This document shows positions 1 through 64,000 of a stretch of 64,000 bases of DNA, one piece after another. Numbering within the stretch: the stretch's first letter is position 1; each line of letters opens with the position of its first letter. The stretch is from an uncultured Clostridia bacterium. Lineage in GTDB: Bacteria > Bacillota > Clostridia > Christensenellales > CAG-917. The notes beneath the pieces were generated by a model. That model saw only the letters and a list, made by a program, of their open reading frames with translations. It was not told the origin of the DNA and made no database searches. Location of the stretch: NCBI GenBank assembly GCA_944358385.1, contig CALVQW010000011.1, positions 237 through 64,236 of the forward strand, written 5' to 3'. Both the position numbers and the translations under genes were made by a program.

Positions 1-170
1 AAGGAATAGCGCTTTGCGAGGGTGTCACACCCTCGCGCTCCCACACTTTTTATTATAAAAGTGCGCCGAAGATAACGGGCAAAGCCGTGACCTTCGGCGC
101 AATATTATATAAAGTTTGGGGTCGAGGGGCATAATGCCCCTCGCGGGGTCAAGGGGTGGAACCCCTTGGG
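1..170. repeat. Intergenic repeat element, copy A (cut by window edge)
   Basis: nt 9-47 (gcgctttgcgagggtgtcacaccctcgcgctcccacact) are identical to 50859-50897 and similar to 8002-8036. This stretch holds a 9-bp-stem hairpin gcgagggtg/caccctcgc. Further hairpins follow: gcgccgaag...cttcggcgc (63-100), cgaggggca/tgcccctcg (123-143) and caagggg/ccccttg (150-168). Confidence 0.6.
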
Positions 171-208
171 CACTCCCGCCGGAGTGCATGGGTGGTGTCC
201 CTGCGCTA

Positions 209-1045
209 TCAACGTCCCATTGCACCGGAGAGGCGGATGAAGTCGTCGAGGGAGAGGCGTTCGCCGCGGATGTCGACGGGGAAGCCGCACGCCGTGACGC
301 ACTCCGCGGCACTCTGTTTCGGGATGCCGAAGGCGGCGGAGAGGTTGTTGACGAGAGTCTTGCGGCGCATGGCGAAGGCGGCGCGCACGAGCTTGCGCAC
401 GAGTTTTTCGTCCGTGCCGTCCAGCCTGCCGGGGACGCGGTCGAGACGCACCACCGCGCTGTCCACATTGGGTGCGGGGCGGAACATGCGCCTGTCCACC
501 GTGCGCATGACGGCGGCGTCGCCGAACATCTTGACCGCTAGGGTGACGGCGGCGTAATCCGCACTGCCCACCTCGGCGGTGAGCCTGTCCGCCACCTCCT
601 TCTGCACCATGACGGTGAGGGAGGATACGGGCAGCCCGCTCTCCACAAAGCGCATGATGAGAGGAGTGGTGATGTAGTAAGGAAGATTTGCGACCACTCT
701 GAAAGTCCCGCCGCCCACGATGTCCGTGACCTCGGCGTCCTTCATCTTCATGACGTCACGGAACACGACCTCCGCATTCCCTACTCCCTGCAAGGTGAGG
801 TCCAGCACGGGACGCAGCCTCTCATCCACCTCGAAGGAAAAGACCTTTTTCGCGCGCGCGGCGAGACGTGCGGTGAGAGTGCCCGCGCCCGTCCCTATCT
901 CCACCACGGTGTCCTCGGCGGTGACACCCGCATCCGACACGATGGCGTCCAGGAGATTGGAGTCGAAGATGAAATTCTGCCCTAACGCCTTATTGAAGCG
1001 GAAACCCGCGGCATTCAGGATGTCGGCAACGCCTGCCCTTTCCAT
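209..1045 (-). CDS. rsmA: 16S rRNA (adenine-N6,N6)-dimethyltransferase RsmA/KsgA
   Basis: 278-aa ORF. N-terminus ...FRFNKALGQNFIFD and the SAM-binding VVEIGTGAGTLT motif are typical of KsgA. AAGGAG SD about 10 nt upstream. Last gene of the metG-tatD-rSAM-ksgA string. Confidence 0.9.
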   Translation of the reverse strand: MERAGVADILNAAGFRFNKALGQNFIFDSNLLDAIVSDAGVTAEDTVVEIGTGAGTLTARLAARAKKVFSFEVDERLRPVLDLTLQGVGNAEVVFRDVMKMKDAEVTDIVGGGTFRVVANLPYYITTPLIMRFVESGLPVSSLTVMVQKEVADRLTAEVGSADYAAVTLAVKMFGDAAVMRTVDRRMFRPAPNVDSAVVRLDRVPGRLDGTDEKLVRKLVRAAFAMRRKTLVNNLSAAFGIPKQSAAECVTACGFPVDIRGERLSLDDFIRLSGAMGR

Positions 1046-1272
1046 TTATTCCCACTCCTTCCCGCGCATATCGCGGCGCATACGGCACACATTAAAGACG
1101 TACCGATGACAAAAAGTCGAAGTACAAAAGATGAGCGGATCTTTCCGCCACGATAAAAGCAGGAGATCAAACCGCAAAGACAACGTTCTTCATCCGATTT
1201 TTTCTTCTGCTTTCGTCGCACCGACATCGGACGGCACCCGCCGTCCGATCTTCTTTTCCGGGGTGCGGAGCG

Positions 1273-1887
1273 TCAATATTCCTCGTCCGCGGTGATGGCG
1301 GGGCGCACTCTGAACTCCGCCCCCAAGCTCTCCGCAACGCGCCTGCACGCTTCCACTTCCTGCTCGCCTATGAGGTCCACCACGCTGACCACGGTCTCTA
1401 TGCCCTCGTGTACGCAGTCCTCCACGAAGTCGAGCATGGCTTGATAGCCCTCCTCGCCGTACACGCTGTGGCACACTGCCTGATATTTCTCCGCGGTGGA
1501 CGCATTGAGGGAGACGGACACGCTGTCGATGACGGGACGCATGCGCGCCGCGGCATCCGTGATGCCGTTGATGAGGTTCGCCTGCCCGTTGGTGTTGACG
1601 CGAGTCCTGATGCCGCGCTCTTTGAGCCACCCCGCCACTTCGAGGAGAACTCCGAAAGCGCAGGTCGGCTCGCCGAAACCGCAGAACACCGCACTGCGAT
1701 AGCGGGAAAGATCGTACTTGCCGAGTTCGTCCTCCACCTCTGCGGCGGAGGGATCGTATTCCAGCCAAAGTTCGCTGCCACCTACGCCCTCTTTGAAATT
1801 GCGTATGCAGAAGTCGCATGAGTTGGAACACGCGTTGGTGAGGTTGATGTAGATGCTGTCTCCGAATTCGTAAACGCAGTTTTGCAT
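1273..1887 (-). CDS. Small radical SAM protein (TatD-associated type)
   Basis: 204 aa. CX3CX2C cluster motif in NLTNACSNSCDFCIRNF. Its small size and position directly downstream of tatD fit the TatD-associated radical SAM family. Confidence 0.75.
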   Translation of the reverse strand: MQNCVYEFGDSIYINLTNACSNSCDFCIRNFKEGVGGSELWLEYDPSAAEVEDELGKYDLSRYRSAVFCGFGEPTCAFGVLLEVAGWLKERGIRTRVNTNGQANLINGITDAAARMRPVIDSVSVSLNASTAEKYQAVCHSVYGEEGYQAMLDFVEDCVHEGIETVVSVVDLIGEQEVEACRRVAESLGAEFRVRPAITADEEY

Positions 1888-1915
1888 ATCTTGACATTAC
1901 AGCGCGTTTATGCGC

Positions 1916-2689
1916 TCATTTCATCTTCTTGAACAGCCGTTTTGTGTTGGCTGTCGTGAGTTCTTCCACTTCCTCCCGCGAGAGGGAAAGCACCTCCGCC
2001 ACCTTGTCCGCCACCAAAGACACGTAGCGCGGGAAGTTGGTCCTGCCCCTGTACGGCACGGGCGTCATGTACGGGCAATCCGTCTCGACGAGCAGCCTGT
2101 CGCGGGGGACGAGGGAAAGGGACTCCACGTTCTTCTTCGCGTTCTTGAAGGTGATCGCGCCGCCAAACGCGAAGTAGGCGTCAAAGCGGGAAAACTCCTT
2201 CACCATCTCGGGCGAACCGGAATAGCAATGCAGCAATACCCCGTGCGAGAGTTTGCCCTCGTTCTCTTTGAGCAGCGCGAGACAGTCTCCGTAAGCGTCC
2301 CTGACGTGCAGGCACATCGGCAGCCCGCACTCGTCCGCAAGCGCGATCTGCCGCGCGAACGCCTCTCTCTGCACATCGCGGGGGCTGAGGTCGTAGTAGT
2401 AGTCCAAGCCTATCTCGCCTATGGCGACCACCTTGTCCCTTTCGGCGAGGGTGCGGAAGGCGGAGAGAGTCTCCCCGTCCAGCTTGTCCGCATCGTGGGG
2501 GTGTACGCCCAGAGTGCACCACACGCCCGCGTGCGTTTCCGCAAATGCCAGCCCGCCGAGAGAGGACTCCCTGTCATACCCCACCGTGACGAGGGCGCAA
2601 AGCCCGTCCTCGGACATGGAGGAGACTATGGCTTCCCTTTCGGGCAGCAGTCTCTCGTCGGTGAGATGGCAATGGCTGTCTATGAGCAT
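1916..2689 (-). CDS. tatD: TatD-family metal-dependent hydrolase/DNase
   Basis: 257 aa. N-terminal MLIDSHCHL (HxH metal site) and TatD/YabD-like pattern throughout. The ATG (2687-2689) overlaps the metG stop (2689-2691) as ATGA. Confidence 0.9.
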   Translation of the reverse strand: MLIDSHCHLTDERLLPEREAIVSSMSEDGLCALVTVGYDRESSLGGLAFAETHAGVWCTLGVHPHDADKLDGETLSAFRTLAERDKVVAIGEIGLDYYYDLSPRDVQREAFARQIALADECGLPMCLHVRDAYGDCLALLKENEGKLSHGVLLHCYSGSPEMVKEFSRFDAYFAFGGAITFKNAKKNVESLSLVPRDRLLVETDCPYMTPVPYRGRTNFPRYVSLVADKVAEVLSLSREEVEELTTANTKRLFKKMK

Positions 2690-4689
2690 CAGCAGACCTC
2701 GCTGCCCGCAGGCACGCGCTTTTCGGGAGCGACCAACACCACGTCACCCTCTGCGGACACCGCACAAAGCAACATGCCTTGGCTCTCTATGCCGCGGAGT
2801 TTGGCGGGTTTGAGGTTGGCGACCACCACCACTTGCTTGCCCACCATCTCCTCCGGAGTGTAAAACTTTGCGATACCGCTCACGATGGTGCGCTGCTCGC
2901 TGCCGAGATCGACGGTGAATTTGAGCAGTTTGTCCGCCTTCTCCACCTTCTCGGCGGTGAGGATGTGTCCCACCCTCAAAGACACGGACTTGAACTCGGC
3001 AATATCTATCATGGTCACGGTGCCTTCGGGCGCGTCGGGCTTCTTCTCCTCCGCCTTCACGCTCCCCTGCTCTGCGGCTTTTGCCTCCGCCTTTGCGGCT
3101 TCCGCAGCCGCTTTTCTTTCTTCGTACATTTTTTCCGCCTTTTCCACCACTTCCGCGGTGTCGAACCTTTGGAAGAGTATCTCCGGCTTCTCTGCGACCT
3201 TGGTGCCGTCGGGGAGCAAGCCGAATTCTCCGAGCCTGTCAAAGGGACGCAACTCGCTGCCGCACTCCGCGACCGCTTTCGCCGCGGCGTCGGGCATGGC
3301 GCAGGCGAGCATGCTGGAACCTATGACTATGGTCTCGGTGAGGTTGTAAAGCACTGTTGCGAGCCGCTCGCGTTTCGCCTCGTCGCGCGCAAGCACCCAA
3401 GGCGCGGTCTCGTCGATGTACTTGTTCGCCCTGCGGAACACGGACATTATCTCGCCCACGGCGTCCGCTACACGGAACTCGTCCACGAGCTTGGACACCT
3501 TCTTATACGCACCCGTCACGACGGCTTTCAGATCCTCATCCACAGCCTCCGCCGCGTGACCGTCCGACACGATACCGCCGAAATACTTGTTGGACATCGC
3601 CACGGTGCGGTTGACGAGGTTGCCGTAGACATTGGCAAGCTCGCTGTTGACGGTGTCGGACACCAGCTCCCAGCTGATGAGACCGTCATTCTCGTAAGGC
3701 ATGGCGGAGAGAAGATAGTATCTCAACGCATCCACTCCGAACACATCCGCAAGGTCGTCGGCGTAAAGCACGTTGCCCTTGGACTTGGACATCTTGCCCC
3801 CGTCCTGCAACAGCCACGGATGCCCGTAGACGTGTTTGGGGAGAGGCTCGCCGAGTGCCATAAGGAAGATGGGCCAATAGATGGTGTGGAAGCGCACTAT
3901 GTCCTTGCCGATGACATGGACGTCCGCGGGCCAATACTTCTCATAGTCCGCGCCGCTCTTTCCCTTGCTGTGATAGCCAAGCCCGGTGATATAGTTGGTG
4001 AGCGCGTCCAGCCACACATAGACGACGTGTTTGGGATCGCTCTTCACGGGGATGCCCCAGCTGAAGGAGGAACGGGAGACGCAAAGGTCCTGCAAACCGG
4101 GTTTGAGGAAGTTGTTGACCATCTCGTTGCGGCGGGACAGGGGCAGGATGAAGTCGGGATGCTCCTCATAATGCTTCATCAGCCTGTCGGCGTACTTGCT
4201 CATGCGGAAGAAGTATGCCTCCTCCTCCGCCTCGGTGACTTCCCTGCCGCAGTCGGGACACTTGCCGTCCACCAGCTGGCTCTCCGTCCAGAAGGACTCG
4301 CAGGGGGTGCAATAAAGCCCCTTGTAAGAGCCTTTGTAGATGTCGCCCTGCGCGAGCAGACGGTCGAATATCTTTTGCACTTCCTTCTCGTGGTAGTCGT
4401 CCGTGGTGCGGATGAACTTGTCGTAGGAGGAGTTCATGAGATCCCATATCCTCCTGATCTCGCCCGCAACGTCGTCCACGAATTTTTGGGGAGTGACGCC
4501 CGCGGCAGCGGCTTTGAGTTCCACCTTCTCGCCGTGTTCGTCCGTACCCGTCTGCAAGCGCACGTCATAGCCCTGCGCCCGTCTGAACCGCGCGAGGAAA
4601 TCCGCAAGCACGATCTCGTAGGTGTTGCCGATGTGGGGTTTGCCCGACGCATAGGCTATCGCCGTGGTGATGTAATACTTCTCAGACAT
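2689..4689 (-). CDS. metG: Methionine--tRNA ligase with C-terminal tRNA-binding (Trbp111/EMAP-like) domain
   Basis: Class I motifs: ASGKPHIGNTYE (HIGH-type) and an exact KMSKS (KMSKSKGN). C-terminal ...IVSGIAKFYTPEEMVGKQVVVVANLKPAKLRGIESQGMLL. Start trimmed to MSEKYY (ATG 4687-4689), with AGGAGA SD 6 nt upstream. Confidence 0.95.
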   Translation of the reverse strand: MSEKYYITTAIAYASGKPHIGNTYEIVLADFLARFRRAQGYDVRLQTGTDEHGEKVELKAAAAGVTPQKFVDDVAGEIRRIWDLMNSSYDKFIRTTDDYHEKEVQKIFDRLLAQGDIYKGSYKGLYCTPCESFWTESQLVDGKCPDCGREVTEAEEEAYFFRMSKYADRLMKHYEEHPDFILPLSRRNEMVNNFLKPGLQDLCVSRSSFSWGIPVKSDPKHVVYVWLDALTNYITGLGYHSKGKSGADYEKYWPADVHVIGKDIVRFHTIYWPIFLMALGEPLPKHVYGHPWLLQDGGKMSKSKGNVLYADDLADVFGVDALRYYLLSAMPYENDGLISWELVSDTVNSELANVYGNLVNRTVAMSNKYFGGIVSDGHAAEAVDEDLKAVVTGAYKKVSKLVDEFRVADAVGEIMSVFRRANKYIDETAPWVLARDEAKRERLATVLYNLTETIVIGSSMLACAMPDAAAKAVAECGSELRPFDRLGEFGLLPDGTKVAEKPEILFQRFDTAEVVEKAEKMYEERKAAAEAAKAEAKAAEQGSVKAEEKKPDAPEGTVTMIDIAEFKSVSLRVGHILTAEKVEKADKLLKFTVDLGSEQRTIVSGIAKFYTPEEMVGKQVVVVANLKPAKLRGIESQGMLLCAVSAEGDVVLVAPEKRVPAGSEVC

Positions 4690-4724
4690 ATCTTTCTCCT
4701 GTCGGGATCTTCCCGATGCGAACA

Positions 4725-4753
4725 ATTATACAACTTAAATCCCGTTTTGTAAA
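4725..4753 (-). promoter_or_regulatory. Sigma-A-type promoter for metG operon
   Basis: The minus strand reads TTTACA (4748-4753), a 17-nt spacer, then TATAAT (4725-4730), about 35 nt upstream of the metG ATG. Confidence 0.6.
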
Positions 4754-4810
4754 CGGAATTGCGCTCCCGCGCCCGCGCATAGAACGCGACACGGGCAAAT
4801 AAACTGTACC

Positions 4811-5398
4811 ATGAACGTGGCATTCACCGCTCTGACGCTGGTCTCCCTCGTGCTCATGACCGTCACCGCGCCCGCCGACGCACTGCCCGCCATGATAAGG
4901 GGCGTGTCGGATGCGGTGCTTCTCCTTCTGAAACTCACCGCCATCTACGCGGTGTGGATCGCCGTGTTGAAAATGGCGGAGCGTTCGGGCATGAGCCGCG
5001 CCCTCTCCCGCGCCCTGCGCCCCGTCACCCGCCGCCTTTTCAAGGGAGAGAGCGAGAAAAGCTACGACCTCATCTCCGTCAACCTCGCGTCCAATATGCT
5101 GGGGATGGGCGGGGCAGGCACTCCCGCCGCCATAGACGCCATGGCGAGCATGATGCGGGAGGAGGGCAAAGCCACGGACAATATGCTCATGCTCCTGATC
5201 GTCAACGCGACTTCCATACAGATCATCCCCGCCACCGTCATATCCCTGCGCGCCGCGGCGGGCAGCGCAAACGCCGCCTCCATATTCCTGCCCACCCTCA
5301 TCTCCACGGCATGCGCCACCGGGATAGGCATGATCCTCGCCCGCCTCTGCGCATCGGCGGGGAAAGTGGTGCGCAAAAAGAAAAGGGAGAGCAAATGA
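4811..5398 (+). CDS. spmA: Spore maturation protein A (nucleoside-recognition/Gate domain membrane protein)
   Basis: 195 aa. ...AVWIAVLKMAERSGM..., ...NMLGMGGAGTPAAIDAM... and ...NATSIQIIPATVISLR match the B. subtilis SpmA pattern as I recall it. Confidence 0.85.
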   Translation: MNVAFTALTLVSLVLMTVTAPADALPAMIRGVSDAVLLLLKLTAIYAVWIAVLKMAERSGMSRALSRALRPVTRRLFKGESEKSYDLISVNLASNMLGMGGAGTPAAIDAMASMMREEGKATDNMLMLLIVNATSIQIIPATVISLRAAAGSANAASIFLPTLISTACATGIGMILARLCASAGKVVRKKKRESK

Positions 5399-5901
5399 CT
5401 CTCTACCTGCTCCCCGTCATACTCCTCGGCACGATGGTGTGCGCGCTGATCAAGCGCGTCAATGTCTACGACTGTTTCCTGGACGGCGCGCGGGACAGCC
5501 TTTCCCTCGCAAAGAGCATCTTCCCCTATCTCGCGGTCATCTTCGTGTGCATAGAGCTGTTCCGCGCAAGCGGGCTTTCCGCCTTGGCAACGGAGTGGCT
5601 CTCCCGCCCTCTCGGCTACCTCGGCATCCCCTCCGAGATCACGGAACTAGTCATCCTCGTCCCCCTCTCCGGCAACGGCGCGATAGCCGCATTGGAGGAC
5701 ATCATCTCGACATACGGCGCGGACTCCTACGTCGCCCGCTGCGCCGCGACGGTGGCGGGAGCGTCCGAGACGGTGTTCTACGTCTCCGCCGTCTACTTCT
5801 CGAAGTGCAAGGTGAAACGCCTGCGCTACGCCATCCCCGTCTCCCTCTTTGCATCCTTCTGCGGGATGGTGATAGCCTGCGCTCTGTGCCGCGTGATGTG
5901 A
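5395..5901 (+). CDS. spmB: Spore maturation protein B
   Basis: Start at MTLYLLPVILLG (ATG 5395-5397), overlapping the spmA stop as ATGA. Membrane protein with SGNGAIAALEDII and ETVFYVSAVYF segments typical of SpmB. The long upstream part of track ORF 4954..5901 is R/G/P-rich out-of-context sequence. Confidence 0.85.
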   Translation: MTLYLLPVILLGTMVCALIKRVNVYDCFLDGARDSLSLAKSIFPYLAVIFVCIELFRASGLSALATEWLSRPLGYLGIPSEITELVILVPLSGNGAIAALEDIISTYGADSYVARCAATVAGASETVFYVSAVYFSKCKVKRLRYAIPVSLFASFCGMVIACALCRVM

Positions 5902-5902
5902 C

Positions 5903-7078
5903 CTAGACCTCGCTCTCCGCAGCCCTGTTCTTCCTCGCGACGCGGAAGGTGAGTTGCGTCATAACGAGCATTAAAACCACAAAAACGAACAGATAAACAG
6001 GCAATATTGCGAAATCCGTCCTGTTTGCAATGAGTCCGAAAAGGGGCGGCACGAAGGTGGAACCCACATACGCGCTCGCCATTTGTATGCCTATGATCGC
6101 GCCCGAATTCTCCGTCCCGAAATTGGCGGGCGTGGAGTGTATGATGGCGGGATAGACTGGCGCGCAGCCCAAGCCTATGATGACGAATCCCGCAAGCGCG
6201 AGCGCGGGGACGTCCGCGGGGATGACGAGAAGGATGATCCCCGCCGTCAGCACACACGCGCCTATCACGATCATTCTCCTGTCCCCTATCCTGCCCGAGA
6301 CGAATCCGCTCAGGAACCTGCCCGCCGTGATGCCGATGTAGAACAGCGATGCAAACTGCGCCGCCTGTTCCTCCGAGATGTGCTTGACTTCCACGAAATA
6401 GGTGCTTGCCCACTGCATCGCCGTCGCTTCCGCCGCGCAATAGGCGAAGAACCCGATGAGGATGAGCGGCACTCCCTTTATCTTCAACGCGCCGAGAAGC
6501 CCTATGCTCTTCTGCTCCGTCACTTCCACATTTTTGTGTATGCGCCACACAGGCAGCGTGACGAGCAACAGCGCGGCTATGCCCAGCTGTATGTAGCCCA
6601 CGATGCGGTAGCCGTCATTCCACGTGGATGACGTCAGCGCGTAGCTCATTATGAAGGGACTGACGATGGTGCCCACTCCCCAGAAACAATGCAACCAATT
6701 CATATGACGCGCGGAATAATGCAGGGCTATGTAGTTGTTGAGAGCGGCGTCTATCGCGCCCGCACCCAACCCGTACGGCACGGCAAAGAGGATGAGCATC
6801 CAAAAGCGGTCGGAGAAGGAAAACCCGAAAAGCGCGCCCGCAGTCAGGAACACGCTGACCACCGTCACCACCCTCGCGCCGAACTTCCTCGTCAGCCTGT
6901 CCGACATCAGGCTGGACACGATGGTCCCGCCCGAAATGACCATGGTCACAATGCCCATATAGGACACGGGTACGCCGAGTTCACCGTGCATGACGGGCCA
7001 GCCCGCCCCCAAGAGGGAATCCGGCAGCCCGAGACTGATGAACGCAAGATAGATGAGCGCGAGCAAAAGAGAATACAT
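5903..7078 (-). CDS. MFS transporter
   Basis: Hydrophobic multi-TM protein with an MFS loop-2/3-like motif (SDRLTRKFGAR) and a second half with GRFLSGFVSGRIGDRR. Start trimmed to MYSLLLALIYL (ATG 7076-7078). The 58-codon upstream extension in the track is non-membrane and overlaps the predicted promoter. Confidence 0.8.
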   Translation of the reverse strand: MYSLLLALIYLAFISLGLPDSLLGAGWPVMHGELGVPVSYMGIVTMVISGGTIVSSLMSDRLTRKFGARVVTVVSVFLTAGALFGFSFSDRFWMLILFAVPYGLGAGAIDAALNNYIALHYSARHMNWLHCFWGVGTIVSPFIMSYALTSSTWNDGYRIVGYIQLGIAALLLVTLPVWRIHKNVEVTEQKSIGLLGALKIKGVPLILIGFFAYCAAEATAMQWASTYFVEVKHISEEQAAQFASLFYIGITAGRFLSGFVSGRIGDRRMIVIGACVLTAGIILLVIPADVPALALAGFVIIGLGCAPVYPAIIHSTPANFGTENSGAIIGIQMASAYVGSTFVPPLFGLIANRTDFAILPVYLFVFVVLMLVMTQLTFRVARKNRAAESEV

Positions 7079-7126
7079 AGCCTGTCCCGAACACACGCCC
7101 GCGCCCTCCGCGCGGAAACCACAGAG

Positions 7127-7155
7127 ATTATATCCCCGCCCCGCCCTGAACGCAA
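7127..7155 (-). promoter_or_regulatory. Sigma-A-type promoter for MFS transporter
   Basis: The minus strand reads TTGCGT (7150-7155), a 17-nt spacer, then TATAAT (7127-7132), about 50 nt upstream of the ATG at 7078. Confidence 0.55.
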
Positions 7156-7159
7156 CAAA

Positions 7160-7560
7160 ATCGAACTCAAAAGAATATAAAACGGGCTGACGTCCTCTGA
7201 CAGGGGAGTTATTGTCCCCCTCCTCCCCTACGGGACTCCTGTTATGATTCAAGCAACACTCCGAATAAGCTACACATCATTCTCGTAGTGCGCAAACTGG
7301 CCGTACGTCTCGCGGGGGAGTTAGAAACCCCCTCCTTCCCTTCGGACTTTCCTCCCCCGTGGCGTCGCAGCACGCACTCGGCTTGCGCGGCGGCGTTACC
7401 TTCGCCGCTTATCTATCGCACGGCTGCTCCTTTTCCCCTTCCGAATATTCATTCGGCGGGGACCCCGTGAGAGTCCACTACTCGCATCTTGCGGGACTGG
7501 CTGTACATCTCTACAAAAGTTTATTTCTCGCACTCACATAACTAAGCGGATGACTGCACT
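7160..7560. other. Unassigned hairpin-rich, GGAGG-rich non-coding segment (possible ncRNA or regulatory RNA)
   Basis: No credible ORF. Minus-strand reading has hairpins CCGAAU-GAAU-AUUCGG (7441-7456), GGGGG-N9-CCCCC (~7314-7332) and GGGGA-caataac-UCCCC (7203-7219). It has two copies of a CACGGGG...CCGAA submotif and three GGAGG runs. It lies upstream of the MFS promoter, so it is probably not that gene's 5' UTR. Confidence 0.3.
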
Positions 7561-7589
7561 CACTGAATACCCGGCACGGGAGGAGGAAT

Positions 7590-7772
7590 GACGCGATCGG
7601 CGCAGAGCGCAACGATCGCTATACCTTTCGGTGCGGCACGACGCGATTGGCGCAATGCGCAGCAATCGCTGGACCTTCGGTTCGCGCACGAGTGCTACCA
7701 CTACTTAGGTATACGTCTGCCCGACGCGATCGGCGCGGAGCGCAGCGATCGCTGGACCTCACGGTTCGGCAC
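7590..7772. repeat. Three ~50-bp direct repeats, each with a GCGATCG-cored palindrome
   Basis: Units at 7590-7639, 7640-7689 (in tandem) and 7723-7772 (after a 33-bp spacer). Consensus: gacgcgatcggcgcRgagcgcaRcgatcgctggaccttcggttcggcac. Each unit can fold as gcgatcggcgc...gcgc.cgatcgc. Confidence 0.7.
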
Positions 7773-7983
7773 TCAGATAGTCGCCGCCCTGCGGCTCCGA
7801 TTCCGTCTCCGAAAAAGAGACGTCGTGTTCAAGCACGCACGCTCAATGTGTGCGTTAATTTTCCCCGAATGAGTGGGCATCGTACTCAAAAACACTTCGA
7901 ATAAGTGTACGTTACAAGTGTACCCCGCCCACCCACCCCATAAGTGAAAACCTCTGCACAGGCAGGAATTGATTCTATATCTT

Positions 7984-8189
7984 TTTTTGTCAAGGAATTA
8001 TGCCTTGCGAGGATGATACACCCTCGCGCTCCCGCTTTACTACTGCGTTTCTTCTGTCCTTTTTTGTCAAGGAAATGCGCCGAAAATTTTTGCTTGCAAC
8101 GCAGGCTAAAATTTTCGCGCCCTTGACAACGACCTTCCGTTAAAATCAAAACACGCGCAGAGCGGTTCCCCGCCCCGCGCCTTAATTAC
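7984..8189. repeat. Intergenic repeat element, copy B
   Basis: Shares three modules with copy C: the core hairpin (8002-8036); inverted-repeat arms ttgtcaagg-N4-gcgccgaaaatttt (8063-8093) / aaaattttcgcgcccttgacaa (8106-8129); and the tail cgcccttgacaacgac-N-gttaaaat.aaacac...gccttaattac ending at 8189. Confidence 0.65.
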
Positions 8190-8521
8190 TTCACTCCCCG
8201 CCGAACACTGTTCGGCGGACTATTTTCCCCGCCGACACCTCGGCGGGATCCCGCTTTCACGCACCGTTCGTTCGCTGAGCGCGATATTTGGATGCAGAAC
8301 GCGAAAGCACCCCTGCTATCGGGGGCCCCACAAAGCGGCGCAACAGGCGAACACGCTTTGTGGGGAAAAGGAGCAACCGCGCGCAAGCCAAAGGAAAGCC
8401 GCTCTTTCGAGCGGCTTTCTTGCAGTTTAGCGCGGATTGCGACGTAGGCGCGTACTTGGTCGTACGTAACGAGCCGAAAAAGGGGTGCTGACAAAGTTGT
8501 GCGCCAAATGACGCCGTTCAG

Positions 8522-8648
8522 CCCTGAGGGCAATATTCGGATGAAGAACAAGGAAAAGCCCCCGTCGGGAGGCGGAGCGTACACAGACGTACGTGAGCAT
8601 CCACGACGGGGGCTTTGACGATGTTATTCGCCGAATAGTGCCCTCAGG
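8522..8648 (-). terminator. Long nested hairpin / terminator-like structure directly after the XRE-cupin gene stop
   Basis: Outer arms ccctgagggca.tattcgg (8522-8540) / ccgaata.tgccctcagg (8631-8648). Inner 11-bp stem agcccccgtcg (8557-8567) / cgacgggggct (8604-8614). On the minus strand this is followed by uuuuccuuguucuu. The inner loop is unusually long (36 nt). Confidence 0.4.
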
Positions 8649-9206
8649 TCACTCGTTGATGACGGTGAGGAAGCGAGCCACCCTCCCCCCCATCGCCAGC
8701 TGGGCGTGCGGGAAGGATGGATCGAAATAGATGCTGTCGCCGGCGCGAAGGAAGTAGTCGCGGTTGTCGACGATGACGCGGAGTTCCCCTTCGAGGACGT
8801 AGTTGAACTCCTGCCCGCCGTGCACGACGAGTTCCGGGGTGTCGGTGGGGGCGATGGTGACGAGCATGGGGTTCATGGTCTTTTTGCGGAAGTCGCCGCC
8901 GAGGGAGGTGAAGGAGTAGCCCTCATAGCGTTTGACGGACATGCCTTTGCCGTCGTAGACGACATAGACTTTGTCCTTGGAGGGCAGGACGCCGCTCATG
9001 ACATATGCCGCCTCCGTCTCCATGACGTCCGCGAACTTGTAGATGAGATTGATGGGGATCTCCTTCGTGCCGCTCTCGTAGGCGACATACTCCTCCTCGT
9101 CCACGCCGAGCATTTCAGCCACTTGGGCGGTGGTGTAGTCCGAGAAAGTGCGCAGCTCTTTGAGGCGGGCGGAGATCGCCGCTATATCGTTGCCGTACAT
9201 CTTCAC
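8649..9206 (-). CDS. XRE-family HTH transcriptional regulator with C-terminal cupin domain
   Basis: 185 aa. N-terminal HTH (TTAQVAEMLGVDEEEYVAYESG). C-terminal cupin pattern (HGGQEFNYVLEGELRV...GDSIYFDPSFPH). Confidence 0.85.
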   Translation of the reverse strand: MKMYGNDIAAISARLKELRTFSDYTTAQVAEMLGVDEEEYVAYESGTKEIPINLIYKFADVMETEAAYVMSGVLPSKDKVYVVYDGKGMSVKRYEGYSFTSLGGDFRKKTMNPMLVTIAPTDTPELVVHGGQEFNYVLEGELRVIVDNRDYFLRAGDSIYFDPSFPHAQLAMGGRVARFLTVINE

Positions 9207-9207
9207 C

Positions 9208-9402
9208 TCACAGAACGGCGTTGAGCTTTTCCACGAGCGTGTCGACGTCGATGCCGTGGACAGCCGCCGCTTCCTCTATGGTCTCGCCGTGGGCGAGCAT
9301 GCAATGCAGGCAATGCATACCGCTCTCCTGCAACACTGCCGCGATCTTATCGGGATCGCCCGCTTTAAGGGCGTCCATGATGAGCATATCCTTGGTGATC
9401 AT
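9208..9402 (-). CDS. DUF1858 / hybrid-cluster-associated redox disulfide-type small protein
   Basis: 64 aa. MITKDMLIMDAL...GMHCLHCMLAHGETIEEAAAVHGIDVDTL matches the DUF1858 signature, including the CxxC. GGAGGT SD upstream. Confidence 0.75.
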   Translation of the reverse strand: MITKDMLIMDALKAGDPDKIAAVLQESGMHCLHCMLAHGETIEEAAAVHGIDVDTLVEKLNAVL

Positions 9403-9497
9403 ATCTACCTCCGAAGAAATTTATTCTGTCTCGCCGCAAAAGCGGTTTGAGACGCGTATTTTTATGGTTAAAGTCCCGTTTCGTGCGATCCTCTCAC

Positions 9498-10562
9498 TCA
9501 GAACACATACCCGCTGAAGAAGAACAGCCAGACCAGCACGCCGATGATGCCCGCGGTGAGCAGTGCCGTGAAGATCGCTTTGGGGACGCTGACGGGGGCT
9601 TTGCCCGTCGCCTTACCCGTCCTGCCGTTGACGAGGAAGGACCACAATTTGTCACGGAACTTGTAGCCGCACACCCACACGGGCAGGAGGATGTAATTGA
9701 ACTTGATGTTTGCGTAACTTGTGTCGACGTTGAGGTACGCCACGTGGTCGTAGCGGTACTGCGAGAGGATGCTCGCCCTGATGTCGTCGTCCATGACGCT
9801 CTTTGCGCCCTCGAAGGAGTCGTCCAGCGACTCGTTATATCTCTCGGCGGCGAACCCCGCGAGATACTCCCTCTTATACTGCTCTGCCGAAGCGAGGTCG
9901 TAAGGGAGGAGCTTGTTCATCTGGGACTGCTCCAGCCCGGACGCCGCCTCCATGACTATATCGGCGTAGCTCTTGTTGTAGCCGCCCGAGACGAAGAACC
10001 AACGGGTGCGGCGTTCCGTGACGGTCTCCTTGCCGCGGCGGACGGTGACATAATAGTCCTCGCCGAGCTTGCCTTCATAGGAGGAGAAGGTGTCCGACGC
10101 GAAGATGAAAGCAGGCTCGTAGATGCCCTTGAACTGCTCCACCTTGAAGTTCTTTTTGAGCTTGGTGGGCGCGAATATCTTTCGTTTCAGCCACTTTTTG
10201 CCGAAGGCAAACGCATTCTCGCGGGTGACGGCGAAAGGCAGGATGCTGTCCGGCTTCAATCCTTGCAACCTCTCCTTCCTGACGATGTTGGTCGCGCCGC
10301 AGTAGGGACACTCCTCCGTGGAGGCGAAGTTCTCCAACACTATGCCCGCGCCGCAGTTGGGACACTCGTACTCCGAAGCCCCCTCCTCCACCTCGCCGTC
10401 ATTGCGTTCCAAGAGGAAATCGCGCTTGACGGTGATGCGCTTCTCGATGCCCTTCGTCCCGCCGCAATAGGGACAGGACAGCATCCCCGTCGCGGGATCG
10501 AACACCATATCCGCCCCGCAGCCGGGACATTTGATGACGGAAACGTTGCTGTTCTCTGCCAT
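9498..10562 (-). CDS. Zinc-ribbon-rich protein with C-terminal membrane anchor (YdjG-like partner of the SPFH protein)
   Basis: 354 aa. Two zinc ribbons (CPGC-N13-CPYC; CPNC-N15-CPYC). C-terminal TM segment IFTALLTAGIIGVLVWLFFF. Starts 3 nt after the SPFH gene stop. Confidence 0.7.
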   Translation of the reverse strand: MAENSNVSVIKCPGCGADMVFDPATGMLSCPYCGGTKGIEKRITVKRDFLLERNDGEVEEGASEYECPNCGAGIVLENFASTEECPYCGATNIVRKERLQGLKPDSILPFAVTRENAFAFGKKWLKRKIFAPTKLKKNFKVEQFKGIYEPAFIFASDTFSSYEGKLGEDYYVTVRRGKETVTERRTRWFFVSGGYNKSYADIVMEAASGLEQSQMNKLLPYDLASAEQYKREYLAGFAAERYNESLDDSFEGAKSVMDDDIRASILSQYRYDHVAYLNVDTSYANIKFNYILLPVWVCGYKFRDKLWSFLVNGRTGKATGKAPVSVPKAIFTALLTAGIIGVLVWLFFFSGYVF

Positions 10563-10565
10563 GGT

Positions 10566-11699
10566 TTAAAAGAGTTTCTCTCCGCAGTTGGGGCAGAACT
10601 TCGCGCCCGGCTTGACGTCGATGCCGCACTTGGGACATTTCACCGCCAGATTCGCGCCGCATTCGGGGCAGAACCTGGACTTGGCGGGGACAGCCTTGCC
10701 GCACTTGGGACAAGTGATGCTGCCCGCGGGGACGGCTTTCGCACCGCAGTTGGGGCAGAACTTAGCCGCCGCATCCATATCGCTGCCGCACTTTGCGCAC
10801 TTGACCTTGGAGGACGCGGCACTCTTGCCCGCCGCATCCAGCCCGTCGCCAAGCTGCCCTGCCATGCGCGCACCTATGCCCAAACCCATGCCCATGGACG
10901 CAAACGCACCGCCTGCGCCGGGATTGCGGGCAGCGTCGCGCATCGCCTGCACGGACTCGTATTGCGCATATTCCGCCATCTTGCCGTCGAAAACGCCGAG
11001 GGTGGTGCGCTGATCCATCGCCTTCTCCACCGCTTCGGGGAGCTTGAAGTTGCGGATGATGATCTGATCCACCGCAAGACCGAGCTTGCCGAACCTTGCA
11101 CACGCGTGGTCGCGCGCGGTGTCGCCGAGTTCGAGATAATTCGCCGCAAGATCGAGCGCGGGGATCTCGCACTCACCGAGCAGATCGGTGAGTTCCGCCA
11201 GCACCATGCTGCGCAGATAGTCCGCGATGTCCTCCGTCTTGAAGGAGTGGATGGTGCCGAAGCACTCGCGCATGAAGAGCGCGGGATCGCAGACATGGAA
11301 GCTGTACTCGCCGTGTCCCATTATGCGGATCATGCCGAAATCCTTGTCGCGCATCATTATGGGGTTGGCGGTGCCCCACTTCATACCGATGAACTGTTTG
11401 AGGCTGACGTAATATACGTCCGACTTTTTGGGCATATCCCAGCCGTACTTCCACGCGCCGAGCTTGGAGAGGATGGGGACGTTGTCGGGGGAAAGCTCCC
11501 AGGTGCCCGCGGTGAACACGTCCGCGATCTGCCCCTCTGTGACGAAGATGGCAGCCTGAGACTCTCTGACGACCAGCTGAGAACCCTTCATGATCTCATA
11601 TCTGTCGCCGACGGGGAATTTGTAGACGATGGTGTCCTTGTCGGACTCCGTCCATTCTATGACTTTGAGCAGGTTTTTCTTGATGAATCCCATATTCAC
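10566..11699 (-). CDS. SPFH/band-7 family protein with three C-terminal zinc ribbons (COG4260 / YdjI-like)
   Basis: 377 aa. N-terminus MGFIKKNLLKVIEWT...IVYKFP... is typical of the YdjI/virion-core-like SPFH family. C-terminus has CAKCG-N10-CPNCG, CPKCG-N10-CPECG and CPKCG-N10-CPNCG. GGAGGTG SD upstream. Confidence 0.8.
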   Translation of the reverse strand: MNMGFIKKNLLKVIEWTESDKDTIVYKFPVGDRYEIMKGSQLVVRESQAAIFVTEGQIADVFTAGTWELSPDNVPILSKLGAWKYGWDMPKKSDVYYVSLKQFIGMKWGTANPIMMRDKDFGMIRIMGHGEYSFHVCDPALFMRECFGTIHSFKTEDIADYLRSMVLAELTDLLGECEIPALDLAANYLELGDTARDHACARFGKLGLAVDQIIIRNFKLPEAVEKAMDQRTTLGVFDGKMAEYAQYESVQAMRDAARNPGAGGAFASMGMGLGIGARMAGQLGDGLDAAGKSAASSKVKCAKCGSDMDAAAKFCPNCGAKAVPAGSITCPKCGKAVPAKSRFCPECGANLAVKCPKCGIDVKPGAKFCPNCGEKLF

Positions 11700-11714
11700 C
11701 TCCGATATGTTTAC

Positions 11715-11743
11715 ATTATATCAGCCATCCGCGCAAATTTCAA
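11715..11743 (-). promoter_or_regulatory. Sigma-A-type promoter for the SPFH/zinc-ribbon operon
   Basis: The minus strand reads TTGAAA (11738-11743), a 17-nt spacer, then TATAAT (11715-11720). It sits in the 50-bp gap after the AEC gene stop. Confidence 0.6.
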
Positions 11744-11749
11744 CAATTA

Positions 11750-12784
11750 TCAAAACAACAGCATAAGAACGGGGATGGTGAGTATGCTCAGCACCGTGGA
11801 CATCAGTATGGAATTTGCGGCGGTCTTTTGATCCGCACCGTAAAGCTCCGCGAGGTTGAGGTTGATGGTGGCGGCGGGCATGCCCGAAAGCAGCACCAGA
11901 GACACTCTCAGCATCTCGTCCATGCCCTCGAAGGGAAGCAGCACGAGGTAGACGACAAGCGGGAACACCAACGTCTTGACCAGCGATGAGATGTACACCC
12001 TGAGGTCGGTGAAGAGCTGCACCACGGGCGCGAGGGCGAAACGCATGCCGAGGATGATCATGCAAAGGGGCGCGGTCATATCCGCGAGATAGCCTATGAC
12101 GGTGTTGAGGGTGTCGGGGAGGTCGCCCGCGCTCACTCCCGCGAAAAAGAGAGGAAGGGAGATGACGAGGGTGACGGTCTGGGGATTGATGAGGGCGCGG
12201 CGGAGGCTGACGTGCCGCCTGTCCCCCGTGAGGACGTAGGAACCCACAGTCCAACTCATGAGGTTGAGGGTGACGATGAACACGGCGGAATAGGCGATGG
12301 CTTCGTGCGCGTCGGGGAAAAGGAATTGCAGCACGGGAACGCCGAAGAAACCGACGTTGCCGAAAGCGCACGCGAGGACGGTGGCGCGGTTTGCCCTGCC
12401 CGCGACGCAGCGACGGATCTCGGCATTGAGAGCAGGCTCTTTGGTGCAGGTGTTGCCGCCTATGAAGCCGTCGCGTATGAGAGCGGCGGACTGCTCCGGA
12501 TCGTCAAATCTGCGGCGGAGGATGAGCCATACCACGAAAAAGACCACCGCCTGCCCCGCGAGGGACACCGCGAACATTATGGCAAGATTGACCGCGAGCT
12601 GCGGGGTGTAGCTGACCTCGAGAAAGGAGCGTATGGAAAGAAATGGCTGACTGACGTAAAGCAGCAGGACGGAAAGATAAGTGATAGCCTTCTCGGGCAG
12701 CAGCTTGGTCTTGATGAGCAAGAAGCCCGGCACCGCCATGGCGATGAGCATGAGGACGCTCAAAGCCGTTGTAGAAAATTCCAT
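11750..12784 (-). CDS. AEC (auxin efflux carrier) family transporter
   Basis: About 10-TM protein. N-terminus ...LSVLMLIAMAVPGFLLIKTKLLPEKAI..LSVLLLYVSQPFL is typical of the AEC/membrane transport protein family. Start set at the ATG (12782-12784), preceded by AGGTG. The track start at 12790 is a GTG. Confidence 0.8.
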   Translation of the reverse strand: MEFSTTALSVLMLIAMAVPGFLLIKTKLLPEKAITYLSVLLLYVSQPFLSIRSFLEVSYTPQLAVNLAIMFAVSLAGQAVVFFVVWLILRRRFDDPEQSAALIRDGFIGGNTCTKEPALNAEIRRCVAGRANRATVLACAFGNVGFFGVPVLQFLFPDAHEAIAYSAVFIVTLNLMSWTVGSYVLTGDRRHVSLRRALINPQTVTLVISLPLFFAGVSAGDLPDTLNTVIGYLADMTAPLCMIILGMRFALAPVVQLFTDLRVYISSLVKTLVFPLVVYLVLLPFEGMDEMLRVSLVLLSGMPAATINLNLAELYGADQKTAANSILMSTVLSILTIPVLMLLF

Positions 12785-12821
12785 TGTCACACCTGTCCCG
12801 CGGGACAGCCCTCCGAGAACG

Positions 12822-12850
12822 ATTATACTTTACGCGGCGCGGGAGAGCAA
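12822..12850 (-). promoter_or_regulatory. Candidate promoter for AEC transporter
   Basis: The minus strand reads TTGCTC (12845-12850), a 17-nt spacer, then TATAAT (12822-12827). Confidence 0.45.
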
Positions 12851-12964
12851 CAGTCCTCGCGCTATTTTTCCGTCGAAATTGCTTGGCAACGCCGAAAAGA
12901 GGGCGCGGGAAACGGAATAGCGGCGGAAAAGGACAAGGCGCGCCGTTGTGAGACATAAAACGAC

Positions 12965-13080
12965 GGGATCAAACAAAATGCAAGGGAAAGGGACAAAAAA
13001 GGACAAAAGACAAGGGGAAGGAGCAAAAAACGGCAGAAAACGGGGAAAAGGGGCGGAAAGCGACAAAAGACGCAAGACAA
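12965..13080. repeat. T-depleted A/G-rich low-complexity tract
   Basis: About 115 bp on the plus strand with almost no T. It is built of reiterated ggacaaaa / cggnaaaa-like units (gggacaaaaaaggacaaaagacaaggggaaggagcaaaaaacggcagaaaacggggaaaaggggcggaaagcgacaaaagacgcaagacaa). Confidence 0.6.
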
Positions 13081-13105
13081 AGCCGCCCCGTCGGGGGCGG
13101 CTTTG
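13060..13105 (-). terminator. Rho-independent terminator of the giant gene
   Basis: Perfect 11-bp stem aaagccgcccc/ggggcggcttt (13079-13104) with a 4-nt loop, about 40 nt after the stop. On the minus strand it is followed by a U-rich gucuugcgucuuuug. Confidence 0.6.
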
Positions 13106-13142
13106 GTGAAGTTTGGTGTGTGCGAGTCGGGACGCGACGCGC

Positions 13143-16100
13143 TCAGTTGGTAGTTTCGCTGACGCCGCCATTGGGATCGACGGAGAAGGAGCGTGTATAG
13201 CCGACCTTGCCTGCGGGCACTTTCCTGCCCTTGTCGACATAGCCGCTCTGGATCTTGTCGCCGACACCCTCGCCGAGAGTCTTGTACTGGTCTTCCGCGG
13301 TGTCATAGCCGGTGATGGTCGCCTGAGAGGTGGTGGGCAGATAGCCGCCGGACGCCCAGTCGAGCACCTTGCCGTTGGCGTTGGTGACCGCGCCGATGTA
13401 CGGGGTGAGGACGTAAGTCGCCGGCCTGCCTGCGATCTTGGGAAGCGGGATGTTGCCGGAGCTGTCCGCATCCGCCGCGGAGAAGGAGACGATGTAGCTT
13501 GCGCCGTCAATGAACACCCTGCCGTACCACACGATGGAGTAGCCGTCGACGGACGCGCGGAGCTTGCCGTCGATGAGACCGATTTTGCCGTCGCCTTTGT
13601 ACTCACCCTTGGGCTCGACTTCGACGGAGATGCGGACGCGCTGACCGCTCTCGACGCGGATCATCGCATCGCCCGCGCTGTCCGTGCCGTTCTTAGCCAG
13701 CTCATAGGTGATGTTGGCACCCGTGGGCATCGTGGGGCTGAGGTAGCTGCTGATGCACCACTTCTCGGTGTCTGCATCCGTCCTCCAAACGTTCTTCCAG
13801 ACGATGTTGCCGTTCTCGTCGATCTCGGGATCCTGCACCGCATAGGTGATGCGCCACGCGTTGGGCAGGCTGAAGGTGGAAGGATCGTAGGGCTGGACGG
13901 TGTACTTGGCAGATGCGGTCTGACCGGTGTAGACATTGGGGAGCGTCGCCTTGTCCACGTCGATGGACCTGCCGAAGTTCTCGGAATCGGTGTTCACTTC
14001 AAACACCTTCTTCTCGCCGCCGCTTACCACCTGCTTGTTGATCTTGTCATACTCCTCGAGCATCGCCACCACCCTGCGGGAGACGAGGTATTCTATCTCG
14101 TAATCCTGCGAGTAGCCGTCGGGACCGGTGAGTCTTGCGACGAGGGTGACCAAACCGCCGAGGTAGTTGACGGTCATGTCGGTGTACACCCAAGTGAGGG
14201 TGAAACCGTTGCGGTCCGCGTCGTTGAGGTCGAACGCGACGGGAGCATCCATGCCCGTGATCTTGGCATAGACCGTCGGGACAGCCGCCTCAAGCTGAGT
14301 GCGGAAGGAGGTGATGTTGAACTCGATGGGATCGATGCAGGTCTGTTTGGGAGCCTCGCCGGAGTACTCGCCCTCTTTCCAGACGCGGCCGGTGGCGGGC
14401 AGGCTGTCGAGAAGCCCGTCCGTGTCGTCCGCGATGGTGGTGCCATCGACGATGGTGCGCTCGATGACGTTGATGAAGCCGTCCCAGGTGTAGTTCTGCG
14501 CGCCGAAGGGCGAGGACTTGCTCTCGGTGCCGTCCTCCGCCGTCGTTGTGACGACGGGAGCGGGGACGTTGAAGCGCACATCGAAGCTGCCGCCGCGATA
14601 GCTGTTGCGCACCGCCGCGAGGTTGATCCACTCGACCTCGACGCCATTGATGACCGCGCCGCTCTCCGTCTTGAGGTCCACCGTCTTGGGGATGTAGACG
14701 TAGTAGTCGAACACATCCACTTCTTTGCCTTCCACGACTTCCTTGCGCATGACCGGCTCGTCGATGTCAAGCCCGTCGAAAGGATCGAAGGTGTAGACAC
14801 CGTTCTTGAAGTTCTCCGCAAAGTAATCGGAGTTGCCCTTATCGCCGCCGAAGTAGCCCGCATAGCTGCCGTCGACCGCGGTGAAGGTGACATCGGTCAC
14901 TGTGCCGTTGACGATGCGGATGGGCATCGTGATAGTGCCGGTGACGCCGGAGTGCGTGGAGACGGTGACGGAAGTGTTCCTGTTGCCGCCGAGGTAGTTG
15001 TAGGTGATGCCGGAGTGGTTCCAGGTGAGGTCGCCCGCCGCGAAGGTGTACTCCGCCGCATAGACATAGGCGTAAGTGCCGTCCGCGTCGAAGTTGCCGT
15101 CCGCGTCATAGCGATAGCCTTTGCCGGAGGCATCCTTCAGCTCGACATAGCGAGGAGCGTCCATGTCCTCTGCCGTGCCGATGTAACTATCGAGTGCGGT
15201 CACGGGGACGAACCTGCCGTCGATGAACACTCTGACATTGCTTGTGAGTTTCGTGCCGTTGGTCTCGTGAGGCGTGGGCAGGAGATCGTCGCCCATATAC
15301 ATGTCTTTATAAGGCGCGAAGTCCTGATACGTGCCGACCGCCGTACCGTCGAGGTCGCCGTAGGCGATGTCGGAGAGCAAGTTGCCGGCATTGACGCGGA
15401 GGGCGGAGAAGGTGACTTCCAGCGTACCGCTGAACGCCGCCGCCGTACCCGAGGCATTGCGCAACTCATAGCCGCAATCCTTGGAGACCTCGCTCGCCGC
15501 CGACTTGACCTCGGGCAGATCTTTGATGTCGAAAGTGTACTCAATGACTTCGTTGCCCGCCTCGAACGTGACCGCGATCTTCACCGCCTCGTCCGTGCCG
15601 GAGAACACCTCCTCGTCCGCATAGCGGTAGACGTTCATGACGGTGATGCCGGTGGGCAGGTGGGTATCGCGGGAGTAGGACACTTCGATGACCTGACCGT
15701 TAGTCCTGTCCGCATAGCGGCGGACGTCGTCGGAGAACCTTCTGGTCTCCGAGACAAGCTTGAATGTGTCGGGCAGGACGATCTCGGTGTCGACAATGAC
15801 GCGCTCATTGATGACGATGGGGACAACCGCCTGATAGAGGTTGCCGTCCGCGTCCTCGAAGGTGGCGATGTTGTCGGGATACCTCGCGCCCGCGAGCGGG
15901 AGAGCCACGTCGGATGCGAGCTTGTCGCTCCAGCTCACGACGTAGACGGTGATCTCTCTGCCGTCCGCGAGTTCCACTTGGAGCGTGTCGCCCTTGACTT
16001 CTTCGGTCTCCCCGGTCTCCTCATTGACTTTGTCATAAGTCAGCGCGGGACGGTTCGCCGCGATGAACGCGCCGAGAGTGCCGTATTCCATGGGATCGAC

Positions 16101-19100
16101 GGACATTGCGCGGTAGGCGGGAGAGACGATCTCCGTTATGACGCCGTACTCCGTCGCGGTGTCGCCGCCTTCGGGAGTGCCGCCCTCCACCGCATCGTTC
16201 ACTTCCTCGTTGTCGGCGAGGGTGACGAGGACGTCGGTGTCCACGGTTTCGCCGGAGGCGGAGACGGTGAGATGCGCCACGTCGGAGGTGCGGGTGGTGT
16301 CATAGACAAAGCCGTTCCAATCGAACTTCGCCTTCATCGCCGTGCCGTCGGGCTGCACCACGGAGCCACTCTCGGGCATCGCGCCGTAGAGCTGCGCCGC
16401 GGTGGTGATGGTGTAAGTCATCACGCCGTCCTGCTGTGTCGCGGAGCTGCCGTCCGAGAACACATAGGTGTCGGGCGTGGGAGCGGGGGCGGGAGCAGCG
16501 GGTGTCGCCCACTCGAAGCCGCCCTCCTCTCCTATGGATATGGTGACGGTGACGGGCTGCGCCGCAGCGACAAAGCCCATGTTGTCGGGGACGTCTCCGA
16601 GTGCCTCTTTGACCTGATCCGCGGAGGGGTTCATCACCCACGCGTCTTTGACATTGATGAGGAAGTCATCCGCAAAGCCGCGCACGTACTCCCACGCGCC
16701 GCCGACGCCGAGGTCGGTCTCCTGCAGCTCCTTCCAGACATTGAACCCGTCCACATACATGGTGATGTCGACGGTGACATTCCTGCCGGGACGTCTGGCC
16801 ATCGCGTTGAGCAGCTCGGTGAGGTCCCATCCCACCACGGTGCGGGAGCCTATTTCGCCGCCGCGCCCGCCGTCCGCCGTGACGAAGTTGCCGCCCGTGA
16901 TGCCGACGAGGTCACGGAGGAAATACTCCTTGATCGCCGTACGAGCCTGTGCCAAAGTCATGTCGGTGAGACCGAGTGCTTCCGCAAAGACGCTCCAGCT
17001 GCTGTATGCGGTTTTGAATTTGGTATCCGTATAGTCGTAGCCGCTCTCCACGCTGTCGATGAGTGCGGAGGAGATGGACAGGGTGACATCATGCGTCTGT
17101 GTGGCGGAGAAGCCCCACTGATAGCTGATGCCCACGGTGACGGTCTCGCCGCCGTCCGTGCCGTCCCAGCCGTAGTCCAGCCCGTTGAGATCCCACGAGA
17201 AGGTGCCCACGGGCAGGACGCCGCCGCTCAACGCCGTGTCGATGACATAGTAGTCCACGCCGCCGAGAGTGACTTGCTCAAGCTCATCACCGTTCATCGC
17301 CGCGAGCGCGGTGTAGAGAGGATAGATGTTGTAGACGCCGTTGGTCTGCTGATATTGCCCCGCGCCGGTGCGCAGCACTGCGGTGAGCGGGTTGCCTTCC
17401 GCATCCACAGCCTGCTTGCCGAACACATAGCCAGTGCCGTTGCGGAACTCGATGTAGACGAGGTCGTCCGCGATCGCGGTGTCGCCGCCCGCCCAATCGA
17501 GGGAGACCGCAGCACCCTTGCCGCCCTTGTCCACTTCATAGACGCCCTCGAAGTACTGGCCGCCGGTGACGTAGACGGGGATCATCGCCACGACGAGGTT
17601 CAAAGCATAGCCGTAGACATAGCCCGCAAGCCTGTTGTTTTCCTTAAGCGCGGAGGGGCTGAAGTCCAGCGCACCCGCATCCCAGGTGATCGGGACATTG
17701 TGCGCGCCGCCGCTCTGTCCGACGAGTATCACGTTCGCCGTCGTGGGCAGATTCGCTCCGAGCAGCAGATCCGCATTCAAAGTGCCGGAATTCACACTGC
17801 TGCCGTTGTTGTAGACGGTCGCGCTCTTGGTGCCGACGTCGTCCACCTCTATGGAGTAGCCGTCCAAGCCCAGCGAGCCTCCCGACAATCCGGACGCTTC
17901 CAGCAAGCTGAACAAGCCTTCGCCCGAGAACTTGGACACTTTGTTGGCCTCGTCAGGCGTCACCAGGTTGCGCGGGTTGATCGAGAGGACGTACGCTTCT
18001 TTAAGCGTGCCGTGCGAGTTGTTGTTGTTCGGATCTTTGTACAGCGTCTGGTTAGATATCTCGCCGCCGCTGTCGTTGACGCCGTTCAAGGTCTTGCCGC
18101 CGTTGTACTCGTACTTCTCGGCATTGACCATGAGTTCGATAGCCTGGATGCCGGGCGCGACCACCCTGCCGTCATTGAAGCCGTACATCTCAGCCTGCGG
18201 GTTAAGGTCGATGTAGATGTTGAGTGACGGGTTGGGCGAGTCGTCATAGCTGGCGAAGGTGGGCAACAGCGTCGAAATGAGCGCGGTCAAGCTGCCGAAG
18301 GCCTTCCTGACATCGCCCGCCAGACCGCTTACGAACGCACCGAGGTGGTAGAGGTCACGGATAACCCAGCTGAAAAGTGCGACGGGTATGGATCTCACGT
18401 AGGGCGTGAGCAATTGCACTCTGAGTTCCGTCTTCTCATGCTCCGAAATGCCCTCGATGTAGTCGATGCTGTCAAGCTCCGCAAACAGGTTGGATATCAC
18501 CCACTGACCGGGACCTTCGCTGTTGCTCGCGTTGTGACGTCTGATGACCTTGCTGAAATCATAGTTTGACTCCAACAAAGCTCCGCCCATCAACCATTGC
18601 GGTCCGTCGTAGGAGAAGTAGTAGAACTTCGTGTTGCTTTCGTGTGCCGCCACGCCGGTGCTGAGGGTGCCGCCGCCGTCGATGTTCAATGTCGTCTGAC
18701 CGTTGACGTCGATAGCGACATGGAAGAGAGAGAGGATGGTCGTATAGAGGAAGATCATCAACTCATTGTAGCCGTCCTTGGTGAGTTCCACCTTGACAGA
18801 GACGAGAGACGCGTCCGTCTTGGCGGGATCACCGGGATCGACATAGTCCATACCGGAGAGGTAGGGCTGATAGCCATTGCGGTTGAAGAGATTGACCTCC
18901 ACCTTGTTGACAAGCCCGTTCAGGATGGACATGAGGTCGCCGTCCTTGTAAGAGTAACCGGAAGTCCAGCTCGTGCCGTCCTCGGACTTGGCGTACTTGT
19001 ACGGCTTGTTGACATTGGTGGCAGAAGCTTTGGCAGGTGTGGTAAAGCTCGACGCGTAGGTGAGACTGTTGTCGCCGGTATAGTCATTGGTGACGACTTT

Positions 19101-22100
19101 GCCGTTCTGCATGTTGAGGCCCACGCCGTACAGCTGCGTCCCGTCAGCCGAGGTATGGGCTGCGCCATCGGAAGCGGTGGTGGCGACAGGCGTGCCATAG
19201 CTCCAGCTGCCGGTGTCACGATCGTCGCCGTAGGCAAAGCTCGGGAAGAGCTGCCCGCTGCCGATGACGTGACCGAGGTCGATCCAATTGAGCAAGCCCA
19301 TGGCATCTCCCAATCCGTCTGCCCAGCCCAAGCTGCCGACTTCCACATCCGCAAGGACGGCGTTGTTGTTGCCGAAATACACGGTCGCCTTCATGGTCTC
19401 GTCGCTCGCGCTCTCGGGATGATTTGCCGTCAAGCCGAGGGTGATCATGTAGTCGTTTATGCTCGTTGTGCCGCCCAAAGCACCCAACCCGTTTCCGGTG
19501 CGGCCCACGAAACCGTATGAGGACACGAGCGAGACGGTGCTGTTGGTCTTGACCTTCTTCGCCTGCAAGTCACGTCCGACACCGGTGTAGCTTTTGCCGG
19601 TAGTGTCGAGTATCACCGTCTCCGCCCTTCTGTCGATGTTGATGGAGAGGTTGGGATTGATGCCTTCCAGCAAGCTTTGCAGCAGAGTCATGACGCCTGC
19701 CGTCTTGGAGTAGGTGATGCCCGCAAATTGCTTCTTCACCTTGTTGACGAGGTCCTCGGTGTCGAGGGTGTTCTCCAAGCCGAGGGCGAGGTCGTCTATG
19801 GTGAGGTGCAAGCCCGTGCCCGCGCCGTCCACCGTGGCGTCGAGGGAGATGGAATCCACCGACGAAGTGCCGAAGGCGAAGGCAAGCTCAAGGCTCTGGA
19901 TGTCGGGCAGCGAGCTGATGCCCGCAGTGGCGAGCGTCTCGCCGAGCAGGTTGTTGAGCACGAAGTCGATGAGCGACTTGTCGATGTTGATGCCGATGTA
20001 GTTCTCCGCAAGGTCGATGCCGAGCGCGATGCTGATGGTGGTGGTCTCCTCTGCGGGGGCATCGGTGTCCTCAGGCTCCGCCGCAGTGGCGGCACCGCTC
20101 TGATAGACGCCCTGATAGGCGTTGCCGACATTGCCGCCCAGCAAGCCCGCTATGCCCTGGAACTTGATCTTGCCAAGCCCCAAGCCGCTTGCGTCGATGT
20201 AGATGGCATCGCTGAACGCACCCTGCTGCTGAGCGGTGAGTTCCGCCTCGGCTTTGAGGTCGTAGATGTTGCCCTGCTTGACCAGCCTGGAAGAGCCGAG
20301 ATAGTACACCTCAAGGATGGTGGTGTTGAAAGGCTCGCCCAGCGTGACCGCCACGCGCAGGTCGCTGAACAGGATGCCGCCCAAGCCCGCCGCGATGATC
20401 GCGCCGAGGTTGATGTTGGCTTCAAGCTCGATGCCGAGGTTGATGTCGCCGGAGGCGAACGTCGCCTCGATCATCGTCGTGCGATAGAGTTCGGGATAGT
20501 CCGAATAGTTCCTCTTCGTCTCACCGTCCGTGTCGAGGAACTGCGCCGTGTCGCCCGCAATGGTGGTGCCCACTTGGTTGTAGACGGTTGCACCGGTGCT
20601 GTCCTCTCCCTTCGTATAGAGCGGACCTTCGTATTTGATGTATTCCTCATCCGCCGTGGTGAAGGGGGAGACGAAGAAGCTGTTGGCACCCAGCATATCC
20701 GTGAGCAGCCCGATCACCCAGCCCGCGAGAGAGTTGTCGTAGTCATCGTCACCGGGCTTGAGACCTTCGCTGGTCATGGAGAGATTGATGTTGCCGGTCG
20801 CGGAGAGAGTGAGGTCGTCCGCAAGGTCGCCCGTATCCACATTGAGCAGCTGCTTGTAAGCCACTTCCTCGCCGTCCTCTCTGACGATGTAGTCGCCGGT
20901 GTCTTTGTTGAAGTAGAGGTCATCCGTGGTGTAGATGCGCTCCGTGCCGATGTTCACCTTGGTGATGTCGATGGAGACGCCGAAGTCCTCGGACATCTTG
21001 AAGTTGAGTGCCAACATGCTGCCGCCCTTGCCGCCGCCGTAGGACTCCAGCATGATGTCGCCGAGGTCGGGCAGCTCAAGGTCGAGGGCGAGGTCGGGAT
21101 TGTCCGCGTTCACCTTCTCGATGATGGCTTGCACCGCCGCCAGCGTCAGTTGCAGCGAGAAGTAGCCGGGATTGATCATCGCGGCAATGTAGGCATAGTC
21201 ATGCAACGTCATGCCCGCCGCGGTGTCGATCGCCGCTATGCTCGCTTCCCCGCTGCCCTGTCCGACGGAGTCGAACACGCCGCTGAGCGCGTCTTGCAGC
21301 ATGGCGGTGAGTCCGAGATCGGAGATCCTGGCTTTCACGGTCTCGCCCAGCACGCCGCCGAGGTCGATGTAGATGGCGTCATAGGCAAGGATCACTCCCA
21401 AAAGTGCCACGTCACCGCGATAAACCGTCAGCTTGGCTTGCAGGTTGCCCGTGAAGTCGAAGTAGGCGTCCAAAGCCACCGTGAAGTATGCCTCGGTCTG
21501 ACTGCCGAAGTCGCCCGTGATGTCGAGCGTGAGGTCGGTGCCGACCAGCTCCACGCCGCCCAGGAGTTGTTTGAGCGCGTCGATGCCAAGCAGCATGTCG
21601 ATGAGTTCGCCGAGGTTGAGTCCGGAGCCTTCGTTGCCCCAGAAACCGACCTCTATCTCGGTGTGCAGCCTGATGCCCGGCACTTCCTTCGCGCCTGCAA
21701 TGTTGAGCATGTCTCTGTAACCGTAGATTCTCTGCCCTTCGCTGTCCACGATGCCCGCGGAGAAGGGCTGATTGACGCTGAGATACAGTCCGCCGAGTTC
21801 CAGCGCGATGTTCACGTCGCCGAGACGCACGTACTCACCGCGGATCTTGGACGCATCGAGGGCGTATCTGATATCATCGGTCACCTCGCCGCCAAGAGCG
21901 GTGTACCTTTCCGCAAGCATATAGGTGCCGGCGTATTCCACCATCACCTTGTTGCCGTCCTCGTCTACGCTCTCGAAAGAGCCGAGGTCGGAGTCTTCCG
22001 GCACGAGGATGTACTCACCTTTCGGATCGGACTTGAACGCGCCATTTTTGTAGGACTCCTCATAAGAGAGATCAGTGAACACGGGCTTGCCGTCCTCGAT

Positions 22101-25100
22101 GCCCGTGAATTCGTAACGGGTGCCCAGCCACACCTCCGCGGGAGATGCGTTGGGTGCGAGGGCGTACTCCGAAGTGGAGATGATCACGCTCACGCGGGGA
22201 TCGTCAAGCTCATAGTCATTCGTGCCGTCGGTGTAGACCGTCTTGGACACGGTGGTCTCTTCGCCGCCTTCCTCCGTGGGAGGCACGGTCACCGTCCTCT
22301 CCACCTTCTCGAGCAAGGTGTAGGTGACGTTGCCGTCTGCGTCCTCATGCGCGATCACGCGAGCCTCGCCCAGGAATTCGGGGAGGTTGTCCGCGTTGAT
22401 CTTGTACACGCTCTCTTTGTAGAGCAGGTTGTTGAGGGTGTCGCTGCTGCTTGCGTTGCTCAACGCCTTCTCGATCTCGGAGACGGAAGCAAAGTCGTCA
22501 AAGCCGCCCACGATGCCCAGCTCCACCTTGACGGTGAGGTCCGCGTCGCCGACAAGCAGCTTGATGCCGCTGCTGTCCGCACCGCCCGTCACCTTGAAGG
22601 TGGGCAGATATTTGATGTCCTCTGCGGGGAATTCGGGGACAAGCGCGCCGATAAGCCCGCCGAGCAGATCCTCCGTGATGCCCACGGAGAGCATATCGTG
22701 AGTGAGGATCACTTCACCCAGCAACAGATCCAGCACGCCCCAGATGTTGTCGGGGACCATGCCCACGTCTTTGCCCGTGGTGTCGATGACGATGCCGCCG
22801 CCGCTGCTTTCCGCCGCGATCACCGCTTCATCCGTCGCGTCTTCGGCTGCCGCCTCGACGGGGATGAGGTCTATGAGACTGATGGCGTTCTCCAGCTTCA
22901 CGCCCTGCGCGAAGAAGTCGCCGTATTCGCCCGTCAGCCCCGTCACCGTGCCGAGATCGGGCGCGATGAGATAGATGTTGAGGTAGAGTTCGTCATCGTC
23001 GGACACTTCCACCCACAGCTGGATGGGAGCGGCGTCCGCGATCGCCTCACCGAAGAAGTTGGTGTCCAGCGCGATCTCAAGATAGATCATCGCGCCGCGC
23101 AGCATGGGCAGGATGTCCGCCGCCGCCACGTTGCCGCCCGCAAGCAGCGAAGGCAGTGCCTCGAACACGCCCTCCGTCTTGAGACGCACCGCGAGCTTGA
23201 TGTCCATGCCGATGGCGGACACGAAGTTCGCACTGTTGAGTGCCATGGAGGACAGCATCATCGCAAAGTAGTCCTGCGTACCGCCGTCCACGCGCATGAG
23301 TTCCGTCATCTGACGCGTCCAGTTGATCGCGTCACGGAAGCTCAGGTCGAGCGAGAGTTCCGCACCAAGCTCGATGCTGCTCAGTCCGCCCGCCTGCACG
23401 CCTTCCAGCACAAGGGCGAGCGCGTCCACCGCGCCGCATGCGCAGACGTGAGTGACCGCGTCATATTCGTGCTTGTGCGTGGGATCCTTCGCCAAGTTCT
23501 CGTTGCCCTTGGAGTTGAGCAGCGTGCCGAGATCGAGGCTGAGGATGTTCTGATAGTTGCCGAAGACGTCCGTCTTTCTGTAAAGACCGCCGCTCTCCTT
23601 CACATAGAAGCTCGCCGCCACGACGACGTTGTCGACCGCTTCGATGTTGCCGTCCGTGTCGATGTTGAGCTTATCGAACACCGTCTTACCGCTCTCGGTG
23701 GCGAGGAGTGCCTCGCGCGCAGGCCCGTTCGACCTCAGGTTGTTGAGACGGACGTAGAGCAACGCCGTGCCCTTGCCGCTGCCGTCGCCGAGATAGTCGA
23801 TGTAGTTCCCTGCACTGCTCGCGTTGAGCTCAGTGCCTATGCCGGAGTAGCTCAACGTGCCGAGGTCGGAGAACCTGTCGCCCGCGGGTGCGGTGTAGTT
23901 CAGGCGATAGAGGTTAAGTTTCCCCGCCACCGCGTCGTATGCCGCCTTGTCGAGCAGAGGCACGTAGACGGTGCTTTCGGTGTTGGACACCAGATGATAA
24001 CGCTCGCCGTCGGGAGCGGTCGCTCTCGCGTAGTCGCTCACGAAGAGAGTGTAGGTGGGTGCATCGTCATAGACGTACACCGCATGATCCTTCGCGTGGG
24101 CGAGTGCCGCAACCTTGCCGCCCTCGATGACGGCGTACTCCTTGTCCTCCGTGGTCTTGTAGAACACGGTGCCTTCGGGAGCAGCCTTGATGTCATCCTC
24201 ATCCACACGGGAGAACATGCTCTGATAGAACATATACTCCTTCACCTTCGCCTCGAAGTTCGCCTTTGACAAGTCGGCGTAGTCCTCCAAAGAACCGAAG
24301 GAGATCTGCATGCCCGTGGTCTTGTCGCTCGTGCCGAAGAGGTTGAGCGTGAGACCGAGATCGAGCAGACCGACGTTGTCATCGTTGAACAGCGTCGCGC
24401 CGATGGTCAGATCGTACGGAGCGGCACTGATGTCAACGCCGATGGAAAGATTGGGCAGCACTTCGTTGAGCGTCGCCGCCGTGTTGGGAGCAAGCATGCC
24501 CACCAACAGTTTCAGGAAGCCCGCGCTCGCCTGCAACGCGATCTTGCGGGAGAAGATGTTGAGCAGGACGGTCGCTCCGTCGGGATCCACCACTTCGTTG
24601 CTCGCCGCCGCAGTCACCGCTTCGCCGGAGCCGTCGGGAGCGGTCTCATCGCCCTTCTGCAGACCGCTCAGCACCTTATCGTTGAGCAGCTCTTCCACGG
24701 TGTATTGCGAGAGGTCTACCCTCACCTTGGCACTCGGACCGAAGAACCAGCTGAGGTCCACATAAAGTGCCGCGCTGTTCACGACGTCCTTGCCCGTCTG
24801 ATCCTCGCCGACGCCCACATCGGTGTTGTCGCCGATGTTCCAGACATCGCTAAGGTAGTACAGACCGAGGACATGGGTGAGCGTGCCGTTATCCGCCTCG
24901 GTGCGCCACAGGTCGATGGCAAGCTCCAAGCCCGCGACGTAGAGAGTGTCGTATGCGTCCTCCGCCGAGGAACGATAGTCGATCTTGACGGTGGCGCGGA
25001 TCTCGAAGGGCAGCACCGCGCTGTATCCTTCGTCCACTATGAAGTCGGCGTCCAACTCGCCCACGATCGCACCCAGCACTTTGCCGAGTTCCGTCGAAGA

Positions 25101-28100
25101 GGCGGTGTACGCATAGTATTTGTCAAGCCCCGCGTGCTTGGTCGCGTCGTAGGGGACATACTCCCCTCTCACCAGCGCGTATGCCTGTGCGGGCAGAGCA
25201 GCCTCGCCCCCCGGATACTCGTCCTTGGTGAAGTAAGCGACGTGCTGACTCAGCGAGATGGAGCCGCGGATGACGACATTGATGTAATACAGCTCGCCGG
25301 TGTCGCCGTACACGATCTTCTCGCCTTCGTAGAACACCGCCGTGCCGTCCTTGCTCCTGTAATTCTCCGCGAGATAAGCCTCAAAGCTATCTCCCTCACC
25401 CGCGACAGCCGTGTAAGCCTCGCGCGCCGTCGCCACGGACACGAAGCCTTCCGCCTCCTCGTCGTAGACGAAGGTGGCGTCCTCGTTCTCGCCCGCGGCG
25501 ATGTCGAAGTCGTCGATGATGTTGTCCGCATACACTCTGTACTCGGGCACCGTCACGAGAGAAGTGGTCGCATTGCGGGTGTAGTTGCCTTTGCCCTCGC
25601 CCACATAGCGGTAAGTCTCGCCGTACTTCTCCTTCTTGTAGACGTCCGCTTCGTTGATGAGGATGTATGCCGAGAAGCCTTCACCCACCGCTCTCACGTG
25701 CAGGTAGAAGTCGCCGCTGTAAGGATTGGTCTGGAAGGCGTCCCACGTCTTACCGGTCACGGAACTATACACGCCGCCGTCAAGCACCTTGAGGTCGTTC
25801 TGCGTGATCTTATAGTAATGTCCGCGGTAGTAGAGGTAGTGGCTGCCGTCGTGTGCATTCGCGGTGTCGTGAGTGTAGGTGAAGTTCTCCTCCATCACGT
25901 ACGCGCCATTGCGCTCGCCCACTTCCTCATAGGTGTAGCGTGCCGCATCCGTCACGGGCATCTCGATGCCGAGACCGAGATTGTGTCCCCACAGCCAGAT
26001 GCTCGCCTCGATCAAAGGCTTCTTGTTGGCGGAAGGATAGACGACGTAGATGCTGTCGCCCGTGCCGAGTTCCGCAAAACCGTCCTTGTCGAGGCCGGCG
26101 TTTTCCTTGGCGTATATGGCGTCCGGCGAGTCGAGATCGACATAGAACTTGTAAGTGCCGATGAGAGCCTCGTTGGCGATGTCGCCCCCGTCCTCATACG
26201 TTTCGGCACGCACCCAATCCGTGTTGGACGCCTCGGAGGCAAGCACCTTCTCGCCGCCCACGTTGAGGTAGACATCGATGGGCGTGATGTCATAGAACTT
26301 GCCGCCGCCGTCGATGTAAGCCTTCTCCTCCGCGGGAGTCATGTCGGAACGGAGCTGATAGTAGCTCTCCTCCGTCGTCTGATCGTAGTAGAGATAGTAA
26401 GTGCCGTCCTCGCTCTCCTCTATTGCGAAGCGGGTGTCGGAGAACTCGATCTCATCCGTCGACGCACTGCTTATCTGCGCATAGAGGTAGTTGTTGACAT
26501 CGACATTGATGCCCACATAGGACTGATCGAACACCATATCCTCCGCGAAGGGAGACTCGCCGAGCAGTATGGTGAGCAGCTGGTTGAGATAGTCCGTCTG
26601 CACCAGGATCCTGATGTAGGTGGAAGTGATGCGGATGCCGAACAGGAACGCCCTGACATATGCCGCGATCTGCTCGGTGAGCAGAGGCAGCTCAAGGTTG
26701 ATGTCCGTGCCGAGCAGCGCGCCGAGGTCGATGGGCAGGCTGAAGCCGCCACCCTCCGTAGTGCTTCCGTCGCCGGCAGGATCCGCCGCCGTGACCGCCT
26801 CACCCTCGGAGAGGGAGAGGGGCTGATCCATCAAGCCGCTGATGAACGCGAGCAGCTCGGTGAGGTTCATGTACACTCCGGGCTGTCCGAAGTAGCTCAG
26901 ATCCACATAAAGTCCCGCGTGCTCGCGCACCACGGTGCCCTTCTCGTCGGGATAGAGGAAGGAGTCGTCACGCGCATATCTGCCGTGTTCCTTCTCGTTG
27001 TACATGATGCCCTTTTCCGCAAACTTGGAGATGAGCATATAGCCGTCCGCCGTGCCGTCGGTGTCTTTCTTGACGCCCACATAGCCGTACAGACCGTTGT
27101 CCGCAGCGAAGTAGTGCGAGTAGCGGTCGAGCGTGACATTGCCGTCATAGTCCTCGACGGGAGTGCCCTCGTTGTCGCCCAGCGTGAAGTAGACGCCGAG
27201 CAGAGTGTGCACGGGCGTGCCGTCATTGGACGTGGCGGAGATCTCCACCGACGCGTTTGCGAAGTTGAGGAAGTCCTCAAGACCGAGGAGGTCGTCCACA
27301 TTGGCGTCCTCGTAGTAGATGCTGCCGCTCGCATCGGGCACCTTCTTCGCGCCGATGAGACTGCGGATGACGTTGATGAAGGTGATGAGGTCGATGTCGT
27401 CGCCGAGGGCTTCGAGTGCCACCCTGATCTCTTCGCCGTCCTCCGTTTCCTCTGCATAGCTGAGGTCATACCTTGCCGCCAGGCTGCGCAGATAGTTGAT
27501 GAACGCGCCCAGCTTGAATTCCAGCGACACGGTGATGTCGATGCCGCGCAGGATGTCGGAGACCGCCGAGTTGTTGTTGTCATCGCCCGTCACGACGTCG
27601 ATCACCGCATCGAAGTCATACTCGCTGTCCGGGAAGAGATATTCGAGCAGCGCGGTAAGATCGATGGGACTGTCGCCCGCGAAGAGCAGATCCAGCGAAA
27701 TGGTCTCGCTCAGCGACACGGTGTCGAGGCTGTTGAAGTCGTAGAACTCCTCCAGCTCGTCACGGTCCAGCGTGAAGTCGCGCGTCTCGGTGAAGTAGAG
27801 GTCGATGTCCCCCACATTCAGATCCAGCGTGAGGACGGTGTCGTAGTCGTTGGCGTTCGCGTCCACCGCGGGGATGAACAGGAACACGTTGTCCTCCACC
27901 TCCGCCGCGGTCTCCGTCCTGGTGTACAGCGTCGCGGACGCGGGCTTCACCACGCCCGTGGCGGTGCTGTCGAGGTAGGCGTCCTTCTCTTCGTCGAAGA
28001 ACCACTTGTCCTCATCGCCCGCCGCGTAAGTGTAGTACACCCAGCCGTTGTTTTCCGCATTCCTTGCAGCCTCGAAACGCTGATAGAGGATGATCGCGGA

Positions 28101-31100
28101 GCCTTCCTCAAGCCCGTCGCGCGTCTCGGCTTGGTTCGCCTCACGGTACATGCCCGTGTCGGAGTCGTAGATGAACAGTCCCTCGGCGGGTGCCGAAGTG
28201 CCTGCGAATTCCTTGAAGATGTAGTATCTCGCGCCGTCCGCCGTGGTGTTTTCGGTGTACAGCTCATAGCGGTCGCCTTCCAGCATGAGTTCCGCACCGA
28301 TGCCGATGTCCAGACCGTTGTTGAGGTCGAGGGTGATCTCCAGACCGCCCTGCAGATCCTCGTACACGAAATCGTCAAGCGTGTAGTCGCCGATGACGAT
28401 GACGGAGAGCAGATATCTCATGAGCGCGTTGCCGATCGCCACGGTCAGTTTGCGCTTGCTCACGAGAAGCGACGCCACCTGCTCCTCGAAGGAGAGGTCG
28501 GAGTCAAGCTCGGGAGACTGCTCGTCCGCCGCGGTGACAGCCTCTGCGGAGGAGCTGCCCACCTCGACATCCTGATAGATGGAGTCGGTGAGCAGGTCGT
28601 CAACGAGACCTTGCAGCATATCCGAGATCTCGGTCATGGGCACGGAGAGCTTGGGCAGACCGAAGAAGGACAGATCCAGATAGAGCATCTCGTTGAGGTA
28701 ATGCGCCGCAAGCCAACGCACTTCCGCGCCGGACTCGGAGGAGAGGTTGTACAGCTCGATCTGCACTTCGGAGGCGGGCAGATCGAACATATCCAGCACG
28801 AGGGTGAAGTCCAGACGCAGGTGCGCCGAGGAGTAGCCCTTGCTGGTGTCCGGGATCTGCACGACAAGGTCGCCGAGATCGCCGAGGAGACCTTCCAGCA
28901 TCTGTCCGAAGTTGATGTTGCCCTCGGTGATGGCAAGCTCGATCTCCACTGCGCCGCCCACCGTGATCACGGAGTCATAGAACGGGAGCAGAGGCACGTC
29001 GTAGTAGTACTCGCCGTCCGCCGCGGGCGTTTCCACCTTGGTGTAGACGCCGTTCTCGTAGGTGTAGGCATTCGCGCCTTCCGTGCCCGTGTGCTTGGCG
29101 GGAGCTTTGGTCTTGCCCTCGCGCACATAGTCGGGAAGCAGCGAGCCGGTGTCGCCGAAGTCCAGCGTGATGCCGCCCAGAGACAGCCCCACGTTCATCG
29201 TGCCGATGTGCGCACCGAGAGAGAGATAGAATTCGCTCAGTTCGGTGTAAGGACGATAGACGCGCAGATAGCCGCCGTCCGCCTCGCGCACGTAGCCGTA
29301 CTTGCGGTCGTAGGTCACGACAAAGCCGTCCCCGCCGAGTTCCACCTCCGCGTTGGTGTTGCCGCGGTAGGCATAGACCGCGGTGTTGGCGGGAACTTTC
29401 GCGAGGTCGGTGACCAACACTCGCCTGTCGCCGTCCAGAGTGTAGAAGGTGTAACGGTCGCGTGCGAGATACTCCTCGCTGCCCTTCACCTTGACATAGC
29501 TGCCCGCAAAATCTTCTTCCGCGGGGGCGTAAGCTGCGGTCTCGTAGAGGTTGTATCTCAGCGGATCCGCCTTATAGAAGTTGCCGTCCTTGGCTTTGTA
29601 GTAGAGCTGTCCCTTGCTCGCCGTCGTGGCGGAAACGAGGTCATACCTCTGCGCGTCGGAGCCGTTTGCGGGTGTGAAGCCGATGATGCCGCCCTCCGCG
29701 GCCTCTACCGCCACATATTCGCCGTCTGCGCTCTCGGTCGCGGCAAAGACCACTTCGTTTTCCTCGGAGATGTCTACATAATCATATCTGCCGATGTCCA
29801 CGCCGAGGGAGACTTCGAATTTGTCGAAGATGTCCGCAAAGCTGCCCAGGTCGGGCAGGAGCGTGGCAAGCACCATGCTGATGATGCTCTTGGTGAGCAT
29901 GATCTGCATCGCGCTGTCGGAGTAGATGAGTTGCAGCATCGCGTTGCGGATGGCGGTGGTGTCGCCGTCCGCCGCAGTGACGCTCTCCGCCGCGGAGAAC
30001 GCCTGACCGCTGCCCTCGTCGGGCGTGGTCTCGCCGCCCTCTTCGGGCATAGGCTCGTTGCATCCGTCGCACACGCCGTTGCCGTCCTCGTCAACGTGCT
30101 GATGCGTACTCTGACCGAGTTTCACCGCATCCAGCACGAAACGCAGGAAGTTCGGGACATAGGAGTAGTTCTCCACCACGTCGAAGATGCCCGTGCCGTC
30201 GAGATAGAGGTTGCCGCCGGAGATGTAGATGCCCGCGAGCACTTCATCCGTGATGTTGCCCGTGATGTCGATGTCCAGCAGCTCCAGAGCCACTTCGATG
30301 GTGTTGAGGTCGGAGCCTTCTATGAATTTCGCTATCTTCTCATCGGTGGTCTTGATGGAGGAGTCCGCAAGCACGTCGAGCGCGAGTTTGCCCAGATCCG
30401 CCGAGAGAGTGAGACGGAAGCCCACACCGTCATTGAAGGCGGCGTCCGTCTTAAGCTCGAGGATGATGTCCTCGATGTACTGTTGCAGGAGGGAGCCGAG
30501 GTCATAACTGCCCTCGCCGTCCGTCTCGAAGTTCACCTTGCCCGCAACGGAAAGCGTCACGCGCTGAGAGCCGAGGTCCGCATCGGGCAGACCGAGTTCG
30601 GGCTTGATGAGTCCCGCCACGTTGTACACCGCGGCGGTCATGTCCACAAACGTGCCTCTCTCGCCCGCACTGAGCAGGACGGACTGAGGAGTGGCAACGT
30701 CGATGACCAACCCCGCATTTGCGGAGACGGAGAGATCGAAGCCCGCGTTGGAGCGTGCGGACACCACGAGTTCGATGCCGCTCGCACCGCCGACGTTGAG
30801 GCTGATCTTGCTGTCGTTCTCGTCGAGGATGAAGTCCTCGAAGACATAGCCGTCCTTGCCCGTGGCGAATGCCACGATGTTGCCGAGGAGGTTGGCGGGC
30901 AGGAGGACGTCAACGCCGATGCCGTCCGAGAAGATGTTGCCGCCCGCTATCGCGGAGCCGACATTGTTGCGCAGCACGACCGCGCGCACGAGGGTGTTGA
31001 GCAGACCTTCGACGTCGAAGGAGCTTTCTTCCCCGCTGCTGCCGTCGCCCTCCGCCGCGATCACCGCCTCGCCCGTGCCGCTTGCCGCGTCACGTGTGAA

Positions 31101-34100
31101 GCCCGCAAAGAGCTCCACGCCGAAGTCTTTGAGCAGCGTGAAGAGATCCGCACTGATCCTGGGACCGCCGAGAGGCGCAAGATCGATGTAGATGTAGCCG
31201 TTGATGAGATAGATGGCGATCGCACCGCTGTCCGAACCCTGTTCGGGGTTGAACACGATCTCGATCTCCGCCTGCAATGCGGAGAGGATGTCGAGAGCGG
31301 AAGGTTCGGGGAGAGTGAAGTCCGCAAGAATTCCCGAAAGCCCCAGCTTCTCGAGGTCGAGGAGACCGCTGATGTTGATGTCGAGGCTGTCGCCGATGGG
31401 ATCGTCGAGATAAAGCTCGATGCCGAGGGACGCCAGCAGAGCGTTGACCAGCTTGGAAAGCGTGGCTTGATCGGGATCGTTGCCCAGCCCCGCAAGCCCG
31501 TCCGCTATGGCGGGGACGTCAAGCAACACGTCCACTATCTCGGAGAGGCTGAGCGGACGGCGGACGTAACGCCCGTCATTGGACTGCATGTAAGAGCCGT
31601 CGTCCAGCTTGATGTACCTGTCTTCGAGATCGTAGTTGCCGATCTCATCCTCGCTCACCAATTCATAGGTGGCGTCGGCGGAATATTCCACCGAAAGGTT
31701 GAGACCGAACTTCGCCATACTGCTTGCGGTATAGCTCTGGAAATCATCGCGCGCCGCGATGTCGCTGATCTTGCCGTGCACTTCCTCATTGACGGAGTTG
31801 GTGACGTAAGGTTTGACGATGGAAATGCCCAGCGACGCATACTTGGTGTCCACGCCGATGTTGACGGCGGGAGTCTCGAAGTCGATGTCCACCACCGCTT
31901 CGGCATCCAGACCGAGTGCCGCGAAGATGGCGTTGATGTCGGGCTTCTCCTCCGTCGTGGCGGAGTCCTCACTGCTGTTGTTCGCCACCGCGTCGATGAT
32001 GGCGAGTATGACCGCCTCGGTGACGCTGAGCGCGATGTGACCTTCTCCCGCTTCGAGGACGATGTCAAGCGCGGTGAGAGCGTCTTCGCCCTCTTCCCCT
32101 TCCGCTGCCGCCACGGCTTCGGAATTAGAAATACCCTGCTGCCCCGTCTTGAGCAGCTTGTTCACCGCCTCGGTGATCTTGCTCACCACGCCGGTGTTCT
32201 CGATGTAGAAGTTCTTGTCCGAGAGCATGCCCATGTCGACATACAGCCTGTCGCCGCGGATGTATGCCGCAAGCACGAGCGCGTCCGCACTGTCGGGATC
32301 GGCGTTGCTGTCCAGCACTTCCAGCGCGATCTCGGTGGCGTCCGCATCCGAGAAGTGGATGTTCGCTCCGAGCTTGATGTCCAGACCGAGCGTGAGATCG
32401 TCGTCGATGGACACGCCGAAGTCGAGAGCGATGCCCGCTCCCGCCGCCGCGAGGATGTCGCCGAGAGGCAGTTCGCCGTTGACGAGATCCGCAGTGTCGC
32501 CGAGAGAGAGTTCGAGAGAGAGCGTCGTGGAGAGAGAGACCACGCCATCGCTGTCAAAGATGTTCTTGAACTCGACGGAGTCGAATCCCTCGCCTTTCAC
32601 CGTCTTGGTCTCGTCGTTGATGGCAACGCCGATGTCACCCAGCGAAAGCCCGATCTTGACGGGATCCGCCTCAATGCTGAGGTCGATGCCGATGTCCCTC
32701 TGCGCGCCCTCGCCCGCTCCGTAGTAGAGGGTGAGGAAGCTGCCCGCGGGATCGAGTTTCACGAAGTTTTCGGGATCGATCGCCACGCCGGAACCGGCGA
32801 GGAGCATGTTGAGCAGAGAGGAGAGGAAGTTCGCGCCGAAGCCGACCCGCAGCTCCTCGTCATTCATATAAATGCTGTTGATGATGGCAAGTATGCCGCC
32901 CAGGAGGTCGGTTTCTTCGCCGCTGCCAGAGCCGCTGCCGCCTTCCGTGCCGTCGACCGCGATCGCCGCTTCGGCGGGTGTCTTGGTCTGCTGATCGTCA
33001 CCGGTGGTTTTGCCGTCATCGGAGGCGAACAGCCCCGCGATGTCGATGCCGGGCACGATGATGCCGCCGCCGATGATGCCGCCTTCGTCGGAGTAGATGT
33101 AAAGGTCGCTGCTGCCCGTCGTCTCATCCGCAAGGATGTAGAGGGCAAGGAGCGTCCTCCCGCCTTCGCTTATCTCCAACGCGATGTCGGAGTGCGAGAG
33201 TATGTAGCTGACCAGAGTGGGATCCTCGGTGTCGATCACTTCGGGGAAGCGCAGGAGCGCGCGCAGCGAGAAGTCAAGCTCCGCGGACACGCTCTTGTCG
33301 ATGACGAAGGAGAGCACGAGTTTCTCAATGAGAGACTTGATCTCCTGAGACACGCCGCCTTCCGTGCCGGAAGTGCCGTCGTCAACGGTGAGGAAACCGC
33401 CTATCCAGCTGCCGATGGTCCATTCGGTGTCATCGTCCGCGGCGAGGGCTTCCAGCGAGATCTTGCCGGAAAGCTCCGCATAAACACTGTCGATGTTGAG
33501 TCCGGCGAGGTCGAGCTGGTTGTTTTCGTTGAGCAGCACGCCGATGTCTTTGTAGTCGGCGGGATCGAACGTGGCGGGCAACACCTCCGCATCGTCGAAC
33601 ACTTCCCTGCCCAGCCCGATCTTGAACGGAGAGAGCGTGACCTCAACGGAGCCGAGTTCGCTCGCCTCCACGCGTGCTTTGAAGAGATAGTCCTCGGTCG
33701 CGGTGCCGTCATGCTTCGCCTGGCTGATGAGGTTGCTCCAATTCAGGCTGAGTGCCGCGTCGATCTCTCCGAGCGCGTCCGTGCCGAGAGCCTCCTCGAC
33801 AATGGCGGTGAGAGCCTCCGCAAGTTCGATGGTAAAGCCCTTGGAAGTGACGTGGAGCATGATCTCGAAGATGCCCATGGCGTAGTCCTCTTGGTAGAGG
33901 TCGTCCAAAGTGGGCTTTTCTTCATCCGCCGCGGAGACAGCCTGTCCGCTTGCCGCGGGCATGGCTTCGTTGCATCCGTCGCATATGCCGTCATCGTTGA
34001 GATCCGCATGCTCGTGCGTGATCATGCCGATGAGCATCTCCATGATGTCGAGCTTGGTGCTCACGCGTGCGCCTATGAGCGCGTCCGCGTCAACATAAAT

Positions 34101-37100
34101 CGTACCGTCCGCATAATAGGCGGCAAGCAAGGTCTCCAGCTCGCCGTCCTGCATATTCGCCCTGTTGACGAGAGCGATCGCAAGTTCTGTCTCGTTGGTG
34201 TAACCGTCGGGCAGCGTCCCGCCCGTGAGCGCGGCAAGCAGCGACGCGATGTCCAGCTTGCCCTCCACGGTAAGGGCGAGATCGATGTCCATGCCCGTCG
34301 GGAAGTTGATGTAGGCGTCCTCGGTGAGTTTGATGTTGTTTGCATCGATGTCCGCAGCGAGTCCGAGTTCCAGCGAGACATAGACGTAAGGATCGGCAAA
34401 GATGTCCACAAACTCACCATCGATGGCGGGTATGCTGCTCTGCCCGTTGATGGCGGCATTGATCCCGCCGAGGGTGAAGTCCAGCCCGAAGTTCTCGCCG
34501 ATGCCGAGCGTGACACCCACGGAAAGCCCTTCGGAAGTGTCCTCGCCCGCGAGTTGCAGACCGTCATTGAACTTGATGATGACCGCGGCGTCCAGATCGA
34601 GAGGATTGCCCACCGCGTCCTCGATGACAACGCCTTTGACGTTCAGAAGATCGAGGAGGATGTCAAGCAGCCCCGCACCCAGCGCGACATCGAGATAGAG
34701 GTCGCCGAGAGTGACGTCCGCCGCCGCGATGATGGGGACGAGTTCCTCGGGTATGGTGGGGATGTTAGTGCTGCCGCTGCCCGAGCCGCCGCCCGTCTGA
34801 CCTTCGTCCGCGACGGAGACCGCCTCGGACGCGGAGGATGCGGCGAGGAAGGGCGTGATGTCCGCCTTGACGGAAAGCCCGCCGAGCAGTTTCTCGGAAG
34901 TGTTGAGATAGATCACTCCGTCCACGAGCCACACGCGCAGAGGAGTCGCACCGCCGTCCTTTTCGGCAAGTTCGACATAAAGGTTGATGGAAGGCAGCAG
35001 ACTGCCTATCGCAGAGGCGATGTTGCCGCCGGAGAGCGCACCTATTAGTGCCTGCACGTCGGTGACCTCGGCTTTCAGCTTGAGTGTCGCATCAACGCCG
35101 AAGGACTCCGCAAAGTCGGCAAGCACCGCCACCAGGAATTGGTTGGAGTTGGCGTAGCCGATGTTTGCGAATGTGCCCGCCACCGCGCTGAGGTCGAGGT
35201 CCGCCTGCAGACCTATCTCCAAGGTCTGCACATTGGCAAGCACCTCGTTGAGGTCGAGATTGCTGAATGTGAGCGATCCCGTCTTAGGATCGATGAACGC
35301 GTCAAAGGAGGAGAGCCTTATGTACTCGTTGCCGGTAAGGTCCGCCGCAAACTCGGCGAACGCGGCGTCGAAGTGATCTCTGTCCGCCACACTGCCCACT
35401 TGGAGCGCGATGGTCACACCCGCGGAAGCGAACTGCGTGGGGATCTGTTCCAGCCCCACCGCCGCCGCGAGGTCGAGATCGAGGGAAATGATCTTGGGCA
35501 GACCGAACCCGACATCCTCGTACGTGATGTCCACGCCGCCGTCGATGGGGATCTTCACGCCCGCATTTTCGCCCGTGAAAGCGATGCTCCAGATGTAGTC
35601 GAGGATCTCCTGCGTGAGAGCGATCTGCACCTTCTCAAGGTTGAAGATGTTGCCGTCCATCTCGACGACGATGTTGTTGAAGATCGCCTTGACAAGCCCC
35701 ATGGTGTCCGTGATGGGTTCCCCGGACTGGGTGGCGGCTATCTTGCGCACCAGCTCGCCGCTTGCAAGCTGACTGTCGATCTCGGCGACAAGCTCCTCAT
35801 ACTGCGCCGTTTCCGCCGGAGTGAGCAGCCCCGCAATGGCGTCCTGCGCCTTTGCGACAAGGTCCTCGACGAGTCCGCCGAGGAGTTTATTGAGATTGAC
35901 GCCGTCCACATAGAATTTGCCCGTGCCGAGCAATCCGCTGAGGTCGGCAAAGAGCATCTCGTTCTCGCCGCTGTATCCGATGCGCGCGCGCACATCCTCT
36001 GCCCTTGCGCCCGTGAGTTCGACAAGCAACTTGGTGTTGGCGTTGTTGAACATGTCGATCTCCGCACTGATGTGCAGCTGCAACGTCCTCTCCAGCCCGT
36101 CGAGATTGATCTCGTGGTCGAGAACGGCGGCAAGGCTTTCCCTGACTTTCGGATCCAGACCGAAGAGAGTGCCGAAGGAGTCGATGAGTTCGTTGGGAGT
36201 GATGCTCAGCTGTTTGAGTGCCAGGTCGAGGGAGATCGTGAGATCGAGAGTGAGAGGAGAATACTCCGTAAGCTCGGCGACATTGATCCCTCTGTCGGTG
36301 ATGAGATAGCTCTCCACGTCCGCCACGGCGAGATCGGTGTCATTGTTCCACTGTATGCCCTCGCCGCCGAAGGAGATGTCGATGCGGCTCTGCTGGCTGC
36401 CGTAGATCTCCTCAAGCTCCGTACCGAAGGTGTCGAAGTCCACGCCGATGCCGAGGTCGACCGCGGCAAGTTCCCTGCCCTCGCCGTTGTCGGCGGTGAG
36501 ATCGGCAGTGAGATAGATGGAAAGATCCTGTATGCTGGAAAGAAGTGCGAGATCGATGCCCAGGATGTCCTCGACAAGGTCATAGACATCTTCGGGGATC
36601 AGGCTGTCGGGACCGGGAGTGAGCAAGCCGCCCAGCACCGTGCCGAGCAGTCCGGAAAGCGGGACGGGCATGGTGAGTTGCTGGGTGCCGTCGGGATTGG
36701 TGACAAGGCGGGAAGGTCCGAAGAGGGCGGGGAGCGCGCTCATAACGCCTGCGACGATGCCCTCGTCCATGGTGAGAAGATCATTGAGAATGAATTGTGC
36801 AAGACTCTTGTATTCGTCGCTGCCGGGGGCGGAGAGAAGTTCGCGCAAAGTCCTGACCACGGCAGTGGCATTGATGTTGTCCGTCTTGACTATGGTCGCA
36901 CCCGATCTCAGACCGGTGCAGTCGTAAACGAGGGTGGAATCGTAATAATAGACGCCCAGGAGCACCTCGGAAAGATTGCCTTCCGCATCCTTCTTCCACA
37001 GCTCGAAGAGGATCTGATTGCCCGTGTCGCTCTCAAGGTCGATGGCGGTCTGCACCTTGAACGCGTAGGAGTAGCCCACCGCGTCTTTTGCATAGTCCAG

Positions 37101-37352
37101 CCCGACCAAGACGTCGGAATAGACATAATGCCCGGTGTCCGAATTGGACTTCCGAGCGGCGTCTATCAGGACGTCCCAAGCCTCCGTAGCACTGAGTGTG
37201 GTGGAATTGTCGGGGACTCCGGTGTCACCGGGTTCCGGCGTCGGAATGACGGGAGCACCGCCGCCCTCTCCGGTCGGGTTGCACGCCGTCAGGATCCCTA
37301 CCGTGAGGCAGAGAATAAGCACGAACAGTAATGCGAACTTCACCTTTCTCAT
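13143..37352 (-). CDS. Giant (8,069 aa) modular predicted surface lipoprotein, no family assigned
   Basis: Single stop-free frame of 24,210 nt. GGAGGG SD 6-7 nt before the ATG (cataggagggaagttatATG). Signal peptide MRKVKFALLFVLILCLTVGILTAC with an LTAC lipobox. Normal acidic/hydrophobic amino-acid composition with recurring sequence motifs, unlike the overlapping frames. It has its own promoter region and terminator. Confidence 0.85.
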   Translation of the reverse strand: MRKVKFALLFVLILCLTVGILTACNPTGEGGGAPVIPTPEPGDTGVPDNSTTLSATEAWDVLIDAARKSNSDTGHYVYSDVLVGLDYAKDAVGYSYAFKVQTAIDLESDTGNQILFELWKKDAEGNLSEVLLGVYYYDSTLVYDCTGLRSGATIVKTDNINATAVVRTLRELLSAPGSDEYKSLAQFILNDLLTMDEGIVAGVMSALPALFGPSRLVTNPDGTQQLTMPVPLSGLLGTVLGGLLTPGPDSLIPEDVYDLVEDILGIDLALLSSIQDLSIYLTADLTADNGEGRELAAVDLGIGVDFDTFGTELEEIYGSQQSRIDISFGGEGIQWNNDTDLAVADVESYLITDRGINVAELTEYSPLTLDLTISLDLALKQLSITPNELIDSFGTLFGLDPKVRESLAAVLDHEINLDGLERTLQLHISAEIDMFNNANTKLLVELTGARAEDVRARIGYSGENEMLFADLSGLLGTGKFYVDGVNLNKLLGGLVEDLVAKAQDAIAGLLTPAETAQYEELVAEIDSQLASGELVRKIAATQSGEPITDTMGLVKAIFNNIVVEMDGNIFNLEKVQIALTQEILDYIWSIAFTGENAGVKIPIDGGVDITYEDVGFGLPKIISLDLDLAAAVGLEQIPTQFASAGVTIALQVGSVADRDHFDAAFAEFAADLTGNEYIRLSSFDAFIDPKTGSLTFSNLDLNEVLANVQTLEIGLQADLDLSAVAGTFANIGYANSNQFLVAVLADFAESFGVDATLKLKAEVTDVQALIGALSGGNIASAIGSLLPSINLYVELAEKDGGATPLRVWLVDGVIYLNTSEKLLGGLSVKADITPFLAASSASEAVSVADEGQTGGGSGSGSTNIPTIPEELVPIIAAADVTLGDLYLDVALGAGLLDILLDLLNVKGVVIEDAVGNPLDLDAAVIIKFNDGLQLAGEDTSEGLSVGVTLGIGENFGLDFTLGGINAAINGQSSIPAIDGEFVDIFADPYVYVSLELGLAADIDANNIKLTEDAYINFPTGMDIDLALTVEGKLDIASLLAALTGGTLPDGYTNETELAIALVNRANMQDGELETLLAAYYADGTIYVDADALIGARVSTKLDIMEMLIGMITHEHADLNDDGICDGCNEAMPAASGQAVSAADEEKPTLDDLYQEDYAMGIFEIMLHVTSKGFTIELAEALTAIVEEALGTDALGEIDAALSLNWSNLISQAKHDGTATEDYLFKARVEASELGSVEVTLSPFKIGLGREVFDDAEVLPATFDPADYKDIGVLLNENNQLDLAGLNIDSVYAELSGKISLEALAADDDTEWTIGSWIGGFLTVDDGTSGTEGGVSQEIKSLIEKLVLSFVIDKSVSAELDFSLRALLRFPEVIDTEDPTLVSYILSHSDIALEISEGGRTLLALYILADETTGSSDLYIYSDEGGIIGGGIIVPGIDIAGLFASDDGKTTGDDQQTKTPAEAAIAVDGTEGGSGSGSGEETDLLGGILAIINSIYMNDEELRVGFGANFLSSLLNMLLAGSGVAIDPENFVKLDPAGSFLTLYYGAGEGAQRDIGIDLSIEADPVKIGLSLGDIGVAINDETKTVKGEGFDSVEFKNIFDSDGVVSLSTTLSLELSLGDTADLVNGELPLGDILAAAGAGIALDFGVSIDDDLTLGLDIKLGANIHFSDADATEIALEVLDSNADPDSADALVLAAYIRGDRLYVDMGMLSDKNFYIENTGVVSKITEAVNKLLKTGQQGISNSEAVAAAEGEEGEDALTALDIVLEAGEGHIALSVTEAVILAIIDAVANNSSEDSATTEEKPDINAIFAALGLDAEAVVDIDFETPAVNIGVDTKYASLGISIVKPYVTNSVNEEVHGKISDIAARDDFQSYTASSMAKFGLNLSVEYSADATYELVSEDEIGNYDLEDRYIKLDDGSYMQSNDGRYVRRPLSLSEIVDVLLDVPAIADGLAGLGNDPDQATLSKLVNALLASLGIELYLDDPIGDSLDINISGLLDLEKLGLSGILADFTLPEPSALDILSALQAEIEIVFNPEQGSDSGAIAIYLINGYIYIDLAPLGGPRISADLFTLLKDFGVELFAGFTRDAASGTGEAVIAAEGDGSSGEESSFDVEGLLNTLVRAVVLRNNVGSAIAGGNIFSDGIGVDVLLPANLLGNIVAFATGKDGYVFEDFILDENDSKISLNVGGASGIELVVSARSNAGFDLSVSANAGLVIDVATPQSVLLSAGERGTFVDMTAAVYNVAGLIKPELGLPDADLGSQRVTLSVAGKVNFETDGEGSYDLGSLLQQYIEDIILELKTDAAFNDGVGFRLTLSADLGKLALDVLADSSIKTTDEKIAKFIEGSDLNTIEVALELLDIDITGNITDEVLAGIYISGGNLYLDGTGIFDVVENYSYVPNFLRFVLDAVKLGQSTHQHVDEDGNGVCDGCNEPMPEEGGETTPDEGSGQAFSAAESVTAADGDTTAIRNAMLQLIYSDSAMQIMLTKSIISMVLATLLPDLGSFADIFDKFEVSLGVDIGRYDYVDISEENEVVFAATESADGEYVAVEAAEGGIIGFTPANGSDAQRYDLVSATTASKGQLYYKAKDGNFYKADPLRYNLYETAAYAPAEEDFAGSYVKVKGSEEYLARDRYTFYTLDGDRRVLVTDLAKVPANTAVYAYRGNTNAEVELGGDGFVVTYDRKYGYVREADGGYLRVYRPYTELSEFYLSLGAHIGTMNVGLSLGGITLDFGDTGSLLPDYVREGKTKAPAKHTGTEGANAYTYENGVYTKVETPAADGEYYYDVPLLPFYDSVITVGGAVEIELAITEGNINFGQMLEGLLGDLGDLVVQIPDTSKGYSSAHLRLDFTLVLDMFDLPASEVQIELYNLSSESGAEVRWLAAHYLNEMLYLDLSFFGLPKLSVPMTEISDMLQGLVDDLLTDSIYQDVEVGSSSAEAVTAADEQSPELDSDLSFEEQVASLLVSKRKLTVAIGNALMRYLLSVIVIGDYTLDDFVYEDLQGGLEITLDLNNGLDIGIGAELMLEGDRYELYTENTTADGARYYIFKEFAGTSAPAEGLFIYDSDTGMYREANQAETRDGLEEGSAIILYQRFEAARNAENNGWVYYTYAAGDEDKWFFDEEKDAYLDSTATGVVKPASATLYTRTETAAEVEDNVFLFIPAVDANANDYDTVLTLDLNVGDIDLYFTETRDFTLDRDELEEFYDFNSLDTVSLSETISLDLLFAGDSPIDLTALLEYLFPDSEYDFDAVIDVVTGDDNNNSAVSDILRGIDITVSLEFKLGAFINYLRSLAARYDLSYAEETEDGEEIRVALEALGDDIDLITFINVIRSLIGAKKVPDASGSIYYEDANVDDLLGLEDFLNFANASVEISATSNDGTPVHTLLGVYFTLGDNEGTPVEDYDGNVTLDRYSHYFAADNGLYGYVGVKKDTDGTADGYMLISKFAEKGIMYNEKEHGRYARDDSFLYPDEKGTVVREHAGLYVDLSYFGQPGVYMNLTELLAFISGLMDQPLSLSEGEAVTAADPAGDGSTTEGGGFSLPIDLGALLGTDINLELPLLTEQIAAYVRAFLFGIRITSTYIRILVQTDYLNQLLTILLGESPFAEDMVFDQSYVGINVDVNNYLYAQISSASTDEIEFSDTRFAIEESEDGTYYLYYDQTTEESYYQLRSDMTPAEEKAYIDGGGKFYDITPIDVYLNVGGEKVLASEASNTDWVRAETYEDGGDIANEALIGTYKFYVDLDSPDAIYAKENAGLDKDGFAELGTGDSIYVVYPSANKKPLIEASIWLWGHNLGLGIEMPVTDAARYTYEEVGERNGAYVMEENFTYTHDTANAHDGSHYLYYRGHYYKITQNDLKVLDGGVYSSVTGKTWDAFQTNPYSGDFYLHVRAVGEGFSAYILINEADVYKKEKYGETYRYVGEGKGNYTRNATTSLVTVPEYRVYADNIIDDFDIAAGENEDATFVYDEEAEGFVSVATAREAYTAVAGEGDSFEAYLAENYRSKDGTAVFYEGEKIVYGDTGELYYINVVIRGSISLSQHVAYFTKDEYPGGEAALPAQAYALVRGEYVPYDATKHAGLDKYYAYTASSTELGKVLGAIVGELDADFIVDEGYSAVLPFEIRATVKIDYRSSAEDAYDTLYVAGLELAIDLWRTEADNGTLTHVLGLYYLSDVWNIGDNTDVGVGEDQTGKDVVNSAALYVDLSWFFGPSAKVRVDLSQYTVEELLNDKVLSGLQKGDETAPDGSGEAVTAAASNEVVDPDGATVLLNIFSRKIALQASAGFLKLLVGMLAPNTAATLNEVLPNLSIGVDISAAPYDLTIGATLFNDDNVGLLDLGLTLNLFGTSDKTTGMQISFGSLEDYADLSKANFEAKVKEYMFYQSMFSRVDEDDIKAAPEGTVFYKTTEDKEYAVIEGGKVAALAHAKDHAVYVYDDAPTYTLFVSDYARATAPDGERYHLVSNTESTVYVPLLDKAAYDAVAGKLNLYRLNYTAPAGDRFSDLGTLSYSGIGTELNASSAGNYIDYLGDGSGKGTALLYVRLNNLRSNGPAREALLATESGKTVFDKLNIDTDGNIEAVDNVVVAASFYVKESGGLYRKTDVFGNYQNILSLDLGTLLNSKGNENLAKDPTHKHEYDAVTHVCACGAVDALALVLEGVQAGGLSSIELGAELSLDLSFRDAINWTRQMTELMRVDGGTQDYFAMMLSSMALNSANFVSAIGMDIKLAVRLKTEGVFEALPSLLAGGNVAAADILPMLRGAMIYLEIALDTNFFGEAIADAAPIQLWVEVSDDDELYLNIYLIAPDLGTVTGLTGEYGDFFAQGVKLENAISLIDLIPVEAAAEDATDEAVIAAESSGGGIVIDTTGKDVGMVPDNIWGVLDLLLGEVILTHDMLSVGITEDLLGGLIGALVPEFPAEDIKYLPTFKVTGGADSSGIKLLVGDADLTVKVELGIVGGFDDFASVSEIEKALSNASSSDTLNNLLYKESVYKINADNLPEFLGEARVIAHEDADGNVTYTLLEKVERTVTVPPTEEGGEETTVSKTVYTDGTNDYELDDPRVSVIISTSEYALAPNASPAEVWLGTRYEFTGIEDGKPVFTDLSYEESYKNGAFKSDPKGEYILVPEDSDLGSFESVDEDGNKVMVEYAGTYMLAERYTALGGEVTDDIRYALDASKIRGEYVRLGDVNIALELGGLYLSVNQPFSAGIVDSEGQRIYGYRDMLNIAGAKEVPGIRLHTEIEVGFWGNEGSGLNLGELIDMLLGIDALKQLLGGVELVGTDLTLDITGDFGSQTEAYFTVALDAYFDFTGNLQAKLTVYRGDVALLGVILAYDAIYIDLGGVLGETVKARISDLGLTAMLQDALSGVFDSVGQGSGEASIAAIDTAAGMTLHDYAYIAAMINPGYFSLQLTLAAVQAIIEKVNADNPDLALDLELPDLGDIMLESYGGGKGGSMLALNFKMSEDFGVSIDITKVNIGTERIYTTDDLYFNKDTGDYIVREDGEEVAYKQLLNVDTGDLADDLTLSATGNINLSMTSEGLKPGDDDYDNSLAGWVIGLLTDMLGANSFFVSPFTTADEEYIKYEGPLYTKGEDSTGATVYNQVGTTIAGDTAQFLDTDGETKRNYSDYPELYRTTMIEATFASGDINLGIELEANINLGAIIAAGLGGILFSDLRVAVTLGEPFNTTILEVYYLGSSRLVKQGNIYDLKAEAELTAQQQGAFSDAIYIDASGLGLGKIKFQGIAGLLGGNVGNAYQGVYQSGAATAAEPEDTDAPAEETTTISIALGIDLAENYIGINIDKSLIDFVLNNLLGETLATAGISSLPDIQSLELAFAFGTSSVDSISLDATVDGAGTGLHLTIDDLALGLENTLDTEDLVNKVKKQFAGITYSKTAGVMTLLQSLLEGINPNLSINIDRRAETVILDTTGKSYTGVGRDLQAKKVKTNSTVSLVSSYGFVGRTGNGLGALGGTTSINDYMITLGLTANHPESASDETMKATVYFGNNNAVLADVEVGSLGWADGLGDAMGLLNWIDLGHVIGSGQLFPSFAYGDDRDTGSWSYGTPVATTASDGAAHTSADGTQLYGVGLNMQNGKVVTNDYTGDNSLTYASSFTTPAKASATNVNKPYKYAKSEDGTSWTSGYSYKDGDLMSILNGLVNKVEVNLFNRNGYQPYLSGMDYVDPGDPAKTDASLVSVKVELTKDGYNELMIFLYTTILSLFHVAIDVNGQTTLNIDGGGTLSTGVAAHESNTKFYYFSYDGPQWLMGGALLESNYDFSKVIRRHNASNSEGPGQWVISNLFAELDSIDYIEGISEHEKTELRVQLLTPYVRSIPVALFSWVIRDLYHLGAFVSGLAGDVRKAFGSLTALISTLLPTFASYDDSPNPSLNIYIDLNPQAEMYGFNDGRVVAPGIQAIELMVNAEKYEYNGGKTLNGVNDSGGEISNQTLYKDPNNNNSHGTLKEAYVLSINPRNLVTPDEANKVSKFSGEGLFSLLEASGLSGGSLGLDGYSIEVDDVGTKSATVYNNGSSVNSGTLNADLLLGANLPTTANVILVGQSGGAHNVPITWDAGALDFSPSALKENNRLAGYVYGYALNLVVAMIPVYVTGGQYFEGVYEVDKGGKGAAVSLDWAGGDTAIADDLVYIEFRNGTGYVFGKQAVDAEGNPLTAVLRTGAGQYQQTNGVYNIYPLYTALAAMNGDELEQVTLGGVDYYVIDTALSGGVLPVGTFSWDLNGLDYGWDGTDGGETVTVGISYQWGFSATQTHDVTLSISSALIDSVESGYDYTDTKFKTAYSSWSVFAEALGLTDMTLAQARTAIKEYFLRDLVGITGGNFVTADGGRGGEIGSRTVVGWDLTELLNAMARRPGRNVTVDITMYVDGFNVWKELQETDLGVGGAWEYVRGFADDFLINVKDAWVMNPSADQVKEALGDVPDNMGFVAAAQPVTVTISIGEEGGFEWATPAAPAPAPTPDTYVFSDGSSATQQDGVMTYTITTAAQLYGAMPESGSVVQPDGTAMKAKFDWNGFVYDTTRTSDVAHLTVSASGETVDTDVLVTLADNEEVNDAVEGGTPEGGDTATEYGVITEIVSPAYRAMSVDPMEYGTLGAFIAANRPALTYDKVNEETGETEEVKGDTLQVELADGREITVYVVSWSDKLASDVALPLAGARYPDNIATFEDADGNLYQAVVPIVINERVIVDTEIVLPDTFKLVSETRRFSDDVRRYADRTNGQVIEVSYSRDTHLPTGITVMNVYRYADEEVFSGTDEAVKIAVTFEAGNEVIEYTFDIKDLPEVKSAASEVSKDCGYELRNASGTAAAFSGTLEVTFSALRVNAGNLLSDIAYGDLDGTAVGTYQDFAPYKDMYMGDDLLPTPHETNGTKLTSNVRVFIDGRFVPVTALDSYIGTAEDMDAPRYVELKDASGKGYRYDADGNFDADGTYAYVYAAEYTFAAGDLTWNHSGITYNYLGGNRNTSVTVSTHSGVTGTITMPIRIVNGTVTDVTFTAVDGSYAGYFGGDKGNSDYFAENFKNGVYTFDPFDGLDIDEPVMRKEVVEGKEVDVFDYYVYIPKTVDLKTESGAVINGVEVEWINLAAVRNSYRGGSFDVRFNVPAPVVTTTAEDGTESKSSPFGAQNYTWDGFINVIERTIVDGTTIADDTDGLLDSLPATGRVWKEGEYSGEAPKQTCIDPIEFNITSFRTQLEAAVPTVYAKITGMDAPVAFDLNDADRNGFTLTWVYTDMTVNYLGGLVTLVARLTGPDGYSQDYEIEYLVSRRVVAMLEEYDKINKQVVSGGEKKVFEVNTDSENFGRSIDVDKATLPNVYTGQTASAKYTVQPYDPSTFSLPNAWRITYAVQDPEIDENGNIVWKNVWRTDADTEKWCISSYLSPTMPTGANITYELAKNGTDSAGDAMIRVESGQRVRISVEVEPKGEYKGDGKIGLIDGKLRASVDGYSIVWYGRVFIDGASYIVSFSAADADSSGNIPLPKIAGRPATYVLTPYIGAVTNANGKVLDWASGGYLPTTSQATITGYDTAEDQYKTLGEGVGDKIQSGYVDKGRKVPAGKVGYTRSFSVDPNGGVSETTN
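13146..17700 (-). other. C-terminal ~1,500 aa of the giant protein: array of beta-sandwich/Ig-like-looking units
   Basis: At least 7 units with a recurring pattern [VL]-x-W-x(5-15)-Y-x-G-G ... V-x-V. Examples: VPITWDAGALDF, GTFSWDLNGLDYGWDG, KAKFDWNGFVYD, YVVSWSDKLASD, DLTWNHSGITYNYLGGNRNTSVTV, VEVEWINLAAVRNSYRGGSFDV, FTLTWVYTDMTVNYLGGLVTLV. The fold assignment is inference only. Confidence 0.4.
20076..34826 (-). repeat. Twelve recurrences of an E-A-V-[T/I/S]-A-A-[D/E]-type linker heptad spacing the modules of the giant protein
   Basis: Heptads read at: 34806-34826 EAVSVAD; 33924-33944 QAVSAAD; 32952-32972 EAAIAVD; 32100-32120 EAVAAAE; 31050-31070 EAVIAAE; 29967-29987 ESVTAAD (plus QAFSAAE at 29984-30004); 28524-28544 EAVTAAD; 26781-26801 EAVTAAD; 24603-24623 EAVTAAA; 22809-22829 EAVIAAE; 21225-21248 EASIAAID; 20076-20096 GAATAAE. 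Confidence 0.8.
37281..37352 (-). other. Lipoprotein signal peptide of the giant protein (lipobox L-T-A-C, Cys24)
   Basis: Positively charged n-region (RKVK), a hydrophobic core, then LTAC followed by NPTGEGGG. This matches the signal peptidase II consensus. Confidence 0.75.
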
Positions 37353-37414
37353 AACTTCCCTCCTATGCCTTTACGCACGCCTGAATGCGCCTGCATAGAT
37401 AATAATACAGGCAA

Positions 37415-37466
37415 ATTATACGCACGCCCGAAGGGCGTTATATGAGGTGTTAAATATAATTAACAA
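37415..37466 (-). promoter_or_regulatory. Candidate promoter region of the giant gene
   Basis: Two overlapping candidates on the minus strand. One is TTGTTA (37461-37466), an 18-nt spacer, then TATAAC (37437-37442). The other is a perfect TATAAT (37415-37420) with a poor -35. The hairpin acgcccttcgggcgt lies between them. Confidence 0.4.
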
Positions 37467-37852
37467 AACCTTAAATCCGTGAAAACCTCAGAATTTTACC
37501 CGAAAAAACCGCAAAATCGCTTTTTCACCCATTTTTTACCCCCTTTTCCCTCTCCGCTTCCCGATAACGACTACACATGCGCCGCATTCAGATGCGGGAT
37601 TTCGCGCCGTTTACCGCGCCGTATCCCGACTGATTTCGCGCCCTACCCGATTCGGGATCCCGCGCCGGAACACGTGCGTATCTCGCTCCGCATCCCGTGC
37701 TGGATCGCAGCGGAAATTTTATGCGACATTTTGTGCGCATTCGACATATCTCGGTGTTTTTCAAATCATTTTAGCAAATAAACAGCGCATTTTTGCAACA
37801 TCGTGTCGCAGCGCGCTCCTTTCCGCTTCCCCGATCTTCCGACATTTTCCGA

Positions 37853-37880
37853 CAAAAAAAGCCCCCGCAAAGGGAGCTTG
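37853..37880 (-). terminator. Rho-independent terminator downstream of the GH20-DUF4380-PIG-L operon
   Basis: The minus strand reads agcuccc-uuugc-gggggcu (7-bp stem with one G-U pair) followed by UUUUUUU. It sits about 230 nt after the PIG-L stop. Confidence 0.55.
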
Positions 37881-38110
37881 TCCGGGGCACGGTGAAACGA
37901 CCGAAAAGGCAGGAACGCGGGAGCGGAACACAGGACGGTACGGGTGGTATCCCGCGCTCTGCTTTACAAGATCGCGGCGACACTGTGTGCGAGCCTTTGC
38001 CGCTCGGCATTATCGCGGCTCAAAGCAAAAGTCGCGCTATAAATGTCCGATCCTCCGCCGCGCCGCGATCTCAACTTCCCGCAAAGCCGCAGCGTCCCAC
38101 CGCCGCAACG

Positions 38111-38902
38111 TCAGATGTGCAGATCGCGGCGGAAATCGGCTATCTTCTCCTCCGCGAACTCCGCGATGTCGCCGCCGTCCAGCAGGCACGTCATGTCTAC
38201 GCCGTAGACGAGCGCGGTGGCGGCGTCCCCCTCGTGACTTTGGTAGAAAGTGGCGTTGGCGGCACGTCGGGCAAGGGATGCGATGTCGTAGCGTTTGACG
38301 GCGTTCTGGGAGACGAAACAGGACATCAGCGAGGCAGCCAGCGCGTCCGAACCGCTGACATCCATAGCCACTTTGTCCGCATCCGTGAGCCAGTCGAGGT
38401 CCCGCCACAGCTCGCAGCCCAGCACTCTTGCGGGACGCAGGGCGGGAGGAAGCAAACGCGCCGCCTGCAAGGCAAGCACGCATGCCGCAACGTGGGTGGG
38501 ATGACTGTCGAAGGGGTTGTGGATGTAGAGAGTCTCCAAAGGGGGAAGCTCCCGCATTATCGCGGCAAGCTCCTCGACGAGCGCACCGCCTTCCTTCGCC
38601 GCGCGTTTGACCTCGGCGGAAGTTTTCTCGAACAGCCACAGAGCCTCATATGCCCCCGCTTCCGCGGCACGTTTTTGCTCGGCGGAACGTAAAAGTGCCA
38701 TGTCCTCGTCGCTGACTGCGGCATACGCTCCCGAACGCGGGCATTGTCCGCCGTCCGTGAGGACTGCGGCGGCAAACCCGCCCTCCGCATACGCCTTGAA
38801 AATGCCGTCCAGCGCGAACATCTCGATGTCGTCCTTGTGCGCGGACACGGCAAGAAACCTCACGGGCGCGCCTTTCGCGCTCCTCGGCACATACTTTTCC
38901 AT
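38111..38902 (-). CDS. PIG-L/LmbE-family N-acetylglucosaminyl deacetylase
   Basis: Start trimmed to MEKYVPRS (ATG 38900-38902), with AGGAGGAAGT directly upstream. AHKDDIE matches the [AP]HxDD zinc-site motif. A later HPTH segment is also present. Confidence 0.75.
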   Translation of the reverse strand: MEKYVPRSAKGAPVRFLAVSAHKDDIEMFALDGIFKAYAEGGFAAAVLTDGGQCPRSGAYAAVSDEDMALLRSAEQKRAAEAGAYEALWLFEKTSAEVKRAAKEGGALVEELAAIMRELPPLETLYIHNPFDSHPTHVAACVLALQAARLLPPALRPARVLGCELWRDLDWLTDADKVAMDVSGSDALAASLMSCFVSQNAVKRYDIASLARRAANATFYQSHEGDAATALVYGVDMTCLLDGGDIAEFAEEKIADFRRDLHI

Positions 38903-38926
38903 ACTTCCTCCTGCGGCGATGCCGCA

Positions 38927-38993
38927 ACACGATACGTGTTTTACCCGCATGCGGAGCAAAGGGCATTGCCCTCGCTTACGACACGATACGTGT
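38927..38993. promoter_or_regulatory. Pair of identical 13-bp palindromes ACACGATACGTGT (candidate operator sites)
   Basis: Exact copies at 38927-38939 and 38981-38993 (54 bp centre to centre), each followed by tttacccgc within 0-20 nt. A degenerate third copy, gatacgaaacgtgt, lies at 39043-39056. All are in the DUF4380-like/PIG-L intergenic region. Confidence 0.35.
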
Positions 38994-39060
38994 GATATTC
39001 CGTTCGTTTACCCGCTCATTTGCCGCCGTCGGCGCGGAGCGGGATACGAAACGTGTTTTT

Positions 39061-39936
39061 TTATGCTTTGCGCGCCGCTTCCGCGATCGCGGGGATCTCG
39101 GCAAGCGGACGGACGGAGAGCCGCTCAGTCATGGTGTGGCTCTCGCCCTCATCGAGGGAGACCGCAGCCGAGAGCCATTCCACTTCCAAGATGTGGGAGT
39201 TGGTGTAGCTCTCGAAATTGCAGTGGAAGTCGCCGTACACGCCCTCCTCCGGCACGCACTCCCATTTCATCGCCTTGTCGCCCACGACATAGTACGCCTC
39301 CCCCTTCTTTGCGAAGGTGCCGATCTTGATGGCGTCCTCGCGCTCCGTCTGACGGAGGGTGAGATAGCCGTCCTTCACGGCAAGGCGTTCGTCGGCGGGA
39401 TCGTTGTAGGGCCAGGTGACCAAATTCCACACGGGATTGAGATCGTCAACGGGATCATTGAGAGGCAGCACAAGGGTGCCGCCCTTGCGCACTACGGTCA
39501 GTCCCCACACGGCGAGAGTGCGGCGCGCGCTCTTGTTGGTGACGGTGTTGCGCACCGTGAGAGTGCCGTCCCCCGAAAGATCGAGATCGAGGGAATAGTC
39601 CAGCCACTTTGCGACGCGGCAGGTGAAAGTGCCGCCGCACTCGCGCTCGACCACCTCGACGGGGAAATTGTCGGGAGTGTAAGTCTCAAGGTCCTCCGGC
39701 GACTTCCACACGCGGTGTCCGCCGTAAAGATACCATGTCGCGCCCTTTCCGTAATGCGTGTCGAAGAACTCGCCGCCCTTGGAGACGTTGCGGTCGATGT
39801 CCTCGTTCATAAAGTTCAGCTCCTCGGTACCGAACCAGATGATGCGCGGACCGATGTCCAGCGTCACCATGACTTTGACTCCGCCGCGACGAAACACGGC
39901 GCAATTCCCGTAATTGGCATGATTTTCCGTTTTCAT
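39061..39936 (-). CDS. Hypothetical protein, DUF4380-like (galactose-mutarotase-like fold suspected)
   Basis: 291 aa with normal composition. GPRIIWFG and YGGHRVWKSPED segments recall DUF4380/aldose-epimerase-like proteins. No strong SD. Confidence 0.4.
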   Translation of the reverse strand: MKTENHANYGNCAVFRRGGVKVMVTLDIGPRIIWFGTEELNFMNEDIDRNVSKGGEFFDTHYGKGATWYLYGGHRVWKSPEDLETYTPDNFPVEVVERECGGTFTCRVAKWLDYSLDLDLSGDGTLTVRNTVTNKSARRTLAVWGLTVVRKGGTLVLPLNDPVDDLNPVWNLVTWPYNDPADERLAVKDGYLTLRQTEREDAIKIGTFAKKGEAYYVVGDKAMKWECVPEEGVYGDFHCNFESYTNSHILEVEWLSAAVSLDEGESHTMTERLSVRPLAEIPAIAEAARKA

Positions 39937-40038
39937 TTTTGTCGCGGAGCATCCGCTCCGCCCCCTTGTTGTTTATAGTTAATATATCCGCCGCCCGACC
40001 TTTCGGGACGGACGGCGGGGAAAGTCGGCTCTGTTCTC

Positions 40039-41562
40039 TTAAAACTTGGGCTGTTTCAGGCTCATGCTGCGCCAATTGCGCGCGGAGGACGGATCGCACC
40101 CCCTCTGCATCTTCAGCCCGAATGCCGCAGTCTGCAACGCGCTCTTGATCTTGCCGGGGTTGCACTCCGCGACGGGGATGTACGGCACGTCTCTGCGGTC
40201 GAGGAGGAAAAGGACTCCCTTCAACCTCTCCTCGAAGTCGGCGTAATCCTTCCCGGGCGCGCTCCAGCCTGCTTCCGCGACGGCGAGCGCACGGGGGTAA
40301 AAGTGGCGGAAAAGCTCCTCTGTCTCGGAGATGTGTTCCGTCCAAAGCGGACACTCCACACCCAAGATCCCCGCTTCCGCACTCTTGCCGAGTTCCTCGG
40401 CGGGTTCCAGCATATACATGGCTTTGAGGGAGTGGGTGCCGCAGGGATAGTCGAGATAATAGGGGTTGCAACGGCTCATCACCACCCTGCGCCCCTCCTC
40501 GCACACCGCCTTTGCGACGCGCTCCGCGGACGCGCGGTCCGTCGTCCAATACTGCACCACCGCGCTCTCGTCCAACACATCCGACTTCAAAGCCTCATTC
40601 CACAAAACAGGGGTTTTACCGTACTTTTTGAGGATGTTTATCGCCTTGTTTGTGAAATATCCCTGCAATTCCTCCAAGTTCTTCAACCCTTCGCGTTTGT
40701 AGACGGCGGCACAATCCGGACACTTCGCCCACTCCAGCTTCGCCACCTCGTCGCCGCCCAGATGGAAGAGCTTGCAGGGGAACATCTCCGACATCTCGCG
40801 GAAGATGACGTCGAGTGCCTCGTACACCTTTTCCTTGCCCGTGCAGAGGATCTTGGAGTGGATGCCGAACCAGCTCGCCACCTCGGTGGGTTTGCCGGAA
40901 CAGGACAGCTCCGGATAAGCCGCGACTATGGCGCGGGTGTGACCGGGAAGGTCGATCTCAGGCACTATCTCGATATACCTCTCGGCGGCGTAGTCGACGA
41001 TCTCTTTGATCTGCGCTTTGGTATAATAGCCGCCGGTGGGTTTGCCGTCCCCGCAAGTCCCCTTGCGCTCACTGCCTACCTGATGCAGCTTGGGAAGGGC
41101 GTCTATGCGCAGACGGAAGCCTTGGTCGTCGCTGAGATGAAAATGCAGGTGGTTGAACTTGAAAAGAGCCATGGAATCTATGAGCTTTTTCACGGTGTCC
41201 ACGTCAAAGAAGTGGCGGCACACGTCGATCATCCCCGCACGGTAGGCGTAACGCGGCTTGTCATAGACTGTGCAGGCGGGAAGGTCCGTCTCGCCCGCCT
41301 CGCCCGCGAGTTGCAGGAGAGTGACCGCGGCGTGGAAAAGCCCCTCATCCGTCGCGGCGAGCGCGGTGACTCCCTTGGGAGTGATGCGCAGCACATAGTC
41401 CCACTCCGTGTCCCCCTTGACGAATCTGACGGGGCTTGCGGCGTCCGCGCCGCCGAAGAGAGAGGCGATGACGGGGATGTCCGTCGCCACTTTTGCGTCG
41501 GAACGGAAGGCGAAACTGCCCTCCGCGACGTCTATTCTGAAAGGTTTCGGCAAAATGTTCAT
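40039..41562 (-). CDS. GH20 beta-N-acetylhexosaminidase
   Basis: Start trimmed to MNILPKPF (ATG 41560-41562), with GGAGGG SD. HLHFHLSDDQGFRLRI and the catalytic-region HLGGDEV motif are GH20 hallmarks. Confidence 0.85.
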   Translation of the reverse strand: MNILPKPFRIDVAEGSFAFRSDAKVATDIPVIASLFGGADAASPVRFVKGDTEWDYVLRITPKGVTALAATDEGLFHAAVTLLQLAGEAGETDLPACTVYDKPRYAYRAGMIDVCRHFFDVDTVKKLIDSMALFKFNHLHFHLSDDQGFRLRIDALPKLHQVGSERKGTCGDGKPTGGYYTKAQIKEIVDYAAERYIEIVPEIDLPGHTRAIVAAYPELSCSGKPTEVASWFGIHSKILCTGKEKVYEALDVIFREMSEMFPCKLFHLGGDEVAKLEWAKCPDCAAVYKREGLKNLEELQGYFTNKAINILKKYGKTPVLWNEALKSDVLDESAVVQYWTTDRASAERVAKAVCEEGRRVVMSRCNPYYLDYPCGTHSLKAMYMLEPAEELGKSAEAGILGVECPLWTEHISETEELFRHFYPRALAVAEAGWSAPGKDYADFEERLKGVLFLLDRRDVPYIPVAECNPGKIKSALQTAAFGLKMQRGCDPSSARNWRSMSLKQPKF

Positions 41563-41606
41563 AATCCCTCCGCCGCACGCGCATACGGGCGCGCGGTAAC
41601 AAATAT

Positions 41607-41635
41607 ATAATAGCATCCCCGTCCCTCTCCGTCAA
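41607..41635 (-). promoter_or_regulatory. Sigma-A-type promoter for the GH20-DUF4380-PIG-L operon
   Basis: The minus strand reads TTGACG (41630-41635), a 17-nt spacer, then TATTAT (41607-41612). Confidence 0.6.
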
Positions 41636-41692
41636 GGGCGGGAGGAGCGCGTCCCTTTCCCCTTTTTCTCCCAAAAGCCGCTCTTTTCGGCT

Positions 41693-41721
41693 TTGACAGC
41701 GTGGGCGGGGTGTGCTATGCT
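41693..41721 (+). promoter_or_regulatory. Sigma-A-type promoter for the divergent membrane-protein/DUF1624 pair
   Basis: TTGACA (41693-41698), a 17-nt spacer, then TATGCT (41716-41721). The -10 ends 6 nt before the GTG at 41728. Confidence 0.55.
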
Positions 41722-41727
41722 CAATGA

Positions 41728-42210
41728 GTGAAACTGACGGGCTGTCTGTTCGGCGGCGCGCTCTCGACACTGCTCGGCATAGTCGCAAGAGTGCTGTGGC
41801 GGGTGCTGAAACTCGCCGCGAAAGCGATGCTCACTTTCGGGCTGTACATACCCGCGGCGTATCTCGTCTACGGTGCGGTGCTGTACTTTGCATTCGGGTT
41901 TCCCCTGTTCGAGGCGAGCGTGAACGGCAGACTGTACGCCTTCGGGTTCGCGCTGTCGCTGGGCTGCGCCGTGGCGGTGACTGTGCGCAAACTCATCGTC
42001 AAGCCCCTCCGGGACTACTTCCGCGGCGGGGTGATAGAGTATGAAGGAGGCAGCGGCAGCCCCCGCACCCCCGAAGCACCTAAGATCTACCGCAGCCGCG
42101 TGGAACGCGGGATCATTGTGTACGAATACTCGGACAGATATGACCTCTACGAGGAACGGGCGGACGGCCTCGCCCTCGTGGGAAGGGAACGCAAAAAGGA
42201 CAAAAGATGA
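41728..42210 (+). CDS. Hypothetical small membrane protein
   Basis: 160 aa with three hydrophobic segments and a charged C-terminal tail. Its stop overlaps the ATG of the next gene as ATGA (42207-42210), which suggests translational coupling. The start is a GTG with no SD (possibly leaderless), so the start is uncertain. Confidence 0.4.
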   Translation: MKLTGCLFGGALSTLLGIVARVLWRVLKLAAKAMLTFGLYIPAAYLVYGAVLYFAFGFPLFEASVNGRLYAFGFALSLGCAVAVTVRKLIVKPLRDYFRGGVIEYEGGSGSPRTPEAPKIYRSRVERGIIVYEYSDRYDLYEERADGLALVGRERKKDKR

Positions 42211-43103
42211 CGGGTTCTTCCTCACTTATCTCAAAAGACGTGCGCGTCACTCTCGCGCCATCCCGCCCGCGCAACCGCATCTGGGAGATAGATTTCCTGC
42301 GCGGCGCGTGCATCATACTCATGGTGCTGGACCACCTCACCATGTTTCTGGGGATGTATTTCGGTCCCGCATGGTTCGGAGCGGATATGGCGGGGGACGG
42401 CGGCGCGGCGTTCTGCCGCTGGTGCGAAGCCTTCCACACCAGCCCGGAACGCGCGGTGGCACACGCCGTGGTCATATTCATCTTCTTCTCCATTTCGGGC
42501 ATATCCTGCACCTTCTCCCGCTCCAACGTACGCCGCGGCATAGTGCTTGCCGTCATCGCCATACTGTATACGGGCGTGACCTACGCCGTAGAGAGCCTCT
42601 TTGACGTGGGCGGCATAAGAGTGACTTTCGGCGTGCTGCACTTCTATGCGGCGTGCATACTCATCTGGGCGGTGATAGACCTCCTGAGCCGGGATAACAC
42701 CGTGGTCAAAGTGGCGGTGAGCGCGGCGATCATCGTGGTCACCCTCTGCCTTTACTACCTCTACACCCCGCCAGCGGACACCCCCGTGTTCTTCGCCCCC
42801 CTCTTCGGCAACGGACCTAGCGGCGAAGCCCTCTTTTTCAGGCAGGAGAGCTTCTCCCCCGGCGACTTCTTCCCCCTCATCCCCTACGCCGCCTTCTTCT
42901 TCGCAGGCACCGCACTCGCCCCCTTCCTCTATCCGAGGCGTTACAGCCTGCTCCCCTTCCTGGAAGGCAAGTGGCACAAGCCCGTGAGCTTTGTGGGGAA
43001 ATACGCCATCTTCTTCTACCTGCTGCACATCGTGGTGCTGGCGGCGGTGCTGATGCTGGTGAACTACCTCTTCGTCTCCCCCGGCGATTGGGTGCTGATA
43101 TGA
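42207..43103 (+). CDS. DUF1624 / heparan-alpha-glucosaminide N-acetyltransferase-like membrane acyltransferase
   Basis: 298 aa, polytopic. RIWEIDFLRGACIILMVLDHL matches the R-x(3)-D-x(2)-RG-x(5)-M-x(2)-H signature of the DUF1624 family. Confidence 0.6.
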   Translation: MTGSSSLISKDVRVTLAPSRPRNRIWEIDFLRGACIILMVLDHLTMFLGMYFGPAWFGADMAGDGGAAFCRWCEAFHTSPERAVAHAVVIFIFFSISGISCTFSRSNVRRGIVLAVIAILYTGVTYAVESLFDVGGIRVTFGVLHFYAACILIWAVIDLLSRDNTVVKVAVSAAIIVVTLCLYYLYTPPADTPVFFAPLFGNGPSGEALFFRQESFSPGDFFPLIPYAAFFFAGTALAPFLYPRRYSLLPFLEGKWHKPVSFVGKYAIFFYLLHIVVLAAVLMLVNYLFVSPGDWVLI

Positions 43104-43238
43104 CAAAACCGACACTTTATCCGAGCATTTCGGCACGATAAACACACGGTAACGCACATATTCGCCCGCACTGCGGGGACGGGGCGACAAAGAAAAACGC
43201 CGCCCGCACAAGGGAAACGACACACCGAAACGCAAAAG

Positions 43239-43266
43239 GAAAAACGGCGGATTTCCGCCGTTTTTG
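43239..43266. terminator. Bidirectional rho-independent terminator between DUF1624 gene and apgM
   Basis: aaaaacggcgg-attt-ccgccgttttt: a GC stem flanked by an A-run and a T-run, lying between convergent genes. Confidence 0.7.
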
Positions 43267-43351
43267 TCTGCCGCCGTGTGTGCGGTCGGTCTGATTTACT
43301 TATGGTGCGTGCCGCGGACGCAACAGCGGCAGACGCCGCGTGTGCCGTCGG

Positions 43352-44566
43352 TCAACGTCCGAGGGAGAAGAACTCCCGCGCAAGCACGCTCGGATCGTCA
43401 TAATAGACGCCGCTCTCCGCCGCGGACTTCTCGTTGTAGGCGCGTCCGTCGCCCAGGGCGCGGAAGGAGGCGTACATCAGGAAGGGGACGGGTTCGCGGG
43501 AGTGCGTGAGCAGGGAGACGGGAGTGAAGTGGTCGGGCATGACCATCACGGCGAAATCCTCCCCGCTTGCGCGCAGGTGTTCAAGGACGGGCGCAAGGAT
43601 CTTGCCGTCCACGCACTCGATAGCTTTGATCTTGCCTTCGAGGTCGCCCTGATGCCCGCACTCGTCGGGGGCTTCGAGATGCACGAATACGAAGTCGCAC
43701 CCGCCGTCCAGCAGGTCGCACGCCGCCTTGGCTTTGCCCGCGAAGTTGGTGGAGAGAGTGCCTGTCGCGCCCTCCACGTCCACGCTTTTCATGCCCGCGC
43801 CTTTGGCTATGCCTTTGAGCAGATCCACCGCGCTCACCATGCCCCCTTTCAGCCCGTATCTTTGCTCGAAGTTTTCAAGGGCGGGACGGGTGCCTTGTCC
43901 CCAGAACCATATGCTGTTGGCGGGATTTTGACCGTTTAAAACCCGTTTTTTGTTGACAGGATGCTCCGAAAGCAGCGCGTTCGCGCGCTTGATGAGGTCG
44001 GTGAGTTCCGCAGCGAAGTCCCCCTTGGGGAGATGCTCCTCTATGCGTTTCCCGCTGATGTCGTGAGGGGGCGTGAGCTGCATATCCGTGCTGCCGTGCG
44101 CTATGATGAGGCAGTGACGGTAGCTGACACCGGGGTGGAAGGAGAACCTCTCATCCCCCAGCTTCTCCTGCAAAAACGCGACAAGCTCTCTTGCCTCCGC
44201 GGTGGTGATCTCGCCCGCGGAATAGTCCTTCATGGTCTTGTCCTCGAAGTTCTCCTCCTCCGAGAGGGTGACGAGGTTGGTCCTGAGGGCAACGTCGTCC
44301 TCCTTCATATCTATGCCCATGGAGAGGGCTTCCAGCGGGGAACGCCCTGTATAACATACTTTTGCGTCATAGCCGAGCGCGCCGAGATTGGCGACGTCGC
44401 TGCCGGGCTTGTAGCCGTCGGGGACGGTCTTGACCAGCCCCACCTTCCCCGTCTTTGCGAGAAGGTCCATAGCGGGGGTGTCGGCGACTTCGAGCGGAGT
44501 GCGTCCGCCGAGAGCGGGGACGGGATAATCCGCCATGCCGTCTCCGAGAATGAGTGCATATTTCAT
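43352..44566 (-). CDS. apgM: Cofactor-independent phosphoglycerate mutase, ApgM type (alkaline-phosphatase superfamily)
   Basis: 404 aa. MKYALILGDGMADYPV..LGGRTPLEVA.TP.MD.LA..G..GLVKTVP.G..PGSDVANL is the characteristic N-terminus of this family. Confidence 0.75.
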   Translation of the reverse strand: MKYALILGDGMADYPVPALGGRTPLEVADTPAMDLLAKTGKVGLVKTVPDGYKPGSDVANLGALGYDAKVCYTGRSPLEALSMGIDMKEDDVALRTNLVTLSEEENFEDKTMKDYSAGEITTAEARELVAFLQEKLGDERFSFHPGVSYRHCLIIAHGSTDMQLTPPHDISGKRIEEHLPKGDFAAELTDLIKRANALLSEHPVNKKRVLNGQNPANSIWFWGQGTRPALENFEQRYGLKGGMVSAVDLLKGIAKGAGMKSVDVEGATGTLSTNFAGKAKAACDLLDGGCDFVFVHLEAPDECGHQGDLEGKIKAIECVDGKILAPVLEHLRASGEDFAVMVMPDHFTPVSLLTHSREPVPFLMYASFRALGDGRAYNEKSAAESGVYYDDPSVLAREFFSLGR

Positions 44567-44744
44567 AACTTAGTCTTTCCTTTGCGGGCGGGGTGATCCC
44601 CTTGCCCGTCACCGCATATGTTAAGTCCTGAGCCGCCCTTTTGTCAAACCGTTGCGCCCGACAAACAGGGGGAAAGGCTTGCAAAATTACTTTTTTTAGT
44701 GTAAAACTATACTGTGATCGCGCTCACGCGCGTCGGAGCAAGGA

Positions 44745-46679
44745 ATGGACAGTATCCCCGAACGCATGAAAATACTCCCCCTCGGCAGCGTCTCCCCCGA
44801 AGGCTGGCTGAAAGATCAGATGTCTCTCGTCAACGATCTGCAAAAACGTCTGGGTGCGGACTCGACACTCACGGGCGGCGGAAAATGGACGGGCGGCGAA
44901 GCCTTCCCGCGCTATGTACGCGGGCTGTGTCTGCTGGCGGGCGCGCTCAGAGACGCCCAGCTCACCGAGAAGGCAAAGAGCTTCATGACGGCGATCTTCG
45001 ACAGCGCGGAGCCGGGCGGAGATTTCGGCGGACAGGGCTGCACCCTCCCCGCGAAGATAGAGGCGGTGAAAGCCGTCCTCACCTATCACGAGCTGACGGG
45101 GGACGAAAAGGCTCTCTCCTTCCTGCGCAAGTTTTTCAAAAACCAATTCAACACCCTTTCCGTCACACCGATGTTTTACGACGGCAGGGCGCGGCTTCCG
45201 GAGGAACTGCCCGCCATAGCCGCCGTCTGCGGAGACACTCTCTGGCTCAAGGAACTCGCCGTGAAACTCGCGGGACTCAGCTGCAATTGGCAGCGCATCG
45301 CGGACAGATTCCCCTACAAATATTCCTTCGGACGGACGATATCGGCGCGCGCGGCGAAACGCGTCGTCTCCTCGGTGAGGGAATTCGAGGAACTGAAAGG
45401 CAAAAAACGCGCCAAGCTCTTCACCGCCGCAAAGGCGGACGCGGAGTGGAAAAAGCCCTCCCACCGCGTGGTGGTGGAGGCGGACGGGGTGAACATCGCA
45501 AAGGCGGTGAAATACCCCTGCCTTTTCGACTCCTTCTTCGGCTATGCGGGGCGGGAAAACCTCTCCTTGCGGCTTGCCGGCGCGCTGGAACGCTATCACG
45601 GCAACGCCACGGGGATGTTCTCCTCCTCTCCCAAGCTCGGCGGACTGTCCCCCGTGAGCGGGATGGACGTGGAAGGTGCGGGAGAATTTGTCGAATCTCT
45701 CTCCGAAGTGCTTGCGGCGACGGGGGAATGTGCCTGCGCCGACATCATGGAGGAGATCGTCTACAACGTCATGGGCGGGGCGGCGACGGAGGACCTTGCG
45801 GCGGTGAGGGACGTCATCCCCGCCAACCGCGCGGACTCGGACGCATCCGAACCCTCCGCGAGATACCCCCACGGCGCAGCTTACGTCAAAGGGCTGCCCT
45901 CCCGCGGCGCGCTCGCGTTGCTTGCGGTCTACCCCGTATTCCTGCGCTCGGTGTGCCTCACCCGCGAGAACGAACTCAACTTCTTTTCCTACGCGCCCTG
46001 CACCGTGCGCACCACGGCGAACGGCGGGGAACTGCGCATAAAGCTGGACACGGGCTATCCCTTCCGCAACACGGTGGTGTTCCGCGTGGAAGCGGCGGAG
46101 GGAGACGTGTCCGTCGCCATCAATTTCAGAGTGCCGCACCGCACCACCATGCAGCTGGTGTCCGGAGGACAGGTGGTGGCGACGGGGGAACACAACATCT
46201 CCGTAAAATGCATCCTGCGCACGGGCAGCACCTTCATGCTGCGCATGAATATCCCCCTCACCCCCTCCGCCAACCGCGACGGGACGGTAAGCTTCTACAA
46301 AGGCAGTCTGCTCATGGCGTCCAAACCCGGCGAGGAGTACCGCACGGACGCCAAAGACGCGCACGCGGTAGCGGCGTACCCCACGGGGAGATGGGCTTTC
46401 GCGCCCGTCCTGACCAAGCGTATGCTGGGCGGCAAACTCTCCCTCCCCGACAACGAACGCACCGTGGTAGGTCAGTTCACGACGCACCCCTACTCCCACT
46501 CTTCGCCCCCCTTCGCGCTGAGGATAGTGTGCCGCAACGCGGTCAATTGGGAGTGCGACGAACACGGCCGTCCCGCCCTCCCCGCTCAGACGAAATTCGC
46601 CGAGGAAAGTTCGGAGCGCGTGTTCGTCCCCTACGGCTGCACCGCAACGGGCATGACGCACTTCCCCGTCTGCCATTGA
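44745..46679 (+). CDS. Putative six-hairpin glycosidase-like protein (DUF1680/GH127-like)
   Basis: 644 aa. It is the only one of three overlapping long ORFs with protein-like composition. GGAG SD 7 nt upstream. The segment ...ADIMEEIVYNVMGGA resembles the ...ADVLEKELFNG... region of GH127 enzymes as I recall it. The family call is tentative. Confidence 0.4.
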   Translation: MDSIPERMKILPLGSVSPEGWLKDQMSLVNDLQKRLGADSTLTGGGKWTGGEAFPRYVRGLCLLAGALRDAQLTEKAKSFMTAIFDSAEPGGDFGGQGCTLPAKIEAVKAVLTYHELTGDEKALSFLRKFFKNQFNTLSVTPMFYDGRARLPEELPAIAAVCGDTLWLKELAVKLAGLSCNWQRIADRFPYKYSFGRTISARAAKRVVSSVREFEELKGKKRAKLFTAAKADAEWKKPSHRVVVEADGVNIAKAVKYPCLFDSFFGYAGRENLSLRLAGALERYHGNATGMFSSSPKLGGLSPVSGMDVEGAGEFVESLSEVLAATGECACADIMEEIVYNVMGGAATEDLAAVRDVIPANRADSDASEPSARYPHGAAYVKGLPSRGALALLAVYPVFLRSVCLTRENELNFFSYAPCTVRTTANGGELRIKLDTGYPFRNTVVFRVEAAEGDVSVAINFRVPHRTTMQLVSGGQVVATGEHNISVKCILRTGSTFMLRMNIPLTPSANRDGTVSFYKGSLLMASKPGEEYRTDAKDAHAVAAYPTGRWAFAPVLTKRMLGGKLSLPDNERTVVGQFTTHPYSHSSPPFALRIVCRNAVNWECDEHGRPALPAQTKFAEESSERVFVPYGCTATGMTHFPVCH

Positions 46680-46743
46680 TCGGTGCTTGCGACCTTGACA
46701 CGGGCGACGAAAAGTATTACACTTGTGTTAAACAGGTAGAAAG

Positions 46744-47313
46744 ATGAGAAGGCTGGAACGCACTTATTCCGGAACGGAACGCATAGTGGCACGCGCACGC
46801 TTTTCGGCGTGGGCTTTTTTGCGGGAGTTTTTCATCGCCGCACTGCTCGGCGGCATCATCGCCGTGCTGTGGATCTTCGCTCCCGACATCGAGAGGTTGC
46901 TGGATCCCGGTTTCTCCGGGCAGCCCGCCTACCTCACCCCCGAAGTGCTGAAATGGGCGATGCTCGGTGCGGGATGCTTCGTCATCCTGCTCACCGTCCT
47001 GCACGCGCTGTCCATCTATATGCAGGAGATCATCATCACCGAGGACAAGTTCCTCTACCGTTCGGGCGTGGGCAGCTCGGTCAACGTCATGCTCCCGCTC
47101 AGCGAGATCAGATACATCGACGTCAGGCAGAACCTGCTCCAGCTCCTGCTCGGCTACGGACAGATCAAGGTCATCACGGACGGCGAGGAACCCTTCGTCA
47201 TCAAGAACCTCGTCCGCCCCGAAAAATTTGCGCGCAGGATCATGCGCCAATGCAGCGACGTGCGCGAAAACATCCGCCCGCGCCTGCAACTCTCCCCCGC
47301 CAAAAAGCACTGA
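46744..47313 (+). CDS. Membrane protein with bacterial PH (bPH_2/DUF304, YdbS/YdbT-like) domain
   Basis: 189 aa. Two TM helices, then EIIITEDKFLYRSG....MLPLSEIRYIDVRQNLLQLLLGYGQIKVIT, typical of bPH_2. Confidence 0.6.
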   Translation: MRRLERTYSGTERIVARARFSAWAFLREFFIAALLGGIIAVLWIFAPDIERLLDPGFSGQPAYLTPEVLKWAMLGAGCFVILLTVLHALSIYMQEIIITEDKFLYRSGVGSSVNVMLPLSEIRYIDVRQNLLQLLLGYGQIKVITDGEEPFVIKNLVRPEKFARRIMRQCSDVRENIRPRLQLSPAKKH

Positions 47314-47431
47314 ACGCACCCTGCGGGACTCCGCCGCATACGAACGGAGGCACACAAGGCGGCATTCCTCAACGACACACAAGGCGGCACGGCAGAATAC
47401 GACACGACTGGACAACATAACAAAAAACCGC

Positions 47432-47462
47432 AAAAAGAAAGACACCGTAAGGTGTCTTTTGA
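47432..47462. terminator. Bidirectional rho-independent terminator
   Basis: aaaaagaa-agacacc-gtaa-ggtgtct-tttt, lying between convergent genes 46744..47313 (+) and 47570..48403 (-). Confidence 0.7.
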
Positions 47463-47569
47463 TCTGCTCGACGCTCTTCGGACGTCCCGCCGCCACAGCA
47501 TGCTCTTCTGCTCCGCTTGGCGTGAGTGTTGCTCAATGCGTTCTCTAAGGACGCGCCGAGGATGCGGGT

Positions 47570-48403
47570 TCAGTCCTTGTCCGGGGCTTCCTCCTCTCCC
47601 TCTCTGCGCAGTTTCTCGGCCGCGGCGTTTGCACGCTCGGAGATCTTCTCCGCCGTCCTTGCCGCGATCTCGCGCATCTTCTCCTTTTCCAGCCTGAACT
47701 TGGCGGGTTTGCCGCCCTCGGGAGCTTTGTCCGCCCTTTCCGCCGCGGGGCGGCTTGCGGACGCGTCCTTGGTGACTTCCGTCCCGTAGAGCTTGCTCAG
47801 GACCGCGCTTTTCGCCTTGTTGTCCTTCACCACTCCGTTGACGTAGGTCTGCACCTTTACGGTGTATTTCTTCCCCACCTGTCTAGCCACTATGCCGAGG
47901 ATGAAAAGGGAGATCTTCAAAGAGAGCTGTATCGCCGCGACGAGCATATTCGCGCCCAGCACGATCCATTCCAGCAAGCCCGTACCTCTCCCTTCCACGA
48001 CGCCGACCATGGACACCGCGGTGGCGATGAGAAAGACTATGGTGGTGAACACGCGGAACATCCCGAAGAGCTTTTTAAAGACCTTGATCTTCTTCTTGCC
48101 CCCCTTGGCGTCCCCCGCGAAACTCACCACCAGCACGACGAAGATGATGACGTAGACGCCGAGCAGCCCCGCCATGATGTAGGAGTAGGGCGCGAGTATC
48201 CACTTGCCCGCGATGAGCACCGCGCCCGAGACGATGGCATAGAGCATACTGATGATGGTCCATGCAAAACTCGCCTTTGCAAGACGGGACTGTTTGCGCT
48301 CCTCTTTCACCGCCACCTTTTCGGCAGCCAGCTCCTCCGCGCTTGCAGCGGGTGCGGGAGCAGCCGCGAACGACGGATCGATGTCATAGCTCTTTTTCTT
48401 CAT
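47570..48403 (-). CDS. Hypothetical polytopic membrane protein with charged C-terminal tail
   Basis: 277 aa. About 4 TM segments after an Ala/Pro-rich N-terminus, then a K/E/A-rich C-terminal tail. It sits 42 nt downstream of the acyltransferase paralogue and is likely co-transcribed. Confidence 0.5.
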   Translation of the reverse strand: MKKKSYDIDPSFAAAPAPAASAEELAAEKVAVKEERKQSRLAKASFAWTIISMLYAIVSGAVLIAGKWILAPYSYIMAGLLGVYVIIFVVLVVSFAGDAKGGKKKIKVFKKLFGMFRVFTTIVFLIATAVSMVGVVEGRGTGLLEWIVLGANMLVAAIQLSLKISLFILGIVARQVGKKYTVKVQTYVNGVVKDNKAKSAVLSKLYGTEVTKDASASRPAAERADKAPEGGKPAKFRLEKEKMREIAARTAEKISERANAAAEKLRREGEEEAPDKD

Positions 48404-48445
48404 AACTTCCCCTTTATCTTGTCGTTTTGAAACGATAAACCGCCG

Positions 48446-49729
48446 TCACGCGCATTTGATCACTTCATCCACGTTCTTCATCATGACGTCGAAGAACGCG
48501 TTTACGATCTCCTCGTCCTTCTCGTTGCCCGTGATGGCGATGGTGAATGTCACCTCCCCTTCGAAGGTGGTGAGCGCGAGCTGCATATACGGCTTGCCCT
48601 TCACCGCGCCCGTGTAGAACCCGTCGTAGGGCGCAACGCTGCCGAAGGAATATTCCGCGGGTTTGATGGAGCCGATGTTGGACATCCCTATGAGAGGATT
48701 GTCATATCCGAGCTTTATCGCCGCCTCGCTGAGGCAGTGCGGGAACACCGTGTAAGCAAGGTGCAGGAGGGGCAGGGAGTAAAGCCCCAGGAATTTGTCC
48801 TGCTTGTTTGCCTTCATCGCCTCCGCAACGATGTCCAGCGTCTCGCGCATATCCTTGCCCACGCCCTTCACCGCCACGGTCATGAACCCCGTATGGTTGG
48901 TGAGTCCCGTCTCCGCGCCGCCTTCTTTCATATGACGGCGGAGGTCCACCATGCAGGGAACGGTGAGCGTCTCTCCTTCCTTGAACACGCCGATGTCGTA
49001 AAGGGAGCGCAGATAGACTGCGAGGATGAGGTCGTTGACGGTGAAGCCGTACTTCTTGACCGCCGCTCTTGCCGCCGCGAATTTCTCGGCGGAAAGCTTG
49101 CGCATTATGATGCGGTTGACGTCCCCGTCGCTTGCGGGAGTGAGGGGGAAGGTGTGCTTGCTCTTCACCTCGCTGATGTTGCGGTAGAGGGATCTCGCTT
49201 TCTTCGCGTCCTCCTCGCTCAGCCCGGAGTAGACGGCGTCATAGGCGCGCGTCCCTTCCTTGATGTGCATCTCCTCCCCGCCGTTCACGAGTACGGTGTA
49301 GTTTTTGGCGAGCTGCGTCACGAAATATTTGAGGTCGCCGCCGTCAAAACACATATGGTTGACCACGAACACCAGCGCGCGCCTCTCCTTGCAGCGGAAA
49401 AGCCCTATGCGGATCTGCACATTGCTCTCTATCGGGATGCGCTGCTCCGCAAACGCTTTCGCCCTGCCTTCGAGGTCGTCGGTGTCCTCGACGGTGAGCG
49501 CGTCATCCAACGTCCACTCCTGCAACACCCAATAGGGTTTGATGAAATTGTTGTGATAGCGGGAATGAAGCACGGGGACGTGCGAGATCTGAAATTCCAA
49601 CGCGCGTCTCAGCGCGTCCTCGTCGAGGGGCGCGGGATAGAAAAGCACGCAGTGCATCATCCTGTCGTAGTAGTTGCGGAAAAGATATTGCATCTTGTCC
49701 CACATTTCAGCCTTGAACACTCTTTTCAT
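48446..49729 (-). CDS. Stand-alone condensation-domain-like (HxxxDG) acyltransferase, paralogue 1
   Basis: Start trimmed to MKRVFKAEMWDKMQYLF (ATG 49727-49729). Has the VVNHMCFDGGD catalytic-type motif. About 427 aa, the typical size for C-domain/PapA5/WS-DGAT-like enzymes. By eye, roughly half of positions are identical to 54110..55426. Confidence 0.6.
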   Translation of the reverse strand: MKRVFKAEMWDKMQYLFRNYYDRMMHCVLFYPAPLDEDALRRALEFQISHVPVLHSRYHNNFIKPYWVLQEWTLDDALTVEDTDDLEGRAKAFAEQRIPIESNVQIRIGLFRCKERRALVFVVNHMCFDGGDLKYFVTQLAKNYTVLVNGGEEMHIKEGTRAYDAVYSGLSEEDAKKARSLYRNISEVKSKHTFPLTPASDGDVNRIIMRKLSAEKFAAARAAVKKYGFTVNDLILAVYLRSLYDIGVFKEGETLTVPCMVDLRRHMKEGGAETGLTNHTGFMTVAVKGVGKDMRETLDIVAEAMKANKQDKFLGLYSLPLLHLAYTVFPHCLSEAAIKLGYDNPLIGMSNIGSIKPAEYSFGSVAPYDGFYTGAVKGKPYMQLALTTFEGEVTFTIAITGNEKDEEIVNAFFDVMMKNVDEVIKCA

Positions 49730-49760
49730 AACGACCGTCCTTTTTTCCCCCGACTGTGCT

Positions 49761-49789
49761 ATTATACAGCGGCGGGACGGATCGCGCAA
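49761..49789 (-). promoter_or_regulatory. Candidate promoter for acyltransferase paralogue 1
   Basis: The minus strand reads TTGCGC (49784-49789), a 17-nt spacer, then TATAAT (49761-49766). Confidence 0.45.
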
Positions 49790-49820
49790 ACAAAAAAGAG
49801 GGAGCATTTCGCTCCCTCTC
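49790..49820 (-). terminator. Rho-independent terminator after the esterase gene
   Basis: The minus strand reads agagggagc-gaaau-gcucccucu followed by UUUUUU. Confidence 0.65.
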
Positions 49821-49831
49821 CCGATAATTTT

Positions 49832-50749
49832 TCAGATCTCCCTCGCGGCAAATCTCTTCATGAAGTCCGCGGTGAGTTCGTTGTTCTTTCTCGCCGCCTT
49901 GCTCTTCCAGTTGAGGGAGAAGCAATGGTTGTCCATGAATGAGGTGGAATGGAACTCCTCTGCATGCACTCCCTTGTCCGCGAGCAGCTTCATGAGGCCG
50001 TCCGCCTGTCCGCCGCAGAAGATGTCCTTCTGCGCATGGGTGATGAAGGAGACGGGGAACTCCTCCGTGACGAAAGGCAGCACGCTGCAAAGGTCCTTCC
50101 ACTCATAGGAGTCGATCTCATCCTTGCCTATGCCCGCAAAATCTTTGAGCAGTTTGCCTCCGAGGTCGAAAGGATATTTGTTTTTGAGGGCGGTGGCGAC
50201 GTCATAGATGCCGCAGTTGAGCACCGCTCCGCCGAATTTCAGGTCGGTGTGCACCCCCAGCTTGTCCTGCAAAGACTTGTTGAGCGTGATGCCCGCCAGC
50301 ATCGCGCCGTAATAGCCGCCCGCGCTGTCGCCGGAGACGATCATGCGGTCGAGGTCCAGCCCCAGCTTCTCCGCGTTCGCGCCCACCCAATTGAGCGCGG
50401 CGACCAGCTGACGGTGAGGGACGGGACACTGATAGTCCGGACAGAGACCGTAGTTGACATTGACCACAAAGTAGCCCTGCACCGCCGACCAGCGCGCAAG
50501 TGCCCTGCGGTAATGTTTGTCACCCGCGACAAAGCCGCCGCCGTGTATGTAGAAAAGCACAGGCAGCTTGCCCTTCCCGCCCTTGACGCGGTAAGTGTCC
50601 AGCTTGCACGCGTCGGGCGCGGACTCGTCATAAACTATGTCCGTCTTGATGTCGAACTCCACATCCTTGAACTTGGTCATCTTCCTTTCGTTCTGGAAAG
50701 GATTGTAGAGTTTATCGATAGCTACGAAAAGAAAACTTTGCAGACTCAT
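49832..50749 (-). CDS. Alpha/beta-hydrolase esterase/lipase (HSL/Aes-like family)
   Basis: Start trimmed to MSLQSF (ATG 50747-50749), with GGGAGG SD. Oxyanion-hole motif HGGGF (VLFYIHGGGFVAGD) and nucleophile elbow GDSAGG. Confidence 0.85.
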   Translation of the reverse strand: MSLQSFLFVAIDKLYNPFQNERKMTKFKDVEFDIKTDIVYDESAPDACKLDTYRVKGGKGKLPVLFYIHGGGFVAGDKHYRRALARWSAVQGYFVVNVNYGLCPDYQCPVPHRQLVAALNWVGANAEKLGLDLDRMIVSGDSAGGYYGAMLAGITLNKSLQDKLGVHTDLKFGGAVLNCGIYDVATALKNKYPFDLGGKLLKDFAGIGKDEIDSYEWKDLCSVLPFVTEEFPVSFITHAQKDIFCGGQADGLMKLLADKGVHAEEFHSTSFMDNHCFSLNWKSKAARKNNELTADFMKRFAAREI

Positions 50750-50807
50750 GAGTGCCTCCCTGACATTGAAATGAAGGGCAACGCCGTTCCGTATTGCCGA
50801 CAACGGC

Positions 50808-50836
50808 ATTTTAACACATGTCTAATAACTTGTAAA
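50808..50836 (-). promoter_or_regulatory. Sigma-A-type promoter for the esterase gene
   Basis: The minus strand reads TTTACA (50831-50836), a 17-nt spacer, then TAAAAT (50808-50813). Confidence 0.6.
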
Positions 50837-50858
50837 CCCTTTCCGCGGATTATTCCCC

Positions 50859-51140
50859 GCGCTTTGCGAGGGTGTCACACCCTCGCGCTCCCACACTATC
50901 ACTTTGTTTTTTCCTTATCCATATTTTGTCAAGGAGTCGCGCCGAAAAATTTTGCTTGCGGGGAATTATTCCCCCACACCCCCAAGTAGTTGCGAGCCGT
51001 AAAAGATAAGCTGTAGCGCGGGATGTAAAACAATAGTCAGCCGCCCGCTTAGGGTTGCAAAATTTTTCGCGCCCTTGACAACGACGTCAAGTTAAAATTA
51101 AACACTGCGGACGGCACTTCTTGCCGTCCGCCTTAATTAC
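50859..51140. repeat. Intergenic repeat element, copy C
   Basis: 50859-50897 is identical to nt 9-47. Arms ttttgtcaaggagtcgcgccgaaaaattttgc (50924-50955) / gcaaaatttttcgcgcccttgacaa (51056-51081) form an inverted repeat around a ~100-nt loop. The tail cgcccttgacaacgac...gttaaaattaaacac...ccttaattac ends at 51140, as in copy B. Confidence 0.65.
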
Positions 51141-51532
51141 AAATATACTCTCTCCAACACTCTTTCCTTCGCACGCTTGCGCGCTTTGCCTAATCTTTTT
51201 AAATACTTACTCCGACTTTTCGTATGTATTTTCCCCTTATCTTTTATCCTCTTGCTGACGTTTCTTTTTTGCCCCCTTAGATAAGGGGGCGAACGGTTCT
51301 CTTCGCTTTGTCTTTCGCTTGTGGGGGTATGAGGAGTTTTGGGGTTCCCAGGGGGATACTCGGAAAATTCCCCCTGGGCGTTTTCGCTTCCTTTTGCGTA
51401 CAAAAGGAAGGCTACATTTCTCGCCGCTTGAATATTTAAAGCCGGTGCTTTTGTCGTAAATGCGTACTTCGCACGGAAATGAGATGGGTGCGGTGCCGCG
51501 CTTGGCTTACGGCGGGGCGACGGCGTTCCCGC

Positions 51533-51573
51533 CAAATAATAAACCCGCCGCGCGCTTTTCGCGCACGGCGGGT
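51533..51573 (-). terminator. Rho-independent terminator after 51604..52098
   Basis: GC-rich 12-bp stem cccgccg.gcgc/gcgc.cggcggg (51544-51572). On the minus strand it is followed by uuuauuauuu. Confidence 0.6.
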
Positions 51574-51603
51574 GTGAGCAAACTCTGTCTGCGGTGATGT
51601 GCC

Positions 51604-52098
51604 TTAATAGTAAACTGCGGTGGCGGTGACGGTGTCCTCGCCGGTGAGGATGTACACCCATATGCCCTCGGAGCCTTCCTTTGCGGGGACGTCGGGGATG
51701 CCTTCGTGCGCTTCCGCACTCAGCGTCAGCGTCTCGACGACGTTGCCGTCCGCAACAAACGTGACGGTGTACTTGATGGCGGTATATTTCGCATTGACGG
51801 TGATCTGCGCCTCACCCGCCTCGACGGAGGACCAATCCCACTCGCCGACATAGCCGACTTTTTGCGGGACTTCTGGCACTTCGGGAGCAAACACATCGTC
51901 CATGGACTCGAAGGGATAATCCTCGCGGGACACTTCCGTCCCGTCGGCAACGAACACCACCGTGATGCCGGATGCGGAGTCATCGCCGCGCTCATTCCTC
52001 TCGCGGATCACTCCGAATACAACGCCGAAAATGACGACGCCGATGAGCACACATGCCAGCACGATGCCAAAGATCTTGTCTTTGCTCAATTTTTTCAT
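51604..52098 (-). CDS. Membrane-anchored protein with InlB B-repeat (Listeria-Bacteroides repeat)-like domain
   Basis: Start trimmed to MKKLSKDKIFGIVLACVLIG (ATG 52096-52098), with AGGGAG SD. One N-terminal TM. KYTVTFVADGNVVETL...IPDVPAKEGSEGIW resembles InlB B-repeats. Confidence 0.6.
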   Translation of the reverse strand: MKKLSKDKIFGIVLACVLIGVVIFGVVFGVIRERNERGDDSASGITVVFVADGTEVSREDYPFESMDDVFAPEVPEVPQKVGYVGEWDWSSVEAGEAQITVNAKYTAIKYTVTFVADGNVVETLTLSAEAHEGIPDVPAKEGSEGIWVYILTGEDTVTATAVYY

Positions 52099-52226
52099 AA
52101 CGGTCTCCCTTTCCTGTCGGGTGATCTCAAACGGGACGCACGGAGAAACGTGCCGGATGCGGCCGAAATGCCGCACGGACGGCGCACTCTTTCCCGCCTC
52201 GCCCGATGTTGCCGCGCAACGGAAAC

Positions 52227-52255
52227 AGTATAACACCCGCATTAACTTTTTGCAA
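52227..52255 (-). promoter_or_regulatory. Candidate promoter for 51604..52098
   Basis: The minus strand reads TTGCAA (52250-52255), a 17-nt spacer, then TATACT (52227-52232). Confidence 0.5.
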
Positions 52256-52334
52256 CATCACACGCCAACTTTCAGGCACACAATTAAGCCCCTCCCTGCC
52301 AAATAAATGAGGTCGTAAGAATATCCCCATCACA

Positions 52335-52363
52335 TTGAAACAGGCAAACAAACAGTGTATAAT
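52335..52363 (+). promoter_or_regulatory. Sigma-A-type promoter placed for a leaderless transcript of the YgjP-like gene
   Basis: TTGAAA (52335-52340), a 17-nt spacer, TATAAT (52358-52363), 6 nt, then ATG (52370). No SD is present. Confidence 0.65.
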
Positions 52364-52369
52364 AAGATC

Positions 52370-53077
52370 ATGGAATGCATCATTGTCGGGGCGGGCGGAA
52401 GAGAGATCGCGGTGGAAGTGGAACGCAAGCGCGTGCGCAACATCAATCTGCGGGTGCGCGCGGACGGGAGCGTGCACGTGAGCGCGCCATCGCGCGTGCC
52501 TATGAAAAAGATAGAGGACTTCGTGCTTTCGCGGGCGGCGTGGATAGCGGAAAAGACAGCGGCGGCGGAAGCGCGGGAGAAATTCTCATTCGTGGCGGAG
52601 GGGTATGTCCCCTTCCTTGGGCGACGCCTGCCTCTGACCGTGACGGCGGGAGAACGCGTGCGCGTGACTGCGGCGGACGACGGTGTGAATGTCTGCGCAC
52701 CCTCCCCCGAAAGCGCGGACAAAGCGGTCTCGAAATGGCTGCTGAACAGGGCGAAAGAGGTGCTGCCCGCCCTGTTTGCCGAGGCGCAGGCGGAGACAAA
52801 TGGACGTTTCGGCGCGCCCGTACAGCCCCGCGTGGTGAGGATGCGTGCGAGGTGGGGGTGCTGCGAGAGGACAAAGCGACTGATAAAGCTGAACGCCCTC
52901 ATCGTGACCGCGCCCGAGGAATGCGTGAGATATGTGTGTCTGCACGAGCTGGCGCACCTTGAGAGGGCGGGACACGATGCGGAGTTCCACGCGCTTTTGG
53001 AAGAGCTGTGTCCCGGTCATCGCGCGCTGAAAAGGCGGCTGGACGCAGAATGTCTGCGCAGACTGCCGCAAATTTAA
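52370..53077 (+). CDS. YgjP-like M48/SprT-family metallopeptidase (DUF45)
   Basis: HELAHL zinc motif (VCLHELAHLERAGHD). N-terminal ...EIAVEVERKRVRNINLRVRADGSVHVSAP is typical of DUF45. Start set at the ATG 52370 (MECIIVG) rather than the GTG at 52355, which lies inside the -10 box. Confidence 0.8.
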   Translation: MECIIVGAGGREIAVEVERKRVRNINLRVRADGSVHVSAPSRVPMKKIEDFVLSRAAWIAEKTAAAEAREKFSFVAEGYVPFLGRRLPLTVTAGERVRVTAADDGVNVCAPSPESADKAVSKWLLNRAKEVLPALFAEAQAETNGRFGAPVQPRVVRMRARWGCCERTKRLIKLNALIVTAPEECVRYVCLHELAHLERAGHDAEFHALLEELCPGHRALKRRLDAECLRRLPQI

Positions 53078-53194
53078 AAAAGAGGGAAAAAGTGTGTAAC
53101 CTTTCTCCCGCTCGCGCGTTTATTGTGTGTACGAGGGCGGAGGCGGCGACGCCGACGCGTTGATATAGAGGAATAAATCTCTGCGGAGGACAAT

Positions 53195-54046
53195 ATGAAA
53201 GAACGTTTCAAAAGGTATCTGGAACAGCAGTTCAGAGCCATTCGCCCCACGCTGGCGGCAGCCGAGTATCGTGAAAAGATGCTCAAACAGCTCATGGACC
53301 GCGCGCAGGAACTGCGCATCAAGGGCATGGACGACGAGGACCTCATCTATGATATGTGCATAGAAGAGCTGGGCGATTTCGCCGCCACTCTCGCCGCCTT
53401 CGACGAGCAGGAACACAAAGTCGCCAACACCAAGCGCAATGCCGTGCTGGGCGCGGTGTGCGGAGTGGGTGCGGCACTCGCGCTCGTGGTGGTCTATCTC
53501 ATCGTCAGTTTCCTTGTCCCGAACTCCTGGGGACTCACCTGGCTCATACTTGTGGGCGGAGCGTTCGCGGCTGTGATAGCGGTGGCAGTGGTGCTGCTGG
53601 TCAAGTTTGTGAAAGCCAAAAAATACCTTCTCATGCGTCTGATGCCCCCCGTGGTCATAGTGCTGCTTTGCGTCTATCTCTTCCTGTTGCTGCAACTCGT
53701 GGGACACGTGGAGATGTCCTGGCTGGCATTCCTTGCGATGGTGGTCATGATAGCGGCATTCGACGGCGCACTCGCCTTCATCACCGAGTTCAAATTTCGT
53801 TGGGTGGAGCTGCCCATAGTCATCGAGATCGTGTGCGTCATGGTGTATGTCATCGTAGGCATAATCGTCCCCTCCTTCTGGCATCCGGGCTGGCTGCTGT
53901 GCCTGGGCGGCGTGGTGGCTGCGATAGCGGAGGCCATCGTGCTCATCGCCACCCGCAACAGCAAGAAGGACAAGAAGGAAAAGAAGCGCATCGCCGCCAA
54001 ATACACCGAAGAGGACGAGTCCTACTACACCTCCTGGAAAGACTGA
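53195..54046 (+). CDS. Hypothetical polytopic membrane protein
   Basis: 283 aa. A ~90-aa soluble helical N-terminus, then about 6 TM segments. GGAGGA SD 5 nt upstream. It lies immediately upstream of acyltransferase paralogue 2. Confidence 0.55.
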   Translation: MKERFKRYLEQQFRAIRPTLAAAEYREKMLKQLMDRAQELRIKGMDDEDLIYDMCIEELGDFAATLAAFDEQEHKVANTKRNAVLGAVCGVGAALALVVVYLIVSFLVPNSWGLTWLILVGGAFAAVIAVAVVLLVKFVKAKKYLLMRLMPPVVIVLLCVYLFLLLQLVGHVEMSWLAFLAMVVMIAAFDGALAFITEFKFRWVELPIVIEIVCVMVYVIVGIIVPSFWHPGWLLCLGGVVAAIAEAIVLIATRNSKKDKKEKKRIAAKYTEEDESYYTSWKD

Positions 54047-54109
54047 AAAACCCGTCTTTCTCTCAAAAACGGCGTTTACCGTGCCGAAAACGGTTGATAA
54101 AGGTATATT

Positions 54110-55426
54110 ATGGTCAAGACATTGAAAGCGGAAATGTGGGACAAGATGCAATATCTCTTCCGCAATTTCTATGACAGAATGGTGCACTGCGTGCAATACT
54201 ACGACGGGCTGATCGACATCCCCACCTTGAAGCGCGTACTCGTCTTTACCACCGAGAAGGTGCCGGTGCTGCACTCCTCTTTCAAGAGCGACGTCATCGA
54301 TCCCTATTGGAAGGTGGAGGACTACACGGTGAACGACATCCTCACCGTGCGCGACAGCACGGACATCGAGGCGGACGTCAACGCCTTCATCTGCCAGAGC
54401 ATCCCGGTGGAGAGCAACGTGCAATATAAGATGGCGGTGTTCAACAAGGACGGAAGATCCGTGCTGTGCATGATCGTCAACCATATGTGCATGGACGGCG
54501 GCGACTTCAAGTACTTCATGAAGAAACTCGCCGAGAACTACAACAAGCTCCTGGACGGCGAGCGCGACCTCGACATCAAGACGGGCAGCCGCAGCTATGA
54601 CGAGGTCTACTCCAAGCTCACTCCCGAAGAGGAGGAAGTGGCAAGAGGGCTTTACAAGAACATCAGCCAGGTCAAGGACGAGCATTATTTCCCGCTCACT
54701 CCGAGTTCCCCCACCGATGTCACCCGCATCTGCCGCAGAAAGGTGGGCGTCAAGCTCTTCTCCGATTTCAGGAAGATAGGCAAAGCCCTCGGCGTCACCG
54801 TCAACGACCTCATGCTCGCATTCTACGTGCGCTCCCTTTACGAGATCGGGATGTTCCGCGACGACGAGCGACTCACCATCCCCTGCATGGTGGACCTGAG
54901 ACGCCACATCGTGGACGGAGGCGTGCATACGGGGCTGACCAACCACACCGGTTTCATGCAATGCTCCACCGAAAGGAAGGGCGAGACCATCAACGACACC
55001 CTCATCGAGGTGCTGCGCTCCGTGAGAAAGAGCAAGGACGATCCTTACATGGGACTGTACAGCCTGCCCCTTCTCAAACTCGCCTACTCCATCTTCCCCT
55101 ACATCATCAGCGAGCAAGCCATCAAGATCGGCTATCTCAACCCCCTCATCGGCATGTCCAACATCGGCGTGATGGACGACCGCGCGCTCAAAATGGGCGA
55201 CGCCAACATCGTGGACGGCTTCATGACGGGTGCGGTGAAGTACAAGCCCTATATGCAGCTTGCTCTCACCTCCCTGCTCGGCGACATCACCATGACCATC
55301 GCCATCCGCGGCAACGACGAGGACGAGAAGATAGTGGAACGTTTCTTTGACATGATCATCGCCAATATGAACGCGTTTGTGGAGCTTAACCGCTCCAAAC
55401 TCGACTCTTCTCCCGCAGAGAAGTGA
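54110..55426 (+). CDS. Stand-alone condensation-domain-like (HxxxDG) acyltransferase, paralogue 2
   Basis: 438 aa. MVKTLKAEMWDKMQYLFRNFYDRM... and IVNHMCMDGGD. Collinear with 48446..49729 over its full length. Confidence 0.6.
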   Translation: MVKTLKAEMWDKMQYLFRNFYDRMVHCVQYYDGLIDIPTLKRVLVFTTEKVPVLHSSFKSDVIDPYWKVEDYTVNDILTVRDSTDIEADVNAFICQSIPVESNVQYKMAVFNKDGRSVLCMIVNHMCMDGGDFKYFMKKLAENYNKLLDGERDLDIKTGSRSYDEVYSKLTPEEEEVARGLYKNISQVKDEHYFPLTPSSPTDVTRICRRKVGVKLFSDFRKIGKALGVTVNDLMLAFYVRSLYEIGMFRDDERLTIPCMVDLRRHIVDGGVHTGLTNHTGFMQCSTERKGETINDTLIEVLRSVRKSKDDPYMGLYSLPLLKLAYSIFPYIISEQAIKIGYLNPLIGMSNIGVMDDRALKMGDANIVDGFMTGAVKYKPYMQLALTSLLGDITMTIAIRGNDEDEKIVERFFDMIIANMNAFVELNRSKLDSSPAEK

Positions 55427-55455
55427 CCCAGCCTTATTCTTTACCCCCTTCTGAG

Positions 55456-55497
55456 ACGCGCCCGTGCCACCACCCCCCGGCAGGGCGCGTTTTTTTA
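55456..55497 (+). terminator. Rho-independent terminator after acyltransferase paralogue 2
   Basis: acgcgccc...gggcgcgt stem followed by TTTTTTT. Confidence 0.7.
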
Positions 55498-55830
55498 TTA
55501 TGCCGGCGCGGGATGAGGCGGACCTGCCTCAGAACAATTCTTTTCGGCGCTTTTGCGCCGCCGAAACTTGACAATATGTATACTATTGCCGGCGTTCCGC
55601 CGGAGCAAAATCATCCGAAAATCTCTTGCTCTGAGGTGCGGGCAGTTCGGCATAGCCGAACCCAGTCCGCCTCATCCCGCTCCGGCATGCCGCCCCGAAA
55701 CATACAAACACGCCCGGAGCAATTCTTCCCCGTGCTTTCCTGCGGATGACACGACTCCCCCGCCCCAAAATAAATCATGCCCGGTTCGTTATTTTGTTTT
55801 TTCTTAAAATCAATTATTGATACACATACG

Positions 55831-55839
55831 TGATATAAT
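55831..55839 (+). promoter_or_regulatory. Extended -10 promoter element for the collagen-like lipoprotein gene
   Basis: TGaTATAAT (55831-55839), about 40 nt upstream of the ATG at 55882. Confidence 0.4.
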
Positions 55840-55881
55840 GCTTTGATGATGACGCGCATCCGCGCGCAAACGGAGTCGGGT

Positions 55882-58044
55882 ATGAAGAAAAAAGTTTTGT
55901 ATGTTATGGCATTGGTGTGCATTCTCGCTCTCGGAGCGTGTCTGCTCGCCGCGTGCAACCAAGAGCAAACCCCCACGGTGACGAACGCCATCATCAACGA
56001 TGCGGGCGAGCTTGTCCTCATCTATTCCGACGGTTCGGCACAGAACCTCGGCGTGATCACTGGCGCACAAGGCCCGCAGGGTGACCAAGGCGAACAGGGT
56101 GAACAGGGTGAGCAAGGCATACAGGGCGAACAGGGCGTGAGCATCACGGGTGCCGAGATCAACGAAAAGGGTGAACTCATCCTCTCCTACTCCGACGGCA
56201 GGACGCAGAACCTCGGCGTCGTCACGGGTGCGCAAGGCCCGCAGGGCGACAAAGGAGAACAAGGCGACAAGGGCGACCAAGGAGAACAGGGAGATCAAGG
56301 CGAACAAGGCATACAGGGCGTGAGCGTCACGGGTGCCGAGATCAACGAAAAGGGTGAACTCATCCTCTCCTACTCCGACGGCAGGACGCAGAACCTCGGC
56401 GTCGTCACGGGTGCGCAAGGCCCGCAGGGCGACAAAGGAGAGCAAGGAGAACAGGGTGAGCAAGGTGAACAGGGTGAGCAAGGAGAACAAGGCAAGCCCG
56501 GACTCGGCATCACCGAGATCCGCGTGGACGGCACCTTCCTTGTGATAGAGTTCTCGGACGGCACCTTTACCCGCGTGGATCTGACGCCCGCGCTCACGGC
56601 AAGCACGCTGACCTATGAAACTCTCTCCGATGGCAGCATCTCGATCACGGGTGTTGCCGGCGACATGCAAACGGTGGTCATTCCCTCGGCATACCTCGGC
56701 AAACCCGTCACAGAGATCGCGGACGGAGCTTTCCAAGACAACACCGACATCATCTCCGTCACCATCGCGGAGGGCGTGGAGCGCATAGGGGAAAACGCAT
56801 TCTCCGGCTGCACGTCGCTTGCGACGGTGACCATCCCGAACAGCATCGAGCAAAACGGCACGGCAAACATCGCAAGCACCGCTTTCAACGGCGCGTCCGA
56901 CATCACAAGTGCCACCTTGCCAATCTGCGCGATAGACAGCATCCCTAAAAGCAGCCTTGAAAACCTCGTCCTCACCGCGGGAACGGAGCTTGCCGACGGT
57001 GCTTTGTCGGGATGCTCGGCACTGCGCTCCATCACTCTCCCGGACACGCTGCAAACACTTCACGTCGGAGCAATAGAGGAGTGTCCTTCCCTCACTCGCT
57101 TTTGTGTGGACACATTGGAAGATTGGCTGAATGTCGAAATCACGGGATTTAACACCATGAAGCCTCCAATTCTTCCGCAGCATGACCTGGTCGTGGGAGG
57201 GGAAGTCGTCACCGACCTCGTCATTCCGGAGGGTGTGACCGAGATAGGGCAAGGACTATTCGCATTCAGCACAATCAGCACCGCGACCATCGCCGCGGAT
57301 GTGGAGACCGTTGGACTAGGTGCATTCATTTGTTGCTATTCTCTAAACTCTGTCACTATCGGAAGCAAAGTTACCACAATAGGTGATTATGCGTTCCAGT
57401 TCGACGAAGCCATCAAAGAGGTTCACATCACCGATATAAACTCTTGGCTTAACATAGATTTCGGTTCCTCCGACAGCAACCCGTGTTATTACGGCGGCAG
57501 CCTGTTCATTGACGACAAGCCCGTCACAGACCTCATCATCCCCGACGGCATCACACAGGTTGAAACCCACCACTTTATCGGCTTCAACGATGTTACGTCC
57601 CTCACCGTACCGGCAAGTCTCACAAGCATATCAAATGATGCCGGAGTCTGGTTCAATGACTTGCGGGAATTGCATGTCGGAAGCATAGTGTCGTGGCTCA
57701 AATTGAGCGGCATCGGTGTTGTCTCCGGGACGCCTTATGACCTCTATGTCGGAGATGAGATCGTACAAAATCTCGTCATTCCGGAGGGAGTCACGAGCAT
57801 AAGAACGGGCGCATTCGCATACTGCCGTAGCATCACATCCGTCGACATCCCGGCGAGTGTGACCGAGATAGGGAAAGGAGCCTTCTCCGAGTGCAACAGC
57901 CTGACATCTGCTAAATTCGAGGAGACGGAAGGCTGGTCTTCTCTTTATCCGGAGATCGACCTGATACAAGTGATGCTCTCCGATCCGACCACCGCCGCCG
58001 AGGTGCTGCTGACCGGTGCTTGGCTGCATCGCTCCGCCGAGTGA
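55882..58044 (+). CDS. Lipoprotein with interrupted collagen-like (G-X-Y) segments and C-terminal BspA-type leucine-rich repeats
   Basis: Start at [25 protein letters not shown] (lipobox LAAC). Three G-X-Y runs (GAQGPQGD[QK]GEQG...). The C-terminal half has repeated ...IP..VT.IG..AF..C..L.. units typical of LRR_5/BspA. Confidence 0.8.
55987..56508 (+). repeat. Tandem coding repeats (147 + 183 + ~190 bp) encoding [I-N-x-x-G-E-L-(I/V)-L-x-Y-S-D-G-x-x-Q-N-L-G-V + G-X-Y run]
   Basis: Units start at 55987, 56134 and 56317. About 114 bp (56146-56259 versus 56329-56442) look identical by eye. Confidence 0.8.
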
Positions 58045-58097
58045 CGCATTTTGCCGCCGCGGGGGCGGAATAATAGGCGGGGCTTTCGGGCAGACTA

Positions 58098-58125
58098 ATG
58101 CGGGGACGTGTTCCCCGCATTTTTC
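58098..58125 (+). terminator. Rho-independent terminator after the collagen-like gene
   Basis: atgcgggga-cgtgt-tccccgcat followed by TTTT, just upstream of the next gene's AAGGAG SD. Confidence 0.65.
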
Positions 58126-58143
58126 GTAAAGGAGACTACGCTT

Positions 58144-59394
58144 ATGTCATTCGATCCGTTCAAGCAAAAAGTCAAGCCCGTGGAAGAGGGCTTCGAGAGC
58201 TGGAAGGAACTCTTTGTCAAGCCGTACGACAAAAATTCCGCCGACCCGTACACCAAACTCCGCATCATCCTGATGAACGGCACGGAGTTTGAGGCGAATT
58301 GGTTTTCGCATCAATTCTCGCGGCATTGCAACATCGGGGACTTGCGGAGGGAGATCGCGCTCGTGCGCCGCGTGGAACAGCAGCAGCAAAAGAAACTTGC
58401 CGCGCTGAAACCCGTGGACGAGAGCATCCTGGAGACCACCATAGGCTATGAACAGCTCGCGGTGGAACTCACCGCCAATCTCGCGCGGCGGGAGAAGGAC
58501 CCTTACGTCAAGATGACGCTGGATTTCGCGCTGCTTGAGGACTTCGACCATCTCTACCGCTTTTCCAACATGCTCATGCACGACATGAACGTCGATGCGT
58601 CACGCCTTGTCGGCAAGCGCACGGAGATCACCCCGGGACGTCCCACCGTTGCTGAACACCGCTACCCCGCCGACGACGTGCGTCGCGCCTGTGATTTCAA
58701 GCGTTCCGACCCCGTCACCCGCCTGAATGCCGCCATCATCACCGCCGCCGAGCAGCAGACCATGAACTTCTATATGAACGTGGGCAACACCTATCCCACC
58801 GAGGAGGGCAAACGCCTCTTCCTGGAGATCGCCATGATAGAGGAACAGCACGTCACGCAATACGGCTGTCTGATGGACACGGACTGCACCTGGCTCGCGG
58901 GGTTGCTGGAACACGAGTATGCGGAGTGCTACCTCTATTACAGTTGCGCGATGGACGAGACGGACTCGCGCATAAAGCGGATCTGGGAAGCCCTGCTGGA
59001 ACAGGAACTCGCGCACCTGCACAAGGCGGCGGAACTTTTGGAAAAATACGAAAAACGGGACTACACTTCCGTGCTGCCTCATCCCGCCTTCCCCGCTCCC
59101 CTCACCTTCGGCAAGGACAACATCGACTACATCCGCGGCGTGCTCGGTGACACCGTGCGCATGACCTCCAAAAAAGAGGATTATGTGGACGTAGCCTCTC
59201 TCGGCAAGGAGGACATATTCTTCACCCACAACAAACGCGTCAACGGCAAAGCCTCCGACGAACCCGCCCACGCCGTCATTGAACGCTACCTCTCCGCCCA
59301 CGGCGAGGACTTCCGCTTCGAGACCGCGCCCAACCCCGTCCCCGAACTCGCCTGCCGCACCCGCGACAACACCACCGTAGGCCTCGGAGGATAA
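58144..59394 (+). CDS. Ferritin-like / rubrerythrin-like di-iron domain protein (hypothetical)
   Basis: Start at MSFDPF (ATG 58144), with AAGGAG SD. Has ExxH-type helix motifs (IEEQH, EQELAHLH) plus EFEANW and LEDFDH helices. Confidence 0.4.
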   Translation: MSFDPFKQKVKPVEEGFESWKELFVKPYDKNSADPYTKLRIILMNGTEFEANWFSHQFSRHCNIGDLRREIALVRRVEQQQQKKLAALKPVDESILETTIGYEQLAVELTANLARREKDPYVKMTLDFALLEDFDHLYRFSNMLMHDMNVDASRLVGKRTEITPGRPTVAEHRYPADDVRRACDFKRSDPVTRLNAAIITAAEQQTMNFYMNVGNTYPTEEGKRLFLEIAMIEEQHVTQYGCLMDTDCTWLAGLLEHEYAECYLYYSCAMDETDSRIKRIWEALLEQELAHLHKAAELLEKYEKRDYTSVLPHPAFPAPLTFGKDNIDYIRGVLGDTVRMTSKKEDYVDVASLGKEDIFFTHNKRVNGKASDEPAHAVIERYLSAHGEDFRFETAPNPVPELACRTRDNTTVGLGG

Positions 59395-59454
59395 TTCCCG
59401 ATGGGGAATTCCCCGCAGGATGGCAGGGGCGGCACACATTTAACGTTCCCGCCC

Positions 59455-59503
59455 TAAAAAGCACAGTGAACAGCCGAAACGGCTGTTCACTGTGCTAAAA
59501 AAG
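59455..59503 (-). terminator. Rho-independent terminator after phoU
   Basis: Perfect 17-bp stem agcacagtgaacagccg/cggctgttcactgtgct (59460-59496), flanked by A-runs on the plus strand (U-runs on the minus transcript). Confidence 0.65.
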
Positions 59504-59558
59504 AGAGATAAACATCGGACAGCGCGATATCGCGCCTCCGTAAGAGATAAAAGCGAGA

Positions 59559-60185
59559 TCAGCTTTCCTTGCCTTGGGCAAAGACGATCCACTCCGCAAC
59601 ATTGACGGCGTGATCGCCGACGCGTTCGAGGTATTTTGCGGTCATGAGCATATCCATCGCGCACTCTCCGTCCTCGTCTTTTTCGTCCACCATGCCCGCG
59701 AGTTCGCGTCTGACGGCGACGAAAAGTCCGTCCACCACATCATCGGCGCGGCGGATGGTGCGCGCTTCGTCGAGAGAGAAGGTGTCGAGGGCTGCGGCGC
59801 ACCTTTCCACCATTTCGCGGGCGGCAGCCATCATCGCACCGAGACTTTTGGGGACGGCGCAGGAGACCGCGCCTTTCAGGATGTCCGCGATGTCCGCCGC
59901 CTGATCGGTGATGCGTTCGAGGTCCGTGACCATCTTGACCGCGGAGGTGACAAGGGCGAGATCGTGGGCTACGGGCTGTTGGCGCACTATGATGCGCATG
60001 CACAGCCGTTCTATCTCGCGCTCTTTCTCGTCCGCCGCTCTCTCGCAGACGCGGACGGGGGCGGAGACATCCTCGCGGGAGATCAATGCCCTCTCGATGA
60101 GACGCATCGCCTCGGCATCCACCTCACACATTTCCTTCAACATACCCCTGACTTGCAGAAGCTGCTCATCAAACAGTTTGCGCAT
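59559..60185 (-). CDS. phoU: Phosphate signalling complex protein PhoU
   Basis: Start at [13 protein letters not shown] (ATG 60183-60185), overlapping the pstB stop as ATGA. Two PhoU repeats (...DLERITDQAADIA..., ...YLERVGDHAVNVAEW). Confidence 0.9.
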   Translation of the reverse strand: MRKLFDEQLLQVRGMLKEMCEVDAEAMRLIERALISREDVSAPVRVCERAADEKEREIERLCMRIIVRQQPVAHDLALVTSAVKMVTDLERITDQAADIADILKGAVSCAVPKSLGAMMAAAREMVERCAAALDTFSLDEARTIRRADDVVDGLFVAVRRELAGMVDEKDEDGECAMDMLMTAKYLERVGDHAVNVAEWIVFAQGKES

Positions 60186-60988
60186 CAACCGAACCTCCCC
60201 GTGATGTAGTCCTCCGTTCGCTTGTCGCGCGGAGAGTCGAACACCTCGTCCGTACCGCCGAACTCGATGAGTTCGCCCAGGAGAAAGAACCCGGTCTTGT
60301 CCGAGATCCTCGCCGCCTGCTGCATATTGTGGGTGACTATGACGATGGTGTAATCCTTTTTCAGTTCCTGCGCAAGCTCCTCGATCTTGCCGGTGGAGAT
60401 GGGATCGAGCGCGGAAGTCGGCTCGTCCATCAAAAGGACGTCGGGCTTTACCGCAAGGGCGCGGGCTATGCACAGTCTCTGTTGCTGCCCGCCCGAAAGT
60501 CCCAGCGCGCTCTTTTTGAGGCGGTCTTTGAGTTCGTCCCAGATGGCTGCCCTGCGGAGTGAACTTTCGACGATGTCGTCAAGCTCCGACTTCTTTCTCA
60601 CGCCGTGCGTCTTCGGGCCGTAAGCGATGTTGTCGTAGACGCTTGCGGGGAAGGGGTTGGGCTTTTGGAACACCATCCCCACGCGCTTGCGCAACAGATT
60701 GACATCCATCCCGCCGGCATAGATGTCCGCACCGTCCAGCTCCACCCTGCCCGAGACGCGACAGCCGGGGATGATGTCGTTCATGCGGTCGAGCGTTTTG
60801 AGAAATGTGGACTTGCCGCAGCCGGAGGGACCTATGAGCGCGGTGATCTCATTCTTCTCGATGTCCATATCCACGCTCTTCAACGCCTGAAAAGTGCCGT
60901 AAAAGAGGTCGAGATCGCGCACACGGAATTTGGGAGGTTCCGCGTCCCCTCTGATGTAAACGTTTTGTCTGAGTTCCGGTCTTATCAT
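60185..60988 (-). CDS. pstB: Phosphate ABC transporter ATP-binding protein PstB
   Basis: Start at MIRPEL (ATG 60986-60988, ATGA overlap with the pstA stop). Walker [10 protein letters not shown], signature LSGGQQQR, Walker [12 protein letters not shown]. Confidence 0.95.
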
Positions 60989-61923
60989 CAATACCTCTTT
61001 CTGAATTTGTTGGATATGAACTCCGCCGCGCCGTTGATGACGAGCACGAGGAGGATGAGCACGATGGCTGTCGCCCACGCTTCGTCCACGTGCAACCCTT
61101 CGCTTGACAGGGTGTACATATGGATGGCGAGCGTCTCGCCGCTGCCGAACAGACTGTCCGGCACCGCTTTCACCGTACCCGAAGTGTAGATGAGTGCCGC
61201 GGTCTCCCCCACCACTCTGCCCAGCGCGAGTATGACGCCCGCAATGATCCCGGGCATGGCGGAGGGCAGTACGACGCGGAAAACGGTGCGCAGTTTGCCC
61301 GCGCCGAGCGCGAACGAACCTTCGCGGAAGGAATCGGGAACCGCGCGCAAAGCCTCCTCCGTCGTGCGCATGACGAGGGGGAGGATCATGATCGCCATCG
61401 TGAGTATGCCCGCTATGAGGCTGAACCCTTTGAAGAGCATCTCCACAAAGAGGATCATGCCGAAGATGCCGTACACAATGGAAGGTATGCCCGCAAGAGT
61501 CTCCGCCGCCATCCTTACCACGGCAACGAATTTGTTGGCGGAGGAGGTGTATTCCGTGAGGAATATCGCCGCCGCGACGCCGACGGGCACGGCAATGAGC
61601 AGGGACATCCCCGCGATGATGAGAGTGTTGAAAAACGCGGGCATGAGCGACAGGTTCTCGCTGTCATACTCAAGCTCGAAAAGCGACGCTTTGAGGTTGG
61701 GCGCGCCTTGCATGATGACGTGGATGACGATCCACAGCACGATCGCCGCCGTGACGAGAGCGGACAGCATTACCAGCACCATCATGACGAGAGAAAAAGG
61801 ATGCCGCTTGTATTCCGCGAGTTTTTTCCGGAGAGAGGGCTTGTTGACGAAAGGCCTGCCCTTCAGATCGCAGGAAGGCAAAGGAGCGAATTTTTGTTTG
61901 AGAAGAGCCGCCGCGCTTTTCAT
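60988..61923 (-). CDS. pstA: Phosphate ABC transporter permease PstA
   Basis: 311 aa, polytopic. EAA-like loop ...[20 protein letters not shown]... Position in the pstSCAB order. Confidence 0.9.
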
Positions 61924-62843
61924 TTCACCCTCCCTTTCCTGCGGATCGCCGCGATGAGCAGATTGATGAGTAGGATGAATACGAAAAGCACCGCCGCCGT
62001 AGCGATGAGCGCGCCCCGGTGAAGGTCCGTCGCATAGCCAAGCTCCAACACGATGTGCGAAGTCATGGTGCGCACGCCGTCGAGCAGACTGTCCGGGATC
62101 GCGGTGCTGTTGCCGACGATCATTACCACAGCCATCGTCTCGCCGACCACTCTCCCCAACCCCAGCACCACGGAGGTCAGGATGCCCGACCTGGCTGCGG
62201 GGAACTCCGTCATGAACACGGCACGTTCGTGCGTCGCGCCCAGCGCGAGCGCACCTTCGTAATAGGTGTTCGGCAGCGCGCGCAACGCGGACTCCGACAC
62301 GCCGATGACGGTGGGCAGGATCATGATGCCCAACACTATGGACGCGGTGAGGATGCTATACCCCGTGCCGCCGAAATTGTCGCGGATGATGGGAGCGATG
62401 ACCATCATGCCGAAATAGCCGTACACGATGGACGGGATGCCCGCAAGGATGTTGGTCATGGGTTTCATCACTTTGTAGAGGGGCTTGGGGCAATACCTTG
62501 CCATGAACGCCGCCATGAGCAGTCCGACGGGGACTCCGATTACGAGCGCGCCCGCCGTGACGAAACACGTGCCAACGATCATCGTGCCTATGCCGTAACT
62601 CGCCGGGGTGTTATTCGGCGTCCACTCGGTGGAGAACAGAAACTCGAACAGCCCTATCTCCCCTATCGCGGGGACAGCCCTTGCGAAAATGAAGGCGCAG
62701 ATCACGATGACGCACAAGATGAAGACCGCCGCCGTGACGGCGAACGCGACCTTCATCGCAGTCTCTTTGAAAGCCGAAAATGTCATCTCTCTCTTTCGTG
62801 CCGTCGCCGCGGGAGAGAAAGCCATCTCCCGCGGTTTCGACAA
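61920..62843 (-). CDS. pstC: Phosphate ABC transporter permease PstC
   Basis: Polytopic. ...YEGALALGATHERAVFMTEFPAA... 4-nt overlap with pstA. The true start is uncertain: in-frame Met codons occur at 62843, 62825, 62786 and 62756, none with a strong SD. Confidence 0.85.
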   Translation of the reverse strand: MSKPREMAFSPAATARKREMTFSAFKETAMKVAFAVTAAVFILCVIVICAFIFARAVPAIGEIGLFEFLFSTEWTPNNTPASYGIGTMIVGTCFVTAGALVIGVPVGLLMAAFMARYCPKPLYKVMKPMTNILAGIPSIVYGYFGMMVIAPIIRDNFGGTGYSILTASIVLGIMILPTVIGVSESALRALPNTYYEGALALGATHERAVFMTEFPAARSGILTSVVLGLGRVVGETMAVVMIVGNSTAIPDSLLDGVRTMTSHIVLELGYATDLHRGALIATAAVLFVFILLINLLIAAIRRKGRVK

Positions 62844-62893
62844 AATACGGTGTTTTTATAAGCTTTTTAGAACTTAAACTCTATGTTCATCAA

Positions 62894-63778
62894 TTATGCA
62901 AGGGCGGACCACTCGCGCACCTCGCCGGTGAAGATCTGACGGATCTGCTCCATCGAAAGGTCCTCGACAGCGTTGTCGTTGTGGATGATGACCGCGATGC
63001 CGTCATAGGCGAGCACTTCTGCGGTGATGCCCTGCGCAAGCTCGGAGTCTTTGACATCCCTGGACGCCATGCCGATGTCGAAGGTGCCGTTTATGGCGTT
63101 GTTCATGCCCGCGGTGGAGTCGATGGTCTGCAGCTCGATGCTGTTCTTGGCGACGCCGGAGAGTTCGCAATATTTCTCAATGAGCTTCTCCATGAGCGGG
63201 CTGACGGAAGAGGAACCGCCGATGGTGATGCTGCCCGTGAGGTCGGAGCCTTTCACATAGGCGGGAGCATTGTCGTCGGTGGCGATGTACTTCTCCGCGG
63301 CGATGACTTCCTGTGCCTCGGCAGAACCGAGGAAGTTGAGGAAGTCGGCAGCCAAGGGGTTGCTGTCGATGTTCGCCTGCTTGTAAGCGATGTTGAAGGG
63401 ACGCTGCAACTCATAGCTCTTGTCCTTGATGGTGTCCACGGAAGGAGCGACTCCGTTCACGGCGACTGCCTTGACGGTTTCGTTCAGCGAGCCGAAGGAG
63501 ACATAACCGATGGCGTTTTTGTCCTGCGCGACCGCGGTCATTATGGCGTTGGTGGAGTTCTGAATGCTTGCGCCGGAGAAGGTCATATCCTTCTCGGTGC
63601 CGTCCTCGCCCTCGACCAACACGCCGGTAAGCTCGGTGAACGCGGAGCGCGTGCCGGAGCCGTCCTCGCGCGAAAAGACGTTGATGGTGTCACCCGCGCC
63701 CTTGTTGCACCCGACCGCCGCAAATGCGACCGCGCCGAGCAGCATCATACAAATGACTATCGTCCAAAATTTCTTCAT
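62894..63778 (-). CDS. pstS: Phosphate-binding lipoprotein PstS
   Basis: Start trimmed to MKKFWTIVICMMLLGAVAFAAVGC (lipobox AVGC), with GGGAGG SD. SREDGSGTRSAF is the PstS/PBP phosphate-binding motif. Confidence 0.9.
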   Translation of the reverse strand: MKKFWTIVICMMLLGAVAFAAVGCNKGAGDTINVFSREDGSGTRSAFTELTGVLVEGEDGTEKDMTFSGASIQNSTNAIMTAVAQDKNAIGYVSFGSLNETVKAVAVNGVAPSVDTIKDKSYELQRPFNIAYKQANIDSNPLAADFLNFLGSAEAQEVIAAEKYIATDDNAPAYVKGSDLTGSITIGGSSSVSPLMEKLIEKYCELSGVAKNSIELQTIDSTAGMNNAINGTFDIGMASRDVKDSELAQGITAEVLAYDGIAVIIHNDNAVEDLSMEQIRQIFTGEVREWSALA

Positions 63779-64000
63779 TTCTTTTTCCTCCCGGTCCTCG
63801 CTGCTCGCCGTCGCAAGCCGATCCGACCGCAACTTCAACCTAACAGCAAATTGTCTTTTATTTTCCCCGATTTCTTCACAAAAATGTCATTGACAAGTTT
63901 TTTACACCCTGCGGGAAAATCCCCTTCTCTGCCGGGGTAAGCGTCCCCGCTCACGACGTACACTCTTTCGGAGACGGAACTACGCGCCGCAAAGCCAAAC

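Follow-up and report, generated by a model that had tools for sequence, protein, structure and literature searches.

The window, by which we mean the whole stretch of 64,000 nucleotides analyzed here, carries a giant gene on its minus strand, flanked by housekeeping genes (MetRS, phosphoglycerate mutase and Pst). The gene and its immediate surroundings comprise the following features:

13143..37352, minus strand: ORF of the giant protein, ATG start, TGA stop, no internal stop
37358..37363, minus strand: Shine-Dalgarno sequence GGAGGG of the giant gene, 5 nt upstream of the ATG
37415..37420, minus strand: perfect TATAAT, candidate -10 element of the giant gene, read from the sequence
13063..13101, minus strand: intrinsic-terminator-like GC-rich hairpin with T-run (GCCGCCCCCGACGGGGCGGCTTTGTCTT...), 42 nt past the stop codon
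37859..37879, minus strand: terminator-like hairpin after the upstream PIG-L gene
38111-38959 (as listed), minus strand: PIG-L deacetylase ORF, upstream neighbour, no signal peptide
39061-39936, minus strand: 291-aa DUF4380-like protein, upstream neighbour, no signal peptide

The encoded protein has 8,069 aa (864 kDa; pI 4.08) and is acidic and rich in Leu, Asp, Gly and Ala, with 1,264 D+E versus 474 K+R and thus a net charge of about -790. Given the base composition of the window, a stop-free run of 8,069 codons would arise by chance with a probability of ~1e-120. The sequence-only reading that preceded this analysis had proposed one uninterrupted 24.2-kb gene with its own Shine-Dalgarno sequence, promoter and terminator. 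The single stop-free frame, the GGAGGG and the downstream hairpin with its T-run were all seen, and only the promoter was less clear. On the one hand, TATAAT is present, and the hairpin following PIG-L separates the transcription unit of the giant gene from that of PIG-L; on the other hand, a sigma-70 consensus scan of the minus strand called no site. A promoter of its own is therefore only plausible. An Rfam search over the giant-gene locus gave no match. The true start of PIG-L is probably an internal Met.

Since several metagenome scaffolds call the locus as two genes (1735+6576, 5214+2585 and 5879+2383 aa), it could be viewed as an assembly chimera, a fusion of neighbouring genes or a decaying pseudogene. 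We give next to no credence to this view. The split points differ among the scaffolds, homology is continuous over every frame switch, and one switch falls on a duplication of 41 nt such as scaffold joins typically leave. Indeed, frame-by-frame inspection of the homologous scaffolds revealed the splits to be assembly artefacts, and the two-gene hypothesis was rejected. Furthermore, the ORF contains no DNA repeats longer than 45 nt, and those present are only 60-80% identical, so that repeat-driven collapse or expansion is not a concern. Orthologous frames of 5,088-5,673 aa run without interruption in seven GTDB MAG loci (L005-L011), six of them to the gene end and one (L011) to the end of its contig, and about 20 representative relatives of 5,600-7,900 aa are likewise unbroken. 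Comparison with the 97%-identical strain L016 yielded a dN/dS of 0.355 over 5,752 codons, showing that the giant gene is under purifying selection. These data confirmed that the giant gene is real, single and conserved.

At its N-terminus (MRKVKFALLFVLILCLTVGILTAC), the giant protein carries two features:

37281..37352, minus strand: lipoprotein signal peptide (aa 1-23) and lipobox Cys24 (L-T-A-C), assigned by rule
37173..37280, minus strand: Pro/Gly/Thr-rich tether behind the lipidation-candidate Cys, aa 25-60, read from the sequence

The lipoprotein rule, PROSITE style, looks for a K/R-containing n-region, an uncharged hydrophobic core and a lipobox [LVI..][ASTVI..][AGS]-C whose Cys falls in residues 15-35. 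The giant protein has its Cys at position 24 and three K/R in the first 8 residues, and the same rule detected a lipobox in 26 of the 30 family members longer than 3,000 aa, very distant ones included. This is in line with the signal peptide and LTAC lipobox noted earlier. In its positively charged n-region, hydrophobic core and lipobox the N-terminus resembles those of bacterial lipoproteins handled by Lgt and Lsp. These are typically tens of kDa in size, whereas the mature giant protein would have ~860 kDa. Very large wall-spanning proteins held by an N-terminal lipid are, to our knowledge, seldom met among the surface proteins characterised in Gram-positive bacteria, and a literature search on giant lipoproteins matched only plasma-lipoprotein papers.

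Other anchors were absent, as had been judged by eye. The protein lacks a C-terminal LPXTG sorting signal: it ends with ...SFSVDPNGGVSETTN, has no Gram_pos_anchor match in Pfam, and its sole LP.TG, an LPATG at aa 7651, lies internally, 418 aa short of the C-terminus, and shows no conservation. Apart from the signal peptide, the single TM-like segment is a conserved hydrophobic 19-mer (aa 6198-6216). None of ten overlapping slices of the giant protein matched SLH, CW_binding_1/2, LysM or SH3b in Pfam or NCBIfam. Similarly, Pfam detected in it no features of RTX or T1SS giant adhesins of the LapA, SiiE or MpIBP type (HemolysinCabind, Cadherin, Big), and no Cna_B, SdrD_B, SpaA or Big stalk domains at E ≤ 1.

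Most of the protein is occupied by an array of modules:

19746..37079, minus strand: module array, aa ~92-5869, from profile A3, local hmmsearch and self-BLAST
Strong units 1-6: aa 671-974, 969-1257, 1260-1584, 1578-1855, 1924-2228 and 2229-2578
Strong units 7-12: aa 2766-3066, 3347-3655, 4062-4380, 4688-4974, 5202-5480 and 5583-5869
Weaker units: aa 342-625 and 3200-3315; C-part-like segment: aa 92-193
31788..32621, minus strand: unit modelled with AF2, aa 1578-1855, mean pLDDT 75.8, pTM 0.66, alpha/beta fold
32100..32123, minus strand: linker motif [SG]-E-A-x-x-A-A-[DE], example SEAVAAAE at aa 1744; other motif starts at aa 842, 1136, 1460, 2094, 2449, 2936, 3517, 4243, 4841, 5368 and 5753
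33972..34016, minus strand: optional H-x-H...C-x-x-C knuckle in a linker (HEHADLNDDGICDGC, aa 1113-1127); further copies at aa 2417-2431 and 4626-4639
25170..26387, minus strand: largest Tyr-rich insert between units, aa 3656-4061, 10% Tyr; other inserts at aa 2579-2765, 3067-3346, 4381-4687, 4975-5201 and 5481-5582

The sequence-only reading had described the first ~5,750 aa as acidic Leu/Asp/Gly-rich modules. The region is indeed acidic and modular, up to aa 5869, but the modules are not loose: they repeat a single unit, an alpha/beta module of ~280 aa, at least 12-13 times, in about 13 copies overall, 12 strong ones and some weaker (aa ~340-5869). Inside every unit lies a linker that is disordered and acidic and bears the conserved motif EAxxAA[DE]. 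The first Ala of this motif is kept in 86% of 350 family units, on a par with the Tyr residues of the fold core, and the motif was also found in orthologues and distant relatives. The Tyr-rich inserts between units had no Pfam or PDB match, and their mutual similarity is marginal (E ~0.01).

Modelling of a single unit, one of the follow-ups proposed earlier, gave a moderately confident AF2 model (mean pLDDT 76). In this model, the C-part is predicted to consist of five strands and a helix (pLDDT >90) and the N-part of five strands and two helices (pLDDT 60-87), while the linker falls below 50. The repeat phase may be that of a junction-centred unit or that of a bead between linkers. An internal duplication within the unit was also considered and rejected, since the C-part shows no homology to the N-part (hhalign probability 0.4%).

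The remainder of the protein is divided as follows:

17913..19745, minus strand: highly conserved non-repetitive region, aa 5870-6480, from alignment A1
13146..17912, minus strand: C-terminal part, aa 6481-8069, Val/Thr/Gly/Trp-rich; recurring [V/L]xW...Y..GG motif near aa 6570, 6718, 7033, 7139, 7442, 7573 and 7719
17553..17750, minus strand: Ig-like segment, probably a diverged Big_4 type, aa ~6535-6600 (...ITWDAGALDFSP...RLAGYVYGYALNLVVAMIPVYV), from orthologue matches

In the region of aa 5870-6480, the motifs NLFNxNGYQPY, PNPSxNxYIDLxP and GIQAIELMVNAE are kept. This conserved stretch of ~600 aa between the module array and the C-terminal part had gone unmentioned in the earlier reading.

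The last ~1,500 aa had been taken for stacked beta-sandwich units. This may hold in part: a Big_4-like segment and the recurring W..Y..GG motif are compatible with it, but there is almost no internal repeat signal, the one weak repeat in the C-terminal 1,590 aa being 6677-6768 versus 7399-7488 (hhalign probability 57-68%). The segment at aa ~6535-6600 is probably a diverged Ig-like domain of the Big_4 type (PF07532), whose V-x-W...G-x-V-x-G...V-x-V pattern it shares. Big_4 was matched by this segment in 2 of 10 orthologues (best E 3.1e-4) and by 2 of 12 full C-parts (E 2.7e-3); the copy in the giant protein itself did not match even at E ≤ 10. The segment makes up <1% of the length of the giant protein. 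In the distant relatives P0047 and P0055, the module arrays are followed by CarboxypepD_reg (86.6 bits; cut-off 32.3), and both proteins also pass the Big_4 cut-off (22.1 bits) there, with 35.2 and 24.1 bits, in addition to weak SdrD_B and SpaA matches. The C-terminal region is the part that differs between subfamilies.

Profile searches of slices against Pfam and PDB, as had been suggested, placed the giant protein in no family. Ten overlapping 1,000-aa slices gave nothing in Pfam at E ≤ 1, two noise-level matches only in NCBIfam, and no match in PHROGs or PADLOC. Neither sequence searches of the PDB with both halves of the protein nor PDB profile searches with the unit (A3), the C-terminal region (A1) and the Big_4-like segment (A5) returned anything significant. 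When the AF2 unit model was compared with PDB and BFVD by Foldseek, nothing passed E ≤ 1e-3, and five distant family members were without a Pfam match. In agreement with the initial impression of a protein with no recognisable family, we conclude that, within the reach of these tools, the building block counts as undescribed. With the unit, the profile that retrieves the whole family and the model, a concrete new domain is at hand for structural work and for curation in Pfam. Public copies of the giant protein carry the name "hypothetical protein"; ~3% of the coding capacity of a typical small Clostridia genome would go to this one entry, which marks an annotation blind spot.

Relatives and synteny, whose study had also been recommended, were examined too. 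An exhaustive profile search of 1.84 billion representative proteins retrieved only 123 clusters, many of 6,500-7,900 aa with 11-15 units, and all members traced to a named source belong to Clostridia/Eubacteriales MAGs. Our definition of the family asks for a lipobox signal and 10 or more tandem units in which both a ...Y...LY[IVL]D strand and the linker motif EAxxAA[DE] occur, and the giant protein has all of these. Members of full length are giant lipobox proteins. Immediately upstream of a family gene, in two otherwise different neighbourhoods, lie the DUF4380-like and PIG-L genes: orthologues of PIG-L and the DUF4380-like protein (43% and 38% identity) hold the same place before the gene of P0047. 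No PHROGs or PADLOC match and no prophage context pointed to a phage or defence identity. The host, an uncultured gut Clostridia (Eubacteriales) bacterium, is presumably single-membraned, as assumed from taxonomy.

Surface proteins of giant size that are built from repeats are, as a class, already well known. In Gram-positive bacteria they include Ebh of Staphylococcus aureus, built of FIVAR-GA repeats, and LPXTG adhesins with Ig-like stalks of the SdrD, SpaA or Rib type. The giant protein would share with them secretion, very large size, acidity, dozens of tandem modules forming a stalk and a distinct region at the far end, and its distant relatives share beta-sandwiches of the CarboxypepD_reg, Big_4 and, weakly, SdrD_B/SpaA types. 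It differs in that its anchor would be an N-terminal lipobox Cys rather than a C-terminal LPXTG or TM segment, and in that its ~280-aa unit with a disordered linker matches neither FIVAR, GA, Cna_B or Big nor any known structure.

We put the chance at about even that the giant protein is a lipid-anchored surface fibre with a distal binding end, made from an undescribed module. The protein would be exported by Sec, lipidated at Cys24 and cut by signal peptidase II, so that its N-terminus would be held by lipid at the outer face of the cytoplasmic membrane. Behind it, the Pro/Gly-rich tether would be followed by ~13 undescribed ~280-aa alpha/beta units, broken by disordered acidic EAxxAA[DE] linkers and in many cases set apart by Tyr-rich inserts. 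Together, tether and units could form a long, flexible and highly negative stalk that reaches through and past the cell wall. At its far end, this stalk would carry the C-terminal ~2,200 aa, composed of the conserved 600-aa region and the putatively beta-rich, Ig-like (Big_4-type) part, as the ligand-binding end. We infer lipidation, surface exposure, fibre shape and binding alike. The CarboxypepD_reg and Big_4 domains of P0047 and P0055 and the Big_4-like segment in the window clade argue for a distal surface role. Speaking against this reading are the absence of a recognised binding domain in the giant protein itself, the scant internal repeat signal of its C-terminal part, the two weak matches behind the Ig-like assignment and the rarity of such lipid anchors on wall-spanning giants. 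GlcNAc-containing glycans are one guess at the ligand, because cytoplasmic GlcNAc-processing genes repeatedly adjoin the giant gene, although the adjacency of these cytoplasmic sugar enzymes could be merely inherited gene order. If the fibre reading is true, a wall-spanning giant held by an N-terminal lipid would be an unusual anchoring solution. For gut-microbiome research, the protein is a candidate surface structure of a poorly known uncultured lineage.

It is unlikely, but deserves weighing, that the protein instead serves as an envelope scaffold, in which case the acidic lipoprotein would extend inside the wall zone or beside it, serve there as a structural or polyanionic matrix, and bind no external ligand. 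Such a role would be comparable to that of the 1.1-MDa Ebh of S. aureus. As a matrix, the protein might act in cation binding, envelope spacing, or osmotic or mechanical stability. The strong negative charge and the low pI fit this role, as does the purifying selection (dN/dS 0.36) over the whole length, and Pfam recognised no binding domain in the ten slices of the giant protein itself. In addition, the position among housekeeping genes is fixed in distant relatives, suggesting a core envelope component rather than an accessory adhesin. However, distant relatives bear distal Ig-like and prealbumin-like domains, which are typical of exposed surface proteins, and the C-terminal region varies between subfamilies, as expected of a ligand-facing end. 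Moreover, a link to peptidoglycan through SLH, LysM, CW_binding or SH3b is absent.

A more far-reaching proposal, which we consider distinctly unlikely as a whole, is that the ~280-aa unit is a new fold and the EAxxAA[DE] motif a switch. The switch could be a docking clasp that zips units into a rigid rod spanning the envelope, or a processing site that releases the ~13 modules. According to this proposal, the family would be a so far overlooked core structure of the envelope in an order-level clade of uncultured gut Clostridia, fixed in chromosomal site and coupled to GlcNAc metabolism.

Processing is also the core of the idea that the product is a polyprotein or precursor, in which EAxxAA[DE] would be a protease or modifying-enzyme site and the protein would be cut or modified into ~13 modules, to be set free or deposited in the envelope. 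The preservation of the first Ala of the motif in a segment with pLDDT <50, and of the motif in orthologues and distant relatives, speaks for this idea. We nevertheless regard it as quite improbable. A protease gene is nowhere consistently adjacent, and the variable positions of the motif include Ile, Ala, Ser and Thr, making a hydroxyl-directed modification there unlikely. The conserved small residues would fit equally well a short strand or helix docking onto the neighbouring unit, to which a single-unit model is blind.

Finally, it is extremely doubtful that the protein carries or bridges lipids or other hydrophobic molecules, with amphipathic strands on helices forming grooves of the AsmA/TamB or TULIP type: the units are indeed rich in Leu/Ile/Val and their amphipathic strands are long, and the weak top Foldseek matches include the lipid-binding folds CD1c, ApoB100 beta/alpha1 and 4eg9, but none of these reached E ≤ 1e-3 or a TM-score above 0.3, AsmA, TamB or DUF490-type matches were absent from Pfam, the disordered acidic linkers are incompatible with a continuous groove, and the host lineage is expected to have no outer membrane to bridge to.

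Compared with other giants, the protein described here is not exceptional in length. The gut Clostridia giants described from metagenomes, for which a role in adhesion was proposed, come from the same organism class and habitat and likewise have many thousands of residues, namely 10,000-30,000 aa (10.1101/2023.11.21.568195). They contain RCC1, Listeria-Bacteroides repeat, YG repeat, dockerin or LRR domains (10.1101/2023.11.21.568195), whereas the present protein has none of these and is smaller. The suggestion that it ranks among the largest bacterial polypeptides was overstated, given that bacterial proteins of up to 85,804 aa are predicted (10.1101/2023.11.21.568195) and that UniProtKB holds >41,000 proteins over 5,000 aa (PMC11573180).

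The giant gene is a single ORF (13143..37352, minus strand) of 8,069 aa with an ATG start, a TGA stop, and no internal stops. From the base composition of the window, we computed a probability of ~1e-120 for a stop-free run this long. The product (864 kDa; pI 4.08) has 1,264 Asp+Glu versus 474 Lys+Arg residues and only 12 Cys. Its N-terminus MRKVKFALLFVLILCLTVGILTAC conforms to the lipobox rule (Cys24). The SD, lipoprotein signal, and terminator claimed in the sequence-only reading were thus all located, and the following elements flank the gene:

37358-37363, minus strand: GGAGGG, 5 nt 5' of the giant-gene ATG
37415-37420, minus strand: perfect TATAAT, upstream of the giant gene
37859-37879, minus strand: terminator-like hairpin closing the PIG-L gene, upstream of the giant gene
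13063-13101, minus strand: GC-rich hairpin and T-run, 3' of the giant-gene stop codon

The promoter also claimed for the gene found support in the TATAAT and the upstream hairpin, but a consensus scan called no promoter on this strand. Therefore, a candidate promoter of its own is just plausible. Inside the gene, opposite-strand stop-free frames of 1,704 aa (13113-18227, plus strand) and 3,447 aa (24705-35048, plus strand) could mislead a gene caller. They are not genes but by-products of the GC-rich Asp/Glu/Leu/Gly codon usage of the giant gene; all homologues match the minus-strand translation.

Repeat-driven misassembly is not a concern, because the longest DNA repeat within the ORF is ≤45 nt and the repeats found are just 60-80% identical. 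A word-indexed search of 5.8 billion proteins with three 1,500-aa pieces yielded 7, 16, and 6 clusters, all from metagenomes and none with a name or Pfam domain. Scanning GTDB at one genome per species (185,579 species), we found seven loci, all in MAGs of uncultured Clostridia/Clostridiales. The frame is uninterrupted in all seven (5,088-5,673 aa) and reaches the gene end in six; in L011, it stops at the contig end. Comparison with a 97%-identical strain (L016) over 5,752 codons gave a dS of 0.050, a dN of 0.018, and a dN/dS of 0.355, which indicates purifying selection at a level we judged ordinary for a surface protein. The intact frames, this dN/dS, and the lack of long repeats bear out the earlier claim of a real, single gene, and that the ORF is an artefact or a pseudogene is hardly conceivable.

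Some public metagenome scaffolds call the orthologous locus as two genes, with break points that differ between scaffolds:

L003, ~9860-10001: split at a perfect 41-nt tandem duplication, as commonly seen at scaffold joins
L004, ~9790-10043: split at a small non-3n deletion
L002, ~15208: split into two gene calls

Similarity to the window protein carries on directly over every frame switch. Two separate genes were rejected on account of the differing breaks, this unbroken homology, and the L003 duplication. Furthermore, several independent fragments begin within aa ~5270-5620, suggesting that a strain-variable stretch breaks assemblies there.

Self-comparison of the window protein revealed weak internal repeats (~24% identity) with a recurrent motif, [SG]-E-A-V-[TSI]-A-A-[DE], that follows a strand of the form ...LLAAYYxDGxLYVDL.... 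With a profile (A3) built from 22 junction-centred segments, we detected 12 strong units of ~280 aa across aa 671-5869 and weaker units at aa 342-625 and at aa 3200-3315. In the N-terminal third, the units directly abut one another; later ones are separated by Tyr-rich inserts (100-430 aa, with Tyr reaching 11%). Across the whole family (350 units), conservation within the unit was highest at two Tyr (80% and 86%) and an Asp (72%) of the LYxD strand, and the linker motif's initial Ala was equally conserved (86%). Internal duplication was rejected, since the two halves of the unit lack homology to each other. A knuckle, H-x-H...C-x-x-C (e.g., HEHADLNDDGICDGC), is inserted in three linkers:

33972-34016, minus strand: knuckle
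30060-30104, minus strand: knuckle
23436-23477, minus strand: knuckle

The knuckles, which contain half of the 12 Cys and match no Pfam family, may bind metal. They are optional, and orthologues carry them in more linkers.

The predicted model of a three-unit stretch (8-sequence alignment) was unusable (pLDDT 37). For a single unit (aa 1578-1855), an alignment of 75 diverse units gave a mean pLDDT of 75.8 and a pTM of 0.66. The first half comprises five strands and a helix (residues 80-160 at pLDDT >90), the linker with SEAVAAAE is disordered (pLDDT <50), and the second half comprises five strands and two helices (pLDDT 60-87). The globular body may correspond either to this junction-centred unit or to the residues lying between successive linkers. 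At E≤1e-3, Foldseek returned nothing from PDB (350,542 chains) or BFVD, and top TM-scores were ~0.3, in agreement with the claim that the building block is undescribed.

After the last unit, aa 5870-6480 are nonrepetitive and very conserved, with invariant motifs including NLFNxNGYQPY and PNPSxNxYIDLxP. This region, the most conserved one, contains the only TM-like stretch besides the signal peptide:

18705-18761 (aa 6198-6216), minus strand: conserved hydrophobic 19-mer LMIFLYTTILSLFHVAIDV

This segment may be a buried helix or an element that interacts with the membrane. Val, Thr, Gly, and Trp are abundant in the last ~1,590 aa, which contain seven occurrences of [V/L]xW...Y..GG and almost no detectable internal repeats, and which end without a sorting signal. 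At aa ~6535-6600, two of 10 orthologues in the window clade matched Big_4 (E 3.1e-4); the window copy did not.

We searched 1.84 billion representatives exhaustively with the unit profile (hmmsearch) and detected 123 proteins at E≤1e-3, of which 45 reached E≤1e-30. Some 20 of the 123 have 5,600-7,924 aa and 11-15 units each; the others look like fragments. The lipobox rule applied to 26 of 30 members >3,000 aa with a Met start, and the remaining four look N-terminally truncated. Members with a named source are "hypothetical proteins" of Eubacteriales or Clostridia MAGs, and five distant members had no Pfam domains. The window-type C-terminal region is common to the closer clade, reaching P0037. 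In its place, the more distant giants P0047 and P0055 have two CarboxypepD_reg domains, scoring 86.6 and 55.9 bits against a cut-off of 32.3, and Big_4, scoring 35.2 and 24.1 bits against a cut-off of 22.1; SdrD_B and SpaA match weakly.

The best-supported reading, to which we give an even chance, is that the protein acts as a very long surface fibre, polyanionic and anchored by lipid; we infer its lipidation, exposure, shape, and binding. Lipidated Cys24 would tether the N-terminus at the membrane. The ~13-unit array, including the disordered acidic linkers and the Tyr-rich inserts, would serve as a stalk, and the distal, ligand-facing end would consist of the conserved 600-aa region and the C-terminal part, which is beta-rich and partly Ig-like. 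An Ebh-like role as an envelope scaffold is unlikely. That the protein is a precursor which is processed or modified at EAxxAA is improbable, and that it carries hydrophobic cargo is still more so.

As a class, giant bacterial surface proteins assembled from repeats are well known. Bacterial proteins of up to 85,804 aa have been predicted, and proteins of 10,000-30,000 aa built from known repeats occur in gut Clostridia (10.1101/2023.11.21.568195); catalogues contain >41,000 proteins longer than 5,000 aa, 38,248 with at least one Pfam domain (PMC11573180). Ranking the window protein among the largest bacterial polypeptides was therefore an overstatement. What is new is the building block, its conserved linker motif, and the narrow family that the block defines, with giant size and lipobox anchoring as consistent traits.

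The window clade, P0037, and P0042 share the same chromosomal site, flanked by phosphoglycerate mutase and an HGSNAT-like gene on one side and by an AEC transporter, DUF1858, Gate proteins, and MetRS on the other. Directly upstream of the giant gene lie three enzyme genes:

38111-41616, minus strand: GH20, a 291-aa DUF4380-like protein, and a PIG-L deacetylase (corresponding region, L013 4615-7703)

At the P0047 locus, with otherwise different surroundings (a transglutaminase-core protein, ROK), DUF4380-like (38% identity) and PIG-L (43% identity) orthologues are again upstream; P0055 is preceded by the DUF-like protein and ROK. The upstream enzymes have no signal peptides and are cytoplasmic by sequence, so any link to the giant protein would be via a pathway, e.g., uptake and catabolism of GlcNAc-containing glycans, and not by direct contact. 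Inherited gene order explains the adjacency equally well.

Elsewhere in the window, a 733-aa protein (55843-58044, plus strand) with BspA-type leucine-rich repeats (LRR_5, 173.9 bits) and collagen triple-helix repeats is likely a second surface protein. A gene pair at 9498-11699 (minus strand) encodes an SPFH/Band_7_1 protein with fused double zinc ribbons and, after it, a 354-aa multi-zinc-ribbon protein; L003, L004, and L014 likewise have this pair downstream of the giant gene. A stand-alone 453-aa Condensation-domain protein (48446-49807, minus strand) with weak PapA_C similarity and no NRPS modules beside it adjoins a BD-FAE/alpha-beta hydrolase (49832-50809).

Follow-up and report, generated by a model that had tools for sequence, protein, structure and literature searches.

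A giant lipoprotein from an uncultured gut Clostridia bacterium: diverged strand-rich modules joined by linkers with a conserved short motif

The window, the whole 64,000-nucleotide stretch of DNA analysed, comes from an uncultured gut Clostridia bacterium with a 60% GC genome. A single minus-strand ORF with an ATG start encodes 8,069 amino acids, and the whole heptad region lies in frame inside it. This ORF is one real gene and encodes a lipoprotein with a high content of L, G, A, and D. The lipobox LTAC was read from the sequence at residues 21-24, and an n-region, an h-region, and the pattern [LVI]x[AG]C are common to all full-length members of the family.

13143..37352, minus: giant ORF, 8,069 aa (ORF call; intact orthologues above 8,000 aa in three Clostridia MAG contigs)
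37281..37352, minus: lipoprotein signal peptide and lipobox, MRKVKFALLFVLILCLTVGILTA|C, aa 1-24 (sequence reading)
13146..18962, minus: C-terminal region without modules, aa 6131-8069 (no junctions)

The last ~1,900 residues contain no junctions and gave no Pfam or PDB match. Upstream of them, about 15 modules follow the lipid-anchored cysteine, and sequence comparison indicates that they are homologous and very diverged. Identity between modules is 15-25%, self-BLAST between module ends gives E = 1e-4 to 1e-10, and hhalign between modules gives 60-96% probability. A module HMM seeded with aa 1380-1830 and iterated for three rounds gathers 359 instances. By these three measures, the similarity of the modules exceeds composition. 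The initial annotation proposed variable-length modules with conserved edges, joined by G/S/E/D-rich linkers with a conserved motif, and this architecture holds. The lengths of the interiors differ as it described, but the variation consists mainly of Tyr-rich insertions, which enlarge modules 9-13, in a canonical module of ~280 residues.

36828..37280, minus: M01, aa 25-175, partial; closing hairpin GVYYYDSTLVYD, no heptad after it (HMM match 73-186)
35793..36827, minus: M02, aa 176-520; closing motif MLFADLSGLLGTGKFYVDG, then degenerate linker (module HMM)
34827..35792, minus: M03, aa 521-842; closing motif RVWLVDGVIYLNTSEKLLGGLSVKADI at 34854-34937 (junction alignment)
33945..34805, minus: M04, aa 850-1136, most canonical module (C-terminal half a strand meander, pLDDT 72-84)
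32973..33923, minus: M05, aa 1144-1460 (hhalign)
32121..32951, minus: M06, aa 1468-1744, canonical, seed of the module HMM (hhalign, HMM)
31071..32099, minus: M07, aa 1752-2094 (hhalign)
30000..31049, minus: M08, aa 2102-2451 (hhalign)
28545..29957, minus: M09, aa 2466-2936, with Tyr-rich insert
26802..28523, minus: M10, aa 2944-3517, with Tyr-rich insert
24624..26780, minus: M11, aa 3525-4243, longest module, 9% Tyr
22830..24602, minus: M12, aa 4251-4841 (junction alignment)
21249..22808, minus: M13, aa 4849-5368 (hhalign)
20097..21227, minus: M14, aa 5376-5752 (junction alignment)
18963..20075, minus: M15, aa 5760-6130, recognisable in its N-terminal strand/helix part only (junction alignment)

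Each module starts with a strand and an amphipathic LLxxLL helix; long amphipathic strands then form a meander, and a YYxDGxLYVDL hairpin, another strand, and a short helix close the module. The closing motif, a hydrophobic residue followed by Y-[VIL]-[DN], G.., and ..[KR].D[IL], and the strand with LLxxLL helix after the linker had both been noticed earlier, and aligning the 12 junctions shows them both. No Pfam or NCBIfam match was found for the whole protein at E ≤ 0.1, no recurrent Pfam match for 36 modules at E ≤ 10, and no PDB sequence match. The architecture is thus as unusual as first described, with no known repeat family matched, and the module is a previously undescribed strand-rich domain of ~280 residues. 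The AlphaFold model, built from a 30-row alignment, reaches only partial confidence (mean pLDDT 59), and Foldseek returned nothing for it below E = 0.26. Half a module (aa ~990-1135) is modelled as long antiparallel strands with pLDDT 72-84. Both modelled linkers, including their heptads, score pLDDT 30-40 and lack secondary structure, and the linkers are accordingly predicted to be disordered.

The linkers between successive modules comprise 30-100 residues, are acidic and Gly/Ser-rich, and tolerate large indels. In mid-linker lies a conserved six-residue island, [SG]-E-A-[VI]-[TS]-A-A-[DE].

34806..34826, minus: L01, EAVSVAD, aa 843-849 (orthologue matrix)
33924..33944, minus: L02, QAVSAAD, aa 1137-1143 (orthologue matrix)
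32952..32972, minus: L03, EAAIAVD, aa 1461-1467, weak copy (orthologue matrix)
32100..32120, minus: L04, EAVAAAE, aa 1745-1751 (strict pattern and matrix)
31050..31070, minus: L05, EAVIAAE, aa 2095-2101 (strict pattern and matrix)
29967..30005, minus: L06, double copy QAFSAAE and ESVTAAD, aa 2450-2462, starts 2450/2456 (matrix)
28524..28544, minus: L07, EAVTAAD, aa 2937-2943 (strict pattern and matrix)
26781..26801, minus: L08, EAVTAAD, aa 3518-3524 (strict pattern and matrix)
24603..24623, minus: L09, EAVTAAA, aa 4244-4250 (relaxed form, matrix)
22809..22829, minus: L10, EAVIAAE, aa 4842-4848 (strict pattern and matrix)
21228..21248, minus: L11, EASIAAI, aa 5369-5375, weak copy (orthologue matrix)
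20076..20096, minus: L12, GAATAAE, aa 5753-5759 (orthologue matrix)
33957..34016, minus: Cys/His mini-motif HEHADLNDDGICDGCNEAMP inside linker L02; second copy at 30045-30104, degenerate copy at 23433-23477

Positions 20076 and 34826, given by the initial annotation as the limits of the region, coincide exactly with the outermost nucleotides of the last heptad and of the first, and its spacing of 0.85-2.2 kb corresponds to 284-726 residues between junctions. Its count of 12 heptads stands for the relaxed forms, which raise the total to 12 junctions, but only five copies (aa 1745, 2095, 2937, 3518, and 4842) fit the strict pattern E-A-V-x-A-A-[DE]. In shuffled sequences, 0.007 strict copies are found. 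A 9-residue scoring matrix was made from the orthologues only, with the protein of the window left out, and its 13 top scores across the 8,069 residues all fall at the 12 junctions. Twelve positions score at least 7.9 bits, against a mean of 1.27 in 200 shuffles, so that the motif is far above expectation in the shuffled-sequence control that had been suggested. The heptad is not strictly kept as had been claimed; position 4 is T/S in seven copies and I/A in five, and the motif fades in distant relatives.

Six orthologues with 45-52% identity keep the motif at every junction. Three of them are intact single-frame ORFs of more than 8,000 residues in independent Clostridia MAGs, and at three further syntenic loci the orthologue is split by frameshifts. 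Between pairs of orthologues, five of the six motif positions show identities of 0.63-0.79 and the V/I position 0.47; in the ~15 residues on either side, identity is mostly 0.2-0.45, and the flanking linker is hypervariable. The codons differ between motif copies, and therefore selection acts on the protein. Among the orthologues, Cys/His mini-domains come and go on either side of the heptad, and the motif stays. An exhaustive search of 1.84 billion proteins with a paralogue-only profile yielded 113 clusters at 50% identity, 61 of them below E = 1e-10. Many members are lipoproteins of 5,600-7,900 residues with 10-14 junctions each, and the few sources looked up are uncultured Clostridia/Eubacteriales, mostly with the label 'hypothetical protein'. 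The junction of closing hairpin, linker, and next strand/helix is conserved as a unit family-wide. In the close clade, the strict heptad occupies 5-11 of 11-13 junctions, and in distant clades 0-2; those clades keep the modules and have lost the motif. The strict heptad, being confined to the close clade, is therefore not essential to the basic function of the family.

Taken as a whole, the best reading, given about an even chance, is a tethered modular fibre with an exposed linker motif that is read by another factor. The membrane-tethered protein would reach out through the cell wall like beads on a string and present its C-terminal part, for which an adhesin-like role is suggested by the Big_4 Ig-like domains present in the C-terminal part of 3 of 13 distant relatives only. 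The heptad would be a short linear motif in a flexible tether, outside any fold. Its most likely reader would be a surface endoprotease that prefers small aliphatic residues and, by cutting at the linkers, would release module-sized pieces or shed the outer parts. This identification of the reader is a tentative best guess. The sequence A-V-T-A-A, small residues followed by an acidic residue in a disordered segment, is consistent with it. The locus has no linked protease gene; its syntenic neighbours encode a GH20 hexosaminidase, a mutarotase, a PIG-L deacetylase, and a transporter. If every linker were cut, all but the first module would be freed from the lipid anchor, and another means of retention would be needed.

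Giant repeat adhesins include Ebh of Staphylococcus aureus, SiiE, LapA/MpIBP, and Bap. Similar to these, the present protein is a very acidic single chain of thousands of residues, anchored at one end, in which a long stalk of modules leads to a distinct distal region, with Ig-like domains there in a few distant relatives. In contrast, it has an N-terminal lipobox in place of LPXTG, a TM helix, or type I secretion retention. Its stalk modules match no Ig-like, FIVAR, cadherin, or other Pfam repeat, are unequal old paralogues (15-25% identity) rather than near-identical tandem repeats, and are separated by long disordered linkers with a conserved motif. The gingipain/HagA polyproteins of Porphyromonas gingivalis, a diderm with type IX secretion, are long secreted precursors of paralogous domains (cleaved adhesin, peptidase C25), which the gingipains themselves cut between domains at Arg/Lys, and the pieces stay associated on the cell surface. 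The long chain of paralogous domains with conserved sites between them is shared, but a Pfam search found neither cleaved adhesin nor peptidase C25 domains here. In the P97/P102 adhesins of Mycoplasma hyopneumoniae, the endoproteolytic motif S/T-X-F|X-D/E lies in predicted disordered segments and marks the cut site between functional regions, and the fragments remain on the surface (PMC3322551). The large surface protein, the short conserved motif with acidic residues, and the disordered segments are common to both (PMC3322551). However, the motif here has small aliphatic residues and no Phe, the organism has a cell wall, and 12 regularly placed candidate sites, whose cleavage is a proposal, stand against few sites there.

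Less probable is a structural role in which the heptad, as a short strand docked on an adjacent module at its edge or in a groove, would make the linker stiffer and fix the distance between modules, with no reader at all. Position 4 is T, S, I, V, or A, beta-branched or small and strand-like rather than a chemical site, and the preference for T, I, and V would fit a short docking strand as well. Both faces of the motif carry small residues, all parts of the junction are conserved together, and the partly confident model may be compatible with a docked motif. However, the modelled heptads have no secondary structure, and the distances over 323 junctions vary widely, with 20-88 residues from closing hairpin to motif and 13-63 from motif to next module. 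Moreover, whole mini-domains are inserted in these spacers, direct-coupling analysis of 357 module instances found no consistent coupling between motif and module columns, and distant clades keep the modules without the motif.

It is improbable that the heptad is an O-glycosylation sequon, whose Thr/Ser glycan, perhaps a hexosamine, would stiffen the linkers and shield them from proteases. Thr/Ser is the commonest choice at position 4 in orthologues, the exposed linker is rich in Ala, Ser, and Gly, and conserved same-strand neighbours acting on GlcNAc/GlcN (GH20 hexosaminidase, PIG-L deacetylase, and an HGSNAT-like acetyltransferase) adjoin the gene. Against this, the Ile or Ala in 5 of 12 copies argues against hydroxyl chemistry, be it a cross-link or an O-glycan, and may be compatible with a processing or binding role. 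The locus has no glycosyltransferase. These neighbours, taken with the mutarotase, look like a hexosamine catabolism cluster, and their enzymes are probably cytoplasmic. The motif was not found in other proteins of the window and is therefore not a general sequon.

It is also very unlikely that the modules bind lipid or another hydrophobic ligand in the style of TULIP, LolA, or beta-groove proteins, with the chain serving as a conduit or carrier outside the cell and the linkers as mere tethers. The long, strictly amphipathic strands (LxLxLxL) alternating with amphipathic helices, and the variable-length units with disordered insertions, resemble beta-groove/AsmA-like and TULIP lipid-transfer proteins. 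The best Foldseek matches, juvenile-hormone-binding protein, Takeout, and BPIFA1, are not significant but at noise level (E ≥ 0.26, probability ≤ 0.11, TM-score ≤ 0.2), and no AsmA, TamB, LolA, or BPI Pfam match appears even at E ≤ 10. In addition, separate modules on floppy linkers form no continuous groove, whereas those proteins have one continuous fused groove. Finally, the reading that the repeats only reflect the amino-acid composition (Ala, Val, Glu, Asp, Leu, Gly) of a chimeric or spurious ORF has practically no chance. The GC-rich genome does yield long spurious antisense ORFs (e.g., 24705-35048, plus strand), and L, G, A, and D abound in the protein, but this reading is refuted by the shuffles, by the intact orthologues in three more independent assemblies, and by the family profile search with its 10-14 matches per giant protein.

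The ORF table of the window (GC 55-63%) is dominated by a minus-strand frame of 8,069 aa at 13143..37352. The region 20076-34826, which the initial annotation described as about 14 modules joined by heptad linkers, lies inside this frame; it runs precisely from the outer edge of the last heptad to that of the first. The N-terminus of the protein, MRKVKFALLFVLILCLTVGILTAC, is a lipoprotein signal peptide with a lipobox. Bacterial lipoproteins, the substrates of Lgt and Lsp, have a positive n-region, a hydrophobic h-region, and a lipobox of the form [LVI][ASTVI][GAS]C, and the predicted signal peptide at aa 1-24 (MRKVK-FALLFVLILCLTVGI-LTAC) is built in the same way. The protein is very acidic, with 1,264 D+E against 474 K+R residues, and contains only 12 Cys. 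A homologue search with aa 801-2102 finds eight metagenomic proteins, none with a recorded Pfam domain or name; on their contigs the gene has the same neighbours and is broken up by frameshifts. Among species-representative genomes, a scan identifies three uncultured Clostridia MAGs in which the orthologue is intact, a single open frame exceeding 8,000 aa with an identity of 45-52%. The giant lipoprotein gene is real and conserved. The plus-strand ORFs opposite it, which reach 3,447 aa and include 24705-35048 (+), arise artefactually from GC-rich codon usage and can mislead gene callers.

The giant lipoprotein comprises about 15 diverged copies (M01-M15) of an undescribed strand-rich module, and these are joined by disordered acidic linkers, each with an island of conserved residues. 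Alignment of the modules bears out the modular reading, since their similarity is significant by self-BLAST between module ends (E = 1e-4 to 1e-10) and by profile-profile comparison of orthologue module alignments (probability 60-96%). Starting from aa 1380-1830 of the orthologues, an HMM gathers 359 instances over three rounds, and all modules are therefore homologous. The module consensus is L/G/D-rich, has about 280 residues, and consists of strictly amphipathic strands (LxLxLxL) with a few amphipathic helices. Module lengths range overall from 277 to 719 aa; M02-M08 have 277-350 aa and 2-4% Tyr, and M09-M13 have 471-719 aa and 4.6-9% Tyr. The latter are enlarged because Tyr-rich segments sit in their interior loops, so that the variable interiors reported earlier are confirmed and are traced to inserts into a ~280-residue unit. 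No junctions occur in the final ~1,900 aa of the protein. In M09-M11 (~24624-29957; aa 2466-4243), which are otherwise canonical, the inserts reach 7-9% Tyr with hairpin-like Y-x3-[DN]-G-x-Y repeats, and by their sequence they resemble cell-wall- or glycan-binding repeat patterns, with no match to a Pfam family.

Over the whole 8,069 aa, Pfam and NCBIfam give no family at E <= 0.1, and 36 diverged modules searched against Pfam at E <= 10 give no recurrent family. Neither the module profile nor the C-terminal 1,969 aa has a sequence match in the PDB. Because there is no Pfam, NCBIfam or PDB match, the ~280-residue module is a new domain family, and it is ready to enter the domain databases. A first AlphaFold model of aa 1390-2130, from an alignment of 8 rows, is unusable (mean pLDDT 37.5). 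A second model, from a 30-row alignment that combines orthologous with paralogous modules, averages pLDDT 59, and its residues 220-365 (aa ~990-1135) form a meander of antiparallel strands of 10-14 residues with short helices at pLDDT 72-84. Both linkers in the model, including their heptads, are without regular structure at pLDDT 30-40. Mean-field direct-coupling analysis of 357 module instances recovers only the closing, the preceding and the N-terminal hairpins, and detects neither long-range topology nor coupling between heptad and module.

The alignment of the 12 junctions bears out the layout that had been proposed, in which a closing motif (..LxxYYxDGxLYVDLxxLGGxxxxxxDI) precedes a G/S/E/D linker that holds the heptad, and a strand and an LLxxLL helix come after it. 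It shows in addition a short helix between closing motif and linker, and the linker itself is variable. The heptad itself had been described as 12 strictly kept copies, which is too strong. The strict form EAV.AA[DE] occurs at only five junctions, and the other seven carry relaxed versions (EAVSVAD, QAVSAAD, EAAIAVD, QAFSAAE-SVTAAD, EAVTAAA, EASIAAI, and GAATAAE). Even so, the strict motif exceeds the expectation from composition, with 5 copies against 0.007 in composition-preserving shuffles. As an independent test of the motif, a 9-column scoring matrix was made from the orthologues only, with the window protein left out. On the 8,069 aa, its 13 best scores all fall at the 12 junctions, and 12 positions reach at least 7.9 bits, against 1.27 in shuffles. 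The self-BLAST, profile-profile, matrix and shuffle results together establish that the observation is real.

In the six-way orthologue alignment, the motif is kept in place at 12/12 junctions with the consensus [SG]-E-A-[VI]-[TS]-A-[AT]-[DEG]. Among the orthologues, the six motif positions have a mean pairwise identity of 0.63-0.79, apart from the V/I position with 0.47; in the ~15 residues on either side it is mostly 0.2-0.45. The linker outside the motif changes freely, and whole Cys/His mini-motifs are gained or lost on either side of it. Three of these occur in the linkers of the giant protein:

33957-34016 (-), aa 1113-1132, Cys/His motif
30045-30104 (-), aa 2417-2436, Cys/His motif
23433-23477 (-), aa 4626-4640, Cys/His motif

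They have the form [CH]-x-H-x-D-x(3-12)-D-G-x-C-D-x-C-[GN]-x-x-[MY]-P, as in HEHADLNDDGICDGCNEAMP, and lack a Pfam match. Such motifs are also present in the linkers of the orthologous loci L003-L006, with 0-3 copies per junction among orthologues and on either side of the heptad. With four Zn-type ligands and a DxDxDG loop, they resemble a mini-domain that is mobile and binds metal.

A profile of the 12 junctions of the giant protein alone, searched against all 1.84 billion representative proteins, gives 113 clusters (50% identity) at E < 1e-3, with 61 below 1e-10. Many members have 5,600-7,900 aa with 10-14 matched stretches each, and the full-length members all begin with a lipoprotein signal; the lipobox pattern matches in all members with an initial Met and 7 or more junctions. 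The clusters whose names were looked up are from uncultured Clostridia/Eubacteriales. Among ten clusters, one is named 'carboxypeptidase-like regulatory domain-containing protein', and the sole other name is 'hypothetical protein', from MAGs of Eubacteriales or Clostridia. A word-indexed search with a 36-sequence profile yields a single protein and never the relatives of more than 5,000 aa; L/G/D-rich words seem to overload its prefilter. At 323 junctions of the wider family, the closing hairpin lies 20-88 residues before the motif and the next module begins 13-63 residues after it. The strict heptad is found at 5-11 of 11-13 junctions in the close clade and at 0-2 in distant clades, which often have a looser small-residue patch (SSALATAD or GSAVATAD) in its place. 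Unlike the strict heptad, the closing hairpin and the post-linker strand and helix are retained throughout the family. The heptad is clade-specific, and its reader, whatever that is, came later than the architecture itself.

Giant modular surface proteins as such are already known, and no paper in the literature searched describes this family. What is new here is the domain family, the unequal and anciently diverged modules, and the conserved linker motif, and the predicted lipid anchor is unusual for the size class. The scale is considerable, with at least 113 clusters at 50% identity, many of them with giant genes that each occupy ~24 kb of a small genome. We infer a surface fibre of beads on a string, tethered to the membrane, whose distal region is distinct. 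Comparison with known protein kinds gives the following picture. In TULIP/BPI-like proteins, a strongly curved antiparallel sheet wraps around a long helix. Foldseek against the PDB with the second model (mean pLDDT 59) gives nothing below E = 0.26, and its top, non-significant matches are juvenile-hormone-binding protein (JHBP), Takeout, BPIFA1, and outer-membrane barrels; for JHBP, Takeout and BPIFA1, E is 0.26-2, probability at most 0.11, and TM-score at most 0.2. A repeating beta-groove of the AsmA-like or TamB kind finds no backing in Pfam, as the AsmA, AsmA_2, DUF748 and TamB models give no match even at E <= 10 on 36 modules; the fold is only partly modelled. Ig-like, cadherin and FIVAR adhesins are stalks of fixed-size known repeats, whereas the giant protein has modules of 277-719 aa and no Pfam family (E <= 0.1); the only Pfam domains found are Big_4 Ig-like domains in the C-terminal part of 3/13 distant relatives. 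Sortase substrates carry a C-terminal LPXTG, a hydrophobic stretch and a positive tail, and the giant protein, which ends in ...SFSVDPNGGVSETTN, is rejected as one; the single LPATG, at aa 7651, lies ~420 aa short of the end and is followed by no hydrophobic tail. Polymorphic toxins whose N-terminal region is filamentous or has a lipobox end in a toxin tip that varies, with an immunity gene downstream; this kind is rejected, as the orthologues align at 45-52% identity to within 21-72 residues of the C-terminus, there is no toxin Pfam match, and the downstream gene encodes a Mem_trans transporter.

The heptad is kept within hypervariable sequence, has no fixed distance to the modules, accepts insertions on either flank, and comes out disordered in the model, and these are the properties of a short linear motif read by another molecule. 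The linkers offer a clean natural case of a selected short motif in hypervariable disorder, repeated 12 times per chain, and this repetition makes its function easy to test. Type I signal peptidase follows the A-x-A rule, with small residues at -1 and -3 and an h-region 3-7 residues upstream. By inspection of the sequence, a cut after A-V-T-A would in most copies place V/I/L/A at -3 and A at -1, in agreement with the small-residue rule. No hydrophobic h-region precedes the heptad; the upstream helix (DIMEMLIGMI, ELLAFISGLM) is amphipathic, is modelled as part of the module (pLDDT 72-81), and has a variable spacer to the motif between junctions. A proteolytic processing site is ranked first, as a tentative candidate, because the heptad, with small aliphatic residues and then an acidic one, resembles protease sites and its setting resembles that of the cleavage motifs in disordered regions of the Mycoplasma P97/P102 adhesins (PMC3322551). 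The Mycoplasma processing motif is S/T-X-F|X-D/E in a disordered region (PMC3322551), whereas the heptad has no Phe and shares with it only the disordered segment and the acidic residue that follows. The main rival, in which the heptad would be a docking strand, is favoured by the preference for T/I/V at position 4. The same position weakens the proposal that the heptad Thr is a site of O-glycosylation or of an ester cross-link, which is disfavoured because 5/12 copies have Ile or Ala there. A general sequon used by other proteins is rejected for the window, where the matrix has no convincing match in other reading frames or proteins outside the giant ORF. A DNA-level explanation by recombination or an RNA signal is also rejected, because the 12 copies use different codons and the constraint is thus on the peptide.

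If the heptad is a processing site, the giant protein would be a rare bacterial polyprotein. It is rather unlikely that the exported 8,069-aa lipoprotein is a true surface polyprotein, a precursor cut at its 12 linker motifs into pieces that assemble. Such cleavage would release ~13 different paralogous proteins of 30-75 kDa and a distal piece of ~2,300 aa, which would be produced in fixed 1:1 stoichiometry and come together in a cell-envelope structure; a dedicated protease would have evolved in step with the clade-specific heptad. If it is not processed, the protein remains a novel design of very long lipid-anchored surface fibre in a Gram-positive-type envelope, with relevance to the way in which abundant uncultured gut bacteria make contact with their surroundings.

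The remaining features of the window are as follows:

38111-41616 (-), GH20 hexosaminidase, TTE1925-type mutarotase and PIG-L deacetylase, directly upstream of the giant gene
42207-43103 (+), HGSNAT-like acetyltransferase
9447-11831 (+), large ORF of 794 aa, no Pfam/NCBIfam match
44724-46676 (-), large ORF of 650 aa, no Pfam/NCBIfam match
47510-47588 (+), tRNA-Pyl with anticodon CTA, called by ARAGORN
48446-50809 (-), stand-alone condensation-domain protein (PapA-like acyltransferase), adjoining a BD-FAE/alpha-beta hydrolase esterase

The GH20, mutarotase and PIG-L genes are syntenic in 6/6 orthologous loci, and together with the HGSNAT-like gene they look like a hexosamine-utilisation (catabolism) cluster. 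A functional link between the giant gene and its neighbours is rejected, given this catabolic look and a locus in which no protease, sortase or glycosyltransferase was found. The tRNA-Pyl call is probably false; Rfam at the gathering threshold reports no tRNA anywhere in the window, and no pylS-like neighbour is seen. The 650-aa ORF has a 646-aa counterpart at the same position in the orthologous loci L001 and L002. The condensation-domain protein and the adjoining esterase may be a small acyl-transfer pair.
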